The translations under genes were made by a program, and so were the position numbers. This document shows, piece by piece, positions 1-64,000 of a DNA stretch of 64,000 nucleotides. The notes below the pieces were generated by a model. It was not told the origin of the DNA, did no database searches, and worked only from the letters and a program-made list of their open reading frames with translations. How positions within the stretch are numbered: the stretch's first letter is position 1; each line of letters starts with the position of its first letter. The stretch comes from Amoebophrya sp. A120 (lineage: Eukaryota; Protista; Dinoflagellata). Where the stretch lies: assembly GCA_905178155.1 (NCBI GenBank), contig CAJINV010000006.1, positions 2,892,658 through 2,956,657 of the forward strand. The letters run 5' to 3'.

Positions 1-209
1 TATCCAAGGAAAAAACTGTGTAAGTGTAATTTTCTTGGAGGAATAGCATCACAAGTTTGCTCTGCATGACACGGAAAACCTGTCATGCGTAGCTAGTACG
101 TGAAGACACGTACGAAAAGAGCCTCTGATGCACATCCAGCATGACAAGTGTAACAGTTTTGCACTTTCTGCATCACAGACCTACACTCACATAGTTTTTG
201 TCTTGCATA

Positions 210-3200
210 GGCATCTCTAGTCGAAGGCGGAGAACCGGAATTAGCGGTGGAGGAGTTTATCGGCGCTTGCATGCGACTATGAGATGATGAGAGCACAAGA
301 ACCTCCTATTTCCCTCATTTCAAGGAGGGCACCATGAGTACCAGGAATAGAAACACCGCTTAGCTACATGGACCTTGTGCAGCATGACAAGTTCTTGTAC
401 TTCCTGCGCCGTTTGATGATGTCCGGGATTTATTGTCATGCAAACTGCGCCAAATGAGTTATTATTATACAGCAACTGGATTTGGCACTTTGCATGACAT
501 CAAATGAGGGCCGCCGTGGGGGAAAGTTGTGCAATCTGATAGCGACTCAAGGGCGAGGCGAAGTCGAAGGATTCGTTTATCGTGCAGTTGTCGGTCATTC
601 AGGCGACGGAGAAAATCGAATTTCTCGGGAAGACCACGGAGAGATGCAAGAGGTGTTCTTGGAATCATGATTTTTTGTTATACTACGTTGTATCAAGTTA
701 CTTAATATTTTTCGCGGCCCGCGCCCTTGACATTCATGCTTATCAGGGGACCGACACCGAGGAAAAATTATGGCCGCTACTTTCTAGTTATGGTGGCGTC
801 AACGACGCTTTTTTCAAGTATGCTGAAAATTTTGATATGCATTTTTTTTCGCATGACGATTCGGGTTCCGAGCACTTGGGCGACACTCGAAGACATCGCG
901 CCCCGTTCCCACAGGGCCTGTGTCTATCAGCTTGGAGGCTGGCCACGTCAAGCTCCTCCGGGGCCCACTTCGTGGAGGGCCCGCCGTGTGGCATTCGCTG
1001 TTGGCGAGGCGCCACGGCGTCCCGAAGTGCACCAAGGGGCGCGCCCCTATGTGTTGGCGATGCGCATGCCCCGCCGCGCGGGCACACTTCGAGCAAGTAG
1101 AGGCGTTGCACAGGTTGGGCAAACCTCGACGATGCCGCGCAACATTGGGCCGCGTTTTTGGTTTCCCATCGATTCGGCGCGCCCACGTTCGTGGCGAAGG
1201 CTTTGCGGATGCGCCCTCCCTGTGCGCGACCGCATAGACATAGTCGGTGGGCCCGCCGCCAATCGCGAGCGCGGCGCCTGTGCGAGTTCAGTCCCCGCGG
1301 CGCCGCCCGCCCGCCGGGCCGCCGTGCAGCCCGCCGAAGCCTTTGCCGGGGTATGCCCCCGCGGCCGCGCAAGCCTGCCCGGCCCCGCGCGACCTGCCAG
1401 GCGACTGCGGGCCAGTAAATGCACTACCAGGAAAGCGTCGGCGGCAAGCCCCGGGGGCTGCCTCCGGAAGGGGTGAAAAGATGCCCCCAAAAAAAACGCG
1501 AAACCCCAGCGAATGATGCCCCTCAAAGAGGTCCCCAAACGTCCCGGAGCAATTGCCCGACGCCGGGCAGAGAATTCTCCGGAAATTGCGCCGAAGGACC
1601 TCTGCCTGTGCTTGGGGTGCCTCGGAAATAAAAGACAACAAAGCTGAAACGGGCCGCGCCCCCCCTGCAGGAGCCGCCGGTAAGTTGGCCCGAGCGCCGC
1701 CGCCAGGGATTTTGCTTCGCGATAGGCGGCACTGGCGCCTGTCAAGGGGGCGCGCACAGATTAGCGAGAGCAAAATGTTGGTGGTGTAGGGTCCACGCGC
1801 TTTGGCGGGCCAGGGTTTCCGGCCGTGTCCGGAAAAGCTGGCCCCCGTCCGGCCTTTTCTTCCAAGGTGCATTTTTTGGCATTATTTTCGCCCACTGCGC
1901 CCAATGTCTTCGCCGCTGGTATGTCGGCAGGGGTTTCCATAGATAGAGGAGAGACGGGGGGCCAACGAGGAAACCTTGGGCGGATGTCGGGAGGCGCCCT
2001 CCCTCCCCGAAATGATCTCAGACAATGCGCGCGGGCCAACACGGCGGGCCTGTTCATGGGCGTCTAGCTTGGCTCCCCTCTCATTGGGCCTGCGCAATCA
2101 AGTGCGCGGCCCGCTTCTGCAGTTTCATTGCCCGAATGCGCACGGGCGGAAGGGCGGCGCATTTCCAAAAAATACGCATAGAAAAATTCTCAGCATACTT
2201 GAGAAAAGCGTCGTTGACCGGGCCATACTAGTACGCAATCATGACGTTTAGTACAAAGAGAATCTTCCGTGTCTTGAGCACTTACTTAATACTGAAGGCA
2301 GAATTTTTGATGTGGCGCGTGTTTCAGATACGGTCTGTGTTTGTTTTTTTGTTTTTAACTGCAAATTTCTGGTCGATGCTTTTCAAGCATGCAAAATGAA
2401 AATCTTTTTATGAAACTTATTCAGGTTCATTGACGTTTCCCGGGGCTTAGTAGACCGCATGGATGTCAGTACCCCCATAATATATTTGTATGCCAGTACA
2501 CGAAGGGCCCTGCCCCTTCCTGTCCTAAAACAAGCGCCACATACAAATCGCCAGTGCATATAAAATGGGCAGTTTGTCTGGCCCCTTCTGGTCCCGCCGG
2601 ACCCTTCCAGCACTGGCCCGGCCGTCAAGTACGGGGCCCCAGTAACTACTGGAGGTCCCGTACGCAACTGGTCCTACGATGCCCCTGCGCCCTCGTTTTA
2701 TATTGCCCTGGTTTGGTCCGACTGCAATACGTGGCTGCCTAGCTAAAACAAAACAGCCACTCAGTGAAAAACATTGAAAAAAGCGCTACGCCTCGGTCTT
2801 CTCCATTTTCAGTAGACTCTGCAGCAAGAGTGCTTTGCTAAAGGAGCGAGAGAATTCTGCTAGCTACCAAAGCGCGCACGCGAAACAAACTCGGCCCTTG
2901 TATGTTTTCGAAGCGCCGCCTGCAAGCGTGCCGCCACCGCCTGCTAACAAAATATCGATCCGCAATAGTTCCTCACCGCGCGCGCGCCGCTAGTTTTTTT
3001 GGTTTAGCTCCCCTTTTCTCCGCTTGTGTCGCTCCTTGTGCGCAGTGCGCGCTCGGCAAGCCTCCCTTTGCGCTCTCCTGTTGTTCCGCGGAGCGATCTT
3101 TTCGCGCGCGGTGGATTGTGGCCTGCTTTGCGTAGCAATTTGCTGCTCTGTCACACTCACCACCAGCTTTTTATTCGCTTTTCTTGGACCATACAACTCC

Positions 3201-6200
3201 ATTGTATGCGTCCGGCAGTACATACAAAAACTGCTTTTTTGTATAGCGGATTTCGGTGTTCCTCTCTCCTTTCGTATGTATTCAGGCTTAGAAAAAAAAG
3301 AACACAAGCCAATTTTTAATCAAGCGAATATTTTTCGCGCCAAAAATATACTTCTGATAAAAAATATTCGTTTGGTAACGCATTGAACGGCGTCGCGAAC
3401 GACATTGGACACCGTACAGCGTTTGTGACCTGCGGGCGATCTAGGACAGAGGAGTCGCGCTGCGATCCCTTCTATCTTGAACACATAGCTTTGCTGCAGT
3501 TGCCGTTCCTTGTTGCAGTTGCGCACGTGTTTCCGCTACCGAGAAGCTTGCATCCGTTTCCTGGCCCCTTTGGGCAGAATGCGGCGCAATTGTCGCAAGT
3601 GGGTCGGTTTACTTATTTCTAGTTGCGCACGTTGGGAAGATGCGTAGTGCTATGCGAGCCGAGCGGTCGGCGGCCGGTCGCGAAAATGTTTTGCGCAAGC
3701 AGAGCCCGCTTCGGCTTTTTGCTTTGTTTGGAAGAGCGCGAGCGCCTTTTCGTGTTTTGCCAGCCTGCGCTCGGGGCCAGGAAAAAGCCTTTTGCTTATT
3801 GCGCGCGCCTATTTCGGCGCCATCATTGGTACTGGTGATGGTGTGCGCGTGGTGTTTTGTGCTCTTACGGCGGGAAAAAAAAAATCGGCGCGCTGCGCGC
3901 GCACAGGCGCCGTGGTTTTGGTAGTTGCTTGCGATGCCCTTGTCGCGTTTGGCAATCAGGGGCAGCGGCCGGCCGAGAAAAAAGACGTGGCGTGCTGCGC
4001 ACGCGCAGGCGCCCTGACTTGCTTCGGTAGTTAGGGGTTGGCCGAAAAATTTTCTTCGCGCGCTGCGCGCGCGCAGGCGCTCCGACCTTGTGGGGGCGCG
4101 ACAAAAATGCTGCTTCACGCCCGCCAGCAGCCGGGGTCTGGCCGACGAATGAAAAAGCGCTCGCGCGCTGCGTGCGCGCAGGCGCCTCGGCCTGGGTGCG
4201 GCGAAAATTTTTTGCAGCGCTCCCGGTAGTCGGGGGCTAGCAGGAAAAAAAATTTTCGCGCGCTGCGCGCGCGCAGACACCTAAGCACCGCGCGCAGGCA
4301 CCTCCGTAGGCTCTCGCGCGTCCTGGGGGCGCGGAGAGCTCTACTCGCGTCCGGCAGCCGGTGACCTGTCGGGGAAAAAATTAGTTCTCGCGCGCGCGTT
4401 GCGTGCGCGCAGACGCCTTGGACTGAGAGCGCGCAAAGTTTCTGTCGCGTGCGGAAGCGGGTGGCTTGCCGGAGAAAAATTCTTCGCGCGCTGCGCGCGC
4501 GCAGACGCCTTGCCATAGGGGCGTCAAGCTTTCCTGGGGGGGCTAGCCGGATTGATTGGCCGGCGGGCTTGGTCGCAAATTTTTTTCGCGCCCGGCAGTC
4601 GCAGCTTGGCCGGGCGACAATTTTGCGCGCGCGCGCCTGAGAACGCGGACAGCTTTGCTCACGGCCGGCAGCCCGTCGGGGGAAGGGATGCTCTGTTTGA
4701 AAAAAAAACTCGCGCGCTGCGCGCGCGTAGGCGTCTCGGCCCCAAAGGGTGGAGCTTTTTTTTGCGACCGGCACGCGGAGGCCTGATTGTAAAAAGTTTT
4801 CACCGCGCGCGCTCGTTGCCGCCTTGGTCTGAGGTCGCGCGCAGGAAATTTTTTCGCGCCCGGCAACAGAAACTGGAGGGAAGAAAGTTGTCGGGCGTTG
4901 CGGGCAGGCGCCGCGGCCTGAGAGCGCGCGCAGGGCGGAGCTCTACTCTTATTCTGTAGCCGGGGTTTTTACGGAAAAAAAGTGCGCGCACACGCTGCGG
5001 GCGCAAGCGCAGGCGCTTCGATCTGATAGCACGAAAAATTTTTTCGCGATCGGCAGGTGGGGGCTTGCCTGAAAAAAGTTTTCCTGTATTGCGCGCGCCC
5101 TTTGGCGGGCGCCTTTGCAGGAGAGCGCGATCGGAAAATTTTTTCGCGCCCGCCAGCCGGTAACTGGGAGGGAGAAACTGCGTCGCGCGCGAAGCAGGCG
5201 CGCGGAGTTGTTTTCTCGCTTTCGACAATGGTGGCCTGCCTTGGAAAAAAATTGCCGTTGCGCTGCGCGCGCACAGACGCCTTAGCCTGGCTGCAGGCGC
5301 CGCGCGCCTTCTTCTCGTCAAGCAGACAGTTGGGGGTTGATCGGATAGGGAAGCTCTTCGCCCGCTAGGCGCGCGCAGGGGCCTTGGCGTGAGAGTGTGG
5401 GGCGACGACTGAGGGCGCGGAGCGTTTTTCTCTTGTCCGTCGACCGGGCGCCGCCCTGGTTTTTCTCTATTAATCTCACTCCGCGCATTGTTCGCGCCCG
5501 GGGATTTTCCGGCGGGTGTTATCAACGAAACGCCCGGGCGCTGGCCGTACCATTCAGCGTAGCTAGGTTTTTCGTGCTCCCCGCGCAGCGTGGCGGGCAT
5601 GCTCCTCTAAAGGCCCCACGCATTCCCGCCCTGTCTCCAAGGCTGGGAGCTGCGAAAGCCGCATGCCCGCCCGGGTAAAAGTCACTTCAAGAAATAGCCC
5701 GCCAAAAAAATACGTCTACTGTTGCTGGCCGTCTTTTTCTGAGAGAAAAACCACTGCGCCTGTTGCTCGAGTCTCTGTTTCGCCAGCGCGCTTGCGCTTC
5801 GTGTGGGGAATCCTGGAAACCCGAGGAAGCCATGGGGCACGCAAGGGCGGGAGGGAGACTAGCGAAGGGCGTAGGTAGCAACGTAAGTCGAGGAATCGGG
5901 AGAAACAGAGGCTGTGGGGATGCGTGTGGGCTTCGGGAATGAGGAGGCACGCTCGCGGCTGCGGGTGCAGTCGTGCAGGCCGTCGCGGTCTGGCAATCGC
6001 TCAGGTCGCGCCTGCAAGCACCTTTCTGCGAGTCAGAGTCTTTGTTTCACTCTTCCCGAAGAAGCAACGTCTTAGGCTCCCTTCTGCCCGAAGTAGATAG
6101 ATAACTGCATATTGAGGGTTTCTCGGCCCTTCCGAGGCCGCCCTGGCCCTCCTTCGCCTTCTGACTGAGGCCGCCGTGGCCTTCTGAGGCCTTCTGAGGC

Positions 6201-9200
6201 CAAGAAGGATGCCGAGGCCAGACCAGTCAACCAAAAGGATATATCTTTTCAAAGATATATTTTTTTCAAACGAATACTTTCGCAATATTTTCGCCAATTC
6301 TTTGCCTTTTTTATGCTTTTGGTTTCTCTTTTTCTTATTCTTTTATTTCTTTTTTCTTTTCTCTTCTTTTCCTTTGTATTTCTCCTTATCTTCGTCATCT
6401 CTCCGTCCTCCCCTATTCAAGTGAATATTTTCAATCAAACGAATATTTTTCGTGTTCTTTCTCTCCGAGCTCAGATAGATGGCCCTTTCGTATGTTGTAG
6501 GTACCCTTCGCGTACTGGGTGCCCTTCGTGTACTGGTTCACATGCAAAGTGAAAATCTTTTTATGAAACTTATTCAGGTTCATTGACGTTTCCCGGGGCT
6601 TAGTAGACCGCATGGATGTCGTCCTGAAACGGCTGCTAGGAATTGCAAGGAATCTTCGATCTGGACGTCTGGAAGGTGGCTGCAAGACTTGTCTCAGGCA
6701 GTGATTTTGCATGAAGTTTACGCGTGATGTCTGTGATGTATGCCGTAGCATCTACTTCTTCGCGGATCTTGATGTGAGGAACTTATCTGGTAACCAAAGC
6801 GTGCGCAAGCGCCGCTCATCCATCACAAACGCAGCGCGAAGGCTTTGCCGTTGCCATATGGGAGGGACTCGAGAGTATGCAAACACTCGCAAAATCGAGC
6901 ATTTCCCAGTGTGTTTTGCCTTCAGAAAGCGGATCGGGCAGAATTTGAGGGAGTTTTACCGAAAGCAGCCAAAACAGCAATTATCAAGCGGGGAGAGCGT
7001 AAAAAAGAGCAGTTTTATTGCTCCGCCCGGTCTGAATCTGAAAAAAGATAGTGGCATTTTCGGCAAGGGCCGATGGTGTGATGCGTTTTATAGCGGAAAG
7101 TGCGTCACTTCCGGGCAGCTTCAGTCGCTTAAAAATTAAAAAAAAGGGCTTAAGAAGTGTGTTTTTTCACAGCATGCAAGCGGGCGACAAAATTTACCGA
7201 TTTTCTCCAGTCCCCGGAAGACGCTTAGAAATTGAAAAAAAACACGAAAAAAGTTACATTTTTCGCAGCGTGGAAGCGGCCGACAAAATTTACCGATTTT
7301 CTCCAGTCCCCGGAAGCTGCTTGAAAATTGAAAATGACAATTTTTGCTGAAAAAGCAAAAGCCGCTTACAAATTGCCGCTCCAAGACGGTTTTTCAAATT
7401 GTCACACGGCCCACACCGTCGAGATTGGAAGAAAAAATACAGCTACTAAGCCTGTGGAGGTGTGTCACACGGGCACGGTTTTCGTCCTCTCTGAGGGTCG
7501 CGACATGAGATCCCTCCTGCTTGGAAATGCCCGATCTGGGTGGCCCAAAAGGGCAGCCGGAAATGAAGAAAATTGCATCACTTTTTGAAATTCGTGTCTT
7601 TTACCTGGCCAGCGCGCCCCCGTGCGTAAGTAACGTTATGCGGGACGGTATAGTGGCCTCCAGAACAGGCTAGCGGTATACGGGCCAGGCGGCCAGTTTG
7701 TCATGCAGGGGCTAGAACGGATGCCCCGCTGCGAAATAGCAAACCGGATTTCGCCTTCAATGCTTATCGCAGGAGCCTGCGGGCCGCCGCGGGCGACAGT
7801 AGTTGTCCGCGGCCCTTTAGGGCCGCGGGGAAGTGATGTCTGTGATGCATGCCCTAGCATCTACTTCTTCGCGGATCTTGATGTGAGGAATAATTCCTGA
7901 TGCCCATACCGCCTGAGAACAAAAACTGCACCTTCTGCGTAAGTAGCAATTCGAATTCTCGTGCCCCTGGTGGAGCTGCTTGTTACGCGGCAACAAAACA
8001 AATTTTTGTAGAATCGAAACGCAGGAGCTGCATAATTACAACAAGTTTATTGCTGCATCCAAATGTCGTCCAGACCCAGATCGATTAAGAATTTGCAATG
8101 CATAGCTGCATATGAACTGCAAAAGTATCGTACTCGTATAAATGCATTACAAATTTTATCAGCATGAGAAATAAAATTTGTAATGCTGATTTGCCTTGAC
8201 AAAGAAATTTGTAATGCAAGACCTCGTTCGTCCCAAAGCCTCGCCATCGAGTTCGTCCCAAAGCCTCGCCATCGCTCTCAGAGCCTTCAAAACCTGTCCA
8301 GCCAGTGGATCCATTAAGCGGTCGACGAAATTGATACAACTAAGATCAGCACAGGAGCACTCAGGCAGATCACGAGGCAGGGTGAGGAACTTACAGGATC
8401 CCAAAAAAAAAAAATATACTAAGCAGGTAAAGACAAGAGGCTAAGAAGATCGAGCCCATCCAGATAGAGAAGCCCGGAGACGATCCAGACCAAAAAAAAA
8501 AAAAAAAAAAAAAAAANNNNNNNNNNNNNNNNNNNNNNNNNNNNNNNNNNNNNNNNNNNNNNNNNNNNNNNNNNNNNNNNNNNNNNNNNNNNNNNNNNNN
8601 NNNNNNNNNNNNNNNNNNNNNNNNNNNNNNNNNNNNNNNNNNNNNNNNNNNNNNNNNNNNNNNNNNNNNNNNNNNNNNNNNNNNNNNNNNNNNNNNNNNN
8701 NNNNNNNNNNNNNNNNNNNNNNNNNNNNNNNNNNNNNNNNNNNNNNNNNNNNNNNNNNNNNNNNNNNNNNNNNNNNNNNNNNNNNNNNNNNNNNNNNNNN
8801 NNNNNNNNNNNNNNNNNNNNNNNNNNNNNNNNNNNNNNNNNNNNNNNNNNNNNNNNNNNNNNNNNNNNNNNNNNNNNNNNNNNNNNNNNNNNNNNNNNNN
8901 NNNNNNNNNNNNNNNNNNNNNNNNNNNNNNNNNNNNNNNNNNNNNNNNNNNNNNNNNNNNNNNNNNNNNNNNNNNNNNNNNNNNNNNNNNNNNNNNNNNN
9001 NNNNNNNNNNNNNNNNNNNNNNNNNNNNNNNNNNNNNNNNNNTTTTTTAGCGCACCTTTATGATGGCCTTACTGTTGAAAGGATGGAGGGAGTTAAGTCA
9101 GTTTTTAGAACCCAGTCTGTTTATGCTAGCAAAGGGCTAGTGCGCTGTGGACCCCCAGGATCAGGTAGACGAGGTCCCAGACCGAAGTGGTAGGCGCTTA

Positions 9201-10853
9201 GGGTGAACTATGTATGTAGCGCTTAGGGCCCTTCCGTACGGCCAATTTGTATGCCCGCAACGGGGTTCGCCTAAGTCGGTCATTTATATGCAAGGCGTTG
9301 GGTTACCCGGTCGGCAGAGCCGATCCACAACGAACGAACGAAGACCTGCATTTATACGAGTACGATACTTTTGCACAGCATACTGCAGAGAATCGTGCCC
9401 CACCGGCCCGGCGTGGAAAAAAACCTCACCAAGGAGGAAAAATTCTTCCTGTATTACAGTGAAAAATGCCCCCACCCCCAAAGTTGCAGAAATTTGTGAT
9501 GCGAAATTTTCAAATGAAAACTTTTTGCCATGCATGAAAGGAGTATGAATCTTTCTGATGCAGAGTCTAGGCGTGTATCGCATCGCTTGCATGACAAGCG
9601 CCGCTCTTGCCGGGATCTTCTGCAATACAAACCTTTGCGATTCACGATTGGAAATCTGTGATGCTGATAGATGCAAGAGGGCGAATGTTTCTATTGGAAA
9701 GGTTTGCAACACAAATGCTCCCAATTTCGGGGGTGGGGGCATTTTTCATTGTAATATCCTGGTGCCGCAGTTTACCGACAAAGTCCCACTCTATGGAACG
9801 ATTGCACAACTCGCTCACTTGTTCTCGAGGCTTTGTCTATTCATCTTCCATTTTCTAATTTATTAGATTTACAAACGGCGACACGCAGAAGCAGAAGCAA
9901 CTAAAGAATTTTTTTTGCAACGGCCTCATCTGTAGTCGTGTGCAAGATGACAAATGCTATAAATGCATCATCAAAAATGAATAAAAAAGAGAGCGAAAAA
10001 ATAATCCGGAGGAGTCGTTGTGCAATTTCATACCCTCGGCGTGCCCTACGGTTTCGGGCGGATCGCGATGCAGAAATCAAAGGGCTACGACAGGAACTTT
10101 CAACCCAGATTCGACGAGCTCCGTCGTTTGGGCGGCCTCAACCAGGAGATCTCGCAGGCGAAGGCACTGTATCCTGTGCAAAAGTTGTATATATCGTACT
10201 AGTATAAACCGCATGACAAATTTCTCAGCGTGATGAAAAATGGAACTTGTAATGCGGATTTAGGTTGAGAAAAATATTTCTCATGCGTGACTGCGATTAA
10301 TAGTACGAGGTGCGATACGACTTTTGCAATGCATAGACTGCTATCCTGTGCAAAAGTATCGTACTCGTACAAATGCTAACGCAAGTCTTGCATTACAAAT
10401 CTTGTTTCCAAGGCAAATCTGCATTACAAATTTTATTTCTCATGCTGAGGAAATTTGTAATGCATTTATACGAGTACGATACTTTTGCACTGGATAACTG
10501 CGGATGAGTCGGAAGAAGAAGAAGGGCGTTGCGGTATAACCCGCTCAGCTGTTACAATCTCAAGTGTTACAATAGAATATGAAAATCTGTGATGCAAAAC
10601 ACACATGGCCTAGCCTACTCCCACAGCATTGCGCATGACAAGTTCTGGAGTCCCAAACTGCACGAGAATTATGTGGCGAAATTTGTAATGCAGAAAGTGG
10701 AACGCTGTGCGGGTCTGTCATGCTCATCATGCAACACAAAATCCAGATTCTATTGTAACGTTTGAGATGGTAACCAATTTGAGCGGTTCATATGCGGGGG
10801 AAATCACGGTGCTTGGGGAGGGAATTGGTGGTGGAAAGGAAAATTTGTACTGA
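210..10853 (+). CDS. 3' part of a multi-exon gene: EF-hand-like motif plus coiled-coil tail, probably the C-terminus of an ion-channel-type protein (5' end lies upstream of the window)
   Basis: Removing the TAT..ATA elements at 1, 278, 6637, 8111, 9452, 9792, 10170, 10342 and 10535, plus a large intron (~643 to ~6598, boundaries uncertain), gives ...ELAVEEFIGACMRLKGEAKSKDSFIVQLSVIQATEKIEFLGKTTER-LVDRMDVVLKRLQRIVPHRPG...VPLGVPYGFGRIAMQK...ALRMSRKKKKGVAGEITVLGEGIGGGKENLY, ending TGA 10851-10853. EEFxxxCMRLKGxAK resembles the post-S6 EF-hand region of dinoflagellate channels (recognised from memory, not searched). Confidence 0.65.
708..2281. mobile_element. Old GC-rich intronic insertion with subterminal inverted repeats
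   Basis: IR GTCAACGACGCTTTT(T/C)TCAAGTATGCTGA(A/G)AATTTT at ~798-833 versus ~2183-2218; flanking direct repeat TTACTTAATA at 698-707 and 2282-2291. Boundaries are uncertain. Confidence 0.55.
2468..6540. mobile_element. 4.07-kb non-coding insertion flanked by an 80-bp target duplication
   Basis: 2388-2467 equals 6541-6620 (1 mismatch). Perfect 16-bp asymmetric subterminal IR CCAGTACACGAAGGGC at 2493-2508 and 6521-6536; hairpin at ~2629-2664; internal degenerate repeats. Confidence 0.85.
3875..5285. repeat. Dispersed degenerate repeat: A/T tract followed by CGCGCGCTGCGCGCGCGCAG(A/G)CGCC, about 10 copies
   Basis: Copies near 3890, 3995, 4060, 4165, 4258, 4390, 4486, 4711, 4985 and 5262. Confidence 0.85.
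6782..7832. mobile_element. 1.05-kb insertion flanked by a 58-bp target duplication, nested in a family A introner (6637-8104)
   Basis: 6724-6781 equals 7833-7890 (2 mismatches). Hairpin CCGCGGCCC-TTTA-GGGCCGCGG lies just inside the right end; internal ~76-bp duplication at ~7160 and ~7258. Confidence 0.85.
8225..9340. mobile_element. Insertion with 7-bp TSD nested in a family B introner (8111-9382); spans the assembly gap
   Basis: TSD AAGACCT at 8218-8224 and 9341-9347; termini CGTTCGT...ACGAACG; poly(A) 8492-8516 precedes the gap. Confidence 0.75.
8517..9042. other. Assembly gap
   Basis: Run of N. Confidence 1.
9452..9756. mobile_element. Introner family C, representative (~305-335 bp)
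   Basis: TIR TATTACA(G/A)TGAAAAATGCCCCCACCCCC; repeat TCCTG/TCCTG. A close reverse-complement copy lies at 20817-21125; others at 28961 and 57968. Confidence 0.95.
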
Positions 10854-12925
10854 CAAGGCGTTTAATGAGCCTTGTCGTTTCTGCCTGTTTCGCATGACAA
10901 GAAAAAGTTGTGCGAAAAGCATTTTGTATGTTAGTTTATTTCCCCGGTACAAAATAATCTTCTTGCTCTTGTAAAACTCTTGTAGTCCTCGTAAATAAAA
11001 CCAGCACGACCTCACTGCTTGTAATAGTAATGCACTAAAAGTTAAAGTGATTCGGCTTTATCACAACTGGTTACATTGAAAATCAAAGCGGAAACCCGAA
11101 TGCAAAAAAGAACCCCTTTGAAATGCATTTTGACCTGTACTAACAAGTGTAAGTATCTCTCTCTCGTCTCTTGTTCTGTAAGATAACAAACTACGGCTGC
11201 AAGAATCCAAACTACTGTACGATTTAATATTCCATCTCAGATAACAAACTTCTACCCCGTAACTTTATTAGGACAAAAGTATTCATCTTGACAGAACGAA
11301 GTTACAACCGTATTCAATCACAATGCAGAATCAATAATACAAATGCACCCGGAGCTCAAGCTTTTTACCTACACGCTTTTGATATCAGAATGCCAAAATG
11401 AACTACGGTCTACAGTATGGTATGCTTTTCTTCTGCGTTTGGTGATGTCTCCATGTTTCACTTTGCTGTGTAACGTCGGGAAGCAGGGAAGGTGGCGTTC
11501 AGTAGACACAAAAAGCATTGTTACGACCACAACGAACTCCAAAAGGACACTGTTCCTCTTGTGATGTTGTGCGATATCCTTTACCTAGTATAGTAACTCT
11601 TGCGATTAAATCTAAATTTGCTTTCTTGTAGAACTTTTTAGAATCCATCAATACGAAACTGAGACAAACACGATAGACCTGCTGCTTATGCTGTGCGCAC
11701 CGGTTGTACTAGCGCACCAGTTTACGTCGACCTAGCGCGCGGAGGTAGGAGGTTCTTCTTGTGCCCAACCAATACCTGGCTTTATATGTTCCTAGAAAAT
11801 GGTCCTCTAGGTCGCCGGTCATCGCCCAGCCGCAGCTGAGTCGTGTCCAAAATTATACTTGAGCTTACTTTGTTTATCTTCAATAGTGTAGTCCTCAACC
11901 TGTACAATATCAACACAGCTTTCCCCTACGCCTTGATCTGCAAGTAGGAGTGGAACTTCTACAGATGAAACTTGCTACGAGGAGTACTTTCGAAGGGAAG
12001 TAGAAGAGCAGTCCTCTTCACGGTGCTTGTAAAATGATTCAAATGAAAATGTAAAAACAACCAAACTCTAGTTGTGTGCAACGAAGCTACAGTACAAGAA
12101 GGAAAGAGAATCGGTGATAAACAGCTGGGGCGGAGGGCGAGGCGGTTTCTCGATGCAAATGAGCAGAACAACTTCCCTCCTGCCCGACATAATATACGGC
12201 GAAGGTGTTCAGGATCAGGGCCGAGCACGCCTGCTGCTATAGTCCTAGTCCTAGTTTCATTAACTTGTTTCAAAGAATGAGGTTGTTCTAATAAAATCCT
12301 CCACCTCCTCATAAATATGAATGTCGGACGTGCAATCCTCCCTGAGCCTAGTTTAGTATCATTAGCGCTTGTCACCATGCATGCAACATGTACAGGCTCA
12401 CAGGAGGGAGAAAGATGATCAATGGAGCTATGAAAAACGAAACCACGACGACTCTCCTAGTGAAACGTCCATGATTTGTCGTGTTGCTGTCGTGGTTAGC
12501 AAAGCATCACTCTGTACTGCACGACTCTGAACAGCGATAATCTGTTGTTGTACTAGTGGCAAAAAGTCATGTTGAGATCTGATTTCCGCTCAAGAGTACT
12601 AGAGTAATTTCGCTAGAAGTAGAATTAGAAGTACAGTTTGTTCGTTTGTTCATCAACAGCAATCGATTTTTGAGTACAGTAGTTTCGATAAAAGCAACAC
12701 AATTCGCGTCTAGTTGTGACGGTGCGTTAATCGCGACAGATTGATAAACAGCTAGAAACAAGGATTTATGAAACAGGTGAAGTTGGCAAACAAGCGACAG
12801 TTGTCTTTATTCAGCAGAATGACGTGGAAGCTACGATCCCGCTATGAATTCTCCCTGGCCCCCTCCCCAGGACTGTAGCTGTACGTCGACGACAAAGGAC
12901 GAGCGGCGACCGACAACATTATTAC

Positions 12926-15900
12926 ATGATGAGCGACCCCCTGGACCACGTTGAGGCAGCAGCGGTCGCCCCCCCGGAGGGGTCGCAAGGTCAACAAATT
13001 CATCCGGGTGCGGCAGTTCTACACCCAGACGAAATTGCTGCTGCCGTGGTTGTATCAAGTGCAAAAATGTCTGGGTCTGGAAGAATGCATGTTTGTCATG
13101 CTTGTCTGGCATGACTCTTAAATCTGTCATGCACTTTTACCCAACAGCTCCATTTTTCTGTGATGCAGAAACGCAGTTCGTCATGCAGAATAGGCAACAC
13201 CTAGAAGCTCAGATGAAACTTGTCATGCTAAGCCAGCACTTGTAGTTGCCTCATCATGAGACGCCGCCCAGCATCACAAGTTTCCAGACCCAGACATTTT
13301 TGCAATTCATAGGTTGCTGATGTGGAGTCCGACACTGAGTCGACGACGAGCTCCGTCTATGCAAAGAAAAAAGTGTTACAGTACGTATACACATTGTGTA
13401 GTTCTTGCAAGACCGGTAAGACAGTAAACCTTTGTCATGCACGAACTGCTTTCGAATTCGAGGCTTGTTTCATATTCACGCGTGTTCTTTTACCATCTCT
13501 GAATGGCAAGTTTTCTCTGTCATGCAGAGATGAAAATTTGTGTCTCTACTGCATGTTGTAATTACAACAAATGTGTACCTACCTGTAAATGCACGTTTTT
13601 CGCGGGATACTGTCGTGGACCAAAATTCCCTACAAGTGGATATGAACTGCAAAAGTATCGTACTCGTATAAATGCAATACAAATTTTCCCAGCATGAGAA
13701 ATGAAATTTGTAATGCTGATTTACCTTAAAAGAAGGATTTGTAATGCAAGACTTGCATTTATACGAATACGATACTTTTGCACAGGATAGTGGACCACCA
13801 CCAACAACTTCATGTCCCCATTATCAAATGCAAAAATGTTTGGGTCTGGAAACTTGTGATGCTGAACTGCGCATGATTGAAGCGCTTCCAATGGCAGCCA
13901 AGCATGACAAGTTTTTGAGAGGCCTGCTGATGCCTAGCACGCATTACAAATTGCGTTTTTGCATGACAAAGAAAGCCTCTGTTTTGCTGCTCATGCAACA
14001 CAGATTTTCCACGAATGCATGACACGCATTACAAGTTCCACTTTTCCAGACCCAGACATTTTTACATTTGATACCCATTCTCGGTGGCGTACAAGGCAAC
14101 AGCCACTCTCTCAACGACACACTGGCGCAGTCCCGCATCGACACGGCGCGATTGCTGGGAAGCCGCGGCTTCGTGTTCCCCCCAGCACCAGGAACATCAA
14201 ATGGGGCAACTGCCAACGTGGTGGACGCAGGACCCGGAGGCGCAAATTTGGCCGGGAATGGCGGGTCCGGGGCACCCACGCCGTTTGGGGCCAACGATTA
14301 TCGTTTTTTCGCGAATAATTCCGCAATGACCCACCTATTACCGGAGCACATTGAGGACGATTTTTTGCGGTTGCAGGCTATGCGAAGAAAAATCTGTTTC
14401 ACTGTGGTGATTTTGCAAGATCTGCATCACAACTTTGTTACACATGACAAAGAAATAAACTTGGCATGCGTGCTTCCTAAAAAGGGAAATAAACACAACT
14501 AGAAATAGAATGTGTTTCATGTGTAGCAAGACAAACACATTTGCGTTGCGTTCTATCATGCATCACGAAGTTTACAGTGAAACAGTTTTTTCTTCCCGCG
14601 ATACAGGCGGAACAGAAAATTTTAGAGACCGTGATGCGCGAGAACAGGCGGCTTGAGGACGAAATGCTGTTCTATCGGGACAGAACCAAGGATCTACTGG
14701 AACGGGAGAAAACGTATGTTAATGTGATTCTGTTTCCACCTTTGAGAAGGTTCAAAGACCAAGCTTTGAATTTCGCTTATATGGTGCTGATGCTGTGCTG
14801 CTGTGTAAGACAGGACATGTCATGTTGTCTCGCATCGTGGTCCACCAACCGCGCGACAACGACAAACACACATGACGAAATAAATCAGGCTTCGCATTTC
14901 CCAGATGGAAAACCAATCGAAGGCGGAAGCGCTGGAATCGTCCCGGGACCAGGTGTATCCAATGTAAATATCGTCCTTGAATCTAGTCGGGAAACTTGTA
15001 AAGTGCTCAGTTGCAAGCCCAGCATGAGAAATTTAATATTCGCGCGGCTTCAAACATATTCTTGTTTTGCTTTCCGCATATGAAACTGCGTTTTTGCATG
15101 ACAAGAAAACGGTCAACATCCCTTCTTGGACACGCAACACAAACTCTTCAGTCATGCGAGACACACACGCCAGCGTGAGTACAAACATTTTATCCTTCGA
15201 GACCACCCAGATCGGTATTTGCAATGCATAAGGTTGCCGACAACTACGGCAAAAAGCTCTTCAAGCTGGAGCGGCATTATCAAATGCAAATATGTCTGGG
15301 TCTGGAAAAGTGCAACGTTTGTCATGCACGTTTTGCATGACGCGTGAGGTCTGTGATGCATGCCCTAGCATCACAGATTCTGTGAGATCTTTTCCATGCC
15401 TTTTCCGCATGGATGAGAAACTGCCTCTCGGCCTTCTTAAAAATAAAAGTGAACAGCTTTATTGGTAATCACGCAACACAGATTTTTGCATGCTTCAGAT
15501 TTAGCATGACAAGTTGTACTCTTCCAGACCCAGACACTTTTACACTTGATAGGCATTTGGCGAAGACGAAATTCGAAAACAAGCAACTGAAAACCGAGAT
15601 GGTAATTGCGCAACAGCATGTGTTATCCTGTGCAAAAGTATCGCACTCGTATACGTATTGCAATCATGCATTATCTTGAGGTAGATCAGCATTTTACAAA
15701 TTTCATTTCTCACGCTGAGGAAATTTGTAAATGCATTTATACGAGTGCGATACCTTTGCAGTGGATACGTGTATGAGCAGCAGGAGTTTTTTGAAAAGCA
15801 CATGACCAGCATGGAGGAGGCGCAGGAAAGAGAAAGCAAGGACAAGAAATATCCTAAGCAAAAACGTCCCCACCCCATAGTCAAGTTGGGAATCTAGCAA

Positions 15901-18900
15901 CACAAATCTCCAAGCTTTGGGGACTGTACATGACAAGTTTCCCTCTGCAGTGTAGTTCTGATTGGCAAGATGAGCCGCATGAGAAAGCCACTTTCACATC
16001 CTGTTTACAGCATTACAAATTCCAAAACACGATTGGAAATCGCTCTCGTGGACGAGCTGCGCATTCCAAATGTTCCTGTTACTGCGCATTTGCATGACAA
16101 CTCTGGTGTGGGGACGTTTTTACTCAGGACAAAAAACTTCTGAAGGAGCAAGCGGAGAAGGCGGAGCAAGAAAAGCAGAAGCTCGACGCGGAAAAACAAG
16201 TTCTCTCCACTGACCTCGTTCTGATCGACAAGAAAAAGAAGGAGGAAATCCTAGCGATGAAAAAGGACTGCGTATCAAAGTGAAAATTCCCCACCCCATA
16301 TTCAAAAGACAACTTGTGTTGCTGGATTTCTGTACACAAATGAACTTTGTACTGCAGCAAGAGCTTGCGCTTGTCGGCATATTCTATCTGAGCCCATTTG
16401 GGTACGCATCCGGCAAGCAGCTGAGCATGCGAAACAAGTCTGACATGGGCGAAATCGCATGACAGACTCGCTGCACAATGCGCCGCATGGGTGCCGTTTG
16501 CCTTGTACGCAAGACAAAGCTGATTCGTGGTCACAAATCAGCATCACAAATTTCCTTTTCGATATGGGCAGGGGGGATTTTTCCTTACGATACTGCGAGG
16601 ACCGGCTAGAGACCTTGACCAAGGAACTCACCGCCGAAAAGACGGCAGAGCTCGAAACCCTGAAAGCAGAACTCACATTATGCTATGTAAAAACGTCGCC
16701 ACGAACCCATAGTCAAGTTGGGGAATCGGCTAGACAAATCCACAAGTTTTGGCTGTTTTGCATGACAGATTTGGAGTCGTAGTGTAGTGCTATTTGCGGT
16801 AGTTTAGCAGCGTCACAGATCTGGGCCATCATACTGATTGGAGCATGACAAATTCCAAAACACGACTAGAAAGCGCTTCGCATGGGGCTCCGGATGAGAA
16901 ACATGCTTAGCATGCAGATTTGCATCGCAACTACCAACTATGGGATGGCGACGTTTTTAAATACGATACATACACAAACTCGCAGAAGAGACCACTCGAG
17001 CGGAAGCGCAGCTCGCGGAGGCGGAGCAGGCACACGCGGCCCACCTCGAGAAGTTGACAACGGAACACGAGCAAGCCAAGCAGGAGGGGATCGAAGCAGC
17101 GCAGGCGCAGTGCGAGGAGCGGTTGGCCGGGGAAAGGGAGGTATTCAGAAGAGAAAAGGAGAAACTGCAAGAAGACCTGATCGAGGAAAAACAGAACGCA
17201 GACATAAAAATCAACGCACTGCAAGTGGAACTGACCGAGAAGAATCAGAATTTTGACCAAGCGTCCATCGAAGTCGAGCAACAGATGCTACAGTTCCAAG
17301 AATATTAAATGCAACAGCATCGTACTAGTATACTACAAATCGCATGACAAATCTCCTCAGCATGAGAAATAGAATTTTGTAATGCGGACTCAACTTGAGA
17401 AAGAAACTTGTAATGCATGAATGCGATTAGAAGTACGACTACGATACTTTTGCACAGGATAAAGAACAGGTGCAGCAGTTGCAGGACGAGAAGCAGTTTT
17501 TGCAAACGGACTTTGACCAGTTGAAGTTAGACTTGGAAAAAGTAGCAAATGCAAAAATGTCTGGGTCTGGGAGATTGCGATATATGTCATGCCAGTCTGG
17601 CATGACTCTGAACTCTGTGTTGCATGGCCGCGAAGAGCTCCGCCTCCCTGTCATGCAAAAACGCAGTTTGTCATGCGGAATAATACGCAACTCAGAACCA
17701 TGAAACAAATTTGTCATGCTTGGCAGCGCATCACAGTGAATTCACTATTCCCTTTCTTGCGTCACAAGTTTCCAGACCCAGATCGATATTTGCAATGCAT
17801 AGAAAGCCGAGTCCGACAATGCGCAGGAAAAGATTCTGTTGGAGAACGAGTTTGAGCAAAAGCTGGAGCGGTCCCTGGGCGAGGAGCGGAAAAAGCTGGA
17901 ACAAAAGGTATGACCTGCTCAAACGTTACAATCTCAAACGTTACAATAGAATCTGGATTTTGTCTTGCATGAAGAGCATGAGGAACGTATGTGGAGTTGC
18001 GCCTTTCGCAATACAAATTTTGCCGGATATCGATGGGGTTTTAGGTGCCGAAACTTGTTGTAATGCGCAAACCTATGGGAATACGGTAGATCATGCACTT
18101 CCTGCATCACAGATTTCCATATTCTATTCGTAACGTTTGAGATTGTAACAGCTGAGCAAGTTATAAAAGGTAAGCCAGATTGAGTCGGAGTTCATGCAGC
18201 AGTTTGAGATGAAAGAGCATATGAACTGCAAAAGTATCGTACTCGTATAAACGCATTACAAATTTCCTGAGCATGAGAAATCAAATTTGTAATGCGGATA
18301 TACGTTTAGAAAAAAATTTGTAATGCATGATTGCAATTACTACGAGTGCGATACTTTTGCACAGGATAGAGCAGGAAGCGCTGGACCTGCAGAAGGAGCT
18401 GGATTTGGTCAACAAGGAGTGCAACGAGCTGAAGGAAAAGGTCGATAGCATGGAGGTCGACAAAACGAAAGAGTTCACCCATATGGAAGTGTCAGGATTG
18501 AAATCGTCAAAGTTGAAAAGATTTGTAATGCATAAAACCGATACCAGATGGAAGCCCACTTATCAAGCGCCGCGTGACAAATTTTCCGAGCACGGGAATC
18601 AATCCAAGTTTTCATGCTGTTTCGGCACAGGAGACAGCTTTTGTCATGCTACTTTAGCAGCTCTGTCCCAAACCCTAGACAGGCTCACAATCGGCCTCAC
18701 TTGCCATCCCTGCAACACAGGCACCTCATGCTTTGCATTTTATGCATTGCAAGTTATTTCAACTTTGTTGATTTCAAACCTGACGCTTCCATAGCCCAGG
18801 AAGACCTCGAAAAGCGGATCGCGGAGGAAAAAGAACAGTGGGAAATTATCCCGAGCAAAAACGTCTCCACCCCATACCCATTTTGTGAAAATAGCGAAGT

Positions 18901-21900
18901 TTCTCTGTGCTTTATTTTGGTCTTTTCCAGTACATAAACAAACACAAAGTCAAGATAGGGAATCTTCTGTTAGACAAATCCGCAAGTTTTGGCTGTCGCG
19001 CATGACAAGTTTGGGCTCGTAGTGTTAGTCGTAGTCCTATTGTGATTTAGCTAGTGCAACCGCGTCACAACTCGGTCACCTTATTCTGATTCCAGCATGA
19101 CAAAGTCCCTAATAGCATTAGAGAATAGTCCTCATGGGGCTGCGCACGAGAAATGTTTTAGACTTGCAAACTTGCATGACAACTCTGGGATGGGGACGTT
19201 TTTCCACAGGATAGAAATGAGTCGGGCCATGGAGGACCAGGCGAAGCGGGACAACCTCGAGCACCTGGAACTGAAGCACAGCGGCGAGATTCACCAGCTG
19301 CAGCAAGAATTGCAGCGCGCGAAGGAGTATCAAATGCAAACCATGTCTGGGTCTGGAAGGATGCAGAGTTCTTTGTCATGCTTCGATCTGGCATGACTGA
19401 GGAGTATGGTGATGCGTGTCCCAAGAAGAGACCCATGCTCGTGCCATGCAAAAAGAAACGCAGTTTGTCATGCGGAAGCCGGAACATATAGGCACGAAAA
19501 TTGTACTTCCCATGCGTGGCTGTGCATTACAGAGCACTCACTAATATTTCCAACTCAGCATTACAAGTTTCCAGACCCAGACATAGATATTTGCAATGCA
19601 TAAGGAGGAAGGGGCCGCGAAAGTGTCGCAGTTGGAGCAGCAATATCCTGTGCAAAAGTATCGTACTCGTATATAGTGCAAGCCTTGCATGACAAATCTT
19701 TTTCTTAAGGTAAATCCACATTACAAATTTTATTTCTCATGCTGAAAATTTGTAATGCATTTGTACGAGTGCGATACTTTTGCAATTCATAAGCAACTCG
19801 ATTCCCTGCGCCACGAGCGGGAAGCGCAGGAGAGGGCGTGGCAAGCGGATGCCCAAGCGTCGCTCGAGCGAGAGGTGGCTGCGGAAGTTGCGAAGGTGAA
19901 TCAACAGCACGAGGAACTCCTCACACGAACTCTGGCCGAAGAACGAGAGCAGACGCAGCAGCGCGTCACCGCCTATGCATTGCAAGAGTATCGTACTCGT
20001 ATAAATGCATTACAAATTTCCTCAGCATGAGAAAGAAAATTTGTAGTGCTCATGTACGCTAAGGAAACGCATGATTGCAATACGAGTCCGATACTTTTGC
20101 ACAGGATACCGCCGAGCTGACGGAAAAACTCGACGCAGAGCTAAACGAGAAGCAGCAGCAGCTGACGCTATCGCACGAAAAAAGTGTTACAGTTACACAT
20201 TGTGTTGCAAGACCGGCAACACAGACAACCTTTCTCATGCAGGAAATGCTTGGGAATGGGAGCCTCGTTTCCTTCCTGTTTTCCCTTATGATCTTCGCAT
20301 TACAAGTTTTCTCTGCCACACAGAGAAAATTTGTGATGCAGAAACTCCAACAAATGTGTGACTGTAACACTTTTTTCTCATGATAGACGCAGGCAGTGCA
20401 GTACTACGAACTGGCCTACAACCAGAATCTTATCAAATGTAAAAATGTCTGGGTCTGGAAAGTTGGAACTTGTGATGCTAACTTTGGACTCTAAAAAAAT
20501 CTGTATTGCATGACCAGCAAGAGGAGCCACATTTGTGCTACGCGAGGAGGGCATTTGTCATGCGGAAATGGCATCAGGAAGCTTTCCAAAAATCTGTGAT
20601 GCTGGGTCATGCATTACAAGCATCATGGGCCATGCCAGACAAGCATGACAAGCCTTCCATTCTTCCAGACCCAGACATTTTTACACTTGATAAATCTGGA
20701 GCTGCAGCAAAAGCTGCAGGAAGCGACGGAGGGTTCGGAAAAGCAAAAATTGGATACGGAAACAACGGTGCGCGAACTGACAGCACAGTGCGAGCGGGAG
20801 AAGCAGGACTTGGAAGTATTACAATGAAAAATGCCCCCGCCCCCGAACTTGGGAGGATTTGTATTGCAAACCTTTCCAAATGAAACATTCGCCCTCTTGC
20901 ATCTATCAGCATCACAGGTTTCCAATCGTGAATAGCAAAAATTTGTCTTGCAAAAGATCCCAGCAAGAGCGGCGCCTGTCATGGAAGCGATGCGATACAC
21001 ACCTAGACTCTGCATCAGAAAGATTCATACTCCTTTCATGCATGACAAAACGTTTTTATTTGGAAACTTCGCATCACAAATTTTTGCAATTTCAGGGGTG
21101 GGGGCGGGCATTTTTCATTGTAATAGGAAGCAAGGCTGCGGCACGAGCTGGGGGAGAAACACGCCGAGCAGCTCGAAAAACATACCAAATGCAAAAATGT
21201 CTGGGTCTGGAAACTTGTAATGCTAAACGTGAATGGAAGACGCACTGCAGTGCGCAGCTATGCATGACAACTTTTTTGGCTGCCATGTCTTACGTATTAC
21301 GCATGGCAAACTGCGTTTTTGCATGACAGGCAAGAGGGCCTTTTCGCGCCTATGCAACACAGATTCTCGAGCCATGCCAGACAAGCATGACAAACTTCCA
21401 TTCTTCCAGACCCAGACATATTTCCATTTGATAAAACAGGCCCAGGAACAACAAATCGCCCTCCAAGAACAGCAACGGCGTGATGCGGAAGCAACGAGGG
21501 CTAGTGCCACGACTCTAACTCCCGAGCAGCGACAGGAGCTGGAGGCGGAGCTGCGTGCGGACTTTGAACAGCGCACAGACGCTATTCGGGCCGAAGAGAG
21601 GGAACGGGTCGAAAAAGAAGTCGAAGCGAGGGTGCGCGAGGAAGTGGAAAATAGTACAATGCGGACGCGGCAGGCCGAAGAGCTTGAGGCACTACAGCAG
21701 AAGTTGCACCATGCGGAGCACATGCAGCACATGCTGGAAGGCGAAAAGCACGAGTTGTTGGAGAAATTTGAACGACAAAACGCGGAAAGCCTGTCACCCA
21801 ACAGCAAGCAGGAATCTTTGTTGCAAACTCTGCAGCAGCAGTTCGACCAGGAGAAGGACGAGCTGCTGAAGCAGGCACAGTATCCTGTGCAAAAGTATCT

Positions 21901-24900
21901 GGTACTCGTATTGCAATCATGCATATACAAATCTTGGTCTTAAGGTAAATCAGCATTACAAATTTTATTTCGCATGCTGAGGGAATCTGTCGTGCGATTT
22001 CTACTAGTACGATACTTTTGCAATGCATACGCAGCGGGACTTGCTCGTGAGGGAAGAAGAATGCGAGAAGAAACTCGAGGACCTCCGACGGCAATTTTCG
22101 GAGGAAATGAGTGCGATAACCAAAAATGCTGGCCAGCAGCAGGACGCTGACCGCCTCGCGGACAACCAAGAAACCTTGGCCAGGGTTCAAAGAGAAAACG
22201 CCGTCTTGGTGGAGCAGAAGGAACAGCTCGAGACCGCGTTGCGCGACCTGGAAGGCTCCGCCGAGGCTAGAATTGCGGCCGTCGAGAAGGAAAAAGAGGA
22301 AGCGATTCGGGTCGCGAAAAACCGGAGCCCGGCACGGGATGAAAGTGGTGCCTCGGCCGGTATCGCAAGGAAAAACCTTCCCTCCCCATACTCAACCGGA
22401 GATTTGTGTAGCATGATTTGTGACCACAAATCCTTTTGTCATGCTAGAGGGGAAGAGATGCGTACTGTAGTGCTAGCATGCGTAGGAAAGCCTAGCGTCT
22501 TCAGCATGACAGGAAGCAACCGGAAACGGGAAACAGCATGACCAATTGCCTACAAACGAGGGAGCAACTGCGTCTCTTGGCCTTTTAGCAATACAAGTCG
22601 ATATGTGTACTCAACTACAGCAACACAAAATTTGTTTTCGATATCGGGAGGGGGGATTTTTCCTCACAATAGCCGGACTGGCTGCTGCTTCTAGCAGCAC
22701 TTCCAACCCCTCCGTTATTGCGCAATTGGAGCAGCAGCTGCAGGAGCAAGAGCAGGAGAATATGCATTGCAAATATCGATCTGGGTCTGGAAGATTAAAA
22801 CTTGTCATGCTAAAATTTGAACGATGCAAAAATCTGTGTTGCGTAAGTACCAAAAGCTGTCCGGTTTTGACCAAGTCGAGAGGGAGTTTCTGACGCAGGA
22901 AAGGCAGGATAGAAACCTCAAAGAATCTGTCATGCTGGATCTCGCATTCCAGACATCATGGGCCATGGAAAACCTGCATGACAAGTCTTGCAACGTTCCA
23001 GACATCCAGGGATAATATTTGCTTTTGATAGAGAACCAGAAGCTGCGAACTGCAGCGAAAACGCTATTGGATATCAAAGTGAAAAAAGCCCCCGCCACAT
23101 ATTGAAAAGATAATTTGTGTTGCTGGATTTGTGTACACAAAGGAACTCTGTATTGCAGCAAGAGCTTGTCTGCATATTCTAAGCCCATTTGGGTACTACA
23201 CATCCCGCTAGTAGCTGAGCATGCGAAACAAGTCTGACATAGGCGAAAACGCATGACAGACTCGCGGCACAATGCGCCACATGGTTGCCGTTTGCCTAAT
23301 GTACGCAAGACAAACCTGATCTGTGGTCACAAATCAGCATCAGAAATTTCCTTTTCGATATGGGGAGGGGGGATTTTTCCTCGCGATATTGGAGGAGAAC
23401 GACGAGCTGAAAGAGCGGGAGCTTCCCGACAACGAACAGATCCAAAAGCTGTACCATCGCAACAAATCAAAGCAGGAGGAGATCGAACTGCTTCGGCTCA
23501 CGATCCAGACCAAAGAAGAGGCCCTGCAATTAACGCTGGAAGAAACGACAAAGTTGCAGTATGCCTCGCTCAGACCGATTTTATAAAAATCTCAACTGTT
23601 GTTCCATACATAGAATCTGGATTTTGTCATCTCGCATGAGCAGCATGAGTACTAAACATATTAGAGAGTCACGACCACCTTGCGCTCATTTATTCCGCAA
23701 TACAAATTCATTGAGCCGAATATTTTTATCCGGCAGTTCTTTGGAGCCCTCGAGCTTGTCATGCGCAATTACTTATCCTGTGCTGGCGGTAGGCTAGATC
23801 GCGCGCTTCTATTATTTTGCATCTTCACAGACCTCCACTTCTATGTCTAGATAGTCTGTAACGTTCGAGAAGATTGTTGTAACATCACTTCTGAGCAGGG
23901 TATATGCAACCGAAGCTCGAGGAGCTGGAAACCGAGAAGAAAACGAACGAGGCGAAAATCGCGCAACTGCGACGCGTATGCATTGCAAATATGTCTGAGT
24001 CTGGAAGGGTGGAACTTGTCCTGCTAAATCCGAATCATGCAAAAATCTGTGTTGCATGAGTGCCAAAAGCTGTCCACTGTCAACCAAGTTGGGAGGGAGT
24101 TTCTCATGCAGGATAGGCATGACAAAGCGAAAGACCTCACAGAGTCTGTGTCATGCTAGGTCCCGCATTCCAGACGAGGCCTCATTGGTCATGGAAAACC
24201 TGCATGACAAGTTTAGACTCTTCCAGACCGAGACACATTTGCATTTCATAACGCGAGTACGCAGATCTGCTGGAGTCTGTATCCAGTGCAAAAGTTGTAT
24301 CGTGCTCGTACTCAACATTGCATTCATGCATTACAAATCTAGTTGTTACAGTAATAAATCCGCATTACAAATTCCAATCTGTAATGCTGAGCCAATTTGT
24401 ATTGCGGTGAAAGAATACTAGTACGATAGTACTTCTGCAAATCATAGTCTGTGCAAGGAAGCAACACGACCTCGACGGACGGAGGACAGACTGCACAGCA
24501 GGGTGGTACTATAGTGAGTATCAAAGTATGTGTGTGCAATGAAGCACTTCTATAGATACTCTTTGTGATGACGACGGGTTACATGGTGGAAGAGAATGAA
24601 TATCGATATTTATTATTTTGCAACGAAATTCCGACTACGTTTTTAATATTTTATTATCGAAATAAAAATCCAGACCTCGTCCAGGAGACGCTGGCGTTTC
24701 AACTCCGCAACAAGTCTATCAAATGTAAAAATGTCTGGGTCTGGAAGAATGCAACTTGTGATGCTAAATCTGAAGCATGCAAAAATCTGTGTTGCATGAT
24801 TACCAAAAGTCGTCCAGTTTTGACCAAGTCGGGCGGGAGTTTCTCATGCAGGATAGGCACGATAGAGATCGCACAGAATCTGTCATGCTAGATGCTGTAT

Positions 24901-26087
24901 TCCAGACCTCGTGGGTCATGGAAAACCTGCACTACAAATCGCGCACTCTTCCAGACCCAGACATTTTTGGATTTGATAAAGTCCAAGGAACTCGAGCACA
25001 TGGAAAAACTGAACAAGAACACGATCGACAAGCAGTATATGCATTGCAAACATCGATCTGGGTCTGGAAGGTAGTTGCTCCTGCCCCTGCTCAGTACAAC
25101 GCAGAATGTGTACTATCTCACCCCTCACCATTGTGAAGGATGGAGATTGATGCAAGTCCTGGGTGGAGCAATGCATAGGTTGTGAAGGATGCAGGTGCAT
25201 AGCGCTGCCTCCTTGTTTTGTCGTGCACCACAAACTGGAATTTTAGCTCACGCACGACTTGCAGTTGCACAGCCGCTCGGAGTAAATTATTTTTCACGCG
25301 TGGCTGCGTCCTGAAGTCAGCTTTTCATGTAAGAACAGCATCACAAGTTTCCAGACCAGAGACAGAGAGTTTATTGCAGTGGATACAGTATGTAACGAAC
25401 ATTCTGCTGAAATTCATTAACGCCGACCCGGATACGGACACCGAGACGCGTATGGAAGCGTCAGGATTGAAATCATCAAAGTTGAAATAAGTAGTTTGTG
25501 ATGCATAAAATGCTAGACGCAAAGTGCCTTTCTTGCCGAGCAGGCAACTGAGGCCGATTATAAGCCTGCGTGGGGTCGTCGTGTGAGATAAAGCTGCTAA
25601 AATAGCATGACAAAAGCAGTCTTCTCTGCTCAAACAGCATGACAAACTGGATTTCCATGCTGCCTTTTTTTTGTCATGCGCCACTTGCAAACTGGGCTCC
25701 AGCTGGTATCGCTTTTTTGCATTACAGAGTATTTCAACTTTGACGATTTCGATCCTGACACCCTGATAACGGGACTGGAGATGGGCCGTTTGCTAGCGGA
25801 GTCGTTGGATTGGGACCGGGCAAAGTTCGCAAACCTGCTAAAGGTATGCAAAAAAAAAATTGTTTCACTGTGAACTTGTGATGCAGAAATAAATGGAACA
25901 CAGAACTATTTGTCTTGCTACACGACCTGCATAGAGCATTGGAGTTTCAAGTGTGTTTTTCCCTATGGGAAATGCGCGCAAGGTAGGTCTTCAGTGTCAT
26001 GTGTAACAAACTTGTGATGCAGATCTTGCAAAAGCATCACGTTGAAACAGTTTTTTCGTACGATAAGAGGCGACGGGGTCCTACTGA
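12926..26087 (+). CDS. Golgin-like long coiled-coil protein with C-terminal GRAB/GRIP-type domain (GMAP-210/Rud3-like); about 38 exons
   Basis: ATG 12926 to TGA 26085-26087. The frame stays open across 35 TIR elements removed with one 5-bp repeat copy; two decayed introns (~14715, ~24519) are unresolved. E/K/Q/L-rich heptad exons are followed by TIDKQYVTNILLKFINAD...LEMGRLLAESLDWDRAK, which resembles GRAB/GRIP Golgi-targeting motifs. Confidence 0.8.
13822..14073. mobile_element. Introner family A, representative (one of the most abundant; ~250-300 bp)
   Basis: TIR TATCAAATGCAAAAATGT(C/T)TGGGTCTGGAA...TTCCAGACCCAGACATTTTTACATTTGATA; direct repeat CCCAT/CCCAT. Other copies include 13053, 15278, 17543, 19328, 20431, 21183, 22761, 23977, 24717, 30245, 40094, 50784, 52975, 53705 and 54433. 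Confidence 0.95.
14379..14603. mobile_element. Introner family D, representative (~200-225 bp)
   Basis: TIR core AAAA(A/T)CTGTTTCACTGT; repeat CAGGC/CAGGC. Others at 25845, 51405, 52109, 58738, 59191, 61310 and 63515. Confidence 0.93.
16273..16592. mobile_element. Introner family F, representative (~310-340 bp)
   Basis: TIR core GAAAAATCCCCCCTCCCCATAT; repeat CTGCG/CTGCG. Others at 22361, 23072, 26409, 29879, 41112, 42094, 47045, 48720, 49111, 55659, 57075, 58350 and 61580. Confidence 0.95.
17909..18165. mobile_element. Introner family I, representative (~255 bp)
   Basis: TIR with tandem GTTACAATCTCAAACGTTAC units; repeat AAAGG/AAAGG. Others at 10535 and (decayed) 23560. Confidence 0.9.
18220..18368. 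mobile_element. Introner family B, representative (~135-190 bp)
   Basis: TIR TATnnnnTGCAAAAGTATCGTACTCGTA; repeat GAGCA/GAGCA. Other copies include 8111, 10170, 10342, 13641, 15624, 17303, 19644, 19974, 21881, 24280, 43554, 54686, 56050 and 63323, in both orientations. Confidence 0.95.
20169..20385. mobile_element. Introner family H, representative (~210-250 bp)
   Basis: TIR core GAAAAAAGTGTTACAGT; repeat GACGC/GACGC. Near-identical copy at 51864; others at 13358, 44099 and 45038. Confidence 0.95.
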
Positions 26088-27340
26088 GTTTGATTGGTTC
26101 ATATGTAAAAATTCCGCGGTACGTTGTGTTAGCAGATGATCCGAGGTTGTAGTATTGATGGGGACAGTCCCGCTTTAGTACTTCTTTACAACCAATTGAT
26201 TCATTGTTGCACCCTGCGGCGCTGCTAGCGTGGTCGCAGCAATCTTCCTTCCGGGAGAACAAGAAGAAGATGTTTGGGGGGAGCAAGACAGAAAACTTTG
26301 TTGACACGACCAAGCGTGAGCTCACTGTTGTAGCGAAGATGATGAACGAACGACCAGATGAGTTGTACACGAAGCAAGAAGCAGAACCATGAAGCACCAA
26401 AAATGAAGTATCACGAGGAAAAATCCCCCCTCCCCATATCAAAAGGAAGTTTCTGATGCTGGATATCCGTATACAAATCAAATTTGTCTTGCAGTAGAGG
26501 GCACCAGGCTCCAACCAAGCCTGAGGAGAGAGCTTTTGGCCTAGGGGCTTAGCATGCGAGACGTCTATGCTGCAGGCCCAACAGCATCACAAACCGCCTG
26601 CATAATGCGGCAGAGCCTGTGGAGTTGTCTTTTTGCAAGACAGACGTGATTTGTGGTCTCAAATCAGCAAGACAAATTTCCGGAAGCATACCTTTCCGAT
26701 ATGGGGAGGGGGGATTTTCCCTCTCAATATGAAAATGAACACTACGATAAACCACGACCCCCGAGGACGTCGTGGTCCTCTTCTAAGGCGGCACATCTGT
26801 CAGCTACCTAATATGAGAGTGCACAACTCCCCCTCCCCCTCATTTGCAGGGCAGGAGCAGCAATACAAACACCAACACACTTGGAGCCTGTGCATGACAA
26901 GTTCACGGGCCGAGTGCAGTACTGTTTGGGCTCCTTCTGAAATTTGTCATGCAAACAGTTTCACAAGGCACCAAATGACTTGGGGACTTTGCGTCACATC
27001 TGAGGGGGAGGGGGATTTCGGGTTGTGCGCAACTGTTATACTCAACACTTACCCCCGGAAGAAGATCATGTTCAGACGTCGAACAGAAAAAAAGAAATAG
27101 AGCAACCGTGGTTAAGTAGACTCGTTTAGCACGAAAGAAAAGTGAAAATAAACCAAACTATTTTCATTTCAATCTATCGACTTCTTCTTTCTTTGCCTCT
27201 GTGCTTCACAGCTCGGTCGTCCTCTGTAGGGGAAGAACGTCTTGCCTACTAAGTGAAAATGTCGTTATTTCGGTAGCTTTTACCTCGTGCAAAATTGATA
27301 AACAGCGACAAAGTACTAGAATAGTGACGTTGCGTCTACG

Positions 27341-27740
27341 CTTGCGACAAGAAGGACAACTCGGTGACGATGCTTCTACGCTTGCGAAAAGAACTACAAC
27401 TCGGTGGCTGTGCTTCTCGTACGAAAAGACCTACAACTCGGTGGCTTTGCGTCTCTTGCGAAAAGAACTACAACTCGGTGGCTATGCTTCTCGTACGAAA
27501 AGACCTACAACTCGGTGGCTTTGCGTCTCTTGCGAAAAGACCTACAACTCGGTGGCTTTGCGTCTCTTGCGAAAAGACCTACAACTCGGTGGCTTTGCTT
27601 CTCGTTCGAAAAGAACTCCTCGGTGGCTGTGCTTCTCGTGCGAAAAGAACTCCTCGGTGGCGTTGCGTCTCTTGCGAAAAGAACTGCTCGGTGGCGTTGC
27701 GTCTCTTGCGAAAAGAACTGCTCGGTGGCTGTGCTTCTTT
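27341..27740. repeat. Minisatellite of about 11 units (mostly 37 bp, then 34 bp)
   Basis: Unit CGAAAAGA(A/C)CTACAACTCGGTGGCT.TGC.TCTC.T.; the last four units are 3 bp shorter. Confidence 0.95.
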
Positions 27741-29828
27741 CACGACACACAGGTCGGTGACTTTCGTTCTTCTTTGAGATGCAATAAAGCACTTCGCGCT
27801 GTTCTCGGAATGATGGGGCGGTGAATACTTTAGAACACTAAAAGCATGCTTCTCTTCCATGGTATCAAACGAATTTTTATCTTGCAACGACGTTGAATTG
27901 AATAATCCGGTACTTTTAAAACCTTCTCCCCACAAAACAGCAGCGAATTCGCGCAAGAACTATCGTTTCCTCTCGGACGGTAAACCTTGCTCACCGAACT
28001 CTTGCCCACAACATCTTGTATCAAATGCAAATGCGTCATCTGGGTGTAGTGGATGAAACTTGTGGTGCTAAAATGTCGTGGATGATGGAAACACTTCCGA
28101 ACGCAGCTGAGCATGACAACAGTCCAGAACGCTTTCTCATACCCAGTCCGCATGACAATAAAATGGCTGCGGCTTTTGTTGGTTATGCAATACAGATTTC
28201 CCAGGAAAAATGTAGAGCTAGCATATATACAAGTTCCATCTACTTTCCAGACCCAGACATGTTTGCAATGCATACCTCACATCAATTTAACGAAACTCAC
28301 TGCACACAACAAACTTAACGACAACGACGACGTACAACCTCTCTGAACTACCGCAACTTTTTTACCACGAACTTAAGCACTACTCTCAAAAAATCAAAAC
28401 CTCGAGAAAAAAAAATAAATTGAAACGGACGGGAAAAGTAACCACCACCTGCTCAAACGACTCGACGGAGTTGGAATAAGTATAGTACTAGTAGTGAAGC
28501 AATCTAGTACGAAACACAACTTGCACTTGTACGAGAAGGAGACCACGACGACTCAACGACTAGAAGGTATTCATTTGATGCGCTCGAAGACATTTTCTGG
28601 AGTCACCTTGTTTCTACTGTAGCTTTCAAAGGCGATTGCCTACTGTAGGGGTCTCATCTAGGGTGGTCTACTACTTACATTGGATCGAACCCTACTGCAG
28701 GTTTAATAAAAAAACATTTAGTATTTATTTTTTTTGCAAACAGCCACGAAGACAAACTCTGCCCGAAAAGTTCGCCGTTTTTGTGAACCTGTTTTTCTTT
28801 TTTCAACCTTCAGAAGGATTTTGCGGCCTTCTGTACCTTTTTGTAGAATTCTCATGTGATGTTTTTCCCCTATGATACTGCAATTAAGTAGGATCTGCGA
28901 CGAGGACTCAACGACGAGAAGGAGATTATACTTCACAGGACGCCATCAACATCGTTCGAGTATTACAATGAAAAATACCCCCACCCCAAAATTTGCAAAA
29001 GTTTCTGATGCGAAGTTTCCAAATGAAAACTTTTTGTTTTGCATGGAAGGACTGCGAGTCTTTGTGGTGCAGAACCTACTAGATTGCGCCGTAAAGTACT
29101 TATCTTTTGCATACGAGATCCGGGCGGCTGGTGCTGGGCTTTTTGCATTACAATTTTGAGCTATTCAGCATGAGAAATTTGTGATGCTTATATATGCAAG
29201 ACGGGGGGTGTTTCTATATGGAAAGGCTTGCACTAAAAGTGCTGCCAAGCGCTGGGGTGGGGGCACTCTTCGTTTTAATACCGGAGGAAGCTAATTCACA
29301 AACACAGCACGACACCGGCGACAGAGGGATCGTGAACGAGATTTCTCTCGTCCTCCTACTCATCAAGCTCTACGCGGCGAAGCAGCGGTCTCGCTTGGTC
29401 GGAGAAGGACCAGGAAGCAGCACCTGAGGCATCAAGGAAGAAAGGAGAGGTAGTATTTTAGAAGTAATTCCGAATGTTGTCTGATTTAGTCAGTACTAGT
29501 TTTTTTCGATATTCGAGCGGAATCAATAGTGTCAATCCTTTTGGCCCTCGAGGAGCGTTGCATTTTTTTTAGTACTTCATAGGTAGACAAACAAAAAGAA
29601 GATGCATTAGGTGGAAGCACTTTCGAAAGTGCGTAGCCAGTTACCGCAGCGCACCAGCTGCAGCTCCGTGGGAAGTGAAAGGGTCTTCGTCTTGAAAAGG
29701 TAATGAAGATAGAATGAACTTTATTAATAATTTTTTTATAGTGACAAATGATTTTGAATTTTATTTTTATCTGCACCACAGGTACTATTTTGCTTCGATA
29801 CAACTCCGAGTTGTGCACGATCGAAGCA

Positions 29829-32800
29829 ATGGCAACTACACTGGTAGACAACATGCCCTACGGGGAAAACAAGCTGGTTATCATAAGGAAAAATCGCCTC
29901 TCCCCATATCGAAAAGGAACTTTGTGATGCTGATTTGTGACCACAAATCAGCTTTGTCTTGCGTACAAGGCAAACGGGATCCAACATGTTGCGCATTGTA
30001 CAGCGAGTCTGTCATTCCTTTTCACCTATGTCAAACTTGTTTCTCATGCTCAGCTGCTAGCCGGATGCGTCCCCAAATGGGCTTAGAATATGCCGACAAG
30101 TAGGTCTTGCTGGAATACAAAGCTCGTTTGATGTGATGTTCGCAAATCCAGCAACGCAAACTGTCTTTTGAATATGGGGCGGGGGATTTTTTCACTTTGA
30201 TACCGGTGGTCCCCGAAGAGGTCGAGGCGCTGGTCCCCGAAGAGTATCAAATGCAAATATGTGTGGGTCTGGAAGGATGCAACTTGTCGTGCTAAGTCTG
30301 GATAGTACAAAAATTTGTGTTGCATGATCACCAAAAGGTCTCCACTTTTGAACAAGTTTAGCGGCAGTTTGTCATGCAGGATAGACATGATAGAGACTTC
30401 GCAGAACCGGTCATGCTAGGTCCTGCATTGCAGACGAGACCTCCTGGGGCATGGAAAATATGCATGACAAGTTGCATTCTTCCAGACCCAGACATATTTG
30501 CATTTGATAAAGAGGCGGGGATGCCCACCGCCATGCTGACCCTCTCGCCGTCTCCGCAGAAGGCGGGCGGTGAAGTGGAGCCGACCACGTGCACCGGACC
30601 TCCTATGGAATTCGCAACTCGCTTACCTTCTCAACTATTACATGAATTTGTCGTGCAAAACTTGTAGTGTACCATCATCGTCCCCACGACCAAGCTGCTT
30701 CGCATGACAAATTCGCAAAGGGCTAAACAGCGCCTAATCTGTGCGAGGAGCTGTGTTGTAATGCTACAGGGGCATGCAACCGGAACCGCTCCTGTTGCAC
30801 TCACTTTTGCTATTTTTGCATCACAAATTCGTGTAAAAAACAGTTGAGAGTATAACGTTTGAGAATCCCATACCTCTCCAAGAAGATTTGGCGAAGCACG
30901 GAGGGCCGAAGACCGGGGACAAGCCGGCTGCGACCGGGAAGCCGAAGGGCTATGCGAAGCGGGCCGGCAAGCGCAAGCAGGTGGTGATGCAGCGCTACCA
31001 AAAACTGGGTCGGGACTACGGTTGTCACCTGCGGAACAAGAGAGCCACGGCCGGCGCCGCCGCGGCCGCTGGCTTTGGCTCGATGAACGCCACCGAGGTG
31101 CAGGCGGTCCGCCGCACGACGCCGAAAGCCTCCTCCACCTCCGGTCCCGCTGTCCAGGCCTTTCTGGCCATCACGGAGGAAGGCGAGGCTGTGGAAGATG
31201 AGAACACTACTGTCGAGAAGAATAAGCGCAAAGCCGAATCGGAGGTCCCTGAACTTGTGCCGCGCGAACCTGCTGTCGTCAATGACAACGAGCTGGAAGC
31301 GACCGGGATCATGCTGGAGATGGTCCCGGAGCTGCATGCTGGAGAGGCGGTCCCTGACGGAGAAGAACCCGCGGAGCAACAGCTGCAAGAAGGCGAAGTT
31401 ATTGCAAAGCAACCCGAAGCAGCCGGCAACATTCCACCCATTCTGGGCGAAGTGGCAGAAGAACACGACAAGCCTGGCAGTGACGAAGTCGCCCCCGGGG
31501 TGGTGCCCAATATCCACTGCAAAAGTATCGTAGTGGTAGTACTAATTGCAACCATGCATGACAAAAAATCCAATCTTCTATCTGATTTATAGATCTTTCA
31601 TGACAAGTTCCATTTCTCAGAAAAATTTAAAATTTGTATTTGTCTATGTATCGCAATTTTTCATACTAGGATTAGGATGATACTTTTGCAATGCATACCG
31701 GAAGATGGCTTTCTGCAAAAGACACAGGAGCATTATGGAGGCAATCTCAAGCGCTAAGTGCTACATTGGTCGCTGTTCTTACATGAAGACTTGTCATGCA
31801 GAACCACGAACACGATCACTTTTGACACGATCAAGCGATTTTGCCTGAGACCTCGTATCGACGCGCTAAAAGATAGCTGCGCTCCGAAATTTTGTTTTCC
31901 GTGCCGACTCTGTACTCAAATTCAAAAATACGCGCAGGGGCGGGCTGCCCCCTTTCGCTTTCCTGTGCAATGATTTCTTTACTGGTCTTGCATTGCAAAA
32001 TGAAAATTTTTATAGACCGGCGAGCAATGTAACCACCTTTGAGAGTCCCTCCATAAGCAGGAGCAGGCGAATATGGCATTCTCAATCGTTAGTACATTGT
32101 TAGCTGTTGCAAGAGAAGAACACGACTTGTAATGCAAAATCAAGTTCAGGAGCTTCGACGCGATCCAGCAACTTCATATGGCCGAACAGGAAATCTGTTC
32201 CAAATTTCTAATGCGAGGAGAGGCGCAACAACAAAATATTAGATATATGTGCTCCTGCCTTTCCGTCCTGCTGCAATTCTTGCATCACAAATTCGTGCAT
32301 GAGTTGAGAATGTAACGGTTGAGAATCTGATAGCGAAGAAGATTCCTGCCGATGAAGAAAAAACGCGGGCCAAGGACGACGACGTGGAAGGAAAACACGG
32401 GTTTCTGCAAAGGGAGGGCCAAGGAAATAAACAAGCTGTAGCGAGCGGCGACACCAGCGCCCTCTATTCGTCGGCATGTATCGAGTGCGTTTGCAAGGCA
32501 TATCAGGAAGCACGTGCTGCAGACGCAGGTTTGCTTCCTCGAACGACGAAGTGGCGCTCCACGCCTTTCTTGAAGGCTTTCGCGGACGCGGCAACCGATT
32601 CCGCGGGCTGCGTAGAAAAATGTCCTGAATCCACCACGACCTTGAAGAAACCCTTGACGGACCTTCAGGGTCTTGGCTTCACCCCGAATTCCTTGAATCC
32701 CAAAAACTGGGTCGGAAATCCGTTCTTCTACCAAAGTAAAAAACGCTCCCACAGGAAATACCTTGAGATGGAATCCATACAAAGCAAAAACGTGGTCCGA

Positions 32801-34100
32801 GTGTATGACTCGGACGTCATACATTATAAACAAACACAGTAAGAAGTCCAATTTAGATTTCTTTGTATCTGACAGTGCAGCAGACACAGAGGTGGGGTAT
32901 TGTTGATGCTCCTGCAAAGTGCAGCGTCGGACAGGCGGCAACATCCCGTGCCAGTATGGAGACAAGAATTGTATGCTGTGCTGAACCGCAGACGAAAGCA
33001 CGAAAGACAAACTCCCTCCTACCTGCAACTACATGCCTCACAACTGCCACCTCTTACTTACGCAGTACTGCGGCACGGCTTCTGCGTGTGCTTGTGGGTT
33101 GTGGCGAAGCGCGCAGCTGTACTAGGTCCAGCATGCCACATGAAAACTGCGCCGGCTTGGCTCCGGGGGTATCAATGCAGCGCGGGAGCGTTTTTTACAT
33201 GTTGATAGGCCCAGGCGAAAGTTGCGCGCGGAGCTGCGTAGTGTATTGGGTGGGGCCTGCGGCGGTGGGCACACGATTACGGTGACGTATTCGGATGGGA
33301 GGAAGTACACCGGAAAGGTGGACGAGAGAGGCGAGCCGACGGGCGACTCGGGCAAGATGGTTTGGCAGGATGGGTTGGAGTTTGTCGGGAACTTCAAGGA
33401 CGGCCAACCGCACGGCAAAGGGACGATGAGCATGCCGGATTTGGAAAATGAAGGTGGGCGGAAGGAGAAGGAAGGGGACGACTGGGGGTATGGAGAGATC
33501 AAGTATCCTAGTGGCAGTAGTTACGTGGGCCACCATGTTGGAATGAGGTATGGCAACGGCACCACAAAACTGAAGTATGGCAGGGGCACATACACATTTA
33601 CGGATGGCAAGAGTGCGTACGAGGGACAGTGGTGGGACGACGAGTTCAACGGCGAGGGCACGTACACGCACGCGAACGGCGACCGGTACGAGGGACAGTT
33701 GACGGGCAACCAGAAGAACGGCAAGGGCACGTTCGAGTGGGCGTTGCTCGGCAAAGTGTACGTGGGACAGTGGAAGGGCGACAAGGTGCAGGGCGAGGGC
33801 AAGCTCACGTGGAACAGCGGCGAAATGTACGAGGGACAGTGGCACGACAACAAGAGGGACGGCAAGGGCGTGATGACGTGGTCCCCCAACAGCGCGGCAA
33901 AAGTAGGCAATTTTGTGGGAACGTGGGTGAATGACATGATCAGCGGCGAGGGCATCCTCACGTGCAACAATGCCAAAAAGACCACCCACGACGGAAACTG
34001 GAAGACGGAAGAAGGGCGCACATTTTTGGTTTCGGGGGAAAATGGCGCTCATGGCGGCGACCTCCTTGAGCTCTGCAAAGAGCCCGCCTCTTCGCAGTGA
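29829..34100 (+). CDS. Multi-exon protein with low-complexity N-terminal region and C-terminal MORN repeats
   Basis: MATTLVDNMPYGENKLVVPEEVEALVPEE... joins in frame across elements at 29879, 30245, 30604, 31511, 31734, 32072 and a decayed intron at 32825-33207 into the MORN exon. The start codon is tentative. Confidence 0.65.
33208..34100 (+). CDS. Terminal exon encoding tandem MORN repeats
   Basis: ORF 33222-34100 has repeated YEGQW.dd...G.G.Y/W..G units (YEGQWWDDEFNGEGTYTHANGDRYEGQ, YVGQWKGDKVQGEGKLTWNSGEMYEGQWHDNKRDGKG). Confidence 0.9.
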
Positions 34101-35065
34101 GTCTTGCGCAGCAACACTGCCCTCGAACTCGAAGGTAAGCAGATTCGAACTATACTAAAGTATCCATGTCGTGTTTATCTATTATCGACCTCGGCATATT
34201 AAGACTCAGATGAATGTGTCAAGAGATTCCCACGGCAAACTCCTCCACCATCAAAGTGCAGCGCCACAGCCAGACTGCATACAGAGTCCTGCCCTTTTGC
34301 CTGTAGCAGTAGCGCAGCACCTCTATTGTGGTTTCCGGTTTCGATTTTATTTGAACGCGTGCAGCAGCAAGGCCAAATTTCTTTATCTTCCACTTTCATG
34401 CAATAAATCGGAGTTTTTTTTTTGTAGTTTGTGCCATTTTGTTTTTTTTTTTCGGGATCACGCATGGCTCGACAAGGCCGCGACCGTTCAGTTTTTTTTC
34501 CGGCCTTTTGGCCGACATTACTTTCCCAAGTAGAACAAGAACAAAACAAAAAGAGCGCTAAAGGCCGGGGCCCCCGAGTTCGTTGCCGTTGGTAGGTGAG
34601 TAAATGCTCGGAGTCTTTCTCTTTGTCTTTTTTAAACATTCAAGCACACAGCACCTCTGCACCCAGCAGAAAGCTTCGCCTTCGGTATGAACAGACCGGA
34701 AGGCGTTGCTATGTTTGTGCCTAGAGTTCGACTCGTTATTATCAGATTTTTTTTTGCTATTTTGTAGAAAATAAATGGCACTTTCTAGGATTTTTCGTTT
34801 TCCTGTCGCAAACCGTGCTTATTGATTCCACCCTCATCGTATCAAAGGCAAGAGTGTCTCGGTCTGGAAGATTCTGAACTTGTAATGTTGTCTCTGGATT
34901 CTGAAAAAAATTGTATTGCATGACCAGCAAGGGGACTCCACTTTGTGCTACTCGGAGAGGGCGTATCTCATGCGGTAGAGGTATCGCAAAGCGCTCTAAA
35001 AATCTGGGATGCTACGGCATGCATCACAGACGTTTTTGGGTCATGGAAAATATGCATGACAAATC

Positions 35066-35417
35066 CGCTGCGACTGCTCGCCTTGCTTGCGGCTGCTCGC
35101 CATGAAAGCAACTACATTGTGGCTTGCCTCACTTTTTTAAGAGGGGTTTTTTCGTAGATGGGTCTGTGTCATAGTAGATACTTTACCGCTTTTTTACTTT
35201 TCTTTTCTCCCCCGGCGCTAGTGTTATTGGTTTGCACACAAAGTTATCCCTACTTAGATAACGACAAAAGCTCACCCTGCAGCCGTCCCAGGAGCTCTTT
35301 GCTGTTGTCTCTCGGTAGTGATCGCTTTGTCCAAGTCGATTTCTGCTAGAGTTTGCTGAGTATGCGGCTACCGTTTTAGGCTATTTACATAGGGACGCCC
35401 TGCCCTTAGTTTCCCAA
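35066..35417. mobile_element. 352-bp insertion with 11-bp direct repeat inside a family A element (34840-35466)
   Basis: CATGACAAATC at 35055-35065 and 35418-35428; no TIR seen. Confidence 0.6.
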
Positions 35418-38400
35418 CATGACAAATCTAGAAATCTTCCAGACCCAGACACTTTTGCATTTGATACATCGGGGCCATAGCCACGTGCTGCCAGGGATCT
35501 TCATCACCGACAAAATAGAGGCCATTTATTTTCCGAACCATATTTTTCCGTGGATGCTCTTAGACTTCAGATCTACATCTACTTCTGCTTACTTCGGATC
35601 AACATCATGCGGTCTCGGACCAAGACGGTGTCCAGCACATTAAATGTGACATGCAAATGAAGATGATATCTCTGCTCAGTAGTAGTTGTAGTAAAATATG
35701 AAACAGTATGAAATTCAAGTTCAAGCACGTATTCTTCCGTGTACTCAGCGAGTTTCTAGTACTGTCGGCGCTATTCTTGTTAAAGTATTTCCTTTATCAG
35801 TTGCCTTGCACCTGCAGCAGTATTCTGCAAGGCAAAAACAAGAACAGCGGGCTCAGTCCTTCGCTGGATTTTCCGTATTTTTTATCAACTTCTCACTTCA
35901 GTAAAGCTAAAATCGAAGGTGTATACCAATACTTACACTCGAAGGGAGAAGCGGTCTAAAAAAGTCAAAAAATCAAAAAAAAAGCCTAATCGACGTCATT
36001 GGAAGTGGTAAAAACGTATACTCATTATTCCTTTTTCATCCTTGTTTGGTAGTAGTAGAAGTAGTAGTGCGTACAACTCTTCCATCGGGTGTCTTTTCCT
36101 CGCGTGTTGATTCCATTTCAACATGCACGGGGAGGGGAACGCGAACGACCGAAACGATATACTTCGTCATGCACTTCTACCTGAAACCATTTTCGCACCC
36201 GTGTAAAAAACACCAAAAGTAGGGGGTAGGCCCAGCAGACGCAGAATTATTTTGCCTTGTGCAAAAAGAGAAGCAGAAGCAGAATTTTTACAATTGAAAT
36301 CCTTCTTCTTCTTCTTGAGTACAAGCATGCCGGGGCGTAGAAGAGGGCCCTGGTGTTTACATTACTCAACATGACAACTCTGCTTGTCACATTTATTTTC
36401 ACTGTCCGACTATACGGATCGGTCCGTCATGGGAGGTCCGTCATTGGCGGTCAGTTGCTTTTCTGAATGCAGTTTTGATTTCATTTTGGGAGGTTATTTG
36501 TGTAGTATTTCGCATCCGAACGCTCCGAGGCATTTTTGTTCAATACAAATGCCAGGAGATGAGACAGGTTGCAGAAATATGAAAAATGTAAGAAAGTTCG
36601 AGTTGCAGTCAGAGCGAGTTTGTTTTACCTATATTACGAGCCTGTAGTTAGAACTACCGGCTATAGCTCTACAAAGCAAGCGCTTTTCTTCAGACTCTTG
36701 CTGTTCGCGCCAGCGGCTTGACTTCTTGCTAGAGCCAGTACTTTTGAGCGGGTATGAATGATCACCCGCGTCACTTTTTATTCTTGATTCCCACTTTGTT
36801 ACTTCTTTGTTACTTCGCATTTTTGTATGAATTACTTTTATTAAATAAAATGAATTATCGACCCCGTTTTGATATACTAGCTTCCGGTTGATGTGTGCGT
36901 GGTGTCTCACGATGCCGTGCAAGTTATTTATTGCAATTATTTTTTCTGGGTCTGGAAGAATGCAAGGCGTTTCATGTTGCTCGGCCAGCATGTCTCTCAT
37001 GTCTGTGATACATGTAGCGCGAAAGTAGCGGGAGCGCTTTGCCATTCTTCTGCTATGCAAGCATAGCATGAGTCTGTCGTGCAGAACATGAATAACGATT
37101 ACCTAGCCCCGCAAGAACTTGTCATGCGGAGACATCAAAAGTTGTAGCGAAGCGTGCTGGTAATTCTTCTCCAAGAACCAGAAGCACGAGTTTTCAGATT
37201 CAGACATATTTGCAATGCGTACAAATGGTGCTAGTAGTCCCAAAGTAGTAGTTTTCGGCGTTGTTTAATACGAGGTGGTAAAAAAAAAATTCCAGCTGGT
37301 GCCCCACAGCTAGATCGACTATTTTGCTAATTTAAATAAGTATATAAGACACAGTATCGAGACTGACTTTGATGTGTAGTTTGTTTTCATATCCATACCA
37401 TATATTTGTTGTAGTTGAAGATTTTGAATTTCGTCTGCTCTACCAGTACAGTACTAACGATGTTTCATCAAAGCCGCGTTGAAATTCTGTAAAAGAAAAG
37501 CTAGGGAGTGGGAGAAGGAGCAGATGAAGTAGGAACAGGACCACAAACACGTTGTCCACCCAATCAAGGGAGGTCAACGCGTATTGAGGAACGAGCAGTG
37601 TAGTTGGGAACACGAGCTAGCTTTACCTCTCGCAGATTTTCGATCGTCATCGCGCAATATAATAACTACCGAATTGCTCTAACTCTATTGCTTTATAGGG
37701 CAGTTGCCCTTGCTGGAAACGAAAAAAGCAAAACGAGAAAACTTTCGTCTCCACAGAAGCAAAAGGATTTCATTTGAAAACAAGAAGGGAATAAAAACAA
37801 AAAAAAACCTCCGGCAGTAGCGGCCCACTGTTGCAGACGCGGCCGCGGTTGCTTATTATGATGCCGCTTTTCTCAGGAGAATGTAAGGCCGCGCGTGTTC
37901 TTTGCTATTGTTACCTCTTTCACAGGCTACTTCTGTCGTGTTGGTATCCTCTTTCCCGTTTATATTGTGGTCTGCGTCGGCCACCTGACAGGCATCGATC
38001 AGAGAAGAAGAACTGCTCGATGTGTGGTGTGATACAAGAACATTGCTGCACCCAGCCGCACAGAGGACTAGTAGGGCCGTTCTTGCTTTATGTCATTTTG
38101 TTGTACTGGCTTACTATGTCACCCACGATAACTATTATCTTCTCGTCGTCGTTCTCCTTCTCGTATGTAAACATTTTTCGGGGTGAGCGTGGTGGTGTCG
38201 CAGTCGCAGAGAGAGTTTATTTCGTCCGTCACGAATATATTTTATCATATTGATAAATGATATTCCACCACTACTCGAGGAGAGGCGTCATAATTTTGGG
38301 AACAAACATATAAACTTCTCAAATATGAGTTTTCCCCACCTGCCGTGGTTCGTCGTGGTCTTTTTCGCAATTTTGTCGTGTAAAAAATCCTCTAGGACAT

Positions 38401-38604
38401 CATGGTGTACTTTCTCGTTTTAGTTGTGTAAGGGAGGAAGAGCTAGATTCATCTTCCTCTTTATCTTTTCAATAAAAGACCGTGCAAGTAGTTCTTGTAC
38501 AGCAGCGAGAAGGCGAAAGCGAAGAAATGATCAGATGTAAAAGTAGAAAAGATTTTCAACATCAGGAAAAGTAAAATATTTTCACAACAACAAATACAAA
38601 AAAA

Positions 38605-41600
38605 ATGTTCGCCCCGCTGTTTTCCTCCCCGGAGAAAAAGAAGAAGAAGCGCAACTCCACAAATGCTGGTGGTTCCGCCGCTCTCTCCGAGAACAAAAGC
38701 AGCGCGAAGCGGCGCGTGTCCAGCACCACCAAGGTTGTCACGTTTCACGACGGGGAGGACGAGATTCTCACCGGCGCTGCAGACCCGCGTGGTAAGTCAT
38801 CGGCGCGCAAACAGGACCGGCTTGTGTCGCCGGAGAAGCAGGTCGTGGAGCCCTCGTCCCGAACGACGAGCGTGTCCCCCTCAAAAGTGGGCCTCACACT
38901 GGAGTTCACGAGCGAGGACCATTCGCCCGCGAAAAACGGGTCTGTGCTGCAGAACCTGAGCAATAAAAATGCAGCCAGCACTGCGTCGCACACTGGAAGT
39001 AGCGGGTCGACAAGCTCACTCGCACCGCCACCGCTGTGGAGCAACAAGATCGCGCAGGCACACAGGTTATGCAGTGCAAAAGCATCGTATTCGTATTGCA
39101 ATCATGCATTGCAAATCTTTTTCTTGAGGTAGATCAGCATTAACTCATGCTGAGGAAATTTGTAATGCATTTATGCGAGTGCGATACTTTTGCACTGCAT
39201 AGAGGTATATGACAGCAAGCAGGACGACGGGCAGTGCGGACCTGCAAGCGGAAACCCACACGACGAGGACACTTTCATCAGAAGATACAACCAAGCGGCC
39301 CCATGGGGGGGATGAAACGAGGTCGAGGAATATCCTGAGTAAAAACGTCCCCACACCAGAGTCAGGATGGGGATTTTGCAACACAAACCTAGGAGTGTTG
39401 GGAGTCACGCATGACAAATTGCACTCCGCAGTGTAGTGCTGGTTAGCAAGTGCAGCCGCATCACAGATTCATCTGCTCATCCTGTTCACAGCGTCACAAA
39501 TTCCAAAACACGATTGGAGATGGCTCTCATGGGGATGCGCATTACAAGTCTTCCTGTCTTTGCAAATCTGCATTACAACTCTGGCGTGGGTACGTTTTTA
39601 CTCAGGATAAGGAACAGTAAGTTCCGTCAGCACTTCGATGTGCAGCAGGAAGCGCTGGCGTTGATCAAGAGCCTCGACGAAGAGGACGACGACCACGTCA
39701 TGGCGGATGCCGGGGGACTATCAACCGCAAATACGTCTGGGTCTAGAAGATTGCCAGATTTGTCATGCTAGTCCGGTATGACTCTGCACTCTGTATTGCG
39801 TAGGGCCATCGGAAAAGCCTCTCTCGCCTGTCATGCAAAAAAAAACGCAGTTTCTACTCATGCGGAATGCGCAGCACAGAATCACGAAAAAACTTGTCAT
39901 GCTTGGCTGCGCGTTACGGTTCACTTATTATTCACTGACCTGCATGGATCTTCACAAGTTTCCAGACCCAGACATATTTGCATTTGATAGGGGCCAAGAA
40001 GCTCTTACCAGAGTCACGGATTCGGCGGCGGCGCCACAGCCTCTACCGGCGGTCTGCACATTGTGGAAGGCGTGCATCGGTCGCCCAAGGCCTTATCGAA
40101 TGCAAAAATGTCTGGGTCTGGAAGATTGCGAGATTTGTCATGCTGATCTGGCATGGCCCTTAAATCTGTATTGCGTGGCCACAAACAGCCTCTCTCGCCT
40201 GTCATGCGATAACGCAGTTTCTCATGCGGAATACGCAGCACAGAAGCACGAAGCAACTTGTCATGCTTGGCGGCGCATTACAGTGCATTTGTTATTGACT
40301 GACTTGCATCACAAGTTTCCAGACCCAGACACTTTTGCATTTGATAGGCCTCCACGCGCGACGAAAGTAGCCGGGAAGGGGGCGCGCGGGGTGCCGGCGC
40401 GCTTGCCGGGTTGGCACAGCAGGGTGCAGTGGATCGTGATGATCCGTCGCTCGGGGGCAAGGAGAAGATAAAACGACAACAGTCGACGGACCGCATGTTG
40501 CGGCAAGCCGAGGGAAAGCGGTTCATGTATGGGGTTCTCAAACGCTACATTCTCAACTGTTACATGAATTTGTCATGCAAAAGCACCATCATCATCCACG
40601 CGATCAAGCTGCTTCGCATGACAAATCTGCGTAGGGCTAAATAGCACCTAAATCTGTGCGGAATTTGTAATGCTACAGGCACAATCACCCCCCTTTCACT
40701 TTTCCCATTTGCATCACAAATCCATGCTACAGTTGAGAATGTAACAGTTGAGAACGCCATAGCACGAAGAACAACCGTAAGAGCGGGGGCGTCGTGGAGG
40801 TGGGAGCCAGTTTATGAGAGTGCGCAACTTCGTCTCCTCCTCGTTTTCATTTCCCATGCAAAACACCAATGGCACACTTCCGCTTTCGCTCCTGTCGCTA
40901 CTTATTATGCATGACAGGGTCTGGTAGCTTAAATCGCACTAAGTACTCCAGTGCAAATGATTTGTCATGCAAAACCGGCATTCTTGCTAGATACTTGTAT
41001 TGTCGTTCATGCTAAGGAAATGAGGGGGAGGGAAAGTTGTGCACTGTCATACAGTTACACCGGCGGGGACCTGAGTATCGGACGTAAGGCGGTCGCGCTC
41101 GAGGATCCCAGTATTGAGAGGAAAAATCCCCTCTCCCCACATCGAAAAGGTATGTTTCCGAAAATTTGCCTTGCTGATTTGTGACCACAAATCACGCCAG
41201 TCTTGCAAGAAGACAAATGCAAAGGGTTCCGCGCCATTATGGAAGCGATTTGGCATGCTGTTGGGCCTAGGGGGCAGCCGTTTGTAATGCTAAACATACA
41301 ACTAGACCCAAAGCAAACGCCCCTCCCTAGGCTGAGGATCTGGCTGCCATGCCGTATTGCAAGAAGGCGCGCATTTGTGTGCGGAAATCCAGCATCAGAA
41401 ACTTCGTCGCGATATGGGGAGGGGGGATGTTTCCTTCCGATACCCAGTCTGCTGCAGTCGGAGGAGAGCATCGAACTCACGCTATCCGGAGAAAAAACGT
41501 CCCCACACCAGAGTCAAGATGGGCAATCTGCTAGACAAATCAACCAGCTGTGGTTCTTGCTTCGCATGACGCGTTCTTTGTCCTCATAGTGTAATCCTTG

Positions 41601-44600
41601 TATAGGTATCTTTATCGCAGCAGCATCACAGATCTAGCATATCATGCCAATTCGTTCCAGCATCACAAATCCCAAAACACAACTAGAAAACGCTTCTCAT
41701 GGGGCTCCGCATGAGAAACTTTTTCGGCATGCAGATTTGCGTGACAGCTCTGGGGTGGGGACGTTTTTACTCAGAATACACACGACTCCCGGGGGAGGAC
41801 GAGGAGGAAACGGCGGAAGAGGACCATAGCCTGTGCAAAAGTAGTCGCTGTCATGATGCACTGCATGCATTGCAAAGTTCGTTCCCAGGGTAAATCAGGA
41901 TGACAAAGTGCACTTCTCATGCTGAGGACATTTGCGATGCGAGTTCCACCAGTATAGTCGGATAGCACTACTTTTGCAATTCATACACCAAAACGTCCTG
42001 CAGTCGCACGACAATAGCCCGTCGGACCTGTCCGATAAGTCGGCGCAAAAGCTGTCGCGTTGTAAAAATGCTTTTGCTTGAAGATCATTTTTTATTGTGA
42101 GGAAAAATCCCCCCTCCCCATACCAAAAAACAAAAGGGATACTTCTGAAAATTTGTCATGCTGATTTGTGACCACGAATCGTCTCTGTATTGCTGGAAGG
42201 CAAATCCAGAGACTTCGCCGCGTTTATTTGCAGGCAATTTGTAATGCTGTGTGGCCGACAGAGGGCACGCCTCCACCTGCCTTGCTAGGCGCCTACACCA
42301 AAACGCCCCTGCTCCGGCTTTGTATCTGCCTGCAGTCCTCTACTGCAAGACAGTACACAAATCCCGCATGATTACAGATTTCCACTTTGATATGGGGAGC
42401 GGGGATTTTTCATTTTGATACTTCGTTCTCGTAGTTTGATTTTTATGTCACGCAGCTGAGAAGGAATAGCAATTAGACACAAAGAACTCTACTCTACCGG
42501 TATCGCGAGAAAAAAAAAATTTTTTTATGCATGTGATAGAGGCTCTTTCATCGATTTTGGTTTGTCTTAGCCTGTGCAGAGTGGGACATCTTTTAGTATT
42601 TCCCGACAAAATGATCCCTTTGCTGCTACGAATACGAAAGTAGGAAGACCAAAAAATCCAAAACCTGCGATGTGATATTACAGGGCGGCGGTTCCGTAAG
42701 TACTTTGAGCAGGTGAAAGTGCCCGGCAATGTATGCACTGCAATTATGGCTGGGTCTGGAAGATGGCGAGACTTGTCATGCTAGTTTGGCGTGGCTCTGA
42801 GCTCTGTATTGCGTGGCCACGAACACCTCCTCTTGTCTGTCATGCAAAAACGATGTTTCATCTCATGCGAAATACGCAACACAGAGCCACGAGAAAATCT
42901 GTCATGCTTGGCGGTGCATTACAATGCGCTTTCTGTTCACTGACATGCATCACAAGTTTCCAGACATCATATTTGCACTTGATACAATGAGGGGGAGGAC
43001 GACGACGAAAAGCTACCGGGCGACGACGATTTTCAACAGGCTATGACAGTGCACAACCCCCCTTGCCCTCATTTGTGATGCAAAAACCCAATTCCAGTTG
43101 CTACCTTGTGGCACCGTGTGCATGACAAATTCCGGAAATTATCCAAACACTACTACACGACTCGGCGCATGAAGAACCAACTTGTCATGCACAAGGTCCA
43201 CCTGTACTGGTGTTTGTAATGCGGTTGATGCCATACAAATGAGGGGGAAGGGGAGTTCTTGTGCACCCTCATAGAGGCGTTGCAAGTGTGCAAGAAAAAA
43301 ACGTTGTTAGTGTAAATTTGTGATGCGCAACATGCAAGATGATTACGTCTGTCATGCTTGGCATGCATCGTAGGGTCCATCAAAGGGCGTTTTCGCATAC
43401 TATCTGCGCATGACAGGTTTTTGCTGTCATGCCGGACAAACTTGTAATGCTGTTCCTCCAAAAAAGTTACACCTACAATGTTTTTTTCTTGGATAGCAAG
43501 TGTTACAAGACTACTCCCCGCGCGAGTACTTCGAATCGCGAAAGCGCAAGCTGTATGGATTGCAAACGTATCGTACTCGTATAAATGCATTACAAATTTC
43601 CGCAGCATGAGAAATAAAATTTGTAATGCTGATTGACCTTAAGAAAAATAATGCATGATTGCAATACGAGTTTGATGCTTTTGCATTGCATAAGCTGCAG
43701 TCTGATGCCACCTGGACGAAGTACTCGCATGTGATTCTGATCTCCGTGATATGGATTGCAATTACGCCTGGGTCTGGAAGAATGCAACTTGTGATGCTGC
43801 ATTTGGATGTCTAGAAAATTTGTGTTGCATGAGCAGCAAATGGATTCTAATTTTTGCTACGCGGAGAGGGCATCTGTCATGAGGAATAGGCATTAGGAAG
43901 CCCTCTAAAAATCTGCGATGCTAGATCATGCATTAGAGGCATCATGGATCATACAAAAAATGCATGACAAGTCTCAGAACCTTCCAGACCCAGACACTTA
44001 TGCATTTGATTCGTGATTCTGTTCTGCAATTTGCTCTACATTGGTGTGGACGTCGACTCGGACCGGCCCAGGGCGCCCAGTACCGTCCTAGTCGCGGCTA
44101 TCACAGGAAAAAAGTGTTGCAGTTACACACTTGTATGGAACTTCAGCATCACAAAGTTGCTCTGCATGGCAAGGAAATATACTTGTGATGCGCAGACTAT
44201 AAGGGAAAACAGGAATGAAATGAGGCTGCCTGGCATTTCCTGAATGACAGAGGTTGTCTGTCTTGCTTGTGTTGTTACATCAGAGTGTCTAACTGTAACA
44301 CTTTTTTCTCACGATAGCGGCAGGCTCGGAAGATGAGAATGAAGAAGACGCTACTTCTACCACAGCCACTTCTGGTGCGGAAAATGGTGCAGCTATGCAT
44401 TGCAAATAGGTCTGGGTCTGGGAGGGTACAACTACTTGTCATGCTAAATCTGAATCATAGATACAAAAATCTGTGTTGCGTGATTACCAATAAAGCTGTT
44501 AACTTTTGAGAAGGCCGAGTGGCAGTTTCTCATGCGGAAAAGGCATGGTAAAGATCTCACAGAATCTGTGATGCTAGCGCATGCATCACAGACCTCACAC

Positions 44601-47600
44601 GTCATGAAAAACGTGCATGACAAACGTTGCACTTTTCCAGACCCAGACATAGTTGCATTTGATAACAACGTCGTCTTCGCGAATCCGGATTCTGGTGGAG
44701 TCGTTCGAAGCCTACGACTATCAAATGCAAATTATATGTCTGTGTCTGGAAGAGGAAGGATGCAAGTTTGTCATGCTTGGCCGGTCATACAGATAAGTCT
44801 GTGATGCTTTTTGCGCTACAACGGGACTTGTTTGTCATGCAAAGAGGCCATTTGTCATGCGGTTAACGCTAGACATAGCCACCCAGAAACTTGTCATGCG
44901 CAGCTCCGCAAAAACACAGGTTCCGTCTCATTCGGACATTAGCATGACAACTTTCCACACCCAGACCACATATTTGCAATGCATAGCGACGATTTGGATC
45001 AGGAAGTGTTCGAGAACAGTGGTCTCGCGCGGCTGCGTATGCAACGAAAAAAATGTTACTAGTATGAATATACACATTGTGTTGCAGACCAAGCAAGACA
45101 GACAGCCTGTCTCATGCTGGAACGGCTTGTGAGCCTCGTTGCATACGTGTTTTCCTTTAGGATCTCTGCATTGCAATTTTTCTCTGCAGCAACCAATGCA
45201 GAGCAAGTTTGTGTTGCAGAAGCCACTACAAGAAGTGTGTAACTGTATTGAAACTCTTTTTTCGTGTGACACTGCACTCCGGCATGTTCCCTCTCAGCAG
45301 CGGCATTCGGAAACTGTTTGGCCTACCAGAATCCTCGCTGCCAATGCTCGGGCAATCGCAGTGCCGGTCGGCGGGGCCGCAGCTGGATACCGACCTGCAG
45401 ACAGCAAGTGGCTCTTGTGCCGAACCGCAAGACCACAGAGGGGACGACGACACCCGGCTGGGCATTGCGCAACCTGCTTCCGGAGCAGATGAAAAACCAA
45501 CAGCGTTGCTGCATGATGATGTTGAACAACCCGCACCAGGTGCAACGAAAATGCCCAGTAATCCTTCGGCCTCGAAACGAACAAGAAATTCTGCACGCAG
45601 GGGGCTCGCGTCTGTCCAGCCACGTATAGATTTGCTTCGGTTTCTTGATGTACGTTCGAATTACAGTGGTGCTATTAAGCTGCTAATACTAAAAAGATTT
45701 TTCGAAATGCTATTTTTATACGGAGGGACGACCAGTACCACAGATGTAGCGGTCTTCTAGCTACTATTCGTTAGATGCCATTAAGATGCACATCCATGAC
45801 AGCACGCAACTTTTAGTTTTACAATTACATCGTGTTGATAAGTATTAGAGCTACTACTTCCACCGAGAGTAGATGTAGAAGTTGAAAATCCTGGAGAAAA
45901 TAAACTTGTACACCAGCATCGCTTTCGATGAGCCGTTTGCGGGATCGGTTTTTCCAGAAACGGCGCGGTGAGGCCTACGACTATCTTCTCGAGAAAAAAC
46001 GCCGGCTGGAGGCGAAAAAACAGAAACAGCGACAACTCATTGCGGCGAGGGCGGGCACTACAGATCATTTGCCCCCTATGGAAGCGTCAGGTTTGAAATC
46101 GACAAAGTTGAATATAATTTGTGATGCACAAAATGGATGCCAGTTGCAACCCAGCTTCCAAGTGGCGCATGACAAATTTGGGTAGAGCCGAAATCCAATT
46201 TGTCACGCTGTTTGGGTAAGGAAGACGCCACTTGTCATGCTATTTTAGCAGCTCAGTTTCTCTTTCTACCCCTCAACAGGCTTACAATCTGCCTCACTTG
46301 CCTACTGTGCAAGACAGGCATTTTCTGCGTTGCATTTTATGCATGACAATCTATTTCAACTTTGACGAGATTTCAATCCTGGCACTCCCATACCCCCGGC
46401 AGCGTCGACTTTCGAGGTCGTGCAGGAAGTGTACGAGATATGAGAGTGCACAAGAACTTGAACTCCCCCTCCCCCTCAGTTGTCATGCAAAATGCCAAAT
46501 CCACTAAATAATTCTGTCGGTTTGCACGATTCGCATCACAAGTTTCGGGACCTCCACGCAAGACAGCACCACAGTCTTGTGTGAATTTTTTTGTCATGCA
46601 AAACGAAAATATCCTGCATGTGCATTCGATATCGATTCCCGCCGATGCTTGTATTGCTGTTCATGCCGCAGCCGCAGCACAAATGGAACGACGAGGGGGA
46701 GTTGTGCACTCTCATACGAACCTAGAGTGATTGCGAAGTTTCTGAAGAAATTAACGGGGATGCAGACACTATGCAAGAAAAAAACAGTGTAAGTGTATAC
46801 TTATTTGAAGGAATTATAGCATGACAAGTTTGCTCTGCATGACACACAAAACCTATCATGCTTAGCTAGTATCAGTGAAAACACGTACGAGGAAAAGAGC
46901 CTCTGATACATGTGTCTAGCATGACAGGTGATAAGTGTTTTACATACGTCTGCAACACAAAGTTACACTTACACAGTTTTTTTTCTTGCATAGACACTGG
47001 ACACGCGGGACCACTCGCTGTGGAATCGGGCGGATTTTTACCGCTATTGTGAGGAAAAATCCCCATACTCAAAGTCGAAACTTGTGATGCTAATTTGTGG
47101 CCACAAATCAGCTTTGTCTTGCCTATAGGCGAAGGGGAGCCGTGATCCGCGTTCCACAGCCAGTCTGTCATGCGCTTTCGACTACTGCGAACCCCTGTGC
47201 TATAGCTAATTGCTAGCTGTGTTCTGCATACCCAATGAACAGGCTTCGAAATAAATGCCGCCAAGCATTTTCTGCAACACAAATCTGATAAATTGTGCGC
47301 GCAAATCCAGCATCAGGAGCTTCCTTCTGATATCTCTGGGGACGAGGGGGGATTTTTTTTTTGATAGCCGCCGATCTTTGTACACACCGCACGAGTTCCC
47401 CTTGCTCTACTCGGAGGGGCTTTCCGCTACCGCACCCACAACAGAGCTGCAACAAAGGAGGATGGAGAACGGCAGCGTGGTAAACAGGACCGTAATATGC
47501 ATTGCAAATGTAGTGTCTGGGTCTGGAAGGACGCAAGGTTTGTCATGCTTGTCTAGCATGACTGAAGAGTTTGTGACGCGTGTCCACGAAGAGACCGTTT

Positions 47601-50600
47601 TGCTTGTCATGCAAAAACGCAGTTTGTCACGCGGAAAACGCAACACTAACGCTAAGCAGCGCAGATGCTTCTCATGCTTGGCTGTGCATTACAGAGCATT
47701 CACTATTCCCTACCCAGCATTACAAGTTTCCGGACCCAGACATGATATTTGCAGTTGATATTTAACGGTACTAACGACGAAAGAGCAGTGGAGCCGGAAA
47801 TTGGAAGAGGTGGAAAAATATCCTGTGCAAACGGATCGTACTCGTATTGCAATCATGCATTTACAAATCTTTTTCTTAAGGTAAATCAGCATTACATTTT
47901 TCCTTTCTCATGCTGAGGAAATTTGTAATGCATTTAAACGAGTGCGATGCTTTTGGTTTTGTAATTCATAAAAAAATGAACGGCATTGGTGTTGCATCTT
48001 CGCTGCCCGCCGAGCCGGTCCTACCCCTTGGTCCTCCTGGAGCTGAAGTACACGCCGCCGCGGTGGAGGATGAATATGCAAAGAAAAAAACAGTGTAAAT
48101 GTAACTTTGTGTTGCAGACGTATGTAAAACACTTATCACCTGTCATGCTAGACACATGCATCAGAGGCTCTTTTCGTCCGTGTTTTCACTGATACTAGCT
48201 ACGCATGACAGGTTTTCTCTGTCATGCAGAGCAATCTTGTGATGCTGTTTCTCCAAGAAAGTTACACTCACACAGTTTTTTCCTTGGATAATGAAGTAGA
48301 CGATGGTAGTACCTACTTTGCAAACGAAAACCTGCAGTTCCTCTACGAAAATTTTCACGCGTATGGAAGCGTCAGGATCGAAATCGACAAAGTCGAAAAA
48401 TTTGCAATGCGTAAAATGTAGGGCACATAAGGCCTGTGTAGTTGGGGAGCAGGCAAGTGAGACCGATTGCAAGCCTGTTTAGGGGAAGACGATGCGCTGC
48501 CAGAATAGCATGACAGGAGCAGTCTTCTTCGTCCAAACAGCATGACAGACTGGATTTTGGTGCTCCCGAAATTTGTCATGCGCCACTCGGAAACTGAGGC
48601 TCCAACTAGTATCGATTTTATGCATCGCAAACTATTTCGATTTTGTTGATTTCGATTCTGACACCCCCATAACGCGGCTTGCGATGCAGTCCGGCACAAG
48701 CTGAATCCCGCGCCGAGACTATTGAGAGGAAATATCCCCCCTCCCCATATTGAAAAGGCACGTTTCCAAAAATTTGTATTGCGGATTTGAGGTCGCAAAT
48801 CACATCTGTCCTGCAAGAAGACAAGGGCAGAAGCTTCCGCCCCATTATGGAAGCGATTTGTCATGCTGTTGGGCCTAAAGGGGGGCCGCTTGCCATGCTG
48901 AACTACTAGACCCATACGCCCCTACCTAGCCTGGGGATCTGGCCGCAGTGCCTCTCTGCAATACAAAGCTGATTTGTGGCCACAAATCAGCATCACAAAT
49001 TTCCTTTTTGATATGGGGAGGGGGGATTTTTCATTTTGATAGAAACTGTTCTTGCTTTCCGCCGCACAGAGCCGGTTGCTTTTCGAGCAGGAGGTGATGC
49101 GGTACGACGATATCGCGAGGAGAAATCCCCCCTCCCCGTATTGACGAGGTACGTTTTCGAAAATTTGTGCTGCTGATTTGTGACCACAAAGCGTCTCGGT
49201 GTTGCATGAAGGCAACCGCACAGGCTCCGCCGCATTCTACAGGCGGTTTGTCATGCTGTTGCTCCTACAGCGTAGACGTCTGCCATGCCAAGTGTCTACG
49301 CTCAAATCTGTCCACTCAGGCTCGGCAAGGGCCTGTAGTGCTCTCCCGCAAGACAAATCTGATTTGTGGACGCAAATCGAGCGTCAGAGGCTTCGTTTTG
49401 ATATGGGGAGGGGGGGTTTTTCCAGTTGATAGGCGAAAAGGCGTACGACATGAAGCACCGACGGAACACGGCGGGCCATGAGGTCTCCGTGCAAACCGTG
49501 CAAACTATCGTGAACGCGAAGAAAACGCACACGAGGGGAAGGCGCTTGAAGGTCCTGGTGTCCACTTCTGCATCTTCGGGTGCTAGGAGTCCACCGCGAA
49601 CGGACGACGATGTCCTCTCCGCTACTCCCCGGCGTCGCATTATGGGAGTGTCAGGATTGAAATCGTCAAGGTTGAAATAGTTTGTGATGCATAAAATGCA
49701 ACCCACAAAATGCCTGTCTTGCAGAGTAGGCAAGGGAGGCAGATTGTAAGCCTTTTTTGAGGGGTAGAAATAGAGCTGCTGAAGTAGCATGACAAAAGGC
49801 GTCTTCCTTACCCAAGCAGCATGACAAACTGGATTTCGGTTCTACCCAAATTTGTCATGCGCCACTTGGAAACTGGGTCACAGCTGGCATCCATTTGATG
49901 CATGGCAAATCATTTCAACTTTGTCGATTTCAAACCTGACGCTTCCATACGCATTCTGCTGGAGCTCGACGACCGGCCGCCGATGATGTGGGTCTGCGAT
50001 TTCTTCTTCTACCTGTTTTTCCTCGCGGAGCTGATTTTCCGCTTGACAAGGCAGCACAACTACTTCAACTTGGATATGGCGTTCTCAACTGTTACATTCT
50101 CAACTGTTGCATGAGTTTGTGATGCAAGAATAGCAAAAGTCCAAGAAGGGAGGTCGCACGTGTAGCATTAGAAAGTCCGCAGAGAGATAGGCGTTGTGTA
50201 GCCATTTGCAAACTTGTCATGCAAAGCAGGCAGAACGTGTGGATGAGATGATGGTAGTTCTGCAGGACGCATTCATGTAACAGGTGAGAGTGTAACGTTT
50301 GAGAGCGCCATACTGGAGCACTTTCTGTACGACAACTACCTCCCCTTCATCACGATCATTTTGGACACCACGCGGCTCATATGAAGAGAGTGCACGACAA
50401 CTCCCCCCCGTCCACCTCATTTGTCATGCAAAGCACCCAAAAATCCACCCTTTACCTCTTGGCACTGTGTGCATGACAAGTTCTGGTAGCGGCCCAAGTA
50501 GCACTACGCTGCTCCAGTGCAAATTCGCCATGCAAAACCGGCATTTTTGGTGATGCTTGTTGTATAATTTGCATTCATGCTTTACGAGGGGGAGGGGGGG

Positions 50601-53600
50601 TTGTGCAGTGTCATAGCTCATCTTTCTCTTCCAAGTGTCGCCGAAAGACAATCAGCCGACGCCGGACAAGGTGATCCACACCATGATGCTCATCCGCGTT
50701 CTGCGGCTCTGGAAGTACACCCAAGCCGCGCTCTCCGAGTCCCCCCGGTTTCGCCGCTTCGGGTTCGTCCTCGACCGCTTCTATATCAAATGCAAAAGTG
50801 TCTGGGTCTGGAAACTTGTGATGCTGAGTGGCGTAGCATGAGGAGGCCACAAGTGCTGGCTCAGCATGACAAGTTCCTGAGCTTCTAGGTGTTCTGCTTA
50901 TTCTGCATGACAAATTGCGTCTCCGCATGACAGAAAAATGCGGCTCTTGGGCAACGTGCATGACAGATTTAAGAGTCATGCCAGACAAGCATGACAAACA
51001 TGCATTCTTCCAGACCCAGACATTTTTACATTTGATATTCTACCAGCTGCGTCGGCCGCTCTTGTTCGGTTCCATTCTGTTCATATCAACTGCAAATATC
51101 CCTCGGATGTCTGGAAAACAAATGCGAGGTTTGTCATGCTAGGCTAGCAGGATTCTCAAGTCTGTCATGCGCGTTAGTACCCAAAAGCCCTTTTTTTCTG
51201 TGATGCAGAGTCGCAGTTTGTCATGCAGAATCAATAGGCAACAGCAACACTTAGAAGCTCAGAAGCTTGTCATGCTGTTGAGCCATCATTTGTGGTGCAC
51301 TCATGCTACGTCACTGAGCATTACGAGTTTCCAGACATCATCCAGGGATATTTGCATTTGATAGTTCGTCATGGCCTGCTACTTCATGTCCTTTCTGATC
51401 ACCTTATCCCACGAAAAAACTGTTTCACTGTGATGATTTTGCAAGATCTGCATCACAAGTTTGTTACACATGACACAGAAAATTTGCCATGCGCGCTTTC
51501 AAAGGGAAAACCCCGCTAAAGAGTCAAGGTCTTGCAGGTGTAGCAAGCCAAATAGTTCTGTGTTCCATTCTATGCATCACAAGTTCACAGTGAAACAGTT
51601 TTTCCTTGCGATATACCTCGCAAGTGAAACAGTCGGTGATGGATGGCGATTACTTTTATGCACTGCAAAAGCATCGTACTATAGTATGAATTGCATTACA
51701 AATTAGGTCAGCATGAAAAAATAAAATTTGTCATGCGAAATTACCTAAAAAACCAGATTTGTCGTGCTGGTCTGGCATGTATAGGAGTACGATACTTTCC
51801 CACAGGATAACTTTGCTTACATGGCGAAAATCAACCCCTCGTTTTCCATTCTGGACTACTTTTTATCGCAAGAAAAAAGTGTTACAGTTACACATTGTGT
51901 TGCAAGACCGGCAACACAGGCAACCTTTCTCATGCAGGAAATGCTTGGGAGCCTCGTTTCCTTCCTGTTTTCCCTTATAATTTTCGCATTACAAGTTTTC
52001 TGTGCCACACAGAGAAAATTTGTGATGCAGAAACTCCAACAAATGTGTAACTGTAACACTTTTTTCTGGTCATACTTTTCCGCGACTTTTTACTCCTTTT
52101 TCACCATATATCCCACGAAAAAACTGTTTCACTGATGTGGTGATTTAGCAATATCTGCATCACAACACAAGTTTGTTACACACGACGAGACAGAAAACTT
52201 GCCATGCGCGCTTCCCAAGGGAAAAACACGGTTGAAACTCGAATGTTCTATGCAGGTGTAGCAAGACAAACACTTTGGCGTTTCGTTTTCTGCATCACAA
52301 GTTCACAGTGAAGCAGTTTTTTCTTGCGATACCATCGCGCAGATGACCTCATTCGACCGCTGGCTTACGGGCATCATCCGCCCGATGGGTGAAGTATGGA
52401 TTGCAAATATGTCTTGGTCTGGAAACTTGTGATGCAAATCTGTGAATCGTGGGCGCACTACAATATGCAGCTAAGCATGACAAGTTTTTGCACGTGCCAT
52501 GTGCTTCGTTTTCTGCATGGCAAAGTGCGTTGTTCCATGACAGGCAGGAGGTCCCGTTCCTGCTTACGCCTCACAGATCCAAGAGTTATGCCAGACAAGC
52601 ATGACAAGTCCTGCATTCTTCCATACCCAGACATTTTTGCAATGCATAGGAAGTTCAGTTCACATTGGCGATTCTGCTCATGCTTGTGGTTGTGATTATT
52701 CAGTTTGGCCTAGTGAACAACATCACCGGGCTGTTCGTCGCCTACGTCATCAAGTCGGGTGAAGTATGAACTGCAATAGTAGATCTGATACTCGTACTAA
52801 TTCTTGCAGTCATGCATTACAAATCTTTTCCTTCAGGTAAATCCGCATTACAAATTTTATTTCTCATGCTGAGAAAATTTGTAATGCATTTACACAAGTA
52901 AGTACTACTATCGGATACTTTTGCAATTCATAAGAAGAACAGCGCGATCAGAATCGCTTCGTCCGCGAGGCCAGTATCAAATGCAAAAATGTCTGGGTCT
53001 GGAAGAGTGCAAGTTTGCCATGCTTGTCTGGCACGACTCGCGAATCTGTGTTGCATAGGCACGAAAAAGGAGCGGCCCTCTTTTTACCTGTCATGCAAAA
53101 ATGCAGTTTGCCATGCGGAATACGGAAGACATAGCAGCCAAAAAATTTGTCATGCATAGCTGCGTATTGCAGTGCGTCTATCCTTCACCTTTAGCATTAC
53201 AAGTTTCCAGACCCAGACATGTTTGCAGTCCATAGCCAGGAGGCAGGCCCGATTGAAGCTGAAGGCGATGACGCGGATGCGCGAACTAATCGACGCAGTG
53301 TCCGTTCCGGCGGTGGTATCAAATGCAAATGTAATCGTCCCTGGAGGTCTGGAACTGGATGGGTGCAGCTTGTAATGCATCGTCCCCCAGATTTTTGTCC
53401 AAAAATTTTATAAAATCTGTTTTGCGGGGGGTAGCACAAGATCCTGTTCTAAAACACGGCTTTTTCTCAAAACGGCATATGTAGTTCTGGACGAAAGCCC
53501 GAACTAAAAAAGGTAACAAGCTGTCATGCTACATTACCCTGCATTCCAACATGACAAACTTAAACTTGTGCACTCCTCCACCCGGCGTCCAGGGATGTTT

Positions 53601-56600
53601 ATTGCAGTTGATAGGTCGAGGTGTGCCGCAAAGAGGGGAAGTACTTTAGCTTCCGCCCCGTGCTACCTGCGGACTTCAACCAGGACGCCCTCAAGCAGGA
53701 GGGCTATGAATTGCAAATATGTCTGGGTCTGGAAACTTGTGATGCTGGTTGGCGAATGATTAGGGTGCCGCAATTGCCGTTCCAGCATGACAAGTTTCTG
53801 AGGTGGTCGGTGTAGTCTATCCTGCATGACAAACTGCGTTTCCGCATGACAGAAAATTGACGCTCTTGGGTAACGTGCATGACAGACTTGAGAGTCATGC
53901 TAGTCGAGCATAACAAGTCTTGCATTCTTCCTGACCCAGACACTTTTGCAATCCATAAGGGCGGGGGGCAAACGATCGAGGACGTTACCCGCACGATTGT
54001 GAATCCCAATACGGTATCCAGTGTAAAAACGGGGCCCACGTCCCGTAGTCGAAATGGGAAATCGGCTAGACAAATCAACAAGCTTTGGCTGTTGTGCATG
54101 ACATCAAGTTTGGCCTCGTAGTGAAGTCGATCCTGTTTCTACTTAGCTAGTTTCGCAGCATCACACACAGAGCTACTAGCATATAATCACGCTGCTTCGA
54201 CGAGCATCACAAATTCAAAAACACGACTACAGAGAATGCTTTTCATGGGGCTCCGCATGAGAAGCATGCTTAATACCATGCAGATTTGCACGCCAAATAT
54301 GGGGTCGTGGGGACGTTTTTACATAGGATACACGGGCGAGGAGGAGACGGTCGTGGTGAAAAATTACGGGCAGCGCATGTTGCTGCAGAGAGAAGACTTG
54401 GAACATGTAATTCACTACGTTGAGCCCCCGGTTATCAAATGCAAATATCCCTGGATGTGGTCTGGAAACTTGTAATGCTGATTTGTGAATAGTGAATTCT
54501 CTGTAATTATGCACAGCCAAGCATGAGAAATATTTGCGCGGTTTCATCGTGTTCGTGTGTTTGCGCTGTCCGCATGACAATAGCTGCGTTTTGATGCTCA
54601 TGACAAGCAAGAGGGTCGTCTCTTCTTGGACACGCATCACAAACTCTCCAGTCATGCCAGATCGATATTTGCAATGCATACCGGTTATGAAATGCAAAAG
54701 CATCGCACTAGTATAATCGCATGACAAATTTGCTCAGTATTACAAATGAAATTTGTAATGCTGTTTTACCTTTAGGAAAGGGATTTGTCATGCACAAATG
54801 CGATTACTACGAGTACGATTCTTTTGCACAGCATACCGGTGCCCTCCAGTCAACTGCAAACGGTGACTATCCAAGAAAAAAAGATTGTACGTGTAACTTT
54901 ATTGCTGGAGGATCAGCATTACAAATAGAAATATTTCTGGCATGACAGCAAAAACCTGTCATGCGCAGATAGAACGTGAAAGCGCCCTTGAATGGACCCT
55001 AGAATGCATCCCTACTAGCATGACAGACGCAATCATCTTGCAAGCTGCCCATCACAAATTTACACTAACAGCGTTTTTATCTTGGATAGAGACGCGGGCC
55101 TCGTTTCTCAGCTTCCGCAACCGGGGCAAGGGGCATATGGGGCTCTCAACCGTTACATTCTCAACTGTTACATGAATTTGTCATGCAAAATTCCCATGCT
55201 TTGCCAGAGGATTAAGGTGCTTCGCATGACAAATTCTCGAAAGCAGGTCAAACAGCATCTAAATCTGTTGCAAATTTGTGATGCGAGACTCGCAAGCTTG
55301 CCCCTTTCCATATTGCTGCGCTGGCATCGCAAATTCGTGTAACAGTTGAGAATGTAACGTTTGAGAACGCCATAGGGCAGGAACAAATGCCCGAGCCGCC
55401 AGAGCCAAAGTATGAGGGTTCGTTGTTTTTGGTTTAAATTTGAGAAAAAAAGATAATATCGTGAAGCATCCAGCACCAGCATGCACATGCAATTGCAAAT
55501 TTCGTATCAAAAAAAATTCTGGAGAGGGCAGAGCCACAGAATAAATTCAATGTGGTGCATCATGATCATGATTGCTTTTGCTAAATAATAAAATAGACCA
55601 TCGAAATAGAACAAAAAAAAACCCGCCGCAGGATGAGCTGGAAAGAAGCCCAGAAAGCTATCAAAGTGAAAAAAGCCGCTATCCCATACTCAAAAGAAAA
55701 TTTGTGTTGCTGGACTTGTGTACATAAATGAGCTTTGTATTGCAGCAAGAGCTTGACTTGTGCTTGTCGGCATATTCTAAGCCCGTTTGGATAGTACGCA
55801 CCCGTCTAGCAGCTGAGCATGAGAAACAAGTCCGACAGAGGCGAAAACACAACATGACAGACTGGCTGTACAATGTGCCACATGGCTGCAGCCGTTGCCT
55901 TGTACGCAAGACAAAGCTGATTTTTTTATGGTCACAAATCAGCGTCACAAATTTCCTTTTCGACATGGGGACGAGGGGCGATTTTTCCTCACAATAAAGG
56001 CCATCGGTCTGCGAACCGACGAGGTGCTCGACTGCTACGACTGCCTCCTTATGGATTGCAAAAGTATTGTACTCGTATAAATGCATTACAAATTTACTCA
56101 GCATGAGAAATCAAATCTGTAATGCTGATTTACCTTAAGAAACAGATTTGCAATGCATGATTGCAATACGAGTGCGATGCTTTTGCATTGCATACTCCTG
56201 GAGGCGGACACGAACTGTCACGGGTATCAACTACAAATATCCCTGGATGTCTGGAAGAATGCACCTTGTGATGCTATTTTTGGATTCTAAAAAAATTTGT
56301 GTTGCATGACAAGCAATAGGAGTCCTGTCCAGTTCTTTTTGCCACGTGGAGAGGGTATTTCTCATGCAGGATAGCAGGTATCAAGAAGCACTCAGAAATA
56401 AATCTGTGATGCTAGGGCATACATCACAGCCGTCATGGGTCATGTCAGGTGTGCATGACAAACCTTCCAGGATCCCCAGACACATTTGCATCTGATAACG
56501 GGTTCGGCGTTACCACTGACGCCTTCATGGGTGCGCTGCTATCCTACGCGGGAGTTTTGTCTGCGCGAGATCTGTTTTCAATCGGGTGCACGATGCGCAA

Positions 56601-59185
56601 GGCGACGCCAAAGATCATTAACATCGAGGAGTCCTGCAACTTAGCCATCACGCATATGGAAGTGTCAGAATCGAAAGCGACAAAATCGAAAAATTTGTGA
56701 TGCACAAAATCGATGGCAGTTGGAGCCTCAGTCTCCAAGTGGCGCATGACAAATTTCGGGAGTACCCGAATCCAGTCTGTCATGCTGTTTGCCCAAGTAA
56801 GATTCCTCCTGTAGTGCTACTCTGGCAGCACATTGTATACCCCTAAACAGGCTCACAATCGGCCTCATTTGCCTGCTCCCCAATACAGGCCTTCAGTGCC
56901 CTACCTTTTATGCATCGCAAAATTTTCGATTTTGCCGATTTCGATCCTGACACATCCATAACGCAGTGCGAATTTATCGCGATCGCGACCGAAAGAATTC
57001 ATGCGCTGCTGTTCGAGCTCTACCAGGCAAAGGGAGCGCCGCCACCGGGGACCATGAAGCGCGTCACGAGCCACTATCAAAAGGAAAAATCCCCCCTCCC
57101 CATATCGAAGCGGTATGATTCCGAAAATTTGTGTTGCTGATTTGAGACCACAAATCACGTCTGTCTTGCAAGAAGACAAGTGCAGAGGCTTCCGCGCCAA
57201 TATGAAAGCGATTTGGCATGCTGTTGGGCATAGGGGGTAGCCGTTTGTAATGCTAAACAACTAGACCCAAACGCTCCTGCCTAGGCTGAGGATCTGGCTG
57301 CGATGCCTTACTGCAAGACAGCGCGCATTCGTGCACGGAAATCCAGCATCAGAAACTTTGTCTCGATGTGGGGAGGGGGGATTTTTCCTTGCGATAGCCA
57401 CAACAAGACGCGGCCGAACTACCCACGCCCCTACCCGTATGGACCTGTCAGGATTGAAATTGACAAAGTTCAAAAATTTGTGATGCATAAAACCGATACC
57501 ATTCGGAAGCCCAATTTCCAAGCGGCGCATGACAAATATCGACGTCAGCGAAATCCAGGTTGTCATGCTGCTTAGCGAAAGAAGGCATCCTTTGCCATAC
57601 TACTTTACCAGCTCTATCACAATTATCCCGAAACAGGCTCACGATCGGCCTCACTTGCAATCCCTGCAAGACAGTTACTTCGTGCCTTGCATTTTATGCA
57701 TCACAGATTATTTCAACTTGTCGATTTCAATCCTGACACACCCATAACCCGCCAGTCTTGGAGCCACCAAGGGGGGTTTTGTCAGTCGGTAATATTTCCA
57801 TATTGTTGTGCAGAAGTACCGAACATTCAATTTCAATCATCTTCTGCGAAAGTTGGTCTGTCATGCGGACTCAGTGCAATGGACTACATGAACTTATGTG
57901 ATTCATCATGAAACGCACTCAACACTCTCAGGCGTGCGTGTCAAAGATGCCGAAGAAGCAGCGAACCGTATTACACTGAAAAGTGCCCCCAGGAGGAGCC
58001 CTGAATTTGCAAAAGTTTCTGATGCAAAGTTTCATCCATAGTGGAAACTTTTTGTCTTGCACGAGAGGGCAGCTATCATTCTTTCTGATGCAGCAGTAGA
58101 TGCGGAACCTTCTAGGCGCCGCGTATGAAAGCATCTTTTGAATAGCAGGGCCGGCCCTTGCTGGGCCCTTTATTCGCAACACATATTTTTGCTGATCAGC
58201 ATTGCAAATCTGTCTTGCTGGTACACGCAATATGGGAAATGTTTTCATTGAAAAGTTTTGCAACACAAATGCTGCCTGGAGGGGGCAGTTTTCAATGTGA
58301 TAGACCGAAGAAAACGGCAAATGGAGGAGGAAGAGGAAGCCATGAAACTTATCAAATGGGAAAATCCCCCCTCCCCATATCGAAAACGAAATTTGTGATG
58401 CTGTATTTGACGTACGCAAGTCGACTTGTATTGCTAGAAGGCCAACAAGAAGATCCGCAGTTGTGGCCTCGTTTGGTGCAGACAAGTTGCCATGCTGTTT
58501 TCCATTTCCAGCTGCCTCCTGTTATGCTGAAGATGCAAGGCTTTCCCACTCCACCCAGCACTACAGTTGTCCGCATCTCTTCGCCCCTTCTAGCATGACA
58601 AAGCTGATTTGTGGCCACAAATCTGCAGCACAGATTTATTCCGTTTTGATATGGGGAGCGGGGATTTTTCCTCACAATAAAACTCGGAAAAACCACCTGG
58701 CATTTTGGCATGCCGGTCGGCCACAGTCGCGACCACTTATCACAAGAAAAAACTGTTTCACTGTGAACTTGTGATGCATAGAATGGAGCACAGAACGATT
58801 TGTCTTGCTACACCTGCAAGACATTGGATTTTTAGGCGTGTTTTCCCTTGGGAAGAATTTTCTGTATCATGTGTAGCAAACTTGTGATGCAGTTCTTGCA
58901 AAACCATCACAGTGAAACAGTTTTTTTGTGGGATACCATTACTACCCTATGCATTGCAAAAGTCTCGCACTCGTTTTGATGGCGGTCATGCATTACTTAG
59001 CATGACAGATGCAGATCTACTATCTTCTTTGTACGTTGACCAGCATTACAAACTCCCTTTTCCATGTTGGTCAACATCAAACTTGTGATGCGATTTCTAC
59101 TAGTACGATCCTTTTGCAGTGGATATACCCGGATCGTTTTCGCCGCGGTTCCGACGAATCCAGCGAAGACTCAAGCGACTTTTAG
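38605..59185 (+). CDS. Single-domain 6TM voltage-gated-like cation channel (ion-transport domain) with degenerate EF-hand tail; about 60 introns
   Basis: Hand splicing gives S1 VILISVILFCNLLYIGVDVD (~43.7-44.1 kb), S2 DFFFYLFFLAELIFRL (~50.0 kb), S4 MMLIRVLRLWK (~50.7 kb), pore FFTIAQMTSFDRWLTGIIRP (~52.1-52.4 kb), S6 LVVVIIQFGLVNNITGLFV (~52.7 kb), and stop TAG 59183-59185. The junction at ~42060-42470 is unresolved (TGA at ~42078), so the 5' part could be a separate gene. Confidence 0.75.
39331..39609. mobile_element. Introner family E, representative (~280-370 bp)
   Basis: TIR TATCCTGAGTAAAAACGT(C/A)CCCAC; repeat AGGAA/AGGAA. Others at 15850, 16679, 18847, 41483 and 54015. Confidence 0.95.
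46770..46992. mobile_element. Introner family L, representative (~210-225 bp)
   Basis: TIR TATGCAAGAAAAAAAC.(G)TGTAAGTGTA; repeat GACAC/GACAC. Others at 1-209, 43287, 48075, 54868 and 63928 (truncated by the window end). Confidence 0.93.
49641..49949. mobile_element. Introner family G, representative (~305-320 bp)
   Basis: TIR TATGG(A/G)AG(T/C)GTCAGG(A/T)TTGAAATCG; repeat CGCAT/CGCAT. Others at 18482, 25451, 46077, 48362, 56655 and 57438. Confidence 0.95.
50380..50615. mobile_element. Introner family K, representative (~230-280 bp)
   Basis: TIR consensus TATGA(G/C)AGTGCACAACTCCCCC; repeat GCTCA/GCTCA. Others at 278, 9792, 26812, 40813, 43042 and 46439. Confidence 0.9.
55136..55374. mobile_element. 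Introner family J, representative (~235-320 bp)
   Basis: TIR TATGG.G.TCTCAA.CGTTACATTCTCAACTGTTAC; repeat GGGCA/GGGCA. Others at 30604, 31734, 32072, 40528 and 50075. Confidence 0.93.
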
Positions 59186-60725
59186 ACTAGTATTGCAAGA
59201 AAATAAAACTGTTTCACTGTAAACTTGTAATGCAGAAACTGTATCTGAGAAGTGTTTGTCTTGCGTACACATGCAAGACAATGGATTTTTAGTCGTCGTT
59301 TCCCTTAGGAATCTCGCATGGTAAATTTTCTCTGTGATGTAGGACAATAAACTTGTGATGTAAAACTTGCAAAATCCTTACAGTGAAACACTTTTTTCGT
59401 ACGATAACTAGTTTCGGTCGTTTGTTGTATTGCGGAATAAAAAATCGCAGGACGTTATCAGCTATCCTGTGCAAAAGTATCGTACTCGTAGTAGTTGCAG
59501 TCATGCATTACAAATCTCGTTCTCAAGGCAAATCAGCATGACAAACTGGATTTGTCATGCTGAGGAAATTTGTATTGCAATTCATACTAGTACGATGCTT
59601 TTGCATTTCATATTAGCCTCGCGAACAAAGGCAATCACATTCACGTTCACAGGACACAACTTATTGTCCGCAAAAAGAATCTAACTAACTACATTAGCCC
59701 ACAGGGTGAGCAGCGGCCAGTACTAGCTGTACTAGCTTTTCCACATGTTGGCGATCTTCCAGATTCACTGTTTATTTCGCAATTGTTTGAATTAAATACG
59801 TTTCACAGCAAAAAAACTTGTGTATGATTTGAAGATTAGTCGCAGAAGTCGTGAGTATCATGAATAAAGCGATATTATGGTTTGAGAAACAAGTAATCTT
59901 ATCAGCAAAAATGTTGTTGTACTTTACTGTCGATGATGAAAAATGTACTACATTGAATGCAGAATGAAAGACCTGCACTATCCCCGATAGTACTGCTTAA
60001 TATCATTTGTTTAACCGTTTCCAAGAATTATGTCGCGGTAGTTATTTGTACAGATGAAACAGATAGTACTAGTAGTTTGCACCGCTGTTGCATCAGAAGC
60101 GTCCACCTACAGGCGCAGGTGCCTCAATCTATGTATGGGTTGAAGAAGCACAACTTCCACCACGCAAATGTATCATTGTAGAGATGAACCAGACGAAACA
60201 AGTTTGTGTTTGAGGACTGAAAAGAAATGAAACTGTAAAAATTAAGATTGAAAATATCAAACAAGACGCAGGACGGGTTTCTTTCTTGGTACCGCCGACG
60301 TAGTTGTACTACCCGTTTTGTCTAGAAGAGGCTTAATATCGTCCACCTCCTTTGTACTTGCAGCCCTCCACCTTGGCGTCGTGTTTTATTTGAGTGATAC
60401 ATCAACCGGAACAAGAGGCTCCCGCTATGCCGTGCGGGTGCCGTGAAGATGTTCTTGTTAGTAAAAATATCGGAGACATCAAAGTGGCCGCAAAAGTGGA
60501 TGCCTGAAGATAGATGGACAAAACAAAAACAGAGGAGATAGAAGTACAACTGTTCGAATTTATTTATGACGCCTTTACTATCTAAGGTAAGTGTCAGCAC
60601 TGTTCGGACGTGTAGAAGTAGGACCTGCATTTTATTTCCTTGAGGACTTCTTATGTCGTTATCGTTTTGCTACGCAAAATAAGTTGCTTCCAGAAATAAA
60701 TGTCAAACTGAAAAGAAACAAAAAG

Positions 60726-63700
60726 ATGACGATCATGCCCCGCAACGGCACTGGCAACCCCGCGAAGCATGCGGGGCACCACCAGCTGCAAAGCCTGGAT
60801 TTTTTTGCGGCTGGAGGAGCTCCTGGAGGAGCTGCCCTCGGCGGAGATCTGTTTTCCGGAGCAGCGAAGAAGACGCAACATGGGGCTTCTTCTTTTTCTA
60901 ATGCCTATAATGCGATCCCGAGCTGCGACACTACTAGTACCACCGACCTTCTCGCCAAACTGCACCAAATGAACCGAAAAATCAACGACTTGGGGCTGTG
61001 CAACAGCATATGCAATGCAAAACTATCGTACTAAGTACAAGTAGCAATCGCATGGCAAATAGATTCAGTATAAAATAAGACGTAAATTTGTGATGCTATT
61101 CTGCCTGAGCCTGTACGACAAAGATTCGTGATGCATAAGTGTACTTAAAAATCAGTACGAGTGCGATGCTTTTGCGTAGGATACAGCACCATTGACATCG
61201 ACAAACTGACTTACCTCTTCGAAAAGCACATCGACGACATCGACGAGCGGGGGGCCGTGAATGAAATGAGTCAGGATCTGTTGCAGGTGATTAATGATTT
61301 ACTGATCCATATCGCAGAACGAAAAAACTGTTCCACTATGGTGATTTTGCAAAATCTGCATCACAAGTTTGTTACGCATGACACTGAAAATCTGTCATGC
61401 GGGGTTCCTAATGTAGGGAAAACACAGCGAGAAATCCATTGTCTTGCGCCATGTGATATAGCAAGACAAATCATTCTGTCGTGCTCCATTCTATGCATCA
61501 CAAGTTCACAGTGAAGCAGTTTTCTCTTGCGATAATCCAGTTTATCTCCTATCAAGCTGCCTACGACCGACTCTCGGGCTATCAAAATGAAAAATCCCCC
61601 CTTCCCATATCGAACAGGAAATTCGTGATGTTGGATTTGCCTACACAAATCAGATTTGTCTTGCAGTAGAGGACTGCAGGCGGATGCAAAGCCTGCAGCG
61701 GGGCGCTTAGAGGTGGGCGCTTGGCATGGCAGGCGTCTGCCCTGTAGGCCTTGCAGCATTACAAACCGGCTGGATAATGCGGCGGGCTCGCTGCCTTTGC
61801 CCTCTTGCAAGACAGACAGGATGTGTGGCCGCAAATCTGCGTCACAAATTTTCAGAAGGGCGCGCTTTCAATATGGGGATGAGGGATTTTTCCTCACAAT
61901 ACGGGCAACGCGACAACCATCGAGAATAAATTGCTCAACGCGGAAAACTATGGCAATGGGAAAATCGCACTTATGCAGCAATCATTGCAAGACAAATCTC
62001 TTTTCCAAGCCAGATGAGCATGACAAACTCCATTTGTCATGTTGAGGAAATTTCTAATGCAGTGGCTACTAGTATACGAGTTCTAGGTCTAGTGCGATTA
62101 CTTTTTGCACTTCATACTTACAGCTTGGACGGCCGTTAGAAATCATCTTGGCGAATTTCTTGCGAATTTATAGGGGAAAGACCCGCAGCGCGGCCTGGGC
62201 ATTGGTGTCGGGCTTGGGATTCTGCGTTGCCAACGCATCTATGACGCCCCGCTCGTATTCCGCGTCTTTTTGGTGTCCCGACGAGGAGGGGCAAAACCAG
62301 CAAAATCTTTCCGCGCCGGGCGCCTTGGTCGGTGCCCGAGTTTTGGGCCCAGTGGCTGCACTAATGTGCCCCACCTAGGAGCACCATCGCGCCACACCGG
62401 GAACAGAGCTCGCGCGCGATGGACAGGGAGGGCATCAATTGCACCCCCTTCCCCCTGAGTTGTCCTCGAATGCCAAGAGTTTTGCTCTTGCGACAGGTGG
62501 GCACAAATCTGTGCATTTTGGAACACAAGGCCTCGGGACTTGGTCTACAGATTTTGCCTCTGCGAATTTAGAAAAGTGGCCCTCGCGAATTTCGCGCGAA
62601 TTTAGAAAAGTGGCCCTCGCGAATTTCGAAAGCCCGACCTGAAATTGCGTTTTTTTCTAAATTCGCGCGAAATTCGCGAGGGCCACTTTTCTAAATTCGC
62701 AGAGGCCGCTTTTGCAAATTCGCACGGGCCACCTTTGTAAATTCGCAAATCGAGAATACCGCCCTGATTGGGCATGCCTTTAAACGCTTAGCCCGATGGT
62801 GCTCTGGTGTTCCAACTTTAGCAAAATTCAAAAATTACATCTGAAGCCGCATGGTATGACGAGAAAGCGGCTGTGATTGTGCGTGACGGCGTTAAAAGTT
62901 TCGCATCTGGCGCAAAAAGCTGCTGCTCATAATTGACGCCGTGGCAGTTTCTAAGCCGGCGCCTGTCGCATCGAAAGCGAAGAGGCCCCCTCGATGGTGA
63001 GGCACGGGAAACGCAGCAAATTTCCTTGCGTCCCTCGGAAGGGCATGGGACCGCGAACAGGGTGGCCACGTGATTGGCCACCAGACGTTGGCGCTTGGGT
63101 TTGCGCTGAAATTCGCTTGAAATTCGCGCCTGCTCTTTCTAATGGGTGCCCAAGCTCTAACTTCATACGAGCTTGGCGCAGCAGAAGAGTAAGAAGCTGA
63201 AGGAAGCGGAATTGAGAATCGAGAAGGAGAGACGCGAACACACGGCGGAGAAGGAGCAGCTGGTGAAAAAAGTCCGGATTCTGAACACGACAAAAATTCC
63301 GGAAATGACCAAGAAGATCCGGTATGAACTGCAAAAGCATCGTACTAGTACAAATTGCATTACAAATTTTCTCAGCATGACAAATGCAATTTGTAATGCT
63401 GTTTTACCTTAGGAAGAAGATTTGTCATGCATATTTGCAATTAGTACGAGTACGATACTTTTGCACAGGATATCCGGCTACTGGAGAAGAAAAACGCGGT
63501 CTACGTGAAAGAACTATCGCCAGAAAAAACTGTTTCACTGTAAACTTGTAATGCAGAGAATGCATCTCACAAGTGTTTGTCTTGCTACACATGCAAGACA
63601 GTGGATTCTTAGCTGTGTTTTCCCTTAGGAACCTTGCATGGCAAATTTTCTCTGTCATGTAGAGCAAACCTGTGATGCAAAACCTGCAAAATCCTTACAG

Positions 63701-64000
63701 TGAAACACTTTTTTCGTACGATAAGAACTGAAGGAAACCGAGAAAAAAAACGCGGACCTGAAAATTTTGGTCCAGACGAGCGGCGTAAGTGCCGTGGGGT
63801 GTGCCGCTGGTGCGAAAAACGATTCGTCCACGACAGCACAGCAAAGAAACACTTCTTCTGCGCAACATCATGACTCTCTGTCCATCTCCCACCACACTCA
63901 CGCGCAAAAACTCCAGCCGCTGGCGCATATCCAAGAAAAAAAGATTGTCCGGTATAAGTTTCTTGGAGGAACAGCATGACAAATCCGTTCTCTGGCATGA
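60726..64000 (+). CDS. 5' part of a coiled-coil protein of unknown function (runs off the window)
   Basis: MTIMPRNG...DLLAKLHQMNRKINDLGLCNSTIDIDKLTYLFEKH...LAQQKSKKLKEAELRIEKERREH...RLLEKKNAVYVKELKETEKKNADLKILVQ after removing elements at 61009, 61310, 61580, 61949 (with the adjacent 62118-63160 insert), 63323 and 63515; another element starts at 63928. Confidence 0.7.
62118..63160. mobile_element. Non-autonomous hAT-like TIR element (8-bp TSD)
   Basis: TSD CTTCATAC at 62110-62117 and 63161-63168; imperfect TIR TTA(C/G)AGCTTGG...TTAGAAA; many GCGAATTT subterminal repeats; internal perfect 54-bp IR at ~62556-62706. The superfamily is inferred from TSD length only. Confidence 0.8.

Follow-up and report, generated by a model that had tools for sequence, protein, structure and literature searches.

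Transposon-like introners of Amoebophrya sp. A120 appear to be lost from RNA together with 5 nt of flank, at a cut site that is likely fixed

The window analysed here, 64 kb of DNA from Amoebophrya sp. A120, poses the question of how genes filled with transposon-like insertions yield continuous messages. Our curated catalogue of the window holds 120 elements, which make up 32,615 bases (51% of its length) and have a median length of 259 bp. Exact TAT..ATA ends are present in 112 of these and variant end triplets in 8; the 5-bp flanks are perfect repeats in 70, and in 110 they match at four or five of the five bases. The initial annotation, which had proposed about 120 TAT...ATA elements with 5-bp duplications, is borne out by these counts, and the flanks that it quoted were all found (GGTTG at 13053, CCCAT at 13822, CAGGC at 14379 and CTGCG at 16273). 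When TAT..ATA pairs were selected blind to the flanks, by inverted-repeat score alone, 95 elements were recovered, 84 of them with four or five matching flank bases. Three shuffled controls gave 2, 6 and 2 elements, none with a flank match of at least 4. The duplication length is sharply five: repeats are perfect at this length in 68 of 116 elements, at length 4 in two and at lengths 6–9 in none. A more permissive scan of element ends was used only to find the element at 36925 and to confirm that at 45038.

The claim of at least 12 families compares with 13 multi-copy groups and 14 singletons in one clustering and, when the threshold is changed, with 10 or 18 groups; about nine terminal-repeat types are distinguished by eye. 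Both orientations occur within families, and the internal motif GCAT[GCT]ACA is common to the elements, with 147 and 150 copies on the two strands. Like MITEs, the elements are short, multi-copy, bounded by terminal inverted repeats and without a coding frame. They also resemble the introners of A120 in having TAT-start inverted repeats, about seven variable bases and an A-run, in being repeated, and in the direct repeat at the exon-intron border. The class had been called known in Amoebophrya, correctly, as TAT-ended introners are published for A120 (PMC7789003).

The golgin-like protein P0003 and the channel-like protein P0001 (Table 1) each match a protein of Amoebophrya sp. A120 at 100%. 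A Pfam search of P0001 gave no match, and the C-terminal GRAB match of P0003 (E 8e-6) lies barely below the Pfam cut-off. A recount of the golgin coding sequence returned the same 35 elements, five with G on both flanks, that had been reported before. The statement that such elements serve as the introns of every gene was too broad, as six introns of the two annotated genes are of the ordinary GT-AG type, and some elements are located in a 3' UTR, between genes, or within a GT-AG intron (42093-42420, whose repeat has decayed to 2/5). The canonical donors start with GTA in six of six cases and with GTAT in four. Elsewhere in the window, the element at 8111-9382 holds a nested insert and an assembly gap, that at 36925-37221 is crossed unspliced by low-depth contigs, and a further element with its left end at 63928 extends beyond the window edge. 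The predicted gene around 28-34 kb may end in a MORN-repeat part; it is without contig cover in the four RNA-type runs, which gives no evidence either way.

Table 1. Coordinates of genes, elements and introns in the 64-kb window
Feature	Coordinates	Strand	Evidence or remark
Element from base 1 to 209	1..209	.	
Element with perfect repeat	278..541	.	
Long member, 1439 bp, perfect 5-bp repeat, own terminal-repeat type	789..2227	.	GC-rich interior, no Pfam match
Six elements (8111, 9452, 9792, 10170, 10342, 10535), short predicted gene	8111..10792	+	
Golgin-like gene P0003, 1283 aa	12926..26087	+	35 elements; pieces of RNA-type contigs; annotated protein
Golgin element starts, first part	13053, 13358, 13641, 13822, 14379, 14956, 15278, 15624, 15850, 16273, 16679, 17303, 17543, 17909, 18220, 18482, 18847, 19328		
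Golgin element starts, rest	19644, 19974, 20169, 20431, 20817, 21183, 21881, 22361, 22761, 23072, 23560, 23977, 24280, 24717, 25038, 25451, 25845		
GT-AG intron, donor GTATG	14714..14888	+	Golgin-like gene
Element, repeat mismatches at positions 3 and 5	16679..16968	+	Protein permits only k=3 or 4
GT-AG intron, donor GTATC	24518..24673	+	Golgin-like gene
Two elements in golgin 3' UTR (26409-26729, 26812-27040)	26409..27040	+	Both missing from spliced contig
Elements 28019, 28961, 29879, 30245, 30604, 31511, 31734, 32072 and decayed 32729-33207	28019..33207	+	Predicted gene; introns predicted
Intergenic pair: 34840-35466, 627 bp and carrying an insert; 36925-37221, ending in GTA on the right	34840..37221	.	
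Channel-like membrane protein gene P0001, 1586 aa	38605..59190	+	57 elements, 39068 to 59125; 5666-nt spliced contig
Model intron: last left-repeat base, element 40528-40761, first four right-repeat bases; GT..AC	40527..40765	+	Joint 40526->40766
Intron around element 41483-41778, ends CT..CA, repeat mismatch position 4	41482..41782	+	Joint 41481->41783
GT-AG intron, 622 nt, donor GTAAA, contains element 42093-42420	42062..42683	+	Joint 42061->42684
Two elements (43042-43273, 43287-43495) flanking 8-nt micro-exon	43042..43495	+	Joint 43041->43496, 3 letters between
Intron around element 44394-44664, ends CT..AA, repeat mismatches positions 1 and 4	44393..44668	+	Joint 44392->44669; protein
Intron around element 45038-45271, right end ACA, repeat mismatch position 5	45037..45275	+	Contig loose end 45036 (two RNA-type runs); protein gap
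GT-AG intron, donor GTATA	45624..45916	+	
Two elements sharing one 5-bp repeat, three CCGGT copies	54433..54835	+	Introns abut without exon; protein continuous across both
GT-AG intron, donor GTATG	55410..55631	+	
GT-AG intron, donor GTAAT	57789..57931	+	
Elements 59191, 59463 (past P0001 stop), 61009, 61310, 61580, 63323, 63515	59191..63723	+	

The RNA-type contigs come from four runs of one sample, available as contigs only and with their RNA status guessed by software. At all 16 single-element junctions in these contigs the transcript skips the element plus 5 nt. The annotated proteins are consistent with the same loss at 91 of 92 coding elements; the element at 58738 is annotated with a loss of +7. 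In the golgin 3' UTR, the record coordinates imply a donor 7 nt upstream for the element at 26812. One unbranched contig of 5666 nt is without any of its elements and also skips a GT-AG intron. Removal of the elements in silico opens a frame of 714 codons spanning 29 elements, and the gene of a close relative is in register with the A120 protein across six elements (85% identity). The elements are thus missing from spliced contigs, as expected, and joints ending in GT..AC, CT..CA and CT..AA agree with the earlier suggestion that removal does not proceed via GT-AG. The proposed comparison of G-TAT...ATA-G ends had presumed loss of the element plus 2 nt; however, the five G-flanked golgin elements lose the element plus 5. 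GT..AG-like loss of the element plus 2 nt with an extra codon is ruled out by RNA joints and protein junctions. Raw RNA reads from two further runs match only repeat pieces (90-95%) and are uninformative for these genes.

Elements with mismatched flanks reveal which bases of the repeat are kept. Positions 2-4 come from the left copy in all 12 informative elements (six RNA-supported) and position 1 does so in seven of seven; position 5 comes from the right copy in five of five (two RNA-supported). Only a cut keeping four bases of the left copy (k=4) fits all elements. The register is therefore likely fixed, the intron being N-TAT…ATA-NNNN with one base before the element and four after it. A single register for all elements is an assumption here, as each RNA junction alone gives a k of 4-5 (40527..40765 permits cuts at k=4 or 5) or of at most 4 (45037..45275, where the RNA carries the right repeat copy), and the constraints derived from proteins rest on the annotators' junctions. 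The register tracks the direction of transcription and not the orientation of the element (12/12). Where copies of one family are oppositely oriented, at 25845 and 54868, the left copy is kept in both.

With few exceptions, the elements lack the GT or GC donor and AG acceptor of U2-type introns. GT-AG is present in 2 of 95 elements at the k=4 register, in six at some register with a loss of +5, and at no such register in 89. Donor GT (30/95) and acceptor AG (3/95) are close to background in the window, with no drift toward spliceosomal ends, and the relative likewise has no preference for either (44/122 and 12/122). Selection toward GT or AG at element ends was rejected given this lack of enrichment. 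All 95 elements of this window set have T at +2, in part due to how they were selected. Terminal-base variants number 0 at +2 and 8 at -5 (p 0.008), with several variant strands called by eye. Strands were also re-called from frames (90/93 right) and by eye; a codon model trained with frame errors in one gene was right for 82/93 on the window. In five of the eight variants at -5 a U-G wobble is retained, so that pairing of the stem could account for them on its own. Past +1, the elements are similar to host donors in having U+2 and A+3 (N-TAT[CG] compared with GTA).

The A at -7 is changed in two elements compared with eight at the mirror position (p 0.11). As this first A of ATA is not invariant, with two A-to-G cases within long frames, it may not be the branch point, and the same holds for the internal motif, which occurs on both strands and at variable distance to the acceptor. 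Hairpin folding in 23 elements gives z from -1.1 to -14.1 against mononucleotide shuffles, with 22 at -3.5 or below. An Rfam search produced 0 matches.

The elements are A120 introners that are missing from spliced RNA-type contigs along with five bases of flank, the cut being likely fixed, and we consider it fairly probable that a relaxed spliceosome with an acceptor set by the hairpin removes them. Insertion duplicates 5 bp of the target, as empty paralogous sites show, presumably through a DDE integrase/transposase supplied in trans, for which GCAT[GCT]ACA is a likely binding site. In either orientation an element presents N-U-A-U-[C/G] at its 5' end, like host GUAU-type donors at +2 to +5, and the mismatched repeats suggest a donor cut one base ahead of TAT. 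Fold-back of the terminal repeats is predicted, and the 3' cut lies four bases beyond ATA regardless of local sequence, so the acceptor is likely set by stem distance and not by AG. Excision would proceed by lariat chemistry, although neither a lariat nor a branch point was observed. Since one left and four right repeat bases are lost with the element, the pre-insertion sequence would be restored without a scar; any exon site would then be allowed, which would explain the tolerance of insertions every 50-100 nt. In favour of a spliceosome, nearly all spliceosomal proteins are reported present. However, snRNA pairing would be hindered if the stem closes over +2 to +4, and U1 snRNA was not detected.

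Tentatively, one may also envisage that A120 erases insertions of one transposon chemistry at the RNA level in a general way, by a U1-independent or wholly non-spliceosomal pathway. It would read only U+2 and the fold-back stem, perhaps through a domesticated protein that binds GCAT[GCT]ACA, would measure 1 nt ahead of the stem and 4 nt beyond it, and would so remove any insertion of this class scarlessly in every sequence context. We regard as unlikely, if worth weighing, a spliceosome-independent, structure-guided cut and ligation, like that proposed for euglenid nonconventional introns, in which the hairpin base is read, cuts fall 1 nt upstream and 4 nt downstream of the stem, and the exons are ligated. 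The missing GT and AG preference and the strong predicted hairpins would suit such a route, as would the handling of an 8-nt micro-exon and of abutting introns, and the U1 snRNA that was not detected. Euglenid introns, in the available text of PMC11282704, have a comparably lopsided stem (+4..6 with -8..-6) and are released in circular form with no lariats. However, all three terminal pairs tolerate changes that break the stem, whereas U+2 is never changed, the element donors resemble host GUAU donors, and the responsible enzyme would be hypothetical. A25, with different repeats, likewise has T at +2; in Table S4 the predominant non-canonical motifs start with N-T in 9/9 for A120 and with T-T in 9/9 for A25.

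Excision from DNA in some life stage, in the manner of IES and with transcripts made from cleaned templates, had been raised by the initial annotation. The ends are transposon-like, removal is scarless, and joints in the DNA-type run are swamped by repeats, so rare element-free alleles could be present. However, in DNA-type contigs the borders between element and exon are spanned with 0-2 differences, at a depth of 24-40. A DNA cut would also follow the element or be symmetric, whereas the 4+1 register follows transcription with elements in both orientations, which makes this option very improbable. Short direct repeats with hairpins are a known setting for false introns. The elements match this setting and all RNA evidence is presumably cDNA-based, but we judge reverse-transcriptase template switching, in genes that are dead or otherwise edited, to be more improbable still. 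Template switching at the base of the stem should retain the right copy, whereas in the contigs positions 1-4 come from the left one. The transcription-linked register counts against such artefacts, as do the unbranched contig, the opened frame and the in-register gene of the relative. Ordinary GT-AG splicing near the ends with G bases of the duplication, for which the two and six of 95 elements could be cited, is refuted for the junctions mapped by their joint ends and has next to no chance overall, as 89 elements offer it no register and, for the five golgin elements with G on both flanks, no loss other than +5 is compatible.

The close relative carries the same element families, with perfect 5-bp flanks in 280 of 372. 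Ungapped empty paralogous sites were identified for three elements (at the relative's loci L009/L010), in addition to one weaker case (L068). The 5-bp repeat is therefore a true target duplication, as had been proposed, on the evidence of the relative and not of the window. Pfam searches agree that no candidate enzyme is encoded in the window, with 0 transposase or integrase matches in 26 ORFs. Six long members, taken from the window and from 582 kb of loci, yielded no convincing coding frame, the Pfam scan of long members having covered the ORFs of the window. A 5.7-kb stretch shared by L028 and L039, considered as an autonomous partner, is a host gene in two versions, and viral contigs gave 0 matches to one terminal-repeat pattern. 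All elements may depend on one integrase/transposase chemistry, which the shared internal motif fits. A 5-bp duplication is typical of LTR-type integrases, and Ginger and LTR-integrase transposons have TG..CA-type termini. The window elements have TAT..ATA termini instead, and none of the 26 ORFs has an integrase match.

While this element class is already known, the likely fixed register, the loss of the element plus 5, the transcription-linked cut, and the relative with its empty sites are added here. A fixed register turns 'variable splice sites' into a single rule for some 30,000 A120 introns without GT-AG. Under this rule the 5' base is given precisely, and the search for a lariat or circle junction is narrowed to a defined stretch. 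U+2 should be indispensable and the sequence at the acceptor unconstrained, and gene finders could place A120 junctions correctly. If the route is non-spliceosomal, it would be a novel mode of nuclear mRNA processing.

The A120 introners in the available text of Farhat et al. 2021 (PMC7789003) have TAT-start repeats, about seven variable bases, an A-run, hairpins and direct repeats, and are reported in 29,850 copies without an internal transposase. There the direct repeats are put at 3-5 nt, the splice sites vary and the border is left undefined, compared with 5 bp, loss of the element plus 5 and a single register that fits here. It also describes elements as strain-specific between A25 and A120, whereas the families found here are shared with a closer relative. 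Ginger-like TIR elements with an LTR-type integrase, considered here together with A120 family 38 of PMC12130899, have inverted repeats in common with the window elements, which end in TAT..ATA instead; the part of that paper available describes integrase-like frames in some A120 introners, and its own element as lacking Ginger termini and duplications. MITE-like introners of Micromonas, Aureococcus, Symbiodinium and Polarella, as far as covered by the available portions of PMC9860276 and PMC11282704, also have TIRs, a target duplication, unchanged mRNA length, and splice sites partly from the duplication. However, they carry or co-opt GY/GA-AG ends, whereas here +1 and the acceptor dinucleotide show no preference. 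In euglenid nonconventional introns a stem likewise joins the ends with more free 3' bases and duplication-like junction repeats, but the available text of PMC11282704 gives a Y|R junction consensus, a stem from +4 (here from +2), and release as circles. The introns of Fritillaria borealis, in the available parts of PMC11282704 and PMC13326754, are as here transposon-derived, with inverted repeats and duplications, and non-GT-AG genome-wide, although AG-AC/AG-AT ends are preferred, unlike in the A120 elements. Those introns are reported to be spliced by an altered spliceosome, with duplicated U2AF, a precedent for the proposed relaxed spliceosome in A120.

Single-exon queries returned two proteins at 100% identity, both named Amoebophrya sp. 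A120: the channel-like P0001 (1586 aa) and the golgin-like P0003 (1283 aa, with a GRAB match). The contigs of runs X4-X7, which come from one sample and whose RNA status is presumed, include a 5666-nt record that skips elements. Of 22 contig joints, 15 were displayed: 13 of them span a lone element, one spans two elements that flank a micro-exon, and one spans a GT-AG intron. At all 16 single junctions in these presumed-RNA contigs (the 13 joints and three read from piece coordinates) the element and exactly 5 nt are lost. The annotated proteins are consistent with element+5 removal at 91 of 92 coding elements, the sole exception being element 58738, which is annotated with +7 and adjoins a 12-nt spacer. 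Element removal also opens a 714-codon frame spanning 29 elements. The initial annotation called the elements the introns of every gene; this is too strong, since six further introns in the P0001 and P0003 genes are GT-AG, with donors GTATG, GTATC, GTAAA, GTATA, GTATG and GTAAT.

Mismatched repeats reveal which copy of the 5-bp repeat remains in RNA or protein; elements with a protein-silent mismatch and no contig cover are uninformative and are omitted from the counts. The left copy is retained at repeat position 1 in 7/7 informative elements and at positions 2–4 in 12/12, and the right copy is retained at position 5 in 5/5. Because retention of four left-repeat bases (k = 4) alone fits all informative elements, we infer an intron of the form N-TAT...ATA-NNNN, a common register drawn from the elements jointly, as no RNA junction taken singly pins k = 4. 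For element 26812, in a UTR, the acceptor lies at ATA+4 and the donor 7 nt upstream, judging from record coordinates only. As far as Table S4 of PMC7789003 goes, the predominant non-canonical motifs begin N-T in 9/9 cases for A120 and T-T in 9/9 for A25, which is independent support for the register; aligner preference may shape these motifs. There is no preference for GT or AG: at k = 4, GT-AG occurs in 2/95 elements, with GT donors in 30/95 and AG acceptors in 3/95, both near background. The earlier count of G-TAT...ATA-G at 5/35 elements was reproduced, but it tests element+2 removal, which is absent even at those five.

Elements and other features of the window and of the relative's loci
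Feature	Coordinates	Observation
Positions 2–4, left copy	21881, 25845, 39719, 40528, 41483, 44394	presumed-RNA contigs
Positions 2–4, left copy	16679, 25451, 47496, 48720, 49111, 54868	annotated proteins only
Position 5, right copy	26409, 45038	presumed-RNA contigs
Position 5, right copy	16679, 46439, 51084	annotated proteins only
Decayed element	32729-33207	left end TAC; repeat 1/5 matching, the sole matching base being the fifth, compatible with the register; +5 removal predicted to join an upstream 479-codon frame to a MORN-repeat frame (33144-34097)
P0001 tail	58738-59190	+5 rule at 58738 would give a last frame unlike the annotated tail; possibly a mis-annotated micro-exon
Abutting introns	54433-54835	insertion into an older target duplication, zero exon between; resembles a recursive splice site
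Intergenic element	36925-37221	right end GTA; unspliced across all or most of its length in low-depth contigs from three runs
Element with nested insert	8111-9382	short-family element; the insert, probably from another kind of transposon, has short inverted ends (CGTTCGT) and a 7-bp duplication and spans assembly gap 8517-9042
GC-rich stretch	2230-8100	no Pfam matches; numerous short CG-rich repeats; longer duplications ~2390-2465 with 6540-6620 and 6725-6780 with 7835-7890
Tandem array	27320-27760	units of roughly 30–40 bp, downstream of the golgin gene
Relative, long members	L023 505-1608, L032 632-1465, L067 3862-4492	perfect repeats, GC-rich or non-coding cargo; the L067 member (631 bp) has ends and a length similar to those of window 34840-35466
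Relative, transporter pieces	L004 550-1560, 1729-7650	ABCA-type-like by eye, opposite strands, meeting near an element; inversion or misassembly via repeats

With inverted-repeat score as the sole criterion, 95 elements were recovered from TAT..ATA pairs, 84 of them with flanks matching at 4–5/5 bases; shuffled windows each gave 2–6 elements, none so flanked. Ends paired by hand completed a catalogue of 120 elements (51% of the window), in line with the roughly 120 first claimed, and the four flanking repeats then quoted are all correct. The ends are exactly TAT..ATA in 112/120, and the repeat, which is 5 bp long and not 4 or 6, is perfect in 70/120 and matches at 4–5/5 in 110/120. Clustering at one threshold gave 13 multi-copy groups, most containing both orientations. 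Within elements the internal motif GCAT[GCT]ACA has 147 copies on one strand and 150 on the opposite one, against 3 and 2 outside, and it is present in 109/115 short window elements. A profile scan of window ORFs found no transposase, as the initial annotation had held, nor was one found among long members.

One terminal-repeat pattern matched at least 176 stretches in one metagenome assembly, and the matches listed gave a dataset of 168 loci (582 kb). One gene there shares 85% identity with an A120 protein and keeps its register through six elements when each is taken out as +5, so the source is a close relative and not A120. Among the matches listed, the relative's elements match window elements at 66–96%; the 5-bp repeat is perfect in 280 of 372 unique elements and matches at 4–5/5 in 336, and the internal motif occurs in 327/336. 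Using 441 junction probes, we identified three elements with ungapped empty sites in tandem paralogs, and a weaker fourth case. Since these empty sites carry a single 5-mer copy, the repeat is a true target duplication. Repeat mismatches at positions 1–5 are uneven in 95 spliced window elements (17, 9, 4, 8, 7), perhaps by chance, and flat in 122 of the relative's (4, 4, 4, 5, 7). One host gene occurs in the relative's assembly in two versions of 90% identity (L028 and L039) with an element common to both, so that two or more related strains, or else paralogs, must be present in this assembly.

The comparison of terminal bases covered 27 elements that combine a variant end triplet with a good repeat, 7 from window genes and 20 from loci; one of the 27 was not orientable. 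Elements 36925 (uncertain strand) and 32729 (decayed repeat) are excluded. The terminal pair shows 0 changes at +2 versus 8 at -5 (p 0.008), the middle pair 4 versus 4, and the inner pair 8 at +4 versus 2 at -7 (p 0.11). Changes breaking the stem are found at all three pairs. At -5, 5/8 changes preserve a U-G wobble, and strand assignment was by eye for several elements, so the pattern is suggestive of a constraint on U+2. Two elements within long frames have A-to-G at this position, which makes a branch point at A-7 less likely.

In the proposed scheme, chemistry included, a DDE enzyme acting in trans would insert the elements, whose ends are predicted to fold back; the donor N-UAU[CG] mirrors host donors from +2 onward, and the acceptor position would be given by distance from the stem. 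We consider removal by a relaxed spliceosome somewhat probable because of this donor likeness, because A25 has U+2 as well, because almost the full set of spliceosomal proteins has been reported, and because Fritillaria offers a precedent (PMC11282704; PMC13326754). The main rival, by analogy a non-spliceosomal route like that of euglenids, appears rather unlikely. Removal very probably occurs at the RNA level and is very unlikely to be an artefact: DNA-type contigs run intact across element borders, and template switching at the base of the stem would be expected to retain the right copy, the opposite of what is observed. Genes on the + strand hold elements in both orientations, with the left copy still retained in 12/12, and opposite-oriented copies of one family both retain it; the cut therefore follows transcription.

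The elements are real, and their class, recognised at the outset as one known from Amoebophrya, is already known for this genome because A120 introners are described by Farhat et al. 2021 (PMC7789003): 29,850 copies, repeats beginning TAT, 3–5 nt direct repeats and, in the sections seen, no transposase. In those sections U1 snRNA is undetected and the exon-intron border position is variable or unknown; Figures 3 and S19-S23 may contain more on register than their legends tell. PMC12130899 reports that A120 introners fall into several classes of transposon and that integrase-like frames occur in some of them. A literature search on Amoebophrya introners, non-canonical introns, repeats, lariats and the spliceosome, largely outside subscription journals, turned up no study in which the register is fixed or the chemistry tested. 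The known class is sharpened, and its mechanism of removal made testable, by a register that is likely fixed at 1+4, a suggested constraint on U+2, the presence of empty sites and the common motif.

Follow-up and report, generated by a model that had tools for sequence, protein, structure and literature searches.

Within the 64-kb stretch of Amoebophrya sp. A120 DNA analyzed here (the window), a 4-kb non-coding repeat sits in an exon of an expressed gene, 43 nt inside that exon. The gene lies on the forward strand. Its upstream exon (543-652, donor GT at 653-654) has an open frame from 543 with an AG directly before it and, read from the sequence, probably begins there. RNA-type contigs from two samples, X3 and X6, place 621-650 directly before the exon at 2425/6578, which defines an original GT..AG intron of 1,772 nt at 653-2424 (GTGTTC...TTATTCAG) that ends at the left of two acceptor copies. 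The same intron houses a separate GC-rich element at 793-2223 (outer limits read by eye) with inverted terminal repeats of about 52 nt (798-849 versus 2167-2218; 52 nt, 88% identity); this element is not part of the finding described here.

The exonic insert is 4,073 bp long and is flanked by an 80-bp direct repeat, with copies at 2388-2467 and 6541-6620 on the forward strand that are identical but for one of the 80 positions (2396 is A, 6549 is G). The window contains just one further low-copy pair of long direct repeats. The repeat had been predicted to derive from the target rather than to be an LTR, and this is borne out, as each copy passes without a break into the host sequence beside it and the RNA-type contigs from X3 and X6 define the intron/exon boundary inside it, giving 37 nt of intron end and 43 nt of exon start (2425-2467 in the left copy). 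The insert is bordered by ...GATGTC on the left and CATGCAAAG on the right. A 16-nt subterminal inverted repeat (2493-2508 and 6521-6536) is complementary at 16 of 16 positions, a score reached by 0 of 500 shuffles of the two 120-nt element ends. One arm begins 25 nt in from the left end and the other stops 4 nt short of 6540 (4-8 nt inside the right end), so the asymmetry and pairing are as originally claimed, and a third copy of the arm with two mismatches is present at 6503-6518. The element lacks a terminal inverted repeat (score reached by 181 of 500 shuffles), a poly(A) tail, and a recognizable splice site of its own. The absence of a credible ORF also holds, with no Pfam family in any of the 28 overlapping stop-to-stop ORFs of at least 100 aa. 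Throughout the window, all 180 ORFs of that length were scanned, and no reverse transcriptase or other mobile-element protein was found. The 80-bp repeat with its ORF-less insert is a real and unusual insertion.

The inserted DNA is a composite, a feature overlooked in the original prediction, in which a multi-copy element of about 0.9 kb (A) carries a GC-rich segment of 3.2 kb (B). The division follows from a shorter form of A in run X1 that joins 3283 to 6480; X1 and X2 are DNA-type runs of one sample, which may be the source sample of the window's assembly. A loose end before 6480 resembles 3254-3283. The left arm of A (2468-3283, forward strand) contains the inverted-repeat arm at 2493-2508, the palindrome AATATATT at 2479-2486, and a hairpin at 2484-2548 (minus-strand fold z -3.4). 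Segment B (3284-6479; 3,196 bp, 58% GC) is missing from the short form. It holds diverged repeats of about 100 nt around a palindromic GC core (3854-5386); a 32-nt core recurs 10 times from 3883 to 5386, and there is a hairpin at 3310-3335/3360-3385, so that the hairpin and central repeats described earlier are both present. Its terminal inverted repeat is not significant (31 of 500 shuffles). The right arm of A (6480-6544, forward strand) carries tandem 18-nt units at 6500-6536 (TRF period 18 x 2.1) that include both 6503-6518 and 6521-6536, and it closes on the family terminus ...GGTTCACATG.

Summed contig depth reaches 300-880 over 6405-6548, compared with 48 on the flank. Other copies of the right end of A, with at least four different right flanks, diverge only after 6544, 6545, or 6547, and in X1 a contig whose left flank is different matches A from 2470, with seven differences within 2528-2656. 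As the element ends recur elsewhere with other flanks, the insert belongs to a repeat family; by contig depth and differing flanks its ends are multi-copy, not single-copy. The flanks of the other copies are visible for 14-30 letters only, and the left boundary in other copies is a single contig with 14 flank letters. Those 14 letters and one right flank resemble the A-internal positions 2639-2653 and 2546-2556, so the other flanks may in part be nested copies. Because the similarity among at least four other genomic right ends extends to 6544-6547 and includes CATG (6541-6544), the last 4 nt of the element are also the first 4 nt of the right repeat copy, leaving 76 bp of pure duplication plus 4 shared nucleotides. 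This overlap is microhomology; the chance that the target had CATG at this junction anyway is 1/256.

The architecture had been likened to that of non-autonomous Helentrons (HINE or DINE-1), which, according to excerpts from Thomas et al. 2014 (PMC4067079), are likewise non-coding, with central tandem repeats, subterminal inverted repeats of 12-15 bp at unequal distances from the ends, and a short palindrome near one end. The likeness fails at the insertion site. Helentrons are described there as inserting in TT or T-rich sites, with T strings at the ends and without target duplication, whereas the present target is not T-rich, the flanks are GTC on the left and CATG on the right, not TT or T strings, 80 bp are duplicated, and no Rep/helicase partner is seen in the window. 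The Helentron reading was therefore rejected.

The mature mRNA of the host gene is intact. In the RNA-type contigs, the exon ending at 652 is followed by a 59-nt exon at 6578-6636 (acceptor AG at 6576-6577), which has one open frame (FIDVSRGLVDRMDVVLKRL), and then by sequence from 9387 onward. For X6, a single 2,397-nt contig (depth 27) spans the upstream exon, 6576-6636, and 9387 onward. For X3, a 2,583-nt contig (depth 251) stops at the end of the repeat and then branches in two: a 71-nt contig (depth 311) continues through 6621-6636 to 9387, and a 453-nt contig (depth 11.4) leads from 2438 into the element.

Sixteen nucleotides downstream of the 80-bp repeat begins a non-canonically spliced insertion with MITE ends. 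The segment 6637-9386 (2,750 nt, forward strand, with an N gap at 8517-9042 inside) consists of the insertion together with a single copy of the CTGC that it duplicated. The mRNA lacks this segment: loose ends at 6636 in both X3 and X6 equal 9387-9416. None of the five equivalent cuts gives GT-AG. Its 5' end, TAGGAATTGCAA, agrees with the MITE end TATGAATTGCAA in 11 of 12 positions, and its 3' end is ...TTTTGCACAGCATA. The window is full of MITE "introners" of about 150 nt with 5-bp duplications; of 20 full copies, 15 have a perfect one. They fit the A120 introners in the available text of Farhat et al. 2021 (PMC7789003), with TAT, 7 variable nucleotides, a run of A, and direct repeats of 4-5 nt; introner elements and the non-canonical splicing of such MITE-like introns are described there for Amoebophrya strains A25 and A120.

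A second long flanking repeat, overlooked by the original prediction, lies 100 bp from the first. Its 58-bp copies (6724-6781 and 7833-7890, 56/58 identical) enclose a 1,051-bp insert, the whole occupying 6724-7890, and no inverted repeat was found at the ends of this insert (end-pairing score reached by 337 of 500 shuffles). A 473-nt contig in X1 (depth 48.2) joins 6745 to 7855 and is an apparent empty site.

The best explanation, in which we place middling confidence, is a joint one: a composite repeat entered an exon, 80 bp of target were duplicated, the mRNA stayed intact by way of the downstream acceptor, and integration proceeded with a variable stagger. The downstream acceptor copy is the one likely used, and the only canonical route from the window to the observed mRNA leads from donor 653 to acceptor 6577. 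Splicing would run from 652/653 to 6577/6578, the left exon copy and the element would become the tail of an enlarged GT..AG intron of 5,925 nt, and the left acceptor would act as a decoy giving a minor read-through RNA. Against this reading, the two acceptors are identical and the first transcribed might be expected to win; use of the left acceptor with later removal of the element and one repeat copy would give an identical mRNA; and MITE insertions with one duplication copy are lost from RNA without GT-AG 16 nt downstream.

It could accordingly be speculated, though we consider it unlikely, that in all transcripts 652 is spliced to the left acceptor (2424/2425) and that the element is then excised from RNA as a giant non-canonical intron. 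Just as unlikely, in our judgment, is the mechanism this might use, in which the machinery of the MITE introners removes the element with one repeat copy, the 16-nt inverted repeat pairing the repeat copies. The order of direct repeat, inverted repeat, inverted repeat, and direct repeat is that of Amoebophrya introners, which, in the available text of PMC7789003, are also non-coding repeats in genes with direct repeats over their boundaries and complementary motifs of 8-20 nt near both ends, and are absent from mRNA. From the same transcript (X3, X6), 6637-9386 is lost in like manner; the 453-nt X3 contig represents RNA that passes from the left exon copy into the element; and the 2,583-nt contig is unbroken through 652/2425 to the branch, which suggests that the upstream intron had already gone. 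However, the published direct repeats measure 3-5 nt, not 80, and the published inverted repeats stand at the intron ends, not 25 nt and 4-8 nt inside. The element is 4.07 kb, whereas that paper covered introns of 40-1000 bp only, and the TAT...ATA motif found in the window's MITE family is missing from the element's ends. No RNA contig across the right junction was seen, and splicing could proceed by a canonical GT..AG route without any new assumption.

As to the origin of the duplication, it can be hypothesized that the target strands were cut about 76-80 nt apart, that the right end of the element (...CACATG) annealed to CATG in the target, and that synthesis on both sides filled the single-stranded stretch. 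Integration would then be of a target-primed or end-joining type with variable stagger, without a fixed-stagger transposase. That element and repeat share 4 nt at the right junction speaks against a transposase cutting with a constant stagger of 80 bp, and the 5-bp duplications of the resident MITE family indicate that an ordinary transposase event looks different here. A precedent exists in target-primed non-LTR retrotransposons with very long target duplications, 126 bp for rotifer R9 and longer for Chlamydomonas Dualen, which imply strand cuts tens to hundreds of nucleotides apart (PMC9977147, in excerpt). Microhomology at the 3' junction fits target priming. R9 and Dualen code for a reverse transcriptase and for endonucleases, and R9 is specific to rDNA, whereas the present element has no ORF and no poly(A), and possesses an inverted repeat. 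The lack of poly(A), the lack of a reverse transcriptase or other mobile-element protein in the window, and the presence of a perfect 16-nt subterminal inverted repeat, a feature seen more typically in DNA transposons, all count against our explanation.

The original prediction had instead seen in family A an undescribed class of DNA element, with an enzyme cutting about 80 bp apart as a rule and a long duplication at each copy. This we regard as improbable. It would accommodate the discrete family ends recurring with different flanks, the subterminal inverted repeat and the tandem 18-mers resembling protein-binding sites, and the missing terminal inverted repeat, and the 58-bp repeat nearby is evidence that this genome has more than one long duplication. 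That second case, however, is of another length and its insert has no end inverted repeat, so long repeats are not tied to the structure of family A. The CATG overlap is unexpected for a transposase of fixed geometry, and no partner protein is seen among the window ORFs. The bacterial elements IS1549 and IS1634 make long, variable target duplications like the present one; they differ in being prokaryotic, in encoding a transposase, and in having terminal inverted repeats.

It is conceivable, at a similarly low level of probability, that no transposition took place and that a replication template switch, or the repair of a break that had long overhangs, took up repeat DNA by copying or capture and copied 80 bp of target a second time. 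Equally doubtful is the extension that the 58-bp case 100 bp away reflects the same error-prone process at a fragile site. The microhomology at the right junction and the 0-2 unexplained letters at the left (AG, 2468-2469) would suit such repair, as would two long-repeat insertions within about 100 bp, with no other low-copy long pair in the 64-kb window, and a second insert devoid of transposon-like ends. Yet the right junction falls exactly on a terminus common to at least four other copies, and at the left no more than 2 nt separate the junction from the one other boundary observed, a precision that random capture would rarely achieve. Sample S1 has the 80-bp insertion but apparently an empty site for the 58-bp case, a difference in distribution that makes them separate events.

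Both junctions recur in other runs. Exact 65-nt contigs cover 6515-6579 in X1 (depth 47.2) and X2 (21.2), equal to the flank contigs (48.2 in X1, 21 in X2), so nothing in the sample behind these two runs hints at an empty allele; at the left junction, loose ends in X2 and X3 give the first 30 letters of the element directly behind the repeat. Contigs built from 31-letter words cannot phase the identical stretch of 71 nt, and the arrangement therefore rests on the window's assembly. An assembly artefact, with the gene uninterrupted, the element and a captured 80-mer elsewhere in a tandem array or circle, and the 71-nt stretch mis-threaded, is nevertheless very improbable: with such words all four junction types fit either arrangement, the window has a scaffold gap (8517-9042), and the shared 71-nt contig in X2 stands at depth 64.6 and its branches at 21 (a ratio of about 3, where 2 is expected), but an artefact would need an element holding exactly the host's intron/exon junction between its ends, the mismatch (A 2396, G 6549) sits on the same exact X1 and X2 contigs as the element's right end, just as in the window, and branch depths are equal.

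With use of the downstream acceptor, the insertion would resemble the introners of Gozashti et al. 2022 (10.1101/2022.06.06.494994), where, in the available text, a short target duplication supplies a splice site. In both, a duplication made by the insertion gives a splice signal and an exonic insertion is spliced out. Theirs is a few base pairs long and completes a site of the element, whereas here the whole acceptor region and 43 nt of exon are duplicated. As the mRNA in X3 and X6 is intact despite the exonic insertion, the proposal that the duplication rescued the gene fits, through probable use of the right acceptor. The non-canonical removal of MITE insertions from RNA, which the original prediction had overlooked, may offer a second route of rescue.

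The 80-bp direct repeat that flanks the 4,073-bp element consists of the end of a host intron and the start of the exon that follows it. Its two copies, at 2388-2467 and 6541-6620, are identical at 79 of 80 positions (A at 2396, G at 6549), and when the whole window is compared with itself, just one other comparable pair of low-copy direct repeats emerges. Contigs from public sequencing runs provide the gene context. Runs X3 to X6 carry the label 'RNA?', with no run recorded as RNA; X3 and X6, representing two samples within a single study, are treated as RNA here on the strength of contigs in which exons are joined and a GT..AG intron is missing. In these RNA-type contigs, window letters 621-650 abut the exon at 2425/6578, and a GT..AG intron at 653-2424 can therefore be assigned; a GC-rich 1.4-kb element with terminal inverted repeats of ~52 nt (88%) lies inside it at 793-2223. 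As the original prediction proposed, the repeat includes an intron end and an exon start, which here measure 37 nt and 43 nt, and the reading frame named there is the sole frame open in the exon. The RNA contigs show the host intron running on into the left copy and the right copy running on into the host exon, so the repeat is target derived and not an LTR.

The element is absent from mature mRNA in both runs. In X6, one 2,397-nt contig runs from the upstream exon through 6576-6636 and then on to 9387. In X3, a 2,583-nt contig (depth 251; all contig depths are rough figures) stops where the repeat ends, forking into a 71-nt contig (depth 311), which carries 6621-6636 on to 9387, and a 453-nt contig (depth 11.4), which runs into the element. 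The X6 contig and the X3 branches together indicate an intact mature mRNA alongside a minor RNA in which an exon copy is followed by element sequence. RNA contigs of X3 give no cover over 1500-2367, 3677-5331, and 6477-6572; neither these gaps nor the 0 reads of the raw RNA runs X8 and X9 over 1500-8000 are counted as evidence. Another RNA-type contig of X3 exactly matches 6211-6475, the right part of an inner GC-rich segment of the element (B, described below), and past 6475 repeats the preceding 13 letters in tandem before passing into unrelated sequence; this contig derives either from another copy of B or from a processing event.

The structural features originally described for the element are reproduced. 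Its asymmetric subterminal inverted repeat pairs 2493-2508 with 6521-6536 at 16 of 16 positions, a score reached by 0 of 500 shuffles, with arms set in by 25 nt on the left and by 4 nt on the right (8 nt with CATG included), and the predicted extra copy of the arm is found at 6503-6518 (14/16). The hairpin is present at 3310-3385, the central repeats prove to be diverged and GC rich with a 32-nt core occurring 10 times between 3883 and 5386, and no ORF of the element matches any Pfam family, in line with the earlier statement that none was credible. Across the window, Pfam identifies no mobile-element protein in any of the 180 ORFs of 100 aa or more, and the Rep, helicase, or endonuclease family is absent from the same set. 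The sole ORF with a clear protein family encodes MORN repeats (33144-34097; PF02493, E 1.3e-35); a tandem array of ~39-nt units at 27120-27821, with all three frames open and repeating ...RWLCFSCEKTYNSVALRLLRK..., gives weak Pfam hits only. Rfam and tRNA scans of 1-12000 returned nothing inside the element and no tRNA anywhere in that range. Four weak, miRNA-like Rfam hits at 9452-10501, which fall well short of the gathering score, are hairpins of the MITE family considered below.

No further copy of the element occurs within the window, where all 35 of its BLAST matches fall inside the element itself, and the 24-nt right terminus had 0 matches when metagenomes were scanned for it. The DNA-type runs X1 and X2, which represent a single sample and may be the source of the window's assembly, identify the ends of the element as members of a repeat family, here called A. 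At the right end, at least four X1/X2 contigs agree with the window as far as 6544, 6545, or 6547, where they enter other flanks (starting ACTCC, TAAAA, and CTTGT), and contig depth summed over 6405-6548 is 300-880 versus 48 on the flank. At the left end, a single X1 contig with another left flank begins to match at 2470, and it shows 7 differences from the window in 2528-2656. Some of these other copies may be nested, as the 14 letters of that left flank, and also one of the right flanks, resemble internal A sequence. The recurrence of the right end with different flanks defines a family terminus, ...GGTTCACATG. This terminus, ...CACATG, is common to at least four other copies, and its final CATG coincides with the first 4 nt of the 80-bp repeat, an overlap expected by chance at 1/256; the duplicated target of 80 bp is accordingly counted as 76 + 4. 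A short form in X1 joins 3283 directly to 6480, and the window copy can therefore be resolved into outer A sequence (2468-3283 and 6480-6544) around the 3,196-bp B. Terminal inverted repeats are not significant in A (181/500 shuffles, first versus last 30 nt) or in B (31/500).

Both junctions are represented in the runs. Exact 65-nt contigs cover the right junction (6515-6579) in X1 (depth 47.2) and X2 (21.2), and as these depths equal those of the flank (48.2 and 21), the X1/X2 sample gives no sign of an empty allele; an empty site with a single 80-mer is invisible in contigs built from 31-letter words, 71 nt being identical in both copies. At the left junction, the first 30 letters of the element stand behind the repeat in X2 and X3. 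The linear order rests on the window's assembly, because 31-letter-word contigs cannot phase the 71 identical letters.

A second long direct repeat, of 58 bp, lies at 6724-6781 and 7833-7890 (56/58) around a 1,051-bp insert (6782-7832), which is built of sequences repeated elsewhere in the genome and has no inverted repeat at its ends (337/500 shuffles reach the score). Each copy runs continuously into its own flank. In X1 (sample S1), a 473-nt contig at single-copy depth joins 6745 to 7855 and thus holds one repeat copy and no insert; a contig of X2 over 6591-6720 is compatible with this insert-less form, the 6745/7855 joint lying outside the stretch compared in X2. The insert-less form in S1 represents either an empty site, and hence an insertion polymorphism, or a repeat-mediated deletion. 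A mere pair of dispersed repeats is ruled out: the dispersed family concerned (15331-15372, 44570-44598) covers just the first ~30 nt, the remaining ~29 nt are common to both copies, and their own flanks are continuous. It follows from the 58-bp case that long flanking repeats are neither unique to A nor dependent on its inverted repeat. Elsewhere in the window, another family of dispersed repeats, ~200 nt long, occurs at 1-215 and in about 10 other places (e.g. 46770-46996 and 48069-48290); its translations recur as ...ICGHKSA...WGGGIFP...

The same transcript contains an intron of another type. An abundant MITE family of ~150 nt (range, ~135-260) has 20 full copies across 10342-63472, among them 13641-13789, 18220-18368, and 63323-63472. 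Its members begin with TAT, 7 nt, and AAAAGTATCG... (starting AAAAG) and finish in ...CGATACTTTTGC....ATA (CTTTTGC), with a 5-bp target duplication that is perfect in 15 of the 20 full copies, matches at 4/5 in four, and at 3/5 in one. The 2,750 nt of 6637-9386 have a MITE-like 5' end and a MITE 3' end with a CTGC direct repeat, are missing from the mRNA contigs of X3 and X6 (two samples), and admit a GT-AG intron at none of the five equivalent cuts; X1 and X2 DNA contigs pass 6636 unbroken. This stretch is a non-canonical intron, a MITE with nested insertions. Similarly, one MITE with one copy of its duplication (21881-22034) is the exact gap between in-frame coiled-coil ORFs at 21233-21940 and 22008-22538, the frame of which is kept by removing either these 154 nt or 148 nt with GT..AG ends (21887-22034). 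According to Farhat et al. (2021, PMC7789003), more than 60% of Amoebophrya A120 introns are non-canonical, and 'introner elements' are described with inverted-repeat motifs of TAT, seven variable nt, and an A run, and with direct repeats of 3-5 nt. The MITE family and 6637-9386 match this description, and the window would come from a relative of that organism; the MITE motif was not found in one of the paper's supplements. An apicomplexan origin, considered because of the MORN hit and the Sarcocystis literature, was set aside in view of the closer fit of the non-canonical intron and the MITEs to Amoebophrya.

The account favored here for the element is that a family A copy inserted into the host exon, 43 nt from its start. 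The two target strands would have been cut 76-80 nt apart, the right end of the element would have annealed to the CATG of the target, and fill-in would have duplicated the stretch between the staggered cuts. A transposase with fixed stagger accounts less well than target priming or end joining for three observations: the overlap, the left junction with its 0-2 unexplained letters, and the unequal lengths of the repeats (80 and 58 bp). A feature of target priming is indeed observed, namely a fixed 3' end with microhomology to the start of the duplication, and target-primed elements are known for long duplications, with 126 bp for R9 and more for Dualen (PMC9977147). Against this account, Pfam finds no reverse transcriptase in window ORFs of 100 aa or more, poly(A) is lacking, the right end holding just two to three 18-nt units, and a subterminal inverted repeat recalls DNA transposons more closely.

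At the RNA level, the simplest route would be splicing from donor 653 to the downstream acceptor at 6577, giving a 5,925-nt GT..AG intron that encloses a decoy exon copy and the element, and this canonical route would yield a product identical to the mRNA of X3 and X6. Alternatively, splicing may reach the left acceptor first, with the element and one repeat copy then removed non-canonically, as non-canonical removal does occur 16 nt downstream in the same transcript. A more far-reaching version, which we consider improbable, combines integration with a strand stagger of 58-80 nt, twice within 100 bp, with family A as a giant 'introner' that is excised from RNA, along with one 80-nt repeat copy, by the non-GT-AG machinery of the MITE introns; were it true, family A could spread as reverse-transcribed excised intron RNA.

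Among known systems, Amoebophrya introners share their architecture with the element, which differs from them in its 4-kb size, in its direct repeat, and in the place of its inverted repeat: in PMC7789003, 8-20-nt complementary motifs lie at the ends of the removed stretch and a 3-5-nt direct repeat spans the exon/intron boundaries, whereas the perfect 16-nt pair of the element is subterminal and its 80-nt direct repeat is 16- to 27-fold longer. The likeness to Helentrons suggested by the original prediction did not hold up. HINE/DINE-1 elements, as portrayed in PMC4067079, do have subterminal inverted repeats at unequal distances from their ends (12-15 bp, compared with 16 nt here), but insert into T-rich or TT targets with T strings at their boundaries, neither of which the element has (...GGATGTC/AGTACC... 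on the left and ...GGTTCA/CATGCAAAG on the right), and are described there as making no target-site duplication, in contrast to the 80 bp found here; a target that is not T rich and the presence of a duplication rule out a Helentron identity. A cut-and-paste transposon with terminal inverted repeats is rejected on ends that pair no better than 181/500 shuffles and on a duplication of 80 bp instead of a short one. An LTR element with the 80-mers as LTRs is excluded by RNA contigs that mark both as host intron and exon sequence. The element is filed as a variant of two known kinds, insertion with a long duplication and duplication that supplies a splice site.

To our knowledge, target duplications that supply splice sites have been discussed mostly for lengths of a few bases. 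When the duplicated target includes the entire splice acceptor, an insertion that would otherwise disrupt an exon merely lengthens the intron before it and does no harm, a simple route for intron growth and for the settling of mobile DNA in genes. Here, one transcript brings together a canonical intron, a non-canonical intron of typical MITE form, and an element flanked by 80-bp repeats, in a genome whose features match the published description of one where most introns leave by an unknown non-canonical process. If long duplications are the rule for family A, it would integrate by a chemistry new to eukaryotes.

What the first reader, a model, noticed from the sequence alone, without database searches (positions are those of the whole stretch)
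6637..8104. Second long-duplication insertion (58 bp) nested inside an introner
Seen: the duplicated 58-mer begins with ordinary family A interior (compare GTCTGTGATGCATGCCCTAGCATC near 15350), so it is again target-derived. The 1051-bp insert ends in overlapping GC hairpins (~7787-7828). The host keeps its GCTGC/GCTGC repeat and the frame. Inference: two independent 58-80 bp duplications within 6 kb suggest a recurring mechanism such as widely staggered nicks or template switching, and that an introner tolerates expansion to 1.47 kb.
Basis: partly seen in the sequence, partly recalled or inferred. Interest (0 to 1): 0.7.

Follow-up and report, generated by a model that had tools for sequence, protein, structure and literature searches.

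The report
Truncated Helitron-like insert with long duplication
A jumping-gene fragment, likely of the rolling-circle (Helitron2) kind, sits inside a mobile intron between two copies of 58 bases of that intron, probably because one end was joined properly and the broken end was patched by re-copying host DNA; a similar signature is already described in a green alga.

Summary
A 58-bp repeat (6724-6781 / 7833-7890, 56 of 58 identical) flanks a 1051-bp insert inside a family-A introner; the repeat is target-derived, and RNA-type contigs join the flanking exons in frame. The insert belongs to a multi-copy non-coding family. A whole relative (L001) has asymmetric subterminal inverted repeats, a 5' hairpin, central tandem repeats and a 3' stem-loop: the anatomy of non-autonomous Helitron2/Helentron elements. 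The window copy keeps its 5' end but lacks about 276 bp of the 3' end. Best reading (0.6): one-ended rolling-circle insertion completed by microhomology-primed re-copying of the empty target. Truncated Helitron2 copies with 44-443-bp duplications are published for Chlamydomonas, cause unknown. New here: another lineage, no Fanzor gene, the opposite end kept, and a neighbouring 4-kb element with an 80-bp duplication. Not shown: the left junction in reads, an autonomous partner, genome-wide recurrence.

The parts
6637..8104 (.). Host family-A introner (TIR type), expanded from about 359 to 1468 nt
6632..6636 (+). GCTGC direct repeat, left (last bases of the exon)
8105..8109 (+). GCTGC direct repeat, right
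6724..6781 (+). Target duplication, copy 1; carries the derived base at both mismatches
6782..6782 (+). Single C: either a mutated 59th base of the duplication, an untemplated base, or part of the element end (a run-X6 copy also has CTTA here)
6783..7835 (+). Non-coding Helitron2-like element, 5' end kept (inferred terminus T6783), about 276 nt of the 3' end missing
6788..6806 (+). 5' subterminal inverted repeat (19 of the 21 nt of L001); its 3' partner is lost in this copy
6788..6856 (+). Predicted 5' hairpin that includes the inverted repeat (z -1.5 here, -2.4 in L001, -5.3 in L002)
7123..7334 (+). Central tandem repeat, 96-nt unit, a little over two units
7762..7835 (+). Left arm and inner stem (7807-7828) of the family's 112-nt internal palindrome; truncation point
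7833..7835 (+). GTG microhomology shared by the family sequence (L002, L003) and the start of the duplication
7833..7890 (+). Target duplication, copy 2; family-like base at both mismatches
   Evidence: run X3 contig 7809-8110 with 0 differences
6578..6636 (+). Host-gene exon upstream of the introner
8111..9382 (.). Adjacent family-B introner (CTGCA repeats), itself holding an insert and the assembly gap; removed from the transcript with the host
2468..6540 (-). Neighbouring 4073-nt non-coding element with 16-nt asymmetric inverted repeats (2493-2508 / 6521-6536), flanked by the 80-nt duplication 2388-2467 / 6541-6620

Best explanation
A non-coding mobile element, likely a non-autonomous Helitron2 (rolling-circle) transposon, lies inside the introner with its 5' end intact and its 3' end cut off in an internal palindrome, and the 58-bp duplication was probably made when that broken end re-primed on the empty target 58 bases upstream. 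Shown: the repeat, its target origin, the family's anatomy, the truncation point, the 3-nt microhomology, removal from the transcript. Inferred: (1) a RepHel transposase supplied in trans made the precise 5' joint; (2) copying stalled or was cut at the 112-nt hairpin; (3) the free 3' end annealed by GTG to an uninserted strand (the other strand of the insertion heteroduplex, or the sister) and synthesis re-copied the 58 nt; (4) the two mismatches arose later. Because an empty template is needed, the event was most likely coupled to the insertion itself.
For: Family anatomy from the one whole relative, L001 (1 of 3 loci): perfect 21-nt inverted repeat 5 nt from one end and 28-30 nt from the other, a short stem-loop after the 3' repeat, a 5' hairpin, 110-nt central repeats; L003 confirms the 3' end, L002 the 5' end. 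All 4 family 5' ends seen (window, L001, L002, a run-X6 contig) have T at the same register, as does the 4-kb neighbour. These match Helitron2 and HINE/DINE-1 as described in PMC3627910 and PMC4067079 (passages). The insert is multi-copy: up to 17 contigs with variant bases and summed depth 438-1012 (6780-7129) and 1537-4773 (7680-7829) in run X1 against 21-27 for flanking single contigs (the tool warns that depth is no copy number). The cut lies 4-7 nt past the inner stem of a palindrome folding at -65.4 kcal/mol, z -12.9; a run-X6 copy leaves the family sequence at 7831 into unrelated flank, and L002 is rearranged at the same spot. The whole copy L001 has no long flanking duplication (at most 3 nt), as in Chlamydomonas, where whole copies lack and truncated copies carry duplications of 7-19 and sometimes 44-443 bp. 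In Helraiser the 5' end is essential, the 3' end is not, and a hairpin terminates (PMC4778049 passages).
Against: No autonomous RepHel partner was found or could be searched for. The inverted repeat is longer (21 against 8-15 nt) and slightly deeper (5 against 0-4 nt) than described; no TTTT or TT target is evident (5' flanks end C, G, C, A). The 5' hairpin of the window copy and the 3' stem-loop of L001 are weak against dinucleotide shuffles (13 and 6 of 200 shuffles fold as well). In Chlamydomonas the 3' end is kept; here it is the 5' end. The 4-kb neighbour has an 80-bp duplication with apparently intact ends, no microhomology and no stable hairpins, so this exact route does not explain it. 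Both derived bases lie in copy 1, not in the copy predicted to be newly made. A single-depth contig in X1 and X2 runs from 6591/6550 to 6781 and goes on for 241 letters that are not the insert, and no listed piece bridges 6781/6782.
Confidence: 0.6

Rival explanations
1. Transposase-independent repair: a break or stalled fork in the introner was patched by two template switches, into an existing copy of the element and back to a point 58 nt upstream.
For: Microhomology and a strong hairpin at the right junction; template switching into DNA transposons is documented (PMC8277862 passages).
Against: The left junction falls within 1 nt of the family's inferred 5' terminus, and shows no microhomology; a random switch into a 1.5-kb element would rarely do that. 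The neighbour also begins at its terminus.
Confidence: 0.14
2. The family is moved by another enzyme (retroelement TPRT as a SINE- or Penelope-like passenger, or a one-ended DDE/YR event) and the duplication reflects staggered nicks.
For: Long duplications are known for Dualen LINEs (median 900 bp) and R9 (126 bp) (PMC9977147 passages). The family's 3' end reads ...CATA like the ATA ends of local introners.
Against: No poly(A) or simple-repeat tail, no Rfam family at gathering score, hence no hammerhead, asymmetric inverted repeats, internal deletion derivatives that keep both ends (joint 6866-7762), and no 5-bp repeat around L001.
Confidence: 0.1
3. Secondary recombination: unequal exchange between an inserted and an empty allele, or between two copies inserted 58 bp apart, duplicated the interval.
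For: Two mismatches between the copies could be allelic; an empty-site path may exist in the DNA runs.
Against: Exchange between two whole insertions would leave both element ends; here one is missing. Two such events within 6 kb are unlikely. No other differences in 6591-6781 (X1) or 7809-8110 (X3).
Confidence: 0.08
4. Assembly artefact or chimera of an empty and a filled allele.
For: X1 and X2 contigs leave 6781 without entering the insert; 241 letters fit 7891-8131 by arithmetic (the letters themselves were not shown). The left junction is not bridged in any listed piece.
Against: Both versions of the 58-mer exist in runs with 0 differences (copy 1 in X1/X2, copy 2 preceded by 24 nt of insert in X3, a different sample). 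The junction coincides with the family terminus. Short low-depth links into high-depth repeats are dropped in contig cleaning (own knowledge); the 80-bp duplication shows this, its contig starting at 6591 in X1 but at 6550 in X2 of the same sample.
Confidence: 0.08

Closest known systems
Non-autonomous Helitron2 families CRe-1, -2, -3 of Chlamydomonas reinhardtii (Bao and Jurka 2013, PMC3627910; abstract and passages read)
   Same: Asymmetric terminal inverted repeats, 5' T, hairpins; truncated copies flanked by variable duplications, some 44, 50, 93, 242 and 443 bp; whole copies without; read as one-ended transposition.
   Different: CRe copies keep the 3' end, encode Fanzor and follow TTTT; this copy keeps the 5'-repeat end, is non-coding, shows no T-rich target, breaks at an internal palindrome with microhomology, and lies in an introner of another lineage.
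HINE / DINE-1, non-autonomous Helentrons (PMC4067079; passages read)
   Same: Subterminal inverted repeats near the 5' end and 40-60 nt from the 3' end, 3' palindrome, central tandem repeats, no coding capacity.
   Different: Described as making no target duplication and inserting at TT; repeat here is 21 nt against 12-15.
Replitron-1 of C. reinhardtii (PMC10288648; section 9 read)
   Same: HUH-type element with one precise end, one imprecise end and variable target duplications; the paper calls the cause of such signatures in Helitrons unknown.
   Different: Replitrons have short direct terminal repeats; this family has inverted ones.
Dualen LINE long duplications (PMC9977147; passages and section 7 read)
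   Same: Mobile insert flanked by duplications over 50 bp.
   Different: Retrotransposon with two endonucleases; no retroelement feature here.
TIR-type introner elements of Amoebophrya (PMC7789003; passages read)
   Same: Host has inverted ends and a short direct repeat over the exon boundary and is removed from the transcript.
   Different: Expanded about fourfold by a nested element; the taxon of the window is inferred from intron style only.

Membership tests
Helitron2 / Helentron (HLE2), non-autonomous | Asymmetric inverted repeats: one near the 5' end, one 20-30 nt from the 3' end | tested here: met
   L001: 21-nt perfect repeat, 5 nt and 28-30 nt from the inferred ends; window copy holds only the 5' one. 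Longer than the 8-15 nt described.
Helitron2 / Helentron (HLE2), non-autonomous | 5' hairpin involving the 5' repeat | tested here: met
   Predicted in 3 of 3 copies folded; z -1.5 (window), -2.4 (L001), -5.3 (L002).
Helitron2 / Helentron (HLE2), non-autonomous | Stem-loop between the 3' repeat and the 3' end | tested here: inconclusive
   5-bp stem in L001 and L003, -5.3 kcal/mol, 6 of 200 shuffles as good; absent from the truncated window copy.
Helitron2 / Helentron (HLE2), non-autonomous | 5' terminal T | tested here: met
   T at one register in 4 of 4 family ends seen; the terminus is inferred from alignment, no empty sites.
Helitron2 / Helentron (HLE2), non-autonomous | Insertion at TT or after TTTT | tested here: inconclusive
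   5' flanks end in C, G, C, A; 3' flanks begin T and C if the end is CATA. Termini uncertain by a few bases; too few copies.
Helitron2 / Helentron (HLE2), non-autonomous | No target duplication for whole copies | tested here: met
   1 of 1 whole relative (L001) has at most 3 nt. The 4-kb neighbour, another family, appears whole yet has 80 bp.
Helitron2 / Helentron (HLE2), non-autonomous | Autonomous partner with the same ends encoding RepHel of the HLE2 clade | not testable with these tools
   No genome held; records behind L001-L003 not searchable.
Helitron1 | 5'-TC and CTRR-3' ends, single 3' hairpin, no inverted repeats | tested here: not met
   3' end reads ...CTTCATA and inverted repeats are present.
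Replitron | Short direct terminal repeats | tested here: not met
   Self-comparison of L001 shows inverted, not direct, end repeats.
Non-LTR retroelement / SINE / Penelope-like | Poly(A) or simple-repeat tail, or hammerhead ribozyme | tested here: not met
   No tail at either end; none of 6 Rfam matches reaches gathering score.
TIR introner (host) | Inverted ends, 3-5 nt direct repeat at the exon boundary, removal from mRNA | tested here: met
   exon 6636 joined to 9387 in 3 of 3 RNA-type contig runs laid. Use of the host's own ends, rather than one joint excision with the next introner, is not resolved.

The most novel reading that the evidence does not exclude
In this lineage Helitron2-like elements of several families routinely finish insertion by host re-priming and so make long (50-100 bp) target duplications without any Fanzor nuclease, even when both ends are intact; such duplications copy splice acceptors or introner interior, let kilobase inserts hide in introns, and drive introner divergence.
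Probability: 0.2. Interest if true: 0.7.

Novelty: new variant of a known kind. Interest (0 to 1): 0.42.

Why it matters
Rolling-circle transposons are textbook examples of elements that make no target duplication. The published exception I found is Chlamydomonas, where the cause is called unknown and Fanzor nucleases are the tentative suspect (PMC10288648). A non-coding element in another lineage, with the break at an internal hairpin and microhomology at the repaired end, points to host re-priming instead and gives a countable test in a genome with many copies. It also shows nested inserts being removed from a transcript through non-canonical introns. As a single old insertion it is not a new system.

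Tried and rejected
Whole genome not held and records behind L001-L003 not searchable, so the genome-wide scan for long flanking repeats was not done. Rfam: 6 matches, none at gathering score. Viral contigs: 0 hits for two family motifs; 32 loci for a 16-mer of the 4-kb element, none with a BLAST match at E 1e-3, treated as chance. Prokaryotic genomes: 0 hits. Stop-free stretches in the insert reach 118 codons inside it, in the 4-kb element 275 codons over its tandem repeats; they look like repeat read-through and were not searched against protein families. The reading that the GC hairpins are a natural terminus was rejected. The reading that the 58-mer belongs to the element was rejected: other copies have unrelated flanks. 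Error-prone synthesis of the new copy is not supported: both derived bases are in copy 1. A 49-61-nt repeat in L002 flanks gene-like DNA, not such an element. Earlier scan notes: 0 findings in 3 look-ups.

Full report
Observation. The host runs 6637-8104 between GCTGC repeats. Removing the insert and one copy leaves 359 nt that align end to end with 9 hand-picked family-A introners. The first half of the 58-mer is family interior (28 of 29 at 15344), the second half is found only in the two copies, so it is this host copy's own sequence, duplicated. At the two mismatches copy 2 has the family base (C in 9 of 9 and in 7 of 9 relatives; the copy-1 bases in 0 of 9).

Is it real DNA? No genome was held. 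Ten runs were listed and 6 laid. A contig of run X3, a sample other than the best DNA holders, matches 7809-8110 with 0 differences: 24 nt of insert, copy 2 and the right half of the host. This is short of the tool's 31-letter rule for bridging but supports the right junction. Copy 1 is matched with 0 differences in X1 and X2 (one sample, possibly the source of the assembly, so not independent). Against: that contig goes on for 241 letters that are not the insert; by arithmetic they would be 7891-8131, an empty-site path (letters not shown). I read this as contig cleaning that drops short links into high-depth repeats (own knowledge of such assemblers); the 80-bp duplication behaves differently in X1 and X2 of the same sample, which fits. 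A true empty allele is not excluded. No listed piece bridges 6781/6782, and the tables were cut (463 pieces and 95 loose ends unseen).

Transcript. In 3 of 3 RNA-type contig runs laid (X3, X4, X6; two samples, one study; RNA is the tool's guess) the exon ending at 6636 continues into the exon at 9387, and an upstream GT..AG joint leads to the acceptor inside the 80-mer. The path is open in one frame. So the expanded host and the adjacent introner are removed. Because their direct repeats overlap, one excision 6637-9386 gives the same product; that the 1.47-kb host is spliced by its own ends is inferred only.

What the insert is. It has no second copy in the window but many variant contigs and high summed depth at both ends in the DNA runs. 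An exact 30-mer from its right end hit 3 contigs of the metagenome collection; L003 also carries introners related to the window's, so these come from a related organism. L001 holds a whole element of about 1470 nt: a perfect 21-nt inverted repeat 5 nt from one end and 28-30 nt from the other, a short stem-loop after the second repeat, a 5' hairpin, 110-nt central repeats and a 112-nt internal palindrome. L002 shares the 5' end, L003 the 3' end. The window copy is 68% identical to L002 over aligned positions and 97% over 7683-7838. It starts at the family's 5' end and stops 276 nt short of the 3' end, a few bases past the inner stem of the palindrome. There L002 and L003 read on with GTG, which is also the start of copy 2 (L001 has TTG): 3 nt of microhomology. 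A run-X6 copy leaves the family at 7831 into unrelated flank and L002 is rearranged at the same place, so the spot is a recurrent breakpoint. L001 has no flanking duplication beyond 3 nt.

The neighbour. The 4073-nt insert has 16-nt inverted repeats 4 and 25 nt from its ends, central repeats, and on the minus strand a 5' end in register with the family above. Another copy with a different flank matches up to 6542, and X3 covers its other junction with 0 differences, 30 letters on the short side. It lacks stable hairpins and microhomology and looks whole. It is the same layout but a weaker fit, and the truncation route does not explain its 80-bp duplication.

Mechanism. A precise 5' joint points to an enzyme; a cut in a strong hairpin with microhomology points to re-priming. 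The order copy 1 - element - copy 2 - original continuation needs an empty template, which exists in the heteroduplex of a single-strand insertion or on the sister. I therefore favour one-ended rolling-circle insertion finished by microhomology-primed re-copying (0.6). All enzymatic steps are inferred. Rivals are repair without transposase (0.14), another enzyme with staggered nicks (0.10), recombination (0.08) and artefact (0.08).

Comparison. The anatomy matches Helitron2 (PMC3627910, abstract and passages) and HINE/DINE-1 (PMC4067079, passages; also PMC5148889 and PMC11417382, passages). Membership is likely but not proven: no RepHel partner could be sought, the target preference is unclear and the repeat is longer than described. 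The combination of truncation and long duplication is published: truncated CRe-1/2/3 copies carry 7-19-bp and sometimes 44-443-bp duplications, and PMC10288648 (section 9) calls the cause unknown. Differences here: the 5'-repeat end is kept, as Helraiser requires (PMC4778049, passages), whereas CRe copies keep the 3' end; there is no Fanzor gene in the copy; the lineage differs. The intron style resembles Amoebophrya (PMC7789003, passages); this is an inference. A search for Helitron with Amoebophrya gave 2 papers, 1 listed, whose passages assign no Helitron to that genus; the text of the PMC7789003 supplement has no 'Helitron', but its Figure S4 is an unseen image. Searches for long duplications with Helitrons gave no other such case among the rows I opened; most listed papers were seen as listings only.

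Verdict. Real with about 0.9 probability, a new variant of a known but unexplained signature. Interest 0.42.

Noticed in passing
window 35066-35417: A 352-bp insert inside another family-A introner (about 34839-35467), flanked by an 11-bp duplication (35055-35065 / 35418-35428); class unknown.
   Followed up: partly
window 8225-9340: Insert with a 7-bp duplication and 7-bp inverted ends inside the family-B introner; holds the N gap 8517-9042 next to a poly(A) run.
   Followed up: partly
window 2388-2467 / 6541-6620: The 80-bp duplication copies a splice acceptor and 43 nt of exon, so the 4-kb insert ends up intronic; X3 has read-through contigs from copy 1 into the insert at depth 11 against 251 for the spliced contig.
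   Followed up: partly
window 789-2228: 1.44-kb TIR element with introner-like ends, CTAGT repeats and a GC-rich interior, variant copies in X1 and X6, inside the same 5.9-kb GT..AG intron.
   Followed up: no
window about 62117-63160: Another element of about 1 kb with long imperfect inverted ends and GC-rich, internally repeated interior.
   Followed up: no
window 27320-27740: Tandem array of 34-37-nt units in an intergenic stretch.
   Followed up: no
L002, reverse strand 617-677 and 4538-4597: 49-61-nt direct repeat 3.9 kb apart around gene-like DNA with introners; no subterminal inverted repeat seen.
   Followed up: partly
window 8105-8110: Two introners are separated by a net one-base exon because their direct repeats overlap.
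   Followed up: partly

What the first reader, a model, noticed from the sequence alone, without database searches (positions are those of the whole stretch)
13053..26065. One internal nonamer, GCAT(G/C/T)ACAA / TTGT(C/G/A)ATGC, recurs in all otherwise unrelated families
Seen: elements typically carry several copies or one-mismatch variants in both orientations (e.g. near 13094, 13140, 13220 and 13271 in one family A copy). By eye the motif is scarce in exons and in the GC-rich inserts. Inference: a shared cis signal bound by a common factor (transposase subterminal sites, a chromatin protein, or an RNA-binding protein marking the intron); opposed copies could also form internal hairpins. Its two-strand distribution would explain orientation-independent removal.
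Basis: partly seen in the sequence, partly recalled or inferred. Interest (0 to 1): 0.75.

Follow-up and report, generated by a model that had tools for sequence, protein, structure and literature searches.

The report
Shared nonamer lattice inside introner elements
A nine-base word, GCAT(G/C/T)ACAA, sits several times, about 16 bases or multiples of it apart, in every family of small transposon-like introns in this dinoflagellate-type gene region; it changes more slowly than its surroundings, and it is likely the docking site of one shared protein, probably the enzyme that moves these elements.

Summary
Observation confirmed. GCAT[CGT]ACAA occurs 239 times in the window against 2.9 expected. 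It is the commonest 9-mer. 224 of the 239 hits lie in the self-repeated 47% of the window.

The carriers are 130-630 bp elements with TAT...ATA ends, terminal inverted repeats and a 5-bp target duplication. This matches the published Amoebophrya A120 "introner elements". RNA-like contigs skip each element plus one duplication copy without GT-AG ends.

- The motif is in 79 of 81 window elements, in all 16 clusters.
- It is also in 128 of 132 unselected elements from one related assembly.
- With the motif masked, the family interiors are unrelated.
- Motif columns change about 0.6 times as fast as other internal columns, close to the inverted repeats.
- The centre base is almost never A, and variants are specific transversions.
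- Sites sit on a lattice of about 16.3 nt in ten families.
- There is no strand bias relative to transcription (119 against 120) and no pairing covariation between copies.

Best reading (about 0.45): an array of double-stranded DNA binding sites for one trans factor, likely the mobilising transposase. Main rival: a recognition code for the unknown non-canonical intron excision. I found no description of the motif in the papers searched.

The parts
13053..26065 (.). Range of the finding. It is part of a + strand gene broken up by many small TAT...ATA elements. It holds 67 exact copies of GCAT[CGT]ACAA on both strands.
13053..13311 (.). Family A element (259 bp, target duplication GGTTG). Motif sites lie at 13093(-), 13124(-, CTGTCATGC), 13158(-, CTGTGATGC), 13220(-) and 13271(+).
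13641..13789 (.). Family B element (149 bp, target duplication GTGGA). Sites lie at 13708(-) and 13739(-).
13822..14073 (.). Family A element in the reverse orientation (target duplication CCCAT). Sites lie at 13854(-), 13902(+), 13941(+), 13961(+) and 14026(+).
18220..18368 (.). Family B element (target duplication GAGCA). Sites lie at 18253(+), 18287(-) and 18318(-), spaced 34 and 31 nt.
20169..20385 (.). Family E element (target duplication GACGC). It is skipped in RNA-like contigs. Sites lie at 20297(+) and 20331(-).
20431..20692 (.). Family A element (target duplication AATCT). RNA-like contigs skip 20426-20692, that is the element plus one duplication copy, and no GT-AG reading of the ends is possible. 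Sites lie at 20470(-), 20555(-), 20594(-, relaxed), 20611(+) and 20643(+).
22361..22671 (.). Family F element (C-rich inverted repeat, target duplication GCCGG). It is skipped in RNA-like contigs. Sites lie at 22436(-) and 22504(+, relaxed).
23555..23904 (.). Single-copy TAT...ATA intron (350 nt) with no repeat within the window. It is skipped in RNA-like contigs and still carries one exact motif, at 23756(-).
24505..24672 (+). Canonical GT..AG intron (168 nt), a control: 0 motif copies.
25451..25768 (.). Family C element. Sites lie at 25496(-), 25605(+), 25637(+), 25671(-) and 25719(+, relaxed), spaced 32 and 34 nt.
25845..26065 (.). Family E element. Sites lie at 25876(-) and 26012(-), both in the same orientation.

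Best explanation
The nonamer GCA(T/a)(G/C/T)A(C/g)A(A/g), usually followed by TT, is a constrained, sequence-specific cis element arrayed on a lattice of about 16 nt inside every family of the TAT-ended, 5-bp-duplication introner elements, and it is likely read on double-stranded DNA by one trans-acting protein, most probably the transposase (an integrase-like enzyme or its DNA-binding partner) that would mobilise all these families.

**Shown:**
- the enrichment of the motif;
- its confinement to the elements;
- its presence in all families;
- its slower change than neighbouring internal bases;
- its non-random variant spectrum;
- its quantised spacing;
- the absence of strand bias;
- the absence of pairing covariation between copies.

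**Inferred:**
- that a protein binds it;
- that binding is to DNA rather than RNA;
- that the protein is the transposase.

**Proposed mechanism.** Protomers would bind the terminal TAT-N7-A-run and the first site 32-46 nt inside each end. They would also bind the further internal sites: same-orientation sites about 31-32 bp (three turns of B-DNA) apart, and inverted sites about 16 or 48 bp apart. This would build a cooperative nucleoprotein array that pairs the two ends for cut-and-paste with a 5-bp staggered integration. Families that lose sites stop spreading, so only the sites and the ends stay alike between families.
For: 1. **One machinery for all families.** 84 of 259 TAT...ATA inverted-repeat pairs have a 5-bp duplication matching in at least 4 of 5 bases at the right place. 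A displaced control gave 5. A published annotation of A120 family 38, seen as a supplement row, reads 'Ginger; 5-bp TSD, TA/TA termini'. The main text describes ORFs with Copia/Gypsy homology in that family.
2. **The motif is the only shared interior.** Local-alignment z between family consensus interiors is 3.0-14.8 raw. It falls to -1.0 to 2.6 when the motif is masked, with one pair at 4.2 (15 pairs).
3. **Constraint.**
   - Mismatch per cell is 0.150 in motif columns, 0.265 in other internal columns and 0.124 in the inverted repeats (six clusters, non-seed members only).
   - Changes private against the three nearest copies run at 0.057, 0.087 and 0.050 respectively. The direction is the same in 6 of 6 clusters.
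   - The most conserved internal blocks, found de novo, are mostly motif sites.
4. **A reader-like variant spectrum.** There are 413 exact internal copies with centre G, C or T (200, 104, 109), against 3 with centre A. The tolerated variants are T4>A (85), C7>G (86), A9>G (144) and A6>G (38). Positions 1-3 show 5-16 variants each and position 8 shows 26, so the variants are not a transition-led decay.
5. **Lattice.**
   - 350 of 605 adjacent spacings fall in 16-18, 30-34 or 47-51 nt.
   - At consensus level 37 of 45 do, against a null of 10.8 +/- 2.9.
   - The best period is 16.3 nt, with mean cosine 0.71 against a null maximum of 0.52.
   - Direct pairs peak at 31-33 nt; inverted pairs at 16-17, 34 and 46-50 nt.
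6. **Strand-blind.**
   - 119 copies are on + and 120 on - relative to + strand transcription.
   - Elements carrying both orientations number 45, against 43.4 expected by chance.
   - Family A, which is asymmetric, is inserted 10 times forward and 7 times reverse, with similar numbers of intact sites.
7. **Copies do not need to pair with each other**.
8. **Position.** The first site lies 32-33 or 40-44 nt from the tip in most families. Subterminal transposase sites are placed in the same way (recalled from Ac/Ds, En/Spm and P elements, not from a call).
Against: - No transposase or integrase was found. Pfam scans of 20 window ORFs and 37 ORFs of the related loci hit only host-type domains.
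- Farhat et al. report no transposase in A120.
- No autonomous element with this lattice was seen.
- Positions 15-32 of the inverted repeat covary within copies: own-arm complementarity is 0.70-0.79 against 0.54-0.73 to other copies' arms, p=0.0005 in 4 of 6 clusters. This points to selection for pairing, as in an RNA hairpin, so an RNA-level life of these elements is real and the motif sits at the top of that stem.
- Private changes are depleted in motif columns. That would also fit purifying selection on each inserted copy, which is a host function rather than a transposition function. Nearest-neighbour identity is only 0.86-0.89, so the two cannot be separated.
- Known integrase-type enzymes bind only the terminal 10-20 bp (recalled), so a whole-element site array would be unusual for them.
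- The 1.4-kb GC-rich insert has the same ends and a 5-bp duplication but no exact motif.
Confidence: 0.45

Rival explanations
1. RNA-level signal. The motif would be the recognition code of the still unknown machinery that removes these non-canonical introns. A protein or RNP would dock on the sites at the top of the terminal hairpin and along the element, and would direct cleavage and ligation at the base of the stem.
For: - All 13 of 13 RNA-supported TAT..ATA introns in 19968-24978 carry the motif. The one GT..AG intron and the 13 exons carry none.
- A single-copy intron (23555-23904) still has it.
- The splice ends are not GT-AG, and published work says the mechanism is unknown and U1 snRNA is missing.
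- The inverted-repeat stem covaries, as an RNA hairpin would.
- Because of the end symmetry, the end-proximal pair is present in the RNA whichever way the element is inserted.
- Private changes are depleted in motif columns.
- Motif bases are 77% paired in minimum-free-energy folds, against 61% for other internal bases.
Against: - There is no sense-strand bias (119 against 120).
- 34 of 79 motif-bearing elements carry the word in one orientation only.
- The count of elements with both orientations equals the chance expectation.
- Internal copies of asymmetric family A are as conserved as the end-proximal ones, although the family is inserted both ways.
- The distance from tip to first site varies from 32 to 49 nt, so there is no single ruler.
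- Sequence-specific reading of duplex RNA is rare (recalled).
- The modal direct spacing of 31-32 fits three turns of B-DNA (31.5) better than three turns of A-form RNA (33). This is weak evidence.
Confidence: 0.25
2. A host DNA-binding or chromatin protein, not a transposase, coats the elements through the lattice. It would either silence them or mark them co-transcriptionally for removal.
For: The same strand-blind, lattice and variant-spectrum evidence as for the best explanation. Published work reports no transposase in this type of genome.
Against: - Nothing points to a host factor specifically.
- Constraint at the level of subfamily lineages is what selection for spreading predicts: shared variants run at 0.135 in motif columns against 0.243 in other internal columns.
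- The motif is nearly absent outside the elements.
Confidence: 0.12
3. No function of its own. The word is a relic of common descent of all families, or it is kept only because opposed copies stabilise hairpins.
For: - All families share ends and duplication length, so they may share ancestry.
- Motif bases pair with another motif copy in 572 of 1,402 paired cases.
Against: - The families do not align once the motif is masked.
- The number, order and orientation of sites differ between families, yet the spacing quantum is kept.
- The motif changes about 0.6 times as fast as its neighbours.
- The centre is A in 3 copies, against 413 with G, C or T.
- There is no covariation between paired copies.
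Confidence: 0.06
4. A spliceosomal signal: a branch point (U-N-A-C inside GCAUNAC) or an intronic enhancer of the (U)GCAUG type.
For: - AU(G/C/U)AC resembles the loose yUnAy branch consensus (recalled).
- The last copy lies about 40-48 nt from the 3' end in several families.
Against: - There is no sense-strand bias.
- Several copies are spread over the whole element.
- The centre is never A, although A is the best branch context (recalled consensus).
- The introns lack GT-AG ends.
- The canonical intron in the stretch has no copy.
Confidence: 0.03

Closest known systems
Introner elements (IEs) of Amoebophrya sp. A120 (Farhat et al. 2021, PMC7789003; Gozashti et al. 2025, PMC12130899)
   Same: - The inverted repeats start with TAT, followed by about 7 variable bases and an A-run.
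- There are 3-5 nt direct repeats at the borders.
- The introns are about 240 nt long and have non-GT-AG borders.
- There are many families.
- They lie in co-oriented genes.
- One family is annotated as having a 5-bp TSD and TA/TA termini.

All of these were seen here.
   Different: The papers, as far as I could read them, describe only the terminal repeats and the direct repeats. What I read was: passages and sections of the main texts, the supplement legends of the first paper, and rows of one table of the second. They do not mention an internal nonamer, its conservation or a spacing lattice. The figures and some supplement files could not be seen.
Subterminal transposase-binding repeats of plant hAT and CACTA elements (Ac/Ds AAACGG hexamers, En/Spm 12-bp motif) and the internal transposase sites of the P element (recalled, not from a call)
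   Same: Short words are repeated several times in both orientations inside the ends. They are shared by non-autonomous derivatives whose other sequence differs, and they are needed in cis for mobility.
   Different: - Those elements make 8-bp or 3-bp duplications; here the duplication is 5 bp.
- As far as I recall, no fixed 16-nt spacing quantum is known for them.
- Binding has not been shown here.
Multi-site transposon ends of the Mu / Tn7 type, and the heptamer-spacer-nonamer ends of Transib/RAG (recalled)
   Same: - The duplication is 5 bp.
- The ends are built of a terminal recognition element plus further sites at set distances.
- The site spacing matters for assembly of the complex.
   Different: - Those ends terminate in TG/CA or CAC; here they terminate in TAT/ATA.
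- Mu and Tn7 are prokaryotic.
- No homologous enzyme was found.
Nonconventional introns of euglenids (review PMC11282704, passages read)
   Same: - They are of MITE-like origin.
- Terminal pairing brings the intron ends together.
- The borders are non-canonical, with duplication-like repeats.
- The removal mechanism is unknown.
   Different: No shared internal word is described there. The terminal motifs differ (CAG/CTG at +4 to +6).

Membership tests
Amoebophrya A120-type introner elements | The inverted repeat starts with TAT, followed by about seven less conserved bases and then at least 3 A | tested here: met
   The 84 element ends listed show this pattern, e.g. TATCAAATGCAAAA, TATCCTGTGCAAAA, TATCGCAAGAAAAAA. 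The published description was read.
Amoebophrya A120-type introner elements | Direct repeats of 3-5 nt at the intron borders | tested here: met
   A 5-bp duplication matches in at least 4 of 5 bases for 84 of 259 inverted-repeat pairs, against 5 with a displaced control. Joints in RNA-like contigs can slide by 5 letters.
Amoebophrya A120-type introner elements | Removed from transcripts without GT-AG borders | tested here: met
   - Contigs of 2.4-4.6 kb in runs X4-X6 join the exons and skip each element plus one duplication copy.
- Contigs of runs X1/X2 run across the exon-element borders.
- No GT-AG reading is possible for, e.g., 20426-20692.
- Caveat: the tool only guesses that X4-X6 are RNA.
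TIR DNA transposon / MITE | Terminal inverted repeats plus a target duplication of fixed length | tested here: met
TIR DNA transposon / MITE | A cognate autonomous element that encodes a transposase | tested here: not met
   There was no transposase or integrase domain in the 20 window ORFs and 37 locus ORFs scanned. No genome is held, so the test is very incomplete.
hAT (Ac/Ds-like) or CACTA elements with subterminal repeats | An 8-bp (hAT) or 3-bp (CACTA) duplication, and YARNG or CACTA termini (recalled) | tested here: not met
   The duplication is 5 bp and the ends are TAT/ATA.
Ginger-like (integrase-related) TIR elements, as annotated for A120 family 38 | 5-bp duplication and TA/TA termini (the published row) | tested here: met
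   One search compared with the supplement row read.
Ginger-like (integrase-related) TIR elements, as annotated for A120 family 38 | An integrase-like ORF | not testable with these tools
   No genome of this organism is held, and no such ORF was found in the DNA at hand.
Transposase-binding subterminal repeat | The word is bound by the element's transposase and is needed in cis for mobility | not testable with these tools
   Only indirect evidence is available: constraint, variant spectrum and lattice.
Spliceosomal branch point or intronic splicing enhancer | Sense-strand specificity | tested here: not met
   119 copies on + and 120 on - relative to + strand transcription. 16 elements carry only the antisense form.
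Structure-only element (hairpin arms) | Compensatory covariation between paired copies | tested here: not met
   The centre letters are complementary in 22 of 58 elements, against 18.9 expected. Adjacent inverted pairs are near expectation at spacings of 30-36 and 45-51, and show a modest, unevaluated excess at 15-18.
Known RNA families (Rfam 15) | A match at the gathering score | tested here: not met
   0 matches in the whole window.

The most novel reading that the evidence does not exclude
The nonamer lattice is the address label of a new, spliceosome-independent intron-removal system. One sequence-specific protein array assembles on every introner element, on the DNA or on the nascent hairpin RNA. 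It tells the cell to cut the element out of the transcript exactly at the base of its terminal stem, whatever the border sequence or the insertion orientation. The same label may have been inherited from the transposase that spread the elements, so that mobility and removal would share one code.
Probability: 0.25. Interest if true: 0.9.

Novelty: new variant of a known kind. Interest (0 to 1): 0.66.

Why it matters
The introner elements of this parasite group make up most of its introns. They are removed without the universal GT-AG signals by a mechanism that nobody has identified, and how they spread is also unknown. Published work stresses that no transposase was found in this type of genome.

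This motif is a conserved, degenerate but specific word. It is shared by all families and placed on a fixed lattice. It is the first candidate handle for finding the trans-acting factor, by DNA or RNA pull-down or by DAP-seq.

It also turns the choice between a transposition signal and a splicing signal into a simple comparative test, using the sister strain whose elements have different ends. For annotation it gives a family-independent marker of such introns.

Tried and rejected
- **Whole-genome search.** No genome is held for the window. Searching the records behind the loci failed once with a machine error, and the second attempt reported that the records are not held. No transposase hunt was therefore possible.
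- **Earlier findings.** Nothing is on record for this genome.
- **RNA raw-read runs X9-X11.** Only 4, 26 and 18 reads could be laid on 20 kb, all only partly fitting. That gives no usable coverage of this gene, and no RNA holder was listed.
- **Joint tables.** The table was swamped by repeat-to-repeat joints in the DNA-like runs. Only the contig pieces (its table 8) were used. One search showed only 15 of 48 joints.
- **Rfam.** No match in the window.
- **Viral contigs.** 0 matches for both the motif-pair pattern and the family A repeat pattern.
- **Metagenome scan.** The hits come almost wholly from one assembly (JACKZZ01...), which carries the same element families. About 9 sporadic single hits carry no TAT elements. 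This gave no phylogenetic breadth.
- **Singleton counting against the family consensus.** The per-family results were inconsistent and the count is biased in variable columns. I replaced it with the nearest-neighbour count.
- **Hairpin driver, branch point and RBFOX-type or PUF-type RNA word.** Rejected on the strand symmetry, the centre never being A, and the lack of covariation.
- **A strict ruler from the tip.** Rejected because the first site lies anywhere from 32 to 49 nt from the tip.
- **Literal search of the four 9-mers in papers.** It found 939 papers. All 20 listed were unrelated (primers, shRNAs).
- **Terminal TGCAAAA or GCANTGCAAAA as a weak copy of the motif.** I noticed this by eye only and did not test it.

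Full report
**1.

The pattern GCATBACAA matches 239 times on both strands of the 64-kb window. 100 dinucleotide-preserving shuffles gave a mean of 2.93 and at most 8. Its three forms rank 1st, 3rd and 6th among all 9-mers.

Aligning all 320 copies of the core GCATNACA gave these results:
- 160 copies lie on each strand.
- The centre base is G in 168, C in 79, T in 71 and A in only 2.
- The base before the word is G in only 4 of 320.
- The word runs on as A/G, A/G, T, T.

A self-comparison shows that 47.3% of the window is repeated within it. 224 of the 239 exact copies lie in that part, and only 15 lie in the other 33,353 nt. The finding's own range holds 67 copies in 13,013 nt. Nothing lies at 13140 itself; one-mismatch copies lie at 13124 and 13158.

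**2. What carries the motif**

I scanned for TAT...ATA ends with at least 15 of 22 complementary terminal bases and a 5-bp direct repeat outside them.
- 84 elements came from 259 inverted-repeat pairs. A control with the repeat displaced by 7 bases gave 5.
- I dropped three: two longer than 700 bp and one composite.
- The remaining 81 fall into 16 clusters, 9 of them with two or more copies.
- All start with TAT, then about seven variable bases, then an A-run. Beyond that the inverted repeats are family-specific.

Removing each element plus one repeat copy in silico opens long + strand reading frames. One of 396 aa crosses two elements and one of 370 aa crosses four. A MORN-repeat exon also lies on the + strand.

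Public-run contigs tell the same story.
- In runs X4, X5 and X6 (the tool guesses RNA), contigs of 2.4, 3.9 and 4.6 kb join the exons. Each skips an element plus one repeat copy, and the joint can slide by 5 letters.
- In runs X1 and X2, contigs run straight across the exon-element borders.
- For many elements no GT-AG reading of the borders exists, for example the duplication AATCT at 20426-20692.

This is the published picture of the introner elements of Amoebophrya strain A120, from passages and sections 11 and 12 of PMC7789003:
- inverted repeats that start with TAT, then seven less conserved bases, then at least three A;
- 3-5 nt direct repeats;
- non-canonical introns of about 240 nt;
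- 29,850 elements in 1,954 families;
- no transposase found;
- U1 snRNA not found.

A later survey (PMC12130899) lists 58 families for that strain, and the rows I read were classed 'TIR DNA, unknown'. It annotates family 38 as 'Ginger; 5-bp TSD, TA/TA termini', with ORFs that resemble LTR-element proteins (section 6 and supplement rows). So the elements are a known kind. Neither paper mentions an internal shared word in the parts I could read, nor do the other papers I searched. Figures and some supplements were not visible to me.

**3. The motif is in all families**

- 79 of the 81 window elements carry at least one GCAT[CGT]ACA[AG], and all 16 clusters do. That is 204 copies in 20.4 kb.
- A scan of metagenome contigs with a motif-pair pattern returned 150 loci. 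About 141 come from one assembly whose elements are 75-92% identical to those of the window.
- In these loci I found 244 distinct TAT/5-bp elements. I set aside the 112 that contain the search pattern. Of the other 132, 128 carry the motif, at 11.0 per kb.
- All 324 elements together (one longer than 700 bp was dropped) form 22 clusters. Nearly all unselected members carry the motif, for example 62 of 63, 26 of 28, 19 of 19 and 15 of 15.
- In a stretch with 14 RNA-supported introns, the 13 TAT..ATA introns hold 1-5 copies each, including one single-copy intron. The one GT..AG intron holds none, and 1,509 nt of exons hold none.

**4. The families are otherwise unrelated inside**

Local alignment of the interiors of six family consensus sequences gives z-scores of 3.0-14.8 against shuffles. 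With every copy of the motif (up to 1 mismatch) masked, 14 of 15 pairs fall to between -1.0 and 2.6, and one pair stays at 4.2. The families do not align end to end. They do share ends and duplication length, so they presumably use one integration machinery.

**5. The motif is constrained**

- Found de novo, the most conserved internal 9-column blocks of the family alignments are mostly motif sites. In family B, 4 of the top 5 blocks are, and in family A the top 5.
- Taking motif positions from one copy and measuring identity among the others gives 0.72-0.87 for motif windows, against 0.60-0.72 for other internal windows.
- With the larger set I used six clusters (unselected members only; clusters with 10 or fewer such members were left out). 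Mismatches to the consensus run at 0.150 per cell in motif columns, 0.265 in other internal columns and 0.124 in the terminal 30 nt.
- Changes private to a copy against its three nearest relatives run at 0.057, 0.087 and 0.050. The direction is the same in all six clusters.

Nearest relatives are only 86-89% identical, so this cannot tell selection on the spreading lineages from selection on each inserted copy.

**6. The variants look like the tolerance of a reader, not decay**

213 unselected elements have 39.7 kb of interior sequence. One search gave these counts there:
- There are 413 exact copies with centre G, C or T (200, 104 and 109), and 3 with centre A.
- The common single changes are T4>A (85), C7>G (86), A9>G (144) and A6>G (38).
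- Positions 1-3 show 5-16 variants each, and position 8 shows 26.

Two of the four tolerated changes are transversions. Transitions at positions 1, 2 and 7 are nearly absent.

**7. The sites sit on a lattice**

- Using the wider definition GCA[TA][CGT]A[CG]A[AG], elements carry 3.8 sites on average, and 212 of 213 carry at least one.
- Of 605 adjacent spacings, 350 fall in 16-18, 30-34 or 47-51 nt.
- At the level of ten family consensus sequences, 37 of 45 spacings fall in 15-18, 30-34 or 47-51 nt. Random placement gives 10.8 +/- 2.9, with a maximum of 24 in 5,000 trials.
- I chose the windows.
- As a partial check, families 3-9 alone give 25 of 30. This is not a blind hold-out.
- The best-fitting period is 16.3 nt, with mean cosine 0.71. 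The maximum over periods in 2,000 random sets was 0.52.
- Same-orientation neighbours peak at 31-33 nt, in up to 9 clusters. Inverted neighbours peak at 16-17, 34 and 46-50 nt.
- The window alone, which was not selected in any way, shows the same peaks.
- The first site lies 32-33 or 40-44 nt from the tip in most families.

The number, order and orientation of sites differ between families and the spacers are unrelated. The quantum is therefore a constraint, not an inheritance.

**8. DNA or RNA?**

For a duplex-DNA reader:
- Relative to the + strand transcript there are 119 sense and 120 antisense copies.
- 45 elements carry both orientations, against 43.4 expected by chance, and 34 carry only one.
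- Family A has most sites in one orientation, is inserted 10 times one way and 7 times the other, and has similar numbers of intact sites in both. A reader of single-stranded RNA would see different words in the two cases.
- The copies are not kept for pairing with each other. The centres of the end-proximal inverted pairs match in 22 of 58 elements against 18.9 expected. Adjacent inverted pairs show little covariation at the four variable positions. They are at expectation at spacings of 30-36 and 45-51, with a modest excess at 15-18 that I could not evaluate because the copies are not independent.
- The modal direct spacing of 31-32 equals three turns of B-DNA.

These points favour a protein that reads each site as duplex DNA.

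Against that reading:
- The family-specific part of the terminal repeat (positions 15-32) does covary within copies: 0.70-0.79 against 0.54-0.73, p=0.0005 in four of six clusters. Pairing of the ends, as in the published RNA hairpin model, therefore seems to be under selection.
- The first motif copy sits at the top of that stem, and it is present in the RNA whichever way the element lies.
- Motif bases are somewhat more often paired in predicted folds: 77% against 61%.

An RNA-level role cannot be excluded.

**9. Best explanation and rivals**

- **About 0.45.** The motif is an array of binding sites for one trans-acting DNA-binding protein, most probably the enzyme or its partner that mobilises all TAT/5-bp families. 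This follows the analogy of the subterminal repeats of Ac/Ds, En/Spm and P elements and the multi-site ends of Mu and Tn7 (recalled).
- **About 0.25.** The motif is the recognition code of the unknown excision machinery for these non-canonical introns.
- **About 0.12.** A host chromatin or marking protein binds it.
- **About 0.06.** It is a relic, or it is only structural.
- **About 0.03.** It is a branch point or splicing enhancer.

No transposase was found in the little DNA at hand, and no genome is held. The factor therefore remains unidentified.

**10. Novelty**

The elements are known. I could not find the shared internal nonamer in print in the searches and texts named above, nor its constraint, its never-A centre or the 16.3-nt lattice. 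If the lattice proves to be the address label for intron removal, it would open a long-standing puzzle. If it is a transposase site array, it is a new variant of a familiar theme and would still help to find the missing enzyme.

Noticed in passing
window 789-2227: A 1,439-bp insert of 66% GC. It has the same TAT...ATA ends (TATGGTGGCGTCAACGACGCTT and its partner), inverted repeats of about 60 bp and a perfect 5-bp duplication, CTAGT. It has no exact nonamer and no Pfam-recognisable ORF. It seems to be a different cargo carried by the same kind of ends.
   Followed up: partly
window elements and loci L002-L150 (terminal 32 nt of each arm): Positions 15-32 of the two arms covary within a copy. 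A copy's own arms are more complementary than its arm is to the arms of other copies, and more alike than left arms are between copies. The first 14 nt do not covary in half of the clusters. In family B the two arms differ constantly at positions 4-7 (TATGAAC... against TATCCTG...).
   Followed up: partly
window 13312-14073: Nested insertions. A family E-like element that starts near 13358 appears to be interrupted by a family B element (13641-13789) and a family A element (13822-14073), each with its own 5-bp duplication.
   Followed up: no
window 33144-34100 (+): A long open frame with five MORN repeats (Pfam E=1.3e-35). It is a host exon on the + strand.
   Followed up: partly
window ~8445-9000: A run of 526 N (an assembly gap) preceded by a poly-A tract. 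It lies inside a pair of family B-type ends (8111-9382, duplication CTGCA).
   Followed up: no
window element ends, e.g. 19974, 23977, 25038: A frequent terminal variant, TAT-GCATTGCAA-A, is one mismatch from the nonamer. The common terminal TGCAAAA resembles the ACAAA half of the motif. The tip may be a weak copy of the same site. I saw this by eye and did not test it.
   Followed up: no
runs X1/X2 laid on window 19500-26499: Summed contig depth over element sequence is hundreds to thousands of times that over the unique exons (tens of thousands against about 30-55). This fits very high copy numbers of these families in the source organism. The tool warns that this depth is not a copy number.
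   Followed up: no

Follow-up and report, generated by a model that had tools for sequence, protein, structure and literature searches.

More than 60% of the introns of Amoebophrya break the GT-AG rule, and their recognition is a question that the genome paper states as open. In the window, the 64,000-nt stretch of Amoebophrya sp. A120 DNA analyzed here, an element with TAT...ATA termini lies within the gene for a GRAB-domain protein, bordered on both sides by the 5-base duplicate CAGTA. This raises the question of how much sequence is removed together with such an element and where the cut falls. The preferred answer, to which we assign a probability of about 0.68, is that the 348-base introner is lost with one copy of the duplicate, that the cut is likely fixed at −1/+4, and that its position is predicted to be set by the element ends and not by GT-AG. 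A first-pass annotation of the sequence had proposed that removal erases the element and one whole TSD copy (“scarless,” element + 5) instead of cutting at N-TAT...ATA-N (element + 2).

The element and its host gene

The features of the locus were as follows, with the basis of each assignment in parentheses.

12926..26084, + strand: host gene of P0002, a 1283-aa coiled-coil protein with a C-terminal GRAB domain (mapping of the public A120 protein)
24983..25036, + strand: upstream exon, ...KELEHMEKLNKNTIDKQ plus base 1 of a Tyr codon (contig, protein)
25033..25037, + strand: upstream TSD copy CAGTA, of which bases 1-4 should stay in the mRNA and base 5 (25037) should be the first intron base (rule)
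25037..25389, + strand: intron under the −1/+4 rule, 353 nt, ends AT...GT (length observed; placement deduced from other elements)
25038..25385, + strand: introner element, 348 nt, TAT...ATA (sequence, inverted-repeat match)
25038..25070, + strand: left terminal inverted repeat with subterminal TCTGGGTCTGGAAG motif (sequence, repeat search)
25349..25385, + strand: right terminal inverted repeat, TTCCAGACC ... TTGCAGTGGATA (sequence, repeat search)
25386..25390, + strand: downstream TSD copy CAGTA, of which bases 1-4 should be intronic and base 5 (25390) should be the first exon base (rule)
25390..25449, + strand: downstream exon, remaining bases of the Tyr codon followed by VTNILLKFINADPDTDTET... 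(contig, protein)

In the window sequence, the two copies of CAGTA at 25033-25037 and 25386-25390 form the borders of the 348-nt element at 25038-25385, which starts with TATGCATTGCAAACATCGATCTGGGTCTGGAAGG and ends with TTATTGCAGTGGATA. Its termini match as inverted repeats at 11 of 16 bases, the left end being TATGCATTGCAAACA, and the subterminal arms GGTCTGGAA and TTCCAGACC (25061-25069 and 25349-25357) form a 9-nt pair with 100% complementarity. No BLAST match of at least 80 bits connected this element to the other 88 elements of the window. Its termini resemble those of the largest family in the window, and the subterminal 14-mer is shared.

The host gene at 12926-26084 contains 37 introns, 35 of them TAT...ATA elements and two GT-AG introns. 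The GRAB domain (PF10375) of P0002 covers residues 1228-1270 with an E value of 8e-6 and a score of 25.9 bits against a cut-off of 26, and the Tyr residue at the junction of the 25038 element falls inside this domain. This GRAB-domain gene is referred to here as a Golgi-protein gene. Every gene in the window is on the + strand. The proteins of the window correspond to public entries named “unnamed protein product [Amoebophrya sp. A120]” with 97-100% identity.

The reading frame runs from ...NTIDKQ upstream through the split Tyr codon into VTNILLKF downstream. Across this site, P0002 reads ...IDKQY|VTNILLKF... and carries IDKQYVTNILLKF / TIDKQYVTNILL. Removal of element + 2 would instead generate CAG TAG TAT, read as KQ*YVT, so that the in-frame TAG inside the GRAB motif that had been predicted for this model does appear. 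This stop codon argument is sound but seldom applicable, with only 2 of 84 elements gaining a stop under the +2 model.

The element is one of many in the window. A scan for TAT..ATA sequences bordered by a 5-nt repeat (at most 1 mismatch) and with termini of at least 11/16 inverted match gave 88 matches in the 64,000 nt, compared to 0-3 in each of 20 block 2-mer shuffles, and the 5-nt repeat was perfect in 56 of the 88. The subterminal 14-mer occurs in 48 copies, with 0.5 expected. Removal of 87 elements takes away 22,395 of the 64,000 bases (35% of the window). The elements belong to about a dozen families of 134-403 nt, which have in common TAT(C/G), about 7 variable bases and an A run. In a logo of 89 elements, T, A and T were present at the first positions in 87-88, the deviants being two elements offset by one base, and A was found at positions 11-13 in 71, 71 and 81 elements, respectively.

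Removal of the element with one copy of the duplicate

Transcripts lack the element at 25038-25385 together with exactly one copy of CAGTA. A 907-nt contig joins 25032 to 25386 and skips 353 nt, which is 348 + 5. Nine other introns are skipped by the same contig, among them an ordinary GT-AG intron without a duplication. In contigs from two samples/regions, element + 5 was skipped at 25 of the 25 element joints among those listed; this count set aside the repeat-induced joints 50827->52619, 51904->52040 and 19686->22010, the last of them between opposite strands, and a joint at 16764 that goes back by 25. The 907-nt contig also skips element + 5 at 26409, an element beyond the stop codon of the GRAB gene, and takes base 5 from the downstream copy. 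At this position, no reading frame of the GRAB gene needs to be restored.

The public runs labelled as the same organism contain about 0.3 of the sequence words of 24400-26400, by estimate approximately the exon fraction. That these runs are RNA is a guess, made plausible by the restriction of their contigs to exon sequence and by the skipped GT-AG intron. From three raw RNA runs labelled as this species, 4, 26 and 18 reads could be partly fitted to 20 kb; every one fell in a repeat, and none informed the joints.

The annotated proteins lead to the same result. Scarless removal of the catalogued elements reproduces 27 of the 37 junction peptides of P0002, while the N-TAT...ATA-N model reproduces 0 of the 37. 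The ten other introns of P0002 are eight elements missed by the scan and the two GT-AG introns. When P0002, P0006 (58 introns) and part of P0004 are considered together, scarless removal reproduces the proteins across 92 elements; two further elements fit it in a compound case, and the number of supported elements with a 5-nt duplication is 95. Removal of 18 catalogued elements opens a single frame of 473 aa at 49402-55434, and three conserved-domain proteins of the window depend on element removal. The contig skip of 353 nt, the uniform element joints and the P0002 peptides thus bear out the proposed loss of one whole TSD copy, and the N-TAT...ATA-N cut was rightly discarded.

Position of the cut within the duplicate

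Since the CAGTA repeat is perfect, the exact placement of the intron at 25037-25389 has to be taken from other elements. The joint at 25038-25385 can slide by 6, its listed ends being CA..TA and its ends under the rule AT..GT. GT...AG is given by no placement within this repeat, indicating that the borders are non-canonical. Elements with mismatched duplicates, the use of which had been suggested in the first-pass annotation to locate the junction, are informative instead. Four such elements, and the element at 278 with its perfect duplicate, are listed here.

278..542, + strand: introner with GCGAC on both sides (sequence); scarless removal predicts CMRLKG
25451..25768, + strand: introner with the duplication ACGCG/ACGGG; in the mRNA, base 4 is the C of the upstream copy, which places the cut after base 4 or 5
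25845..26065, + strand: introner with the duplication AAAGG/AGAGG; in the mRNA, base 2 is the A of the upstream copy
45625..45912, + strand: introner with the duplication CCACG/CCAGC; the annotated protein ...QPPSL... is reproduced only by a cut after base 4
52109..52331, + strand: introner in a channel-like gene with the duplication CCATA/CCATC; contigs carry the downstream C at base 5

The mismatches noted earlier at 25451 and 25845 are present in the sequence. So are the flanks of the element at 278 that would yield CMRLKG, and scarless removal of 52109-52331 leads to ...FFTIAQMTSF..., which keeps FTIAQ as had been predicted. In the contigs, mismatches at base 1 (4 elements), base 2 (2 elements) and base 4 (2 elements) all show the upstream variant, whereas at base 5 (4 elements) it is always the downstream variant that appears. 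Other letters at the mismatch places were not reported in any of the contig joints.

Contigs and annotated proteins with non-synonymous mismatches together made 32 of the 95 elements informative, and each of these is compatible with a cut that follows base 4. Cuts after bases 0, 1, 2, 3 and 5 are excluded by 24, 13, 7, 5 and 10 elements, respectively. The element at 45625 allows only cut 4, and that at 16679 (CACAT/CATAC) only 3 or 4. At 39719 and 41483, the base-4 mismatch is silent in the annotated frame and hence uninformative about the cut. A single change in the start (TAG, TAC or TGT) or in the end (ACA) of the element, as in 17543, 41827, 21183, 43287, 15850, 45038 and 45625, leaves the place of removal in the annotation unaltered.

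The cut is thus likely one fixed junction between bases 4 and 5 of the duplicate, with the intron being N + TAT...ATA + NNNN, and we infer that this junction also holds for perfect duplicates, the 25038 element included. The earlier claim that cuts lie within the repeats stands but can be sharpened to this single position. The 5′ boundary N|TAT is the same as in the rejected N-TAT...ATA-N model, and the 3′ boundary is 4 nt past ATA and not 1. A cut at −1/+4 combined with a 5-bp duplication removes element + 5 and restores the insertion site to the base.

A single site deviated. The elements at 58738-58935 and 58948-59125 leave a 7-nt micro-exon between them, and the annotated protein is the scarless product, which would end in ...DHYYPDRF..., minus 2 nt. 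This departure may be an alignment artefact, with the aligner unable to place a 7-nt exon, or a real exception.

Signals at the intron ends

No fixed dinucleotide was expected from the first-pass annotation, and intron ends indeed vary under any placement. Under the rule, the +1 base is G in 30, A in 25, C in 19 and T in 18 of 92 introns; all 16 dinucleotides occur as the last two intron bases, with AG at the end of 3 of the 92. Where G occupies base 5 of the upstream copy as well as base 1 of the downstream copy, GT...AG is available at element + 2, and the junction is nevertheless at element + 5 in nine of nine such elements. The same is true for the contig junction at 24280 (GTCTG), where GT...AG is again available at element + 2. 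Members of one family follow the same rule in transcript sense whichever way round they are inserted, in genes that all run in one direction. This indicates that the signal is symmetric, in the form of the TAT/ATA ends, and that its polarity comes from outside the element, from the transcript.

The five ordinary introns in these genes have the 5′ sites GTATG/GTAAK. Terminus positions 4-7 pair in 45-64% of the elements. Terminus mismatches were G:U in 38 cases versus A:C in 61, probably fixed family differences, and a fold of the 25038 intron with its flanks pairs the ends with a z value of −1.81; neither this fold nor the G:U and A:C counts gave a positive sign of RNA-hairpin selection.

U12-type introns have the 5′ consensus RTATCCTT and the branch motif TCCTTAAC near the 3′ end. 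Splicing of this type was rejected, with TATCCT ends in 6 of 92 introns and, in the last 49 nt of these 92 introns, no exact branch motif and one with a single mismatch. Minor snRNAs are reported as missing in A120 (PMC7789003).

Proposed mechanism and alternatives

A cut at −1 and +4 of an element with a 5-bp duplication would restore the target without any splice signals in the target. Such a geometry restores any target sequence and would explain how these elements could fill coding exons. Removal probably occurs at the RNA level, since the elements are retained in the assembly but absent from transcripts and the asymmetry is that of the transcript. It is predicted to be carried out by the spliceosome of the organism. 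The invariant UAU(G/C) may take the place of bases +2 to +5 in a 5′ splice site of the GTATG/GTAAK kind with +1 being free, and the 3′ site may be defined by its distance from the paired element ends and not by an AG. If the cut rule holds, annotation of these genomes would become deterministic, without arbitrary placement of borders and with recovery of micro-exons, and candidates for the machinery would be limited to those able to measure distance from the element ends.

The fixed cut could alternatively result from a pathway other than the spliceosome, one with the paired ends as its reference for distance, as proposed for Euglena, with the intron released as a circle. This is unlikely, albeit the best of the alternatives. 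Consistent with it are the absence of a conserved first base, the AG ends in 3 of 92 introns and the disregard of an AG adjoining the element; the fixed unequal spacers also recall the experimentally established Euglena code 5′-N3CDG...CH′GN5-6|R (PMC12501133), and U1 snRNA was not found in A120 according to PMC7789003. The latter source, however, also reports nearly all spliceosomal proteins as present in A120, the invariant TAT(G/C) is similar to bases +2 to +5 in the GTATG-type 5′ sites that ordinary introns of the same genes have, and no circle-type joint at element ends was among the contig joints listed.

As another possibility, the cut may vary from intron to intron within the duplication and fall at the site least bad for the splicing machinery, with removal still scarless and position 4 a feature of a few informative cases. 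We consider this a little less probable again. The cut cannot be placed in 63 of the 95 elements. The legend of Fig. 3 in Farhat et al. 2021 (PMC7789003) draws the splice sites as variable relative to the hairpin, and in the tables in the supplement of Gozashti 2025, A120 families have gt, gc, ga and at ends in addition to many non-canonical ones. Yet position 4 is compatible with 32 of the 32 informative elements, and each of the other positions is ruled out by at least 5 elements. In a simulation with independent uniform cuts, a common position survived in 0.0002 of the trials, and P was 0.068 for the 12 elements informative from contigs only; the statistical weight for a fixed cut thus comes mostly from the annotated proteins, the junctions of which could carry conventions of the annotators’ aligner. 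The annotated dinucleotides, on the other hand, are not evidence of real variation, because they are set by the aligner’s placement of an ambiguous joint.

A hairpin between short direct repeats is the classic situation in which template switching occurs, and with the RNA status of the runs being a guess, the joined forms may not be spliced RNA at all but template-switching products, empty-site alleles of another strain or results of a somatic DNA excision as in ciliate IES. This is very improbable: genes such as the 473-aa frame at 49402-55434 and the three conserved-domain proteins are open only after element removal, the same contig removes a GT-AG intron without repeats, the assembly and the best-matching data keep the elements (share of 0.68 versus 0.3), a symmetric reaction on inverted repeats at the DNA level gives no reason for the transcript-sense asymmetry in both orientations, and copy-choice by a polymerase or reverse transcriptase, from which a single complete copy would result, is excluded by joints that combine bases 1-4 of one copy with base 5 of the other.

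Comparison with known systems

In Farhat et al. 2021 (BMC Biol 19:1, PMC7789003), A120 introners have inverted repeats of 8-20 nt that start with TAT, followed by about 7 less conserved bases and at least 3 A; direct repeats of 3-5 nt overlap the borders, the ends are non-canonical, no transposase is associated with them, and removal is supported by RNA. The elements of the window are from the same genome, and their logo agrees in the TAT start, the variable bases and the A run, as do the direct repeats and the RNA removal. The element class, direct repeats, non-canonical borders and removal from RNA are therefore already published for this genome. In strain A25, repeats begin with TTA and the direct repeats are placed differently. 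The 25038 element, which has no close relative in the window, would be a “singleton” in the terms of that paper. The difference concerns the border, which the paper draws as variable and the position of which “remains unknown” according to the legend of its Fig. 3, whereas one position fits here. The supplement of Gozashti 2025 classifies A120 families as “co-opt both,” “co-opt 5′ carry 3′” or “carry 5′ co-opt 3′,” with no common rule. Three end motifs of the window were absent from the searched supplement files of Farhat 2021 and Gozashti 2025. A fixed −1/+4 junction for Amoebophrya was not found in the openly searchable texts, where the cut position led only to Farhat 2021, two reviews and the Gozashti tables. 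As far as these searches show, the fixed cut after base 4 of the duplicate is the new part, and it adds a simple, checkable rule for the cut position.

The nonconventional introns of Euglena (Nomura et al. 2025, PNAS, PMC12501133; PMC11282704) are likewise defined by fixed unequal spacers from a pairing motif and not by GT-AG, and they have TSD-like border repeats and a suspected MITE origin (PMC11282704). The Euglena motif is CAG/CTG with spacers of 3 and 5-6 nt, compared to TAT/ATA with 1 and 4 nt in A120. As the first exon base, Euglena prefers a purine (PMC12501133), whereas 52 of 92 are purines in the A120 window; circular products and genetic proof exist for Euglena only (PMC12501133). 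There is an even chance that a ruler code, and not a dinucleotide code, governs the removal of most Amoebophrya introns, with cuts 1 base 5′ of UAU and 4 bases 3′ of AUA irrespective of the bases there and with an adjacent AG passed over. Together with the 5-bp duplication of the transposase, this would create a self-erasing insertion system and the second independent spacer-defined splicing code after that of Euglena. The Euglena signature 5′-N3CDG...CH′GN5-6|R itself does not occur at the ends of the window introns, which read N-TAT...ATA-NNNN, so that the principle of fixed spacers alone is shared.

Introners of the same TIR/TSD kind, in the group of Micromonas and Aureococcus, were reportedly the subject of Huff et al. 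2016. The introners of Micromonas, Aureococcus, Symbiodinium and Polarella (Roy et al., preprint 10.1101/2020.10.14.339549) are TIR elements, and splicing removes the element with one TSD copy and makes the insertion harmless, as in A120; removal of this kind is established outside Amoebophrya (10.1101/2020.10.14.339549; PMC11282704; Gozashti 2025 supplement). Their splice sites lie within the TSD and/or the element end (10.1101/2020.10.14.339549). They use GT/GC/GA...AG, supplied by the TSD or the target (for example, GHNN or AGGH), whereas the A120 ends need no dinucleotide and pass over AG. Recognizable 5′ GY/GA and 3′ AG borders were not a property of the window introns.

The MITE-derived introns of Fritillaria borealis (PMC11282704; PMC13326754) are also non-GT-AG introns that arose in mass from TIR/TSD elements, with an adapted spliceosome. 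The elements of the window share the MITE features of terminal inverted repeats and a constant 5-nt TSD in the 95 supported elements. Fritillaria prefers AG-AC and AG-AT (PMC11282704), whereas the 3′ ends of the A120 introns display all 16 dinucleotides.

Adjoining and paired elements

In the stretch 54433 to 54835, two elements of separate families follow each other head to tail with 0 nt between them, and CCGGT occurs three times, one duplication being common to both elements. Taking out both elements together with two of the CCGGT copies reproduces the annotated protein, which therefore indicates either an exon of zero length or a single removal of 408 nt.

The gene of P0006, an annotated protein of 1586 aa (49402 to 59130), contains 58 introns within the window, its shortest exons comprise 25 to 30 nt, and no Pfam family was found for P0006 among the precomputed assignments. 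A micro-exon of 7 nt stands between two elements at 58737 to 59130. Across this region, the public model of P0006 reads ...GHSRDHLPGSF..., whereas scarless removal, which is the loss of the element plus one 5-nt copy of the duplication, would give ...GHSRDHYYPDRF...; the model corresponds to the scarless product with 2 nt taken away. The last 21 residues of P0006 are possibly the result of a frameshift in the annotation. At 43042 to 43495, a compound intron of the annotation was resolved into two scarlessly removed elements that enclose a short micro-exon, and the second element of this pair begins with TGT, not TAT.

Positions of introners in the window

The introner at 26409 to 26729 is located past the point where the GRAB-domain gene ends its reading frame (stop codon at 26085 to 26087), and the transcript contig that covers this gene skips it as well. 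It resides either in a 3' UTR or ahead of a further open frame at 26346 to 27097. The scan for TAT...ATA elements yielded no match in the window's first 9 kb, although the element 278 to 542 is present there, because its termini are below the threshold of the scan. The G+C content decreases to 0.33 at 8001 to 10000, compared to 0.43 to 0.63 in the rest of the window. About 11 tandem repeat units of 34 to 37 nt occupy 27339 to 27754, and the surrounding stretch is without introners.

Ordinary GT-AG introns

The genes of P0002, the GRAB-domain protein, and P0006 (window positions 12926 to 59130) have 95 annotated introns, of which only 5 were of the GT-AG type and lacked a duplication; these 5 have GTATG, GTAAA, or GTAAT at the 5' site.

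Annotated introns of the GT-AG type that lack a duplication (P0002 and P0006)
14714, GT-AG intron
24518, GT-AG intron
42060, GT-AG intron
55410, GT-AG intron
57790, GT-AG intron

The ordinary GT-AG intron at 24505 to 24673 has two 5' sites spaced 12 nt apart: the site was at 24505/24506 in the contig of the public run X5 versus 24518 in the public annotation. The sequence TATCAAAGT from 24519 resembles the first bases of the element at 23072, and by this likeness, the intron may be the remnant of an introner that has decayed and come to use GT-AG.

Follow-up and report, generated by a model that had tools for sequence, protein, structure and literature searches.

Two abutting introner elements on one target in Amoebophrya sp. 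A120, and their probable removal as separate introns

A coding exon of Amoebophrya sp. A120 is interrupted by two introner-type elements, here called A and B, which stand end to end on one 5-bp target. This raises two questions: how both elements came to occupy the same target, and whether they leave the pre-mRNA as two introns or as one. Probably, A and B are two non-autonomous introners with terminal inverted repeats (TIRs) that were inserted in two separate events, with each predicted to be excised independently of the other. All element counts below come from one 64-kb window, meaning the whole stretch of DNA analysed (64,000 nucleotides). The features of the locus are as follows.

54332..54427, forward strand: upstream exon (96 nt) of the host gene encoding P0002, ending ...EDLEHVIHYVEP
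54428..54432, forward strand: CCGGT, copy 1 of the 5-bp target duplication, read from the sequence; 5/5 flank repeat of element A
54433..54680, forward strand: introner element A (248 nt), with ends TATCAAATGCAAATATC and GATATTTGCAATGCATA; identified by its inverted repeat, related copies and own hairpin
54681..54685, forward strand: CCGGT, middle copy; right flank of A and left flank of B
54686..54835, forward strand: introner element B (150 nt), with ends TATGAAATGCAAAAGCATCG and CGATTCTTTTGCACAGCATA; identified by its inverted repeat and related copies
54836..54840, forward strand: CCGGT, copy 3, read from the sequence; 5/5 flank repeat of element B
54836..54864, forward strand: downstream exon (29 nt), encoding PVPSSQLQT; placed by contig pieces and translation
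54428..54835, forward strand: stretch missing from the mRNA (408 nt); its position slides by up to 5 nt owing to the repeat
38605..59190, forward strand: host gene of the doublet, encoding P0002, a 1586-aa 'unnamed protein product' of Amoebophrya sp. A120

Read along the strand, the order is GAGCCC-CCGGT-A-CCGGT-B-CCGGT-GCCC. The gap between A and B is 5 nt and holds nothing except the middle CCGGT. The inverted ends of A have arms of 17 nt (82% complementary) and those of B have arms of 28 nt (79% complementary). A begins with TAT CAAATGC AAA and B with TAT GAAATGC AAAA. The initial annotation had described this anatomy as CCGGT-A-CCGGT-B-CCGGT, and the sequence agrees with it at exactly these coordinates; its reading, that a single 5-bp target holds introner-type elements of two kinds, is supported by the element families and by the flank repeats.

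Both elements belong to repeated families. Besides A itself, the window contains seven A-like BLAST matches of at least 150 nt (65-79% identity); besides B itself, there are 18 B-like matches of at least 130 nt (65-86% identity). By BLAST, A and B resemble each other only in their TAT..TGCAAA termini and in one internal stretch of 20 nt, and they are thus members of different families within one terminal-repeat class. B agrees with the majority base at 84% identity in an alignment of 18 copies; A is 64% identical to a rough family majority, drawn from a poor alignment that mixes subfamilies. The insertion order of the two is only hinted at by this divergence. Family B is spliced in both orientations within the host gene (forward at 56050-56194, reverse at 52765-52932). 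A and B have the traits of miniature inverted-repeat transposable elements (MITEs): they are short, with terminal inverted repeats, a fixed-length target duplication and many copies, and they carry no transposase gene. In the part of Farhat et al. (PMC7789003) compared here, no general transposase is reported for A120.

A scan for such elements used three criteria: TAT...ATA ends, complementarity at 11 or more of 16 bases, and a 5-bp flank repeat with no more than one mismatch. The window has 85 of them and each of five Markov shuffles has none, so this architecture is far beyond chance. They measure 134-367 nt. In 55 of them the flank repeat has no mismatch, and in the other 30 it matches at 4/5; the middle base of the target 5-mer is biased to G or C (45/55), and target preference is otherwise weak. 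Nested elements are absent from the window (0 of 85 sit inside another). The P0002 host gene holds 42 of the 85, and its span was taken from tblastn of P0002 against an element-free version of the window. Within a coding exon, the doublet breaks into the reading frame of P0002. P0001, recovered among longer proteins by a search with a last-exon peptide that had no match in the near length class, and P0002 are both source-named Amoebophrya sp. A120 and are 100% identical to window exons. A Pfam search of P0002 found no family.

Introner elements are already known from A120. According to Farhat et al. (2021, PMC7789003), they have inverted repeats of 8-20 nt that begin with TAT, seven variable bases and at least three A, and direct repeats of 3-5 nt that straddle the exon/intron boundaries. 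A and B are like them in their TAT-start inverted repeats, direct repeats, organism, non-GT-AG borders, repeated families, lack of a transposase gene and RNA-supported removal. Gozashti et al. (2025, PMC12130899) note one A120 gene with tens of such introns, a case which the P0002 host gene parallels. The doublet differs from the introners described in PMC7789003 in that one target serves two elements and the introns meet directly, without an intervening exon; the sections of that paper compared here mention no stacked arrangement. The doublet is a new configuration of an intron type already published for A120.

Removal of the doublet is seen in assembled transcript contigs from four runs (X5-X8; two samples, one study). 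Their label as RNA is a guess, and they are taken as such because the contigs skip every listed intron and keep the frame; the contig reading frame is open over 337 codons across 15 joints. The upstream exon is covered by contig pieces of X5-X8 with 0 differences and is in frame with P0002. One contig in each of the four runs joins 54427 to 54836 and skips 408 nt, which equals A, B and two copies of CCGGT. Re-alignment over 54250-54950 (97% likeness, 1% share) gives this joint alone at the locus. The mature junction reads VEPPVPSS in the contigs and in P0002, as had been predicted, and only removal of 408 nt reproduces P0002 across it (41-aa exact match). The mature mRNA has no extra residues and retains neither element in any of the four runs. 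If each element is removed together with one copy of the repeat, 0 nt are left between them, and the zero-length middle exon of the initial annotation stands; its alternative, in which cuts 1 nt outside the TIRs leave an exon of 3 nt, is ruled out, since the contigs skip 408 nt and not 402. The form with a 3-nt exon was also rejected for its mismatch with annotated P0002 across the junction. Wherever the joint is set within its 5-nt slide, the borders are not GT..AG.

No contig from the four runs carries an exon-A, A-B or B-exon boundary of this locus; assembled contigs drop rare forms, and the absence of intermediates is therefore no argument for removal in one step. The loose ends of short contigs falling within A and B do not match the locus, and these contigs are taken as other copies of the families. 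Two raw-read RNA runs with the same species label (X9 and X10) give 92 and 212 reads, every one a partial match only; these cluster on repeats at about 52.9-53.1 kb and about 54.0-54.2 kb, and the doublet itself receives none.

The repeat leaves the exact cuts ambiguous at the doublet, and other elements narrow them. We infer that the upstream cut lies 1 nt outside the TAT end and the downstream cut 4 nt outside the ATA end, each limit being set by one boundary and one of the two by an annotated protein. One limit comes from element 53317, where repeat position 4 in the transcript contigs is that of the upstream copy. The other comes from element 51084: the annotated protein has V and not I there, which requires position 5 to be taken from the downstream copy. 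Five more informative boundaries are compatible with this rule. When all catalogued elements are removed by it, the tblastn matches of P0002 to the element-free window enclose and cross 33 element junctions, and all six mismatched residues lie at match ends. At one more pair of close neighbours (58738/58948) the annotation appears unreliable. Under the rule the missing 408 nt of the main doublet are 54432-54839; under any uniform placement of the cuts, the end of A's intron is the start of B's.

The same spliced product would result if the doublet were one 408-nt intron, its cuts set by the 5' end of A and the 3' end of B with the inner ends ignored. This is unlikely, though it has points in its favour: the 408-nt joint is the only one seen, and 408 nt barely exceeds the longest single element (367 nt). 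Between the outer ends, which share TAT and TGCAAA/TTTGCA, about 9 bp could form; the 3' end of A can pair with the 5' end of B over 13 nt (85% complementary), so that a combined outer and inner pairing exists. Predicted folding goes against it. The minimum-energy fold of the doublet consists of two side-by-side hairpins (-143.5 kcal/mol, z = -5.1), and forcing the 5' end of A onto the 3' end of B costs 14.8 kcal/mol. Own-end pairing, tested per element, has an ensemble probability of 0.9998, against 2e-10 for the outer pair. Elsewhere in the host gene, each element also stands as a whole intron of its kind. In an alignment of 15 family-B copies, none of 18 predicted stem pairs shows compensatory changes, which gives no evolutionary evidence that the RNA hairpin, and not the DNA ends, is what is conserved.

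A second doublet in the window would separate the one-intron and two-intron readings at the level of the protein if the cut geometry is fixed.

10170..10496, forward strand: second doublet, with elements at 10170-10335 and 10342-10496 and 6 nt (GACTGC) between them

Here the target repeats overlap with a 1-nt offset, which leaves an exon of 1 nt. The annotated protein P0001 reads ...QAKALRMSRKKKK... across the pair, and separate removal under the cut rule reproduces 62 aa of it across the junction. Treated as one intron with the same outer geometry, the pair would give ...ALG-stop, unlike the annotated ...ALRMSRKKKK; this junction is known from annotation alone, and if the cut geometry is flexible, it would equally suit one intron of 331 nt whose repeat is 4 nt long. 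A third junction with 6 nt between two element ends is found at 8092-8123. At 8092 and at 10323 the spacer and the partner elements are different, and these junctions are unrelated to a unit of A, 5 nt and B.

Separate, sequential removal of A and B is thus favoured by the predicted fold preference and by the fit of the second doublet to its protein. The history and removal of the main doublet can be proposed as follows. The first insertion would have duplicated CCGGT, and the second would have taken one of the two copies as its own 5-bp target, producing a third. In the pre-mRNA, each element's own ends would pair into a hairpin, and each element would be excised as a unit, 1 nt before TAT and 4 nt after ATA. 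All three cut sites would then read CCGG|T, with the 3' cut of A and the 5' cut of B at the same bond. Whichever element left first, an ordinary single-element intron would remain and would be removed in its turn; the net effect would be recursive splicing across a zero-length exon. If this is correct, abutting elements can be removed successively through an 'exon' of 0 nt or 1 nt.

Several known systems resemble this arrangement in part. At the ratchet points of Drosophila (bioRxiv 10.1101/006163), 3' and 5' cut sites are likewise juxtaposed with no exon, and once the upstream part has gone a functional 5' site is formed anew, as proposed for the doublet. In Drosophila, as described there, the sites lie in a single long intron and have the canonical spliceosomal AG|GT form, and their intermediates are documented, whereas the doublet would consist of two independent transposon-derived hairpin introns that arose by double insertion and is known from its spliced product alone. 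A canonical AG|GT ratchet site is absent from the doublet: the junction is CCGG|T and the introns lack GT-AG.

The nonconventional introns of euglenids (PMC11282704) are similar in that inverted ends join the intron ends in RNA; they also have repeats resembling target duplications, non-canonical borders and a presumed origin from miniature inverted-repeat elements. They differ in lineage and in end motifs, and they are reported to be released as circles after the conventional introns have left, for which no Amoebophrya counterpart is known. Stacked pairs of euglenid introns are not mentioned in the part of PMC11282704 compared. Twintrons and stwintrons (PMC8469720) also place two introns at one site and are removed in steps, as is proposed for A and B. 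As that article describes them, one intron is nested within a splice signal of its partner and the two must leave in a fixed order; A and B are neighbours separated by 5 nt, and could leave in either order. A search of one literature library returned no work joining introners with zero-length exons, recursive splicing, tandem or same-site insertion, or microexons, nor any on adjacent, nested, tandem or back-to-back introners.

The splicing mechanism of A120 is called an open question by Farhat et al. (2021, PMC7789003). Amoebophrya has tens of thousands of introns without GT-AG, and stacked doublets are built-in test cases for how these are removed. At the main doublet, removal in one step or in two gives the same mRNA; the intermediates and excised products differ. 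At the 1-nt doublet, the two routes give different mRNAs if cut geometry is fixed. The window also provides three testable constraints, namely the 1-nt/4-nt cut rule, a gap in exon lengths at 2-23 nt, and the lack of nested elements.

Stacking is explicable by chance at such element density. Among the 84 neighbouring element pairs of the window, exact stacks number one, against 1.05 expected; at spacings of 0-1 nt there are two, against 2.08 expected from the density at spacings of 24-60 nt. There is no excess, and where elements are packed this densely a stack is to be expected and calls for no special device. The initial annotation had implied that such doublets are rare and had suggested counting them against a random-insertion expectation; the rarity was overstated, as about one exact stack is expected per 64-kb window. 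Exons of 2-23 nt are depleted about ten-fold (2 seen, about 20 expected). Taken with the fixed-geometry hairpins, this near-absence leads to a tentative suggestion: each hairpin may be an autonomous excision unit of fixed cut geometry, working in either orientation, and the machinery may measure hairpins and need an exon footprint of about 24 nt. Excision would then be unlike spliceosomal splicing, which reads signals, and stacked doublets would be its natural assay.

The same spacings might suggest that transposition prefers the end of a resident element, a hot spot which would make doublets commoner than random insertion gives. Spacings of 0 and 1 nt do occur while those of 2-23 nt are depleted; the third junction with a 6-nt spacer could be read in the same way, and two ends lie 5-12 nt apart three times in the window and never in 100 shuffles, a comparison of little weight since the shuffles break elements. 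We consider such a preference improbable: the counts at 0-1 nt match the random expectation, selection against very short exons could explain the depletion equally well, the weak target preference amounts to the G/C bias at the middle base, and the figures come from a single window.

It is very improbable that A-CCGGT-B is a composite element which transposed as a unit through the left end of A and the right end of B; these ends are of one class and a single transposase could in principle use them, but the middle 5-mer equals both outer ones (a chance of about 1 in 1024 if the unit had been assembled elsewhere), the window has no other A-like 3' end followed by 5 nt and a B-like 5' end, and no true doublet was recognised among 93 metagenome matches to the junction pattern, where one locus (L048) was inspected closely. 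The three identical 5-mers point to double insertion in situ, as a composite from elsewhere would bring a foreign middle 5-mer. In the metagenome scan for two element ends separated by 5 nt, 15 of the 93 loci have some element-like pair. Four of these 15, with many overlapping pairs (L001, L011, L056 and L067), are taken as tandem arrays from their pair counts. L048 has the same motifs as the window elements; it holds no doublet and consists of a single element followed by exon-like sequence.

The main doublet contains two introner elements, A and B, stacked on one target.

Introner doublets in the window (forward-strand positions, read from the sequence)
54428-54840: main doublet, CCGGT + A + CCGGT + B + CCGGT
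54433-54680: element A, 248 nt, starts TATCAAATGCAAATATC, finishes GATATTTGCAATGCATA
54686-54835: element B, 150 nt, starts TATGAAATGCAAAAGCATCG, finishes CGATTCTTTTGCACAGCATA
10170-10335 and 10342-10496: elements of the second doublet, 6 nt apart (GACTGC), family-B-like, with repeats CACTG/GACTG and ACTGC/ACTGC

The sequence of 54428-54840 agrees with the stacked anatomy given in the initial annotation. The inverted arms found by the repeat finder are 17 nt and 82% complementary in A, and 28 nt and 79% complementary in B. BLAST within the window, self-matches aside, gives seven matches for A (150 nt or longer, 65-79% identity) and 18 for B (130 nt or longer, 65-86% identity), with both strands represented. 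A and B are alike only at the TAT..TGCAAA termini and over one internal stretch of 20 nt; they are therefore two different families, as first proposed, within one terminal-repeat class. A short motif, GCATGACAAAT / ATTTGTCATGC, recurs in both orientations across several element families, at 54571-54793 and within many further elements.

The intron class to which A and B belong is already known for A120. In the main text of Farhat et al. (2021; PMC7789003), more than 60% of A120 introns are non-canonical, their splicing mechanism is described as unknown, and 29,850 repeated "introner elements" are reported. The inverted repeats of these elements have TAT at the start, then seven variable bases, then three or more A, and the boundaries carry direct repeats of 3-5 nt. 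Both A and B agree with this description in every sequence feature. Single A120 genes can carry tens of introner-derived introns (Gozashti et al. 2025; PMC12130899). Literature searches and passages of PMC7789003, PMC12130899 and PMC11282704 gave no description of such stacking.

The host gene of the main doublet lies on the + strand, from ~38605 to ~59190, and contains 42 of the 85 elements catalogued in the window. Its protein, P0002 (1586 aa, same organism), matches at 100% identity an exon that lies 1.7 kb downstream from the main doublet and includes the sequence ...EDLEHVIHYVEPPVPSSQLQT...; no Pfam family was found in it. The protein across the second doublet, P0001 (955 aa, Amoebophrya sp. 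A120 according to its source), carries an ion-transport domain and is 100% identical to the peptide of the exon upstream of that doublet. A120 gene models are derived from transcripts (PMC7789003).

The mature junction was read in assembled contigs of four runs, X5-X8, which come from two samples of one study and contain 15-18% of the words found in a 10-kb stretch. The RNA label of these runs is a guess; their contigs are taken as transcripts from their behaviour, because every listed intron is skipped and the frame is kept. One long contig each in X5 (5536 nt) and X8 (5666 nt) skips at least 15 intervals within 52001-57000, including 54427->54836, where 408 nt (248 + 5 + 150 + 5) are skipped and five letters fit either side. 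At 97% likeness and 1% share, the 408-nt joint occurs at 54250-54950 in one contig each of X5, X6, X7 and X8, and these contigs have no other joint there. The exons joined at the 15 joints form a single open frame of 337 codons, reading ...HYVEPPVPSSQLQT.... P0002 is reproduced across the junction solely by the 408-nt removal, with a 41-aa exact match. Contigs and protein both bear out the predicted junction; the alternative of a 3-nt exon, with each cut placed 1 nt beyond an inverted end, fails against P0002. Removal of A alone or of B alone does not reproduce P0002 across the junction either. The raw-read RNA runs X9 and X10, which carry the same species label, give partial matches on repeats only, and the main doublet lies outside their coverage.

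The joint is ambiguous where flank repeats are perfect but can be placed at imperfect ones. In element 53317-53613 (GGTGG / GGTCG), position 4 in the transcript contigs is that of the upstream copy. At 51084-51363 (GTTCA / GTTCG), position 5 comes from the downstream copy, since the annotated protein has V, not I. These two elements place the cuts 1 nt ahead of the TAT end and 4 nt past the ATA end: repeat positions 1-4 of the mRNA derive from the upstream copy, position 5 from the downstream one. If this rule is uniform, each intron comprises 1 nt, the element and 4 nt. The P0002 gene has 18 imperfect-repeat elements: six are informative, each of them agreeing with this placement, nine are compatible with any placement, and for three no placement fits in a 21-nt test (two of these are close to another element). 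Once all catalogued elements are removed by the cut rule, tblastn matches with P0002 span 33 element junctions, and the six mismatched residues are all at match ends. Both element orientations are spliced in this gene. Under the rule the three cut sites of the main doublet all read CCGG/T (slash marking the cut), and the 3' cut of A is the same bond as the 5' cut of B.

Most likely, two independent insertions occurred on one target, and each element would leave the RNA as a separate hairpin unit, whichever goes first. The predicted RNA fold of 54418-54850 has two side-by-side hairpins (-143.5 kcal/mol; z = -5.1 versus shuffles). Forcing the A 5' end onto the B 3' end gives -128.7 kcal/mol, and the own-end pairing tested in each element has an ensemble probability of 0.9998, compared with 2e-10 for the tested outer pair. 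Splicing of the main doublet as a single intron is a less likely reading that keeps some weight. Compensatory changes are seen in 0 of 18 pairs of the stem in the family-B alignment, a result neither for nor against an RNA hairpin requirement. In the second doublet the target repeats overlap with an offset of 1 nt. The test is sharper here: taking the two elements out separately by the cut rule leaves an exon of 1 nt and matches P0001 over 62 aa (...QAKALRMSRKKKK...), which reads ...ALRMSRKKKK... across the doublet; a single intron of the same outer geometry takes out 332 nt, not 331, and gives a stop codon. Judged by the annotated protein, separate removal fits here and one intron with the same cut geometry does not. 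A further close pair (58738-58935 and 58948-59125, 12 nt apart) leaves a 7-nt exon. The uniform rule gives it the C-terminus ...GHSRDHYYPDRF..., like that of the homologue P0003 (...GHSRNDYYPDRF...); annotated P0002 has ...GHSRDHLPGSF..., in another frame, probably because a microexon was misannotated or the cuts are alternative. At this pair, then, the annotation appears untrustworthy, and this bears on the annotation-based test of the second doublet.

The scan behind the catalogue took elements that span 90-450 nt, have TAT...ATA ends with at least 11/16 complementary bases, and are flanked by a 5-bp repeat agreeing at 4/5 positions or more. The 85 elements lie at 9452-63723; each of five Markov shuffles gave 0. 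They are 134-367 nt long, 21,112 nt in total, with perfect flank repeats in 55 and 4/5 repeats in 30. The target 5-mer is nearly sequence-neutral; its sole bias is a middle G/C, in 45 of the 55 perfect repeats. None of the 85 is nested, although elements occupy ~39% of 9452-63723; it seems that they insert, or survive, in exon sequence only.

Exon lengths across the 84 gaps between neighbouring elements (gap minus 5 nt for the common repeat) are 0, 1, 7, 11, then 24, 25, 26, 27, 27, 29 and upward. An insertion hazard of 0.0125 per nt, from the 24-60-nt range, predicts 1.05 exons of 0 nt (1 seen), 2.08 of 0-1 nt (2 seen) and 19.8 of 2-23 nt (2 seen; Poisson P = 6e-7). Random insertion at this element density thus accounts for the exact stack, and the doublet count shows no excess in the 64-kb window. 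The unexpected part is the near-absence of 2-23-nt exons, not the exact stack; it reflects either selection against very short exons or insertion avoiding 2-23 bp beside a resident element. The three identical CCGGT copies speak for two insertions at the site itself: a composite A-CCGGT-B unit brought from elsewhere would have a foreign middle 5-mer, matching the outer copies by chance about once in 1024. In itself the main doublet is a useful natural assay, not a new mechanism; the more informative leads may be the cut geometry, the gap at 2-23-nt exons and the lack of nesting.

A third junction is present at 8092-8123 (within 8034-8220), with an element 3' end, 6 nt (GCTGCA) and an element 5' end; both elements appear truncated, and the adjoining run of N (~8517-9040) is an assembly gap. 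A 6.7-kb stretch (32332-39068) has no introner elements. It contains a 318-codon open frame (33144-34100), likewise free of them and rich in G-x-G / YEGQW-type repeats, which we take to resemble MORN repeats. The metagenome contig L048 (1-1093) carries elements at 199-409, 451-613 and 701-973; because their architecture and internal motifs match those in the window, a relative of the A120 genome is present in an environmental assembly.
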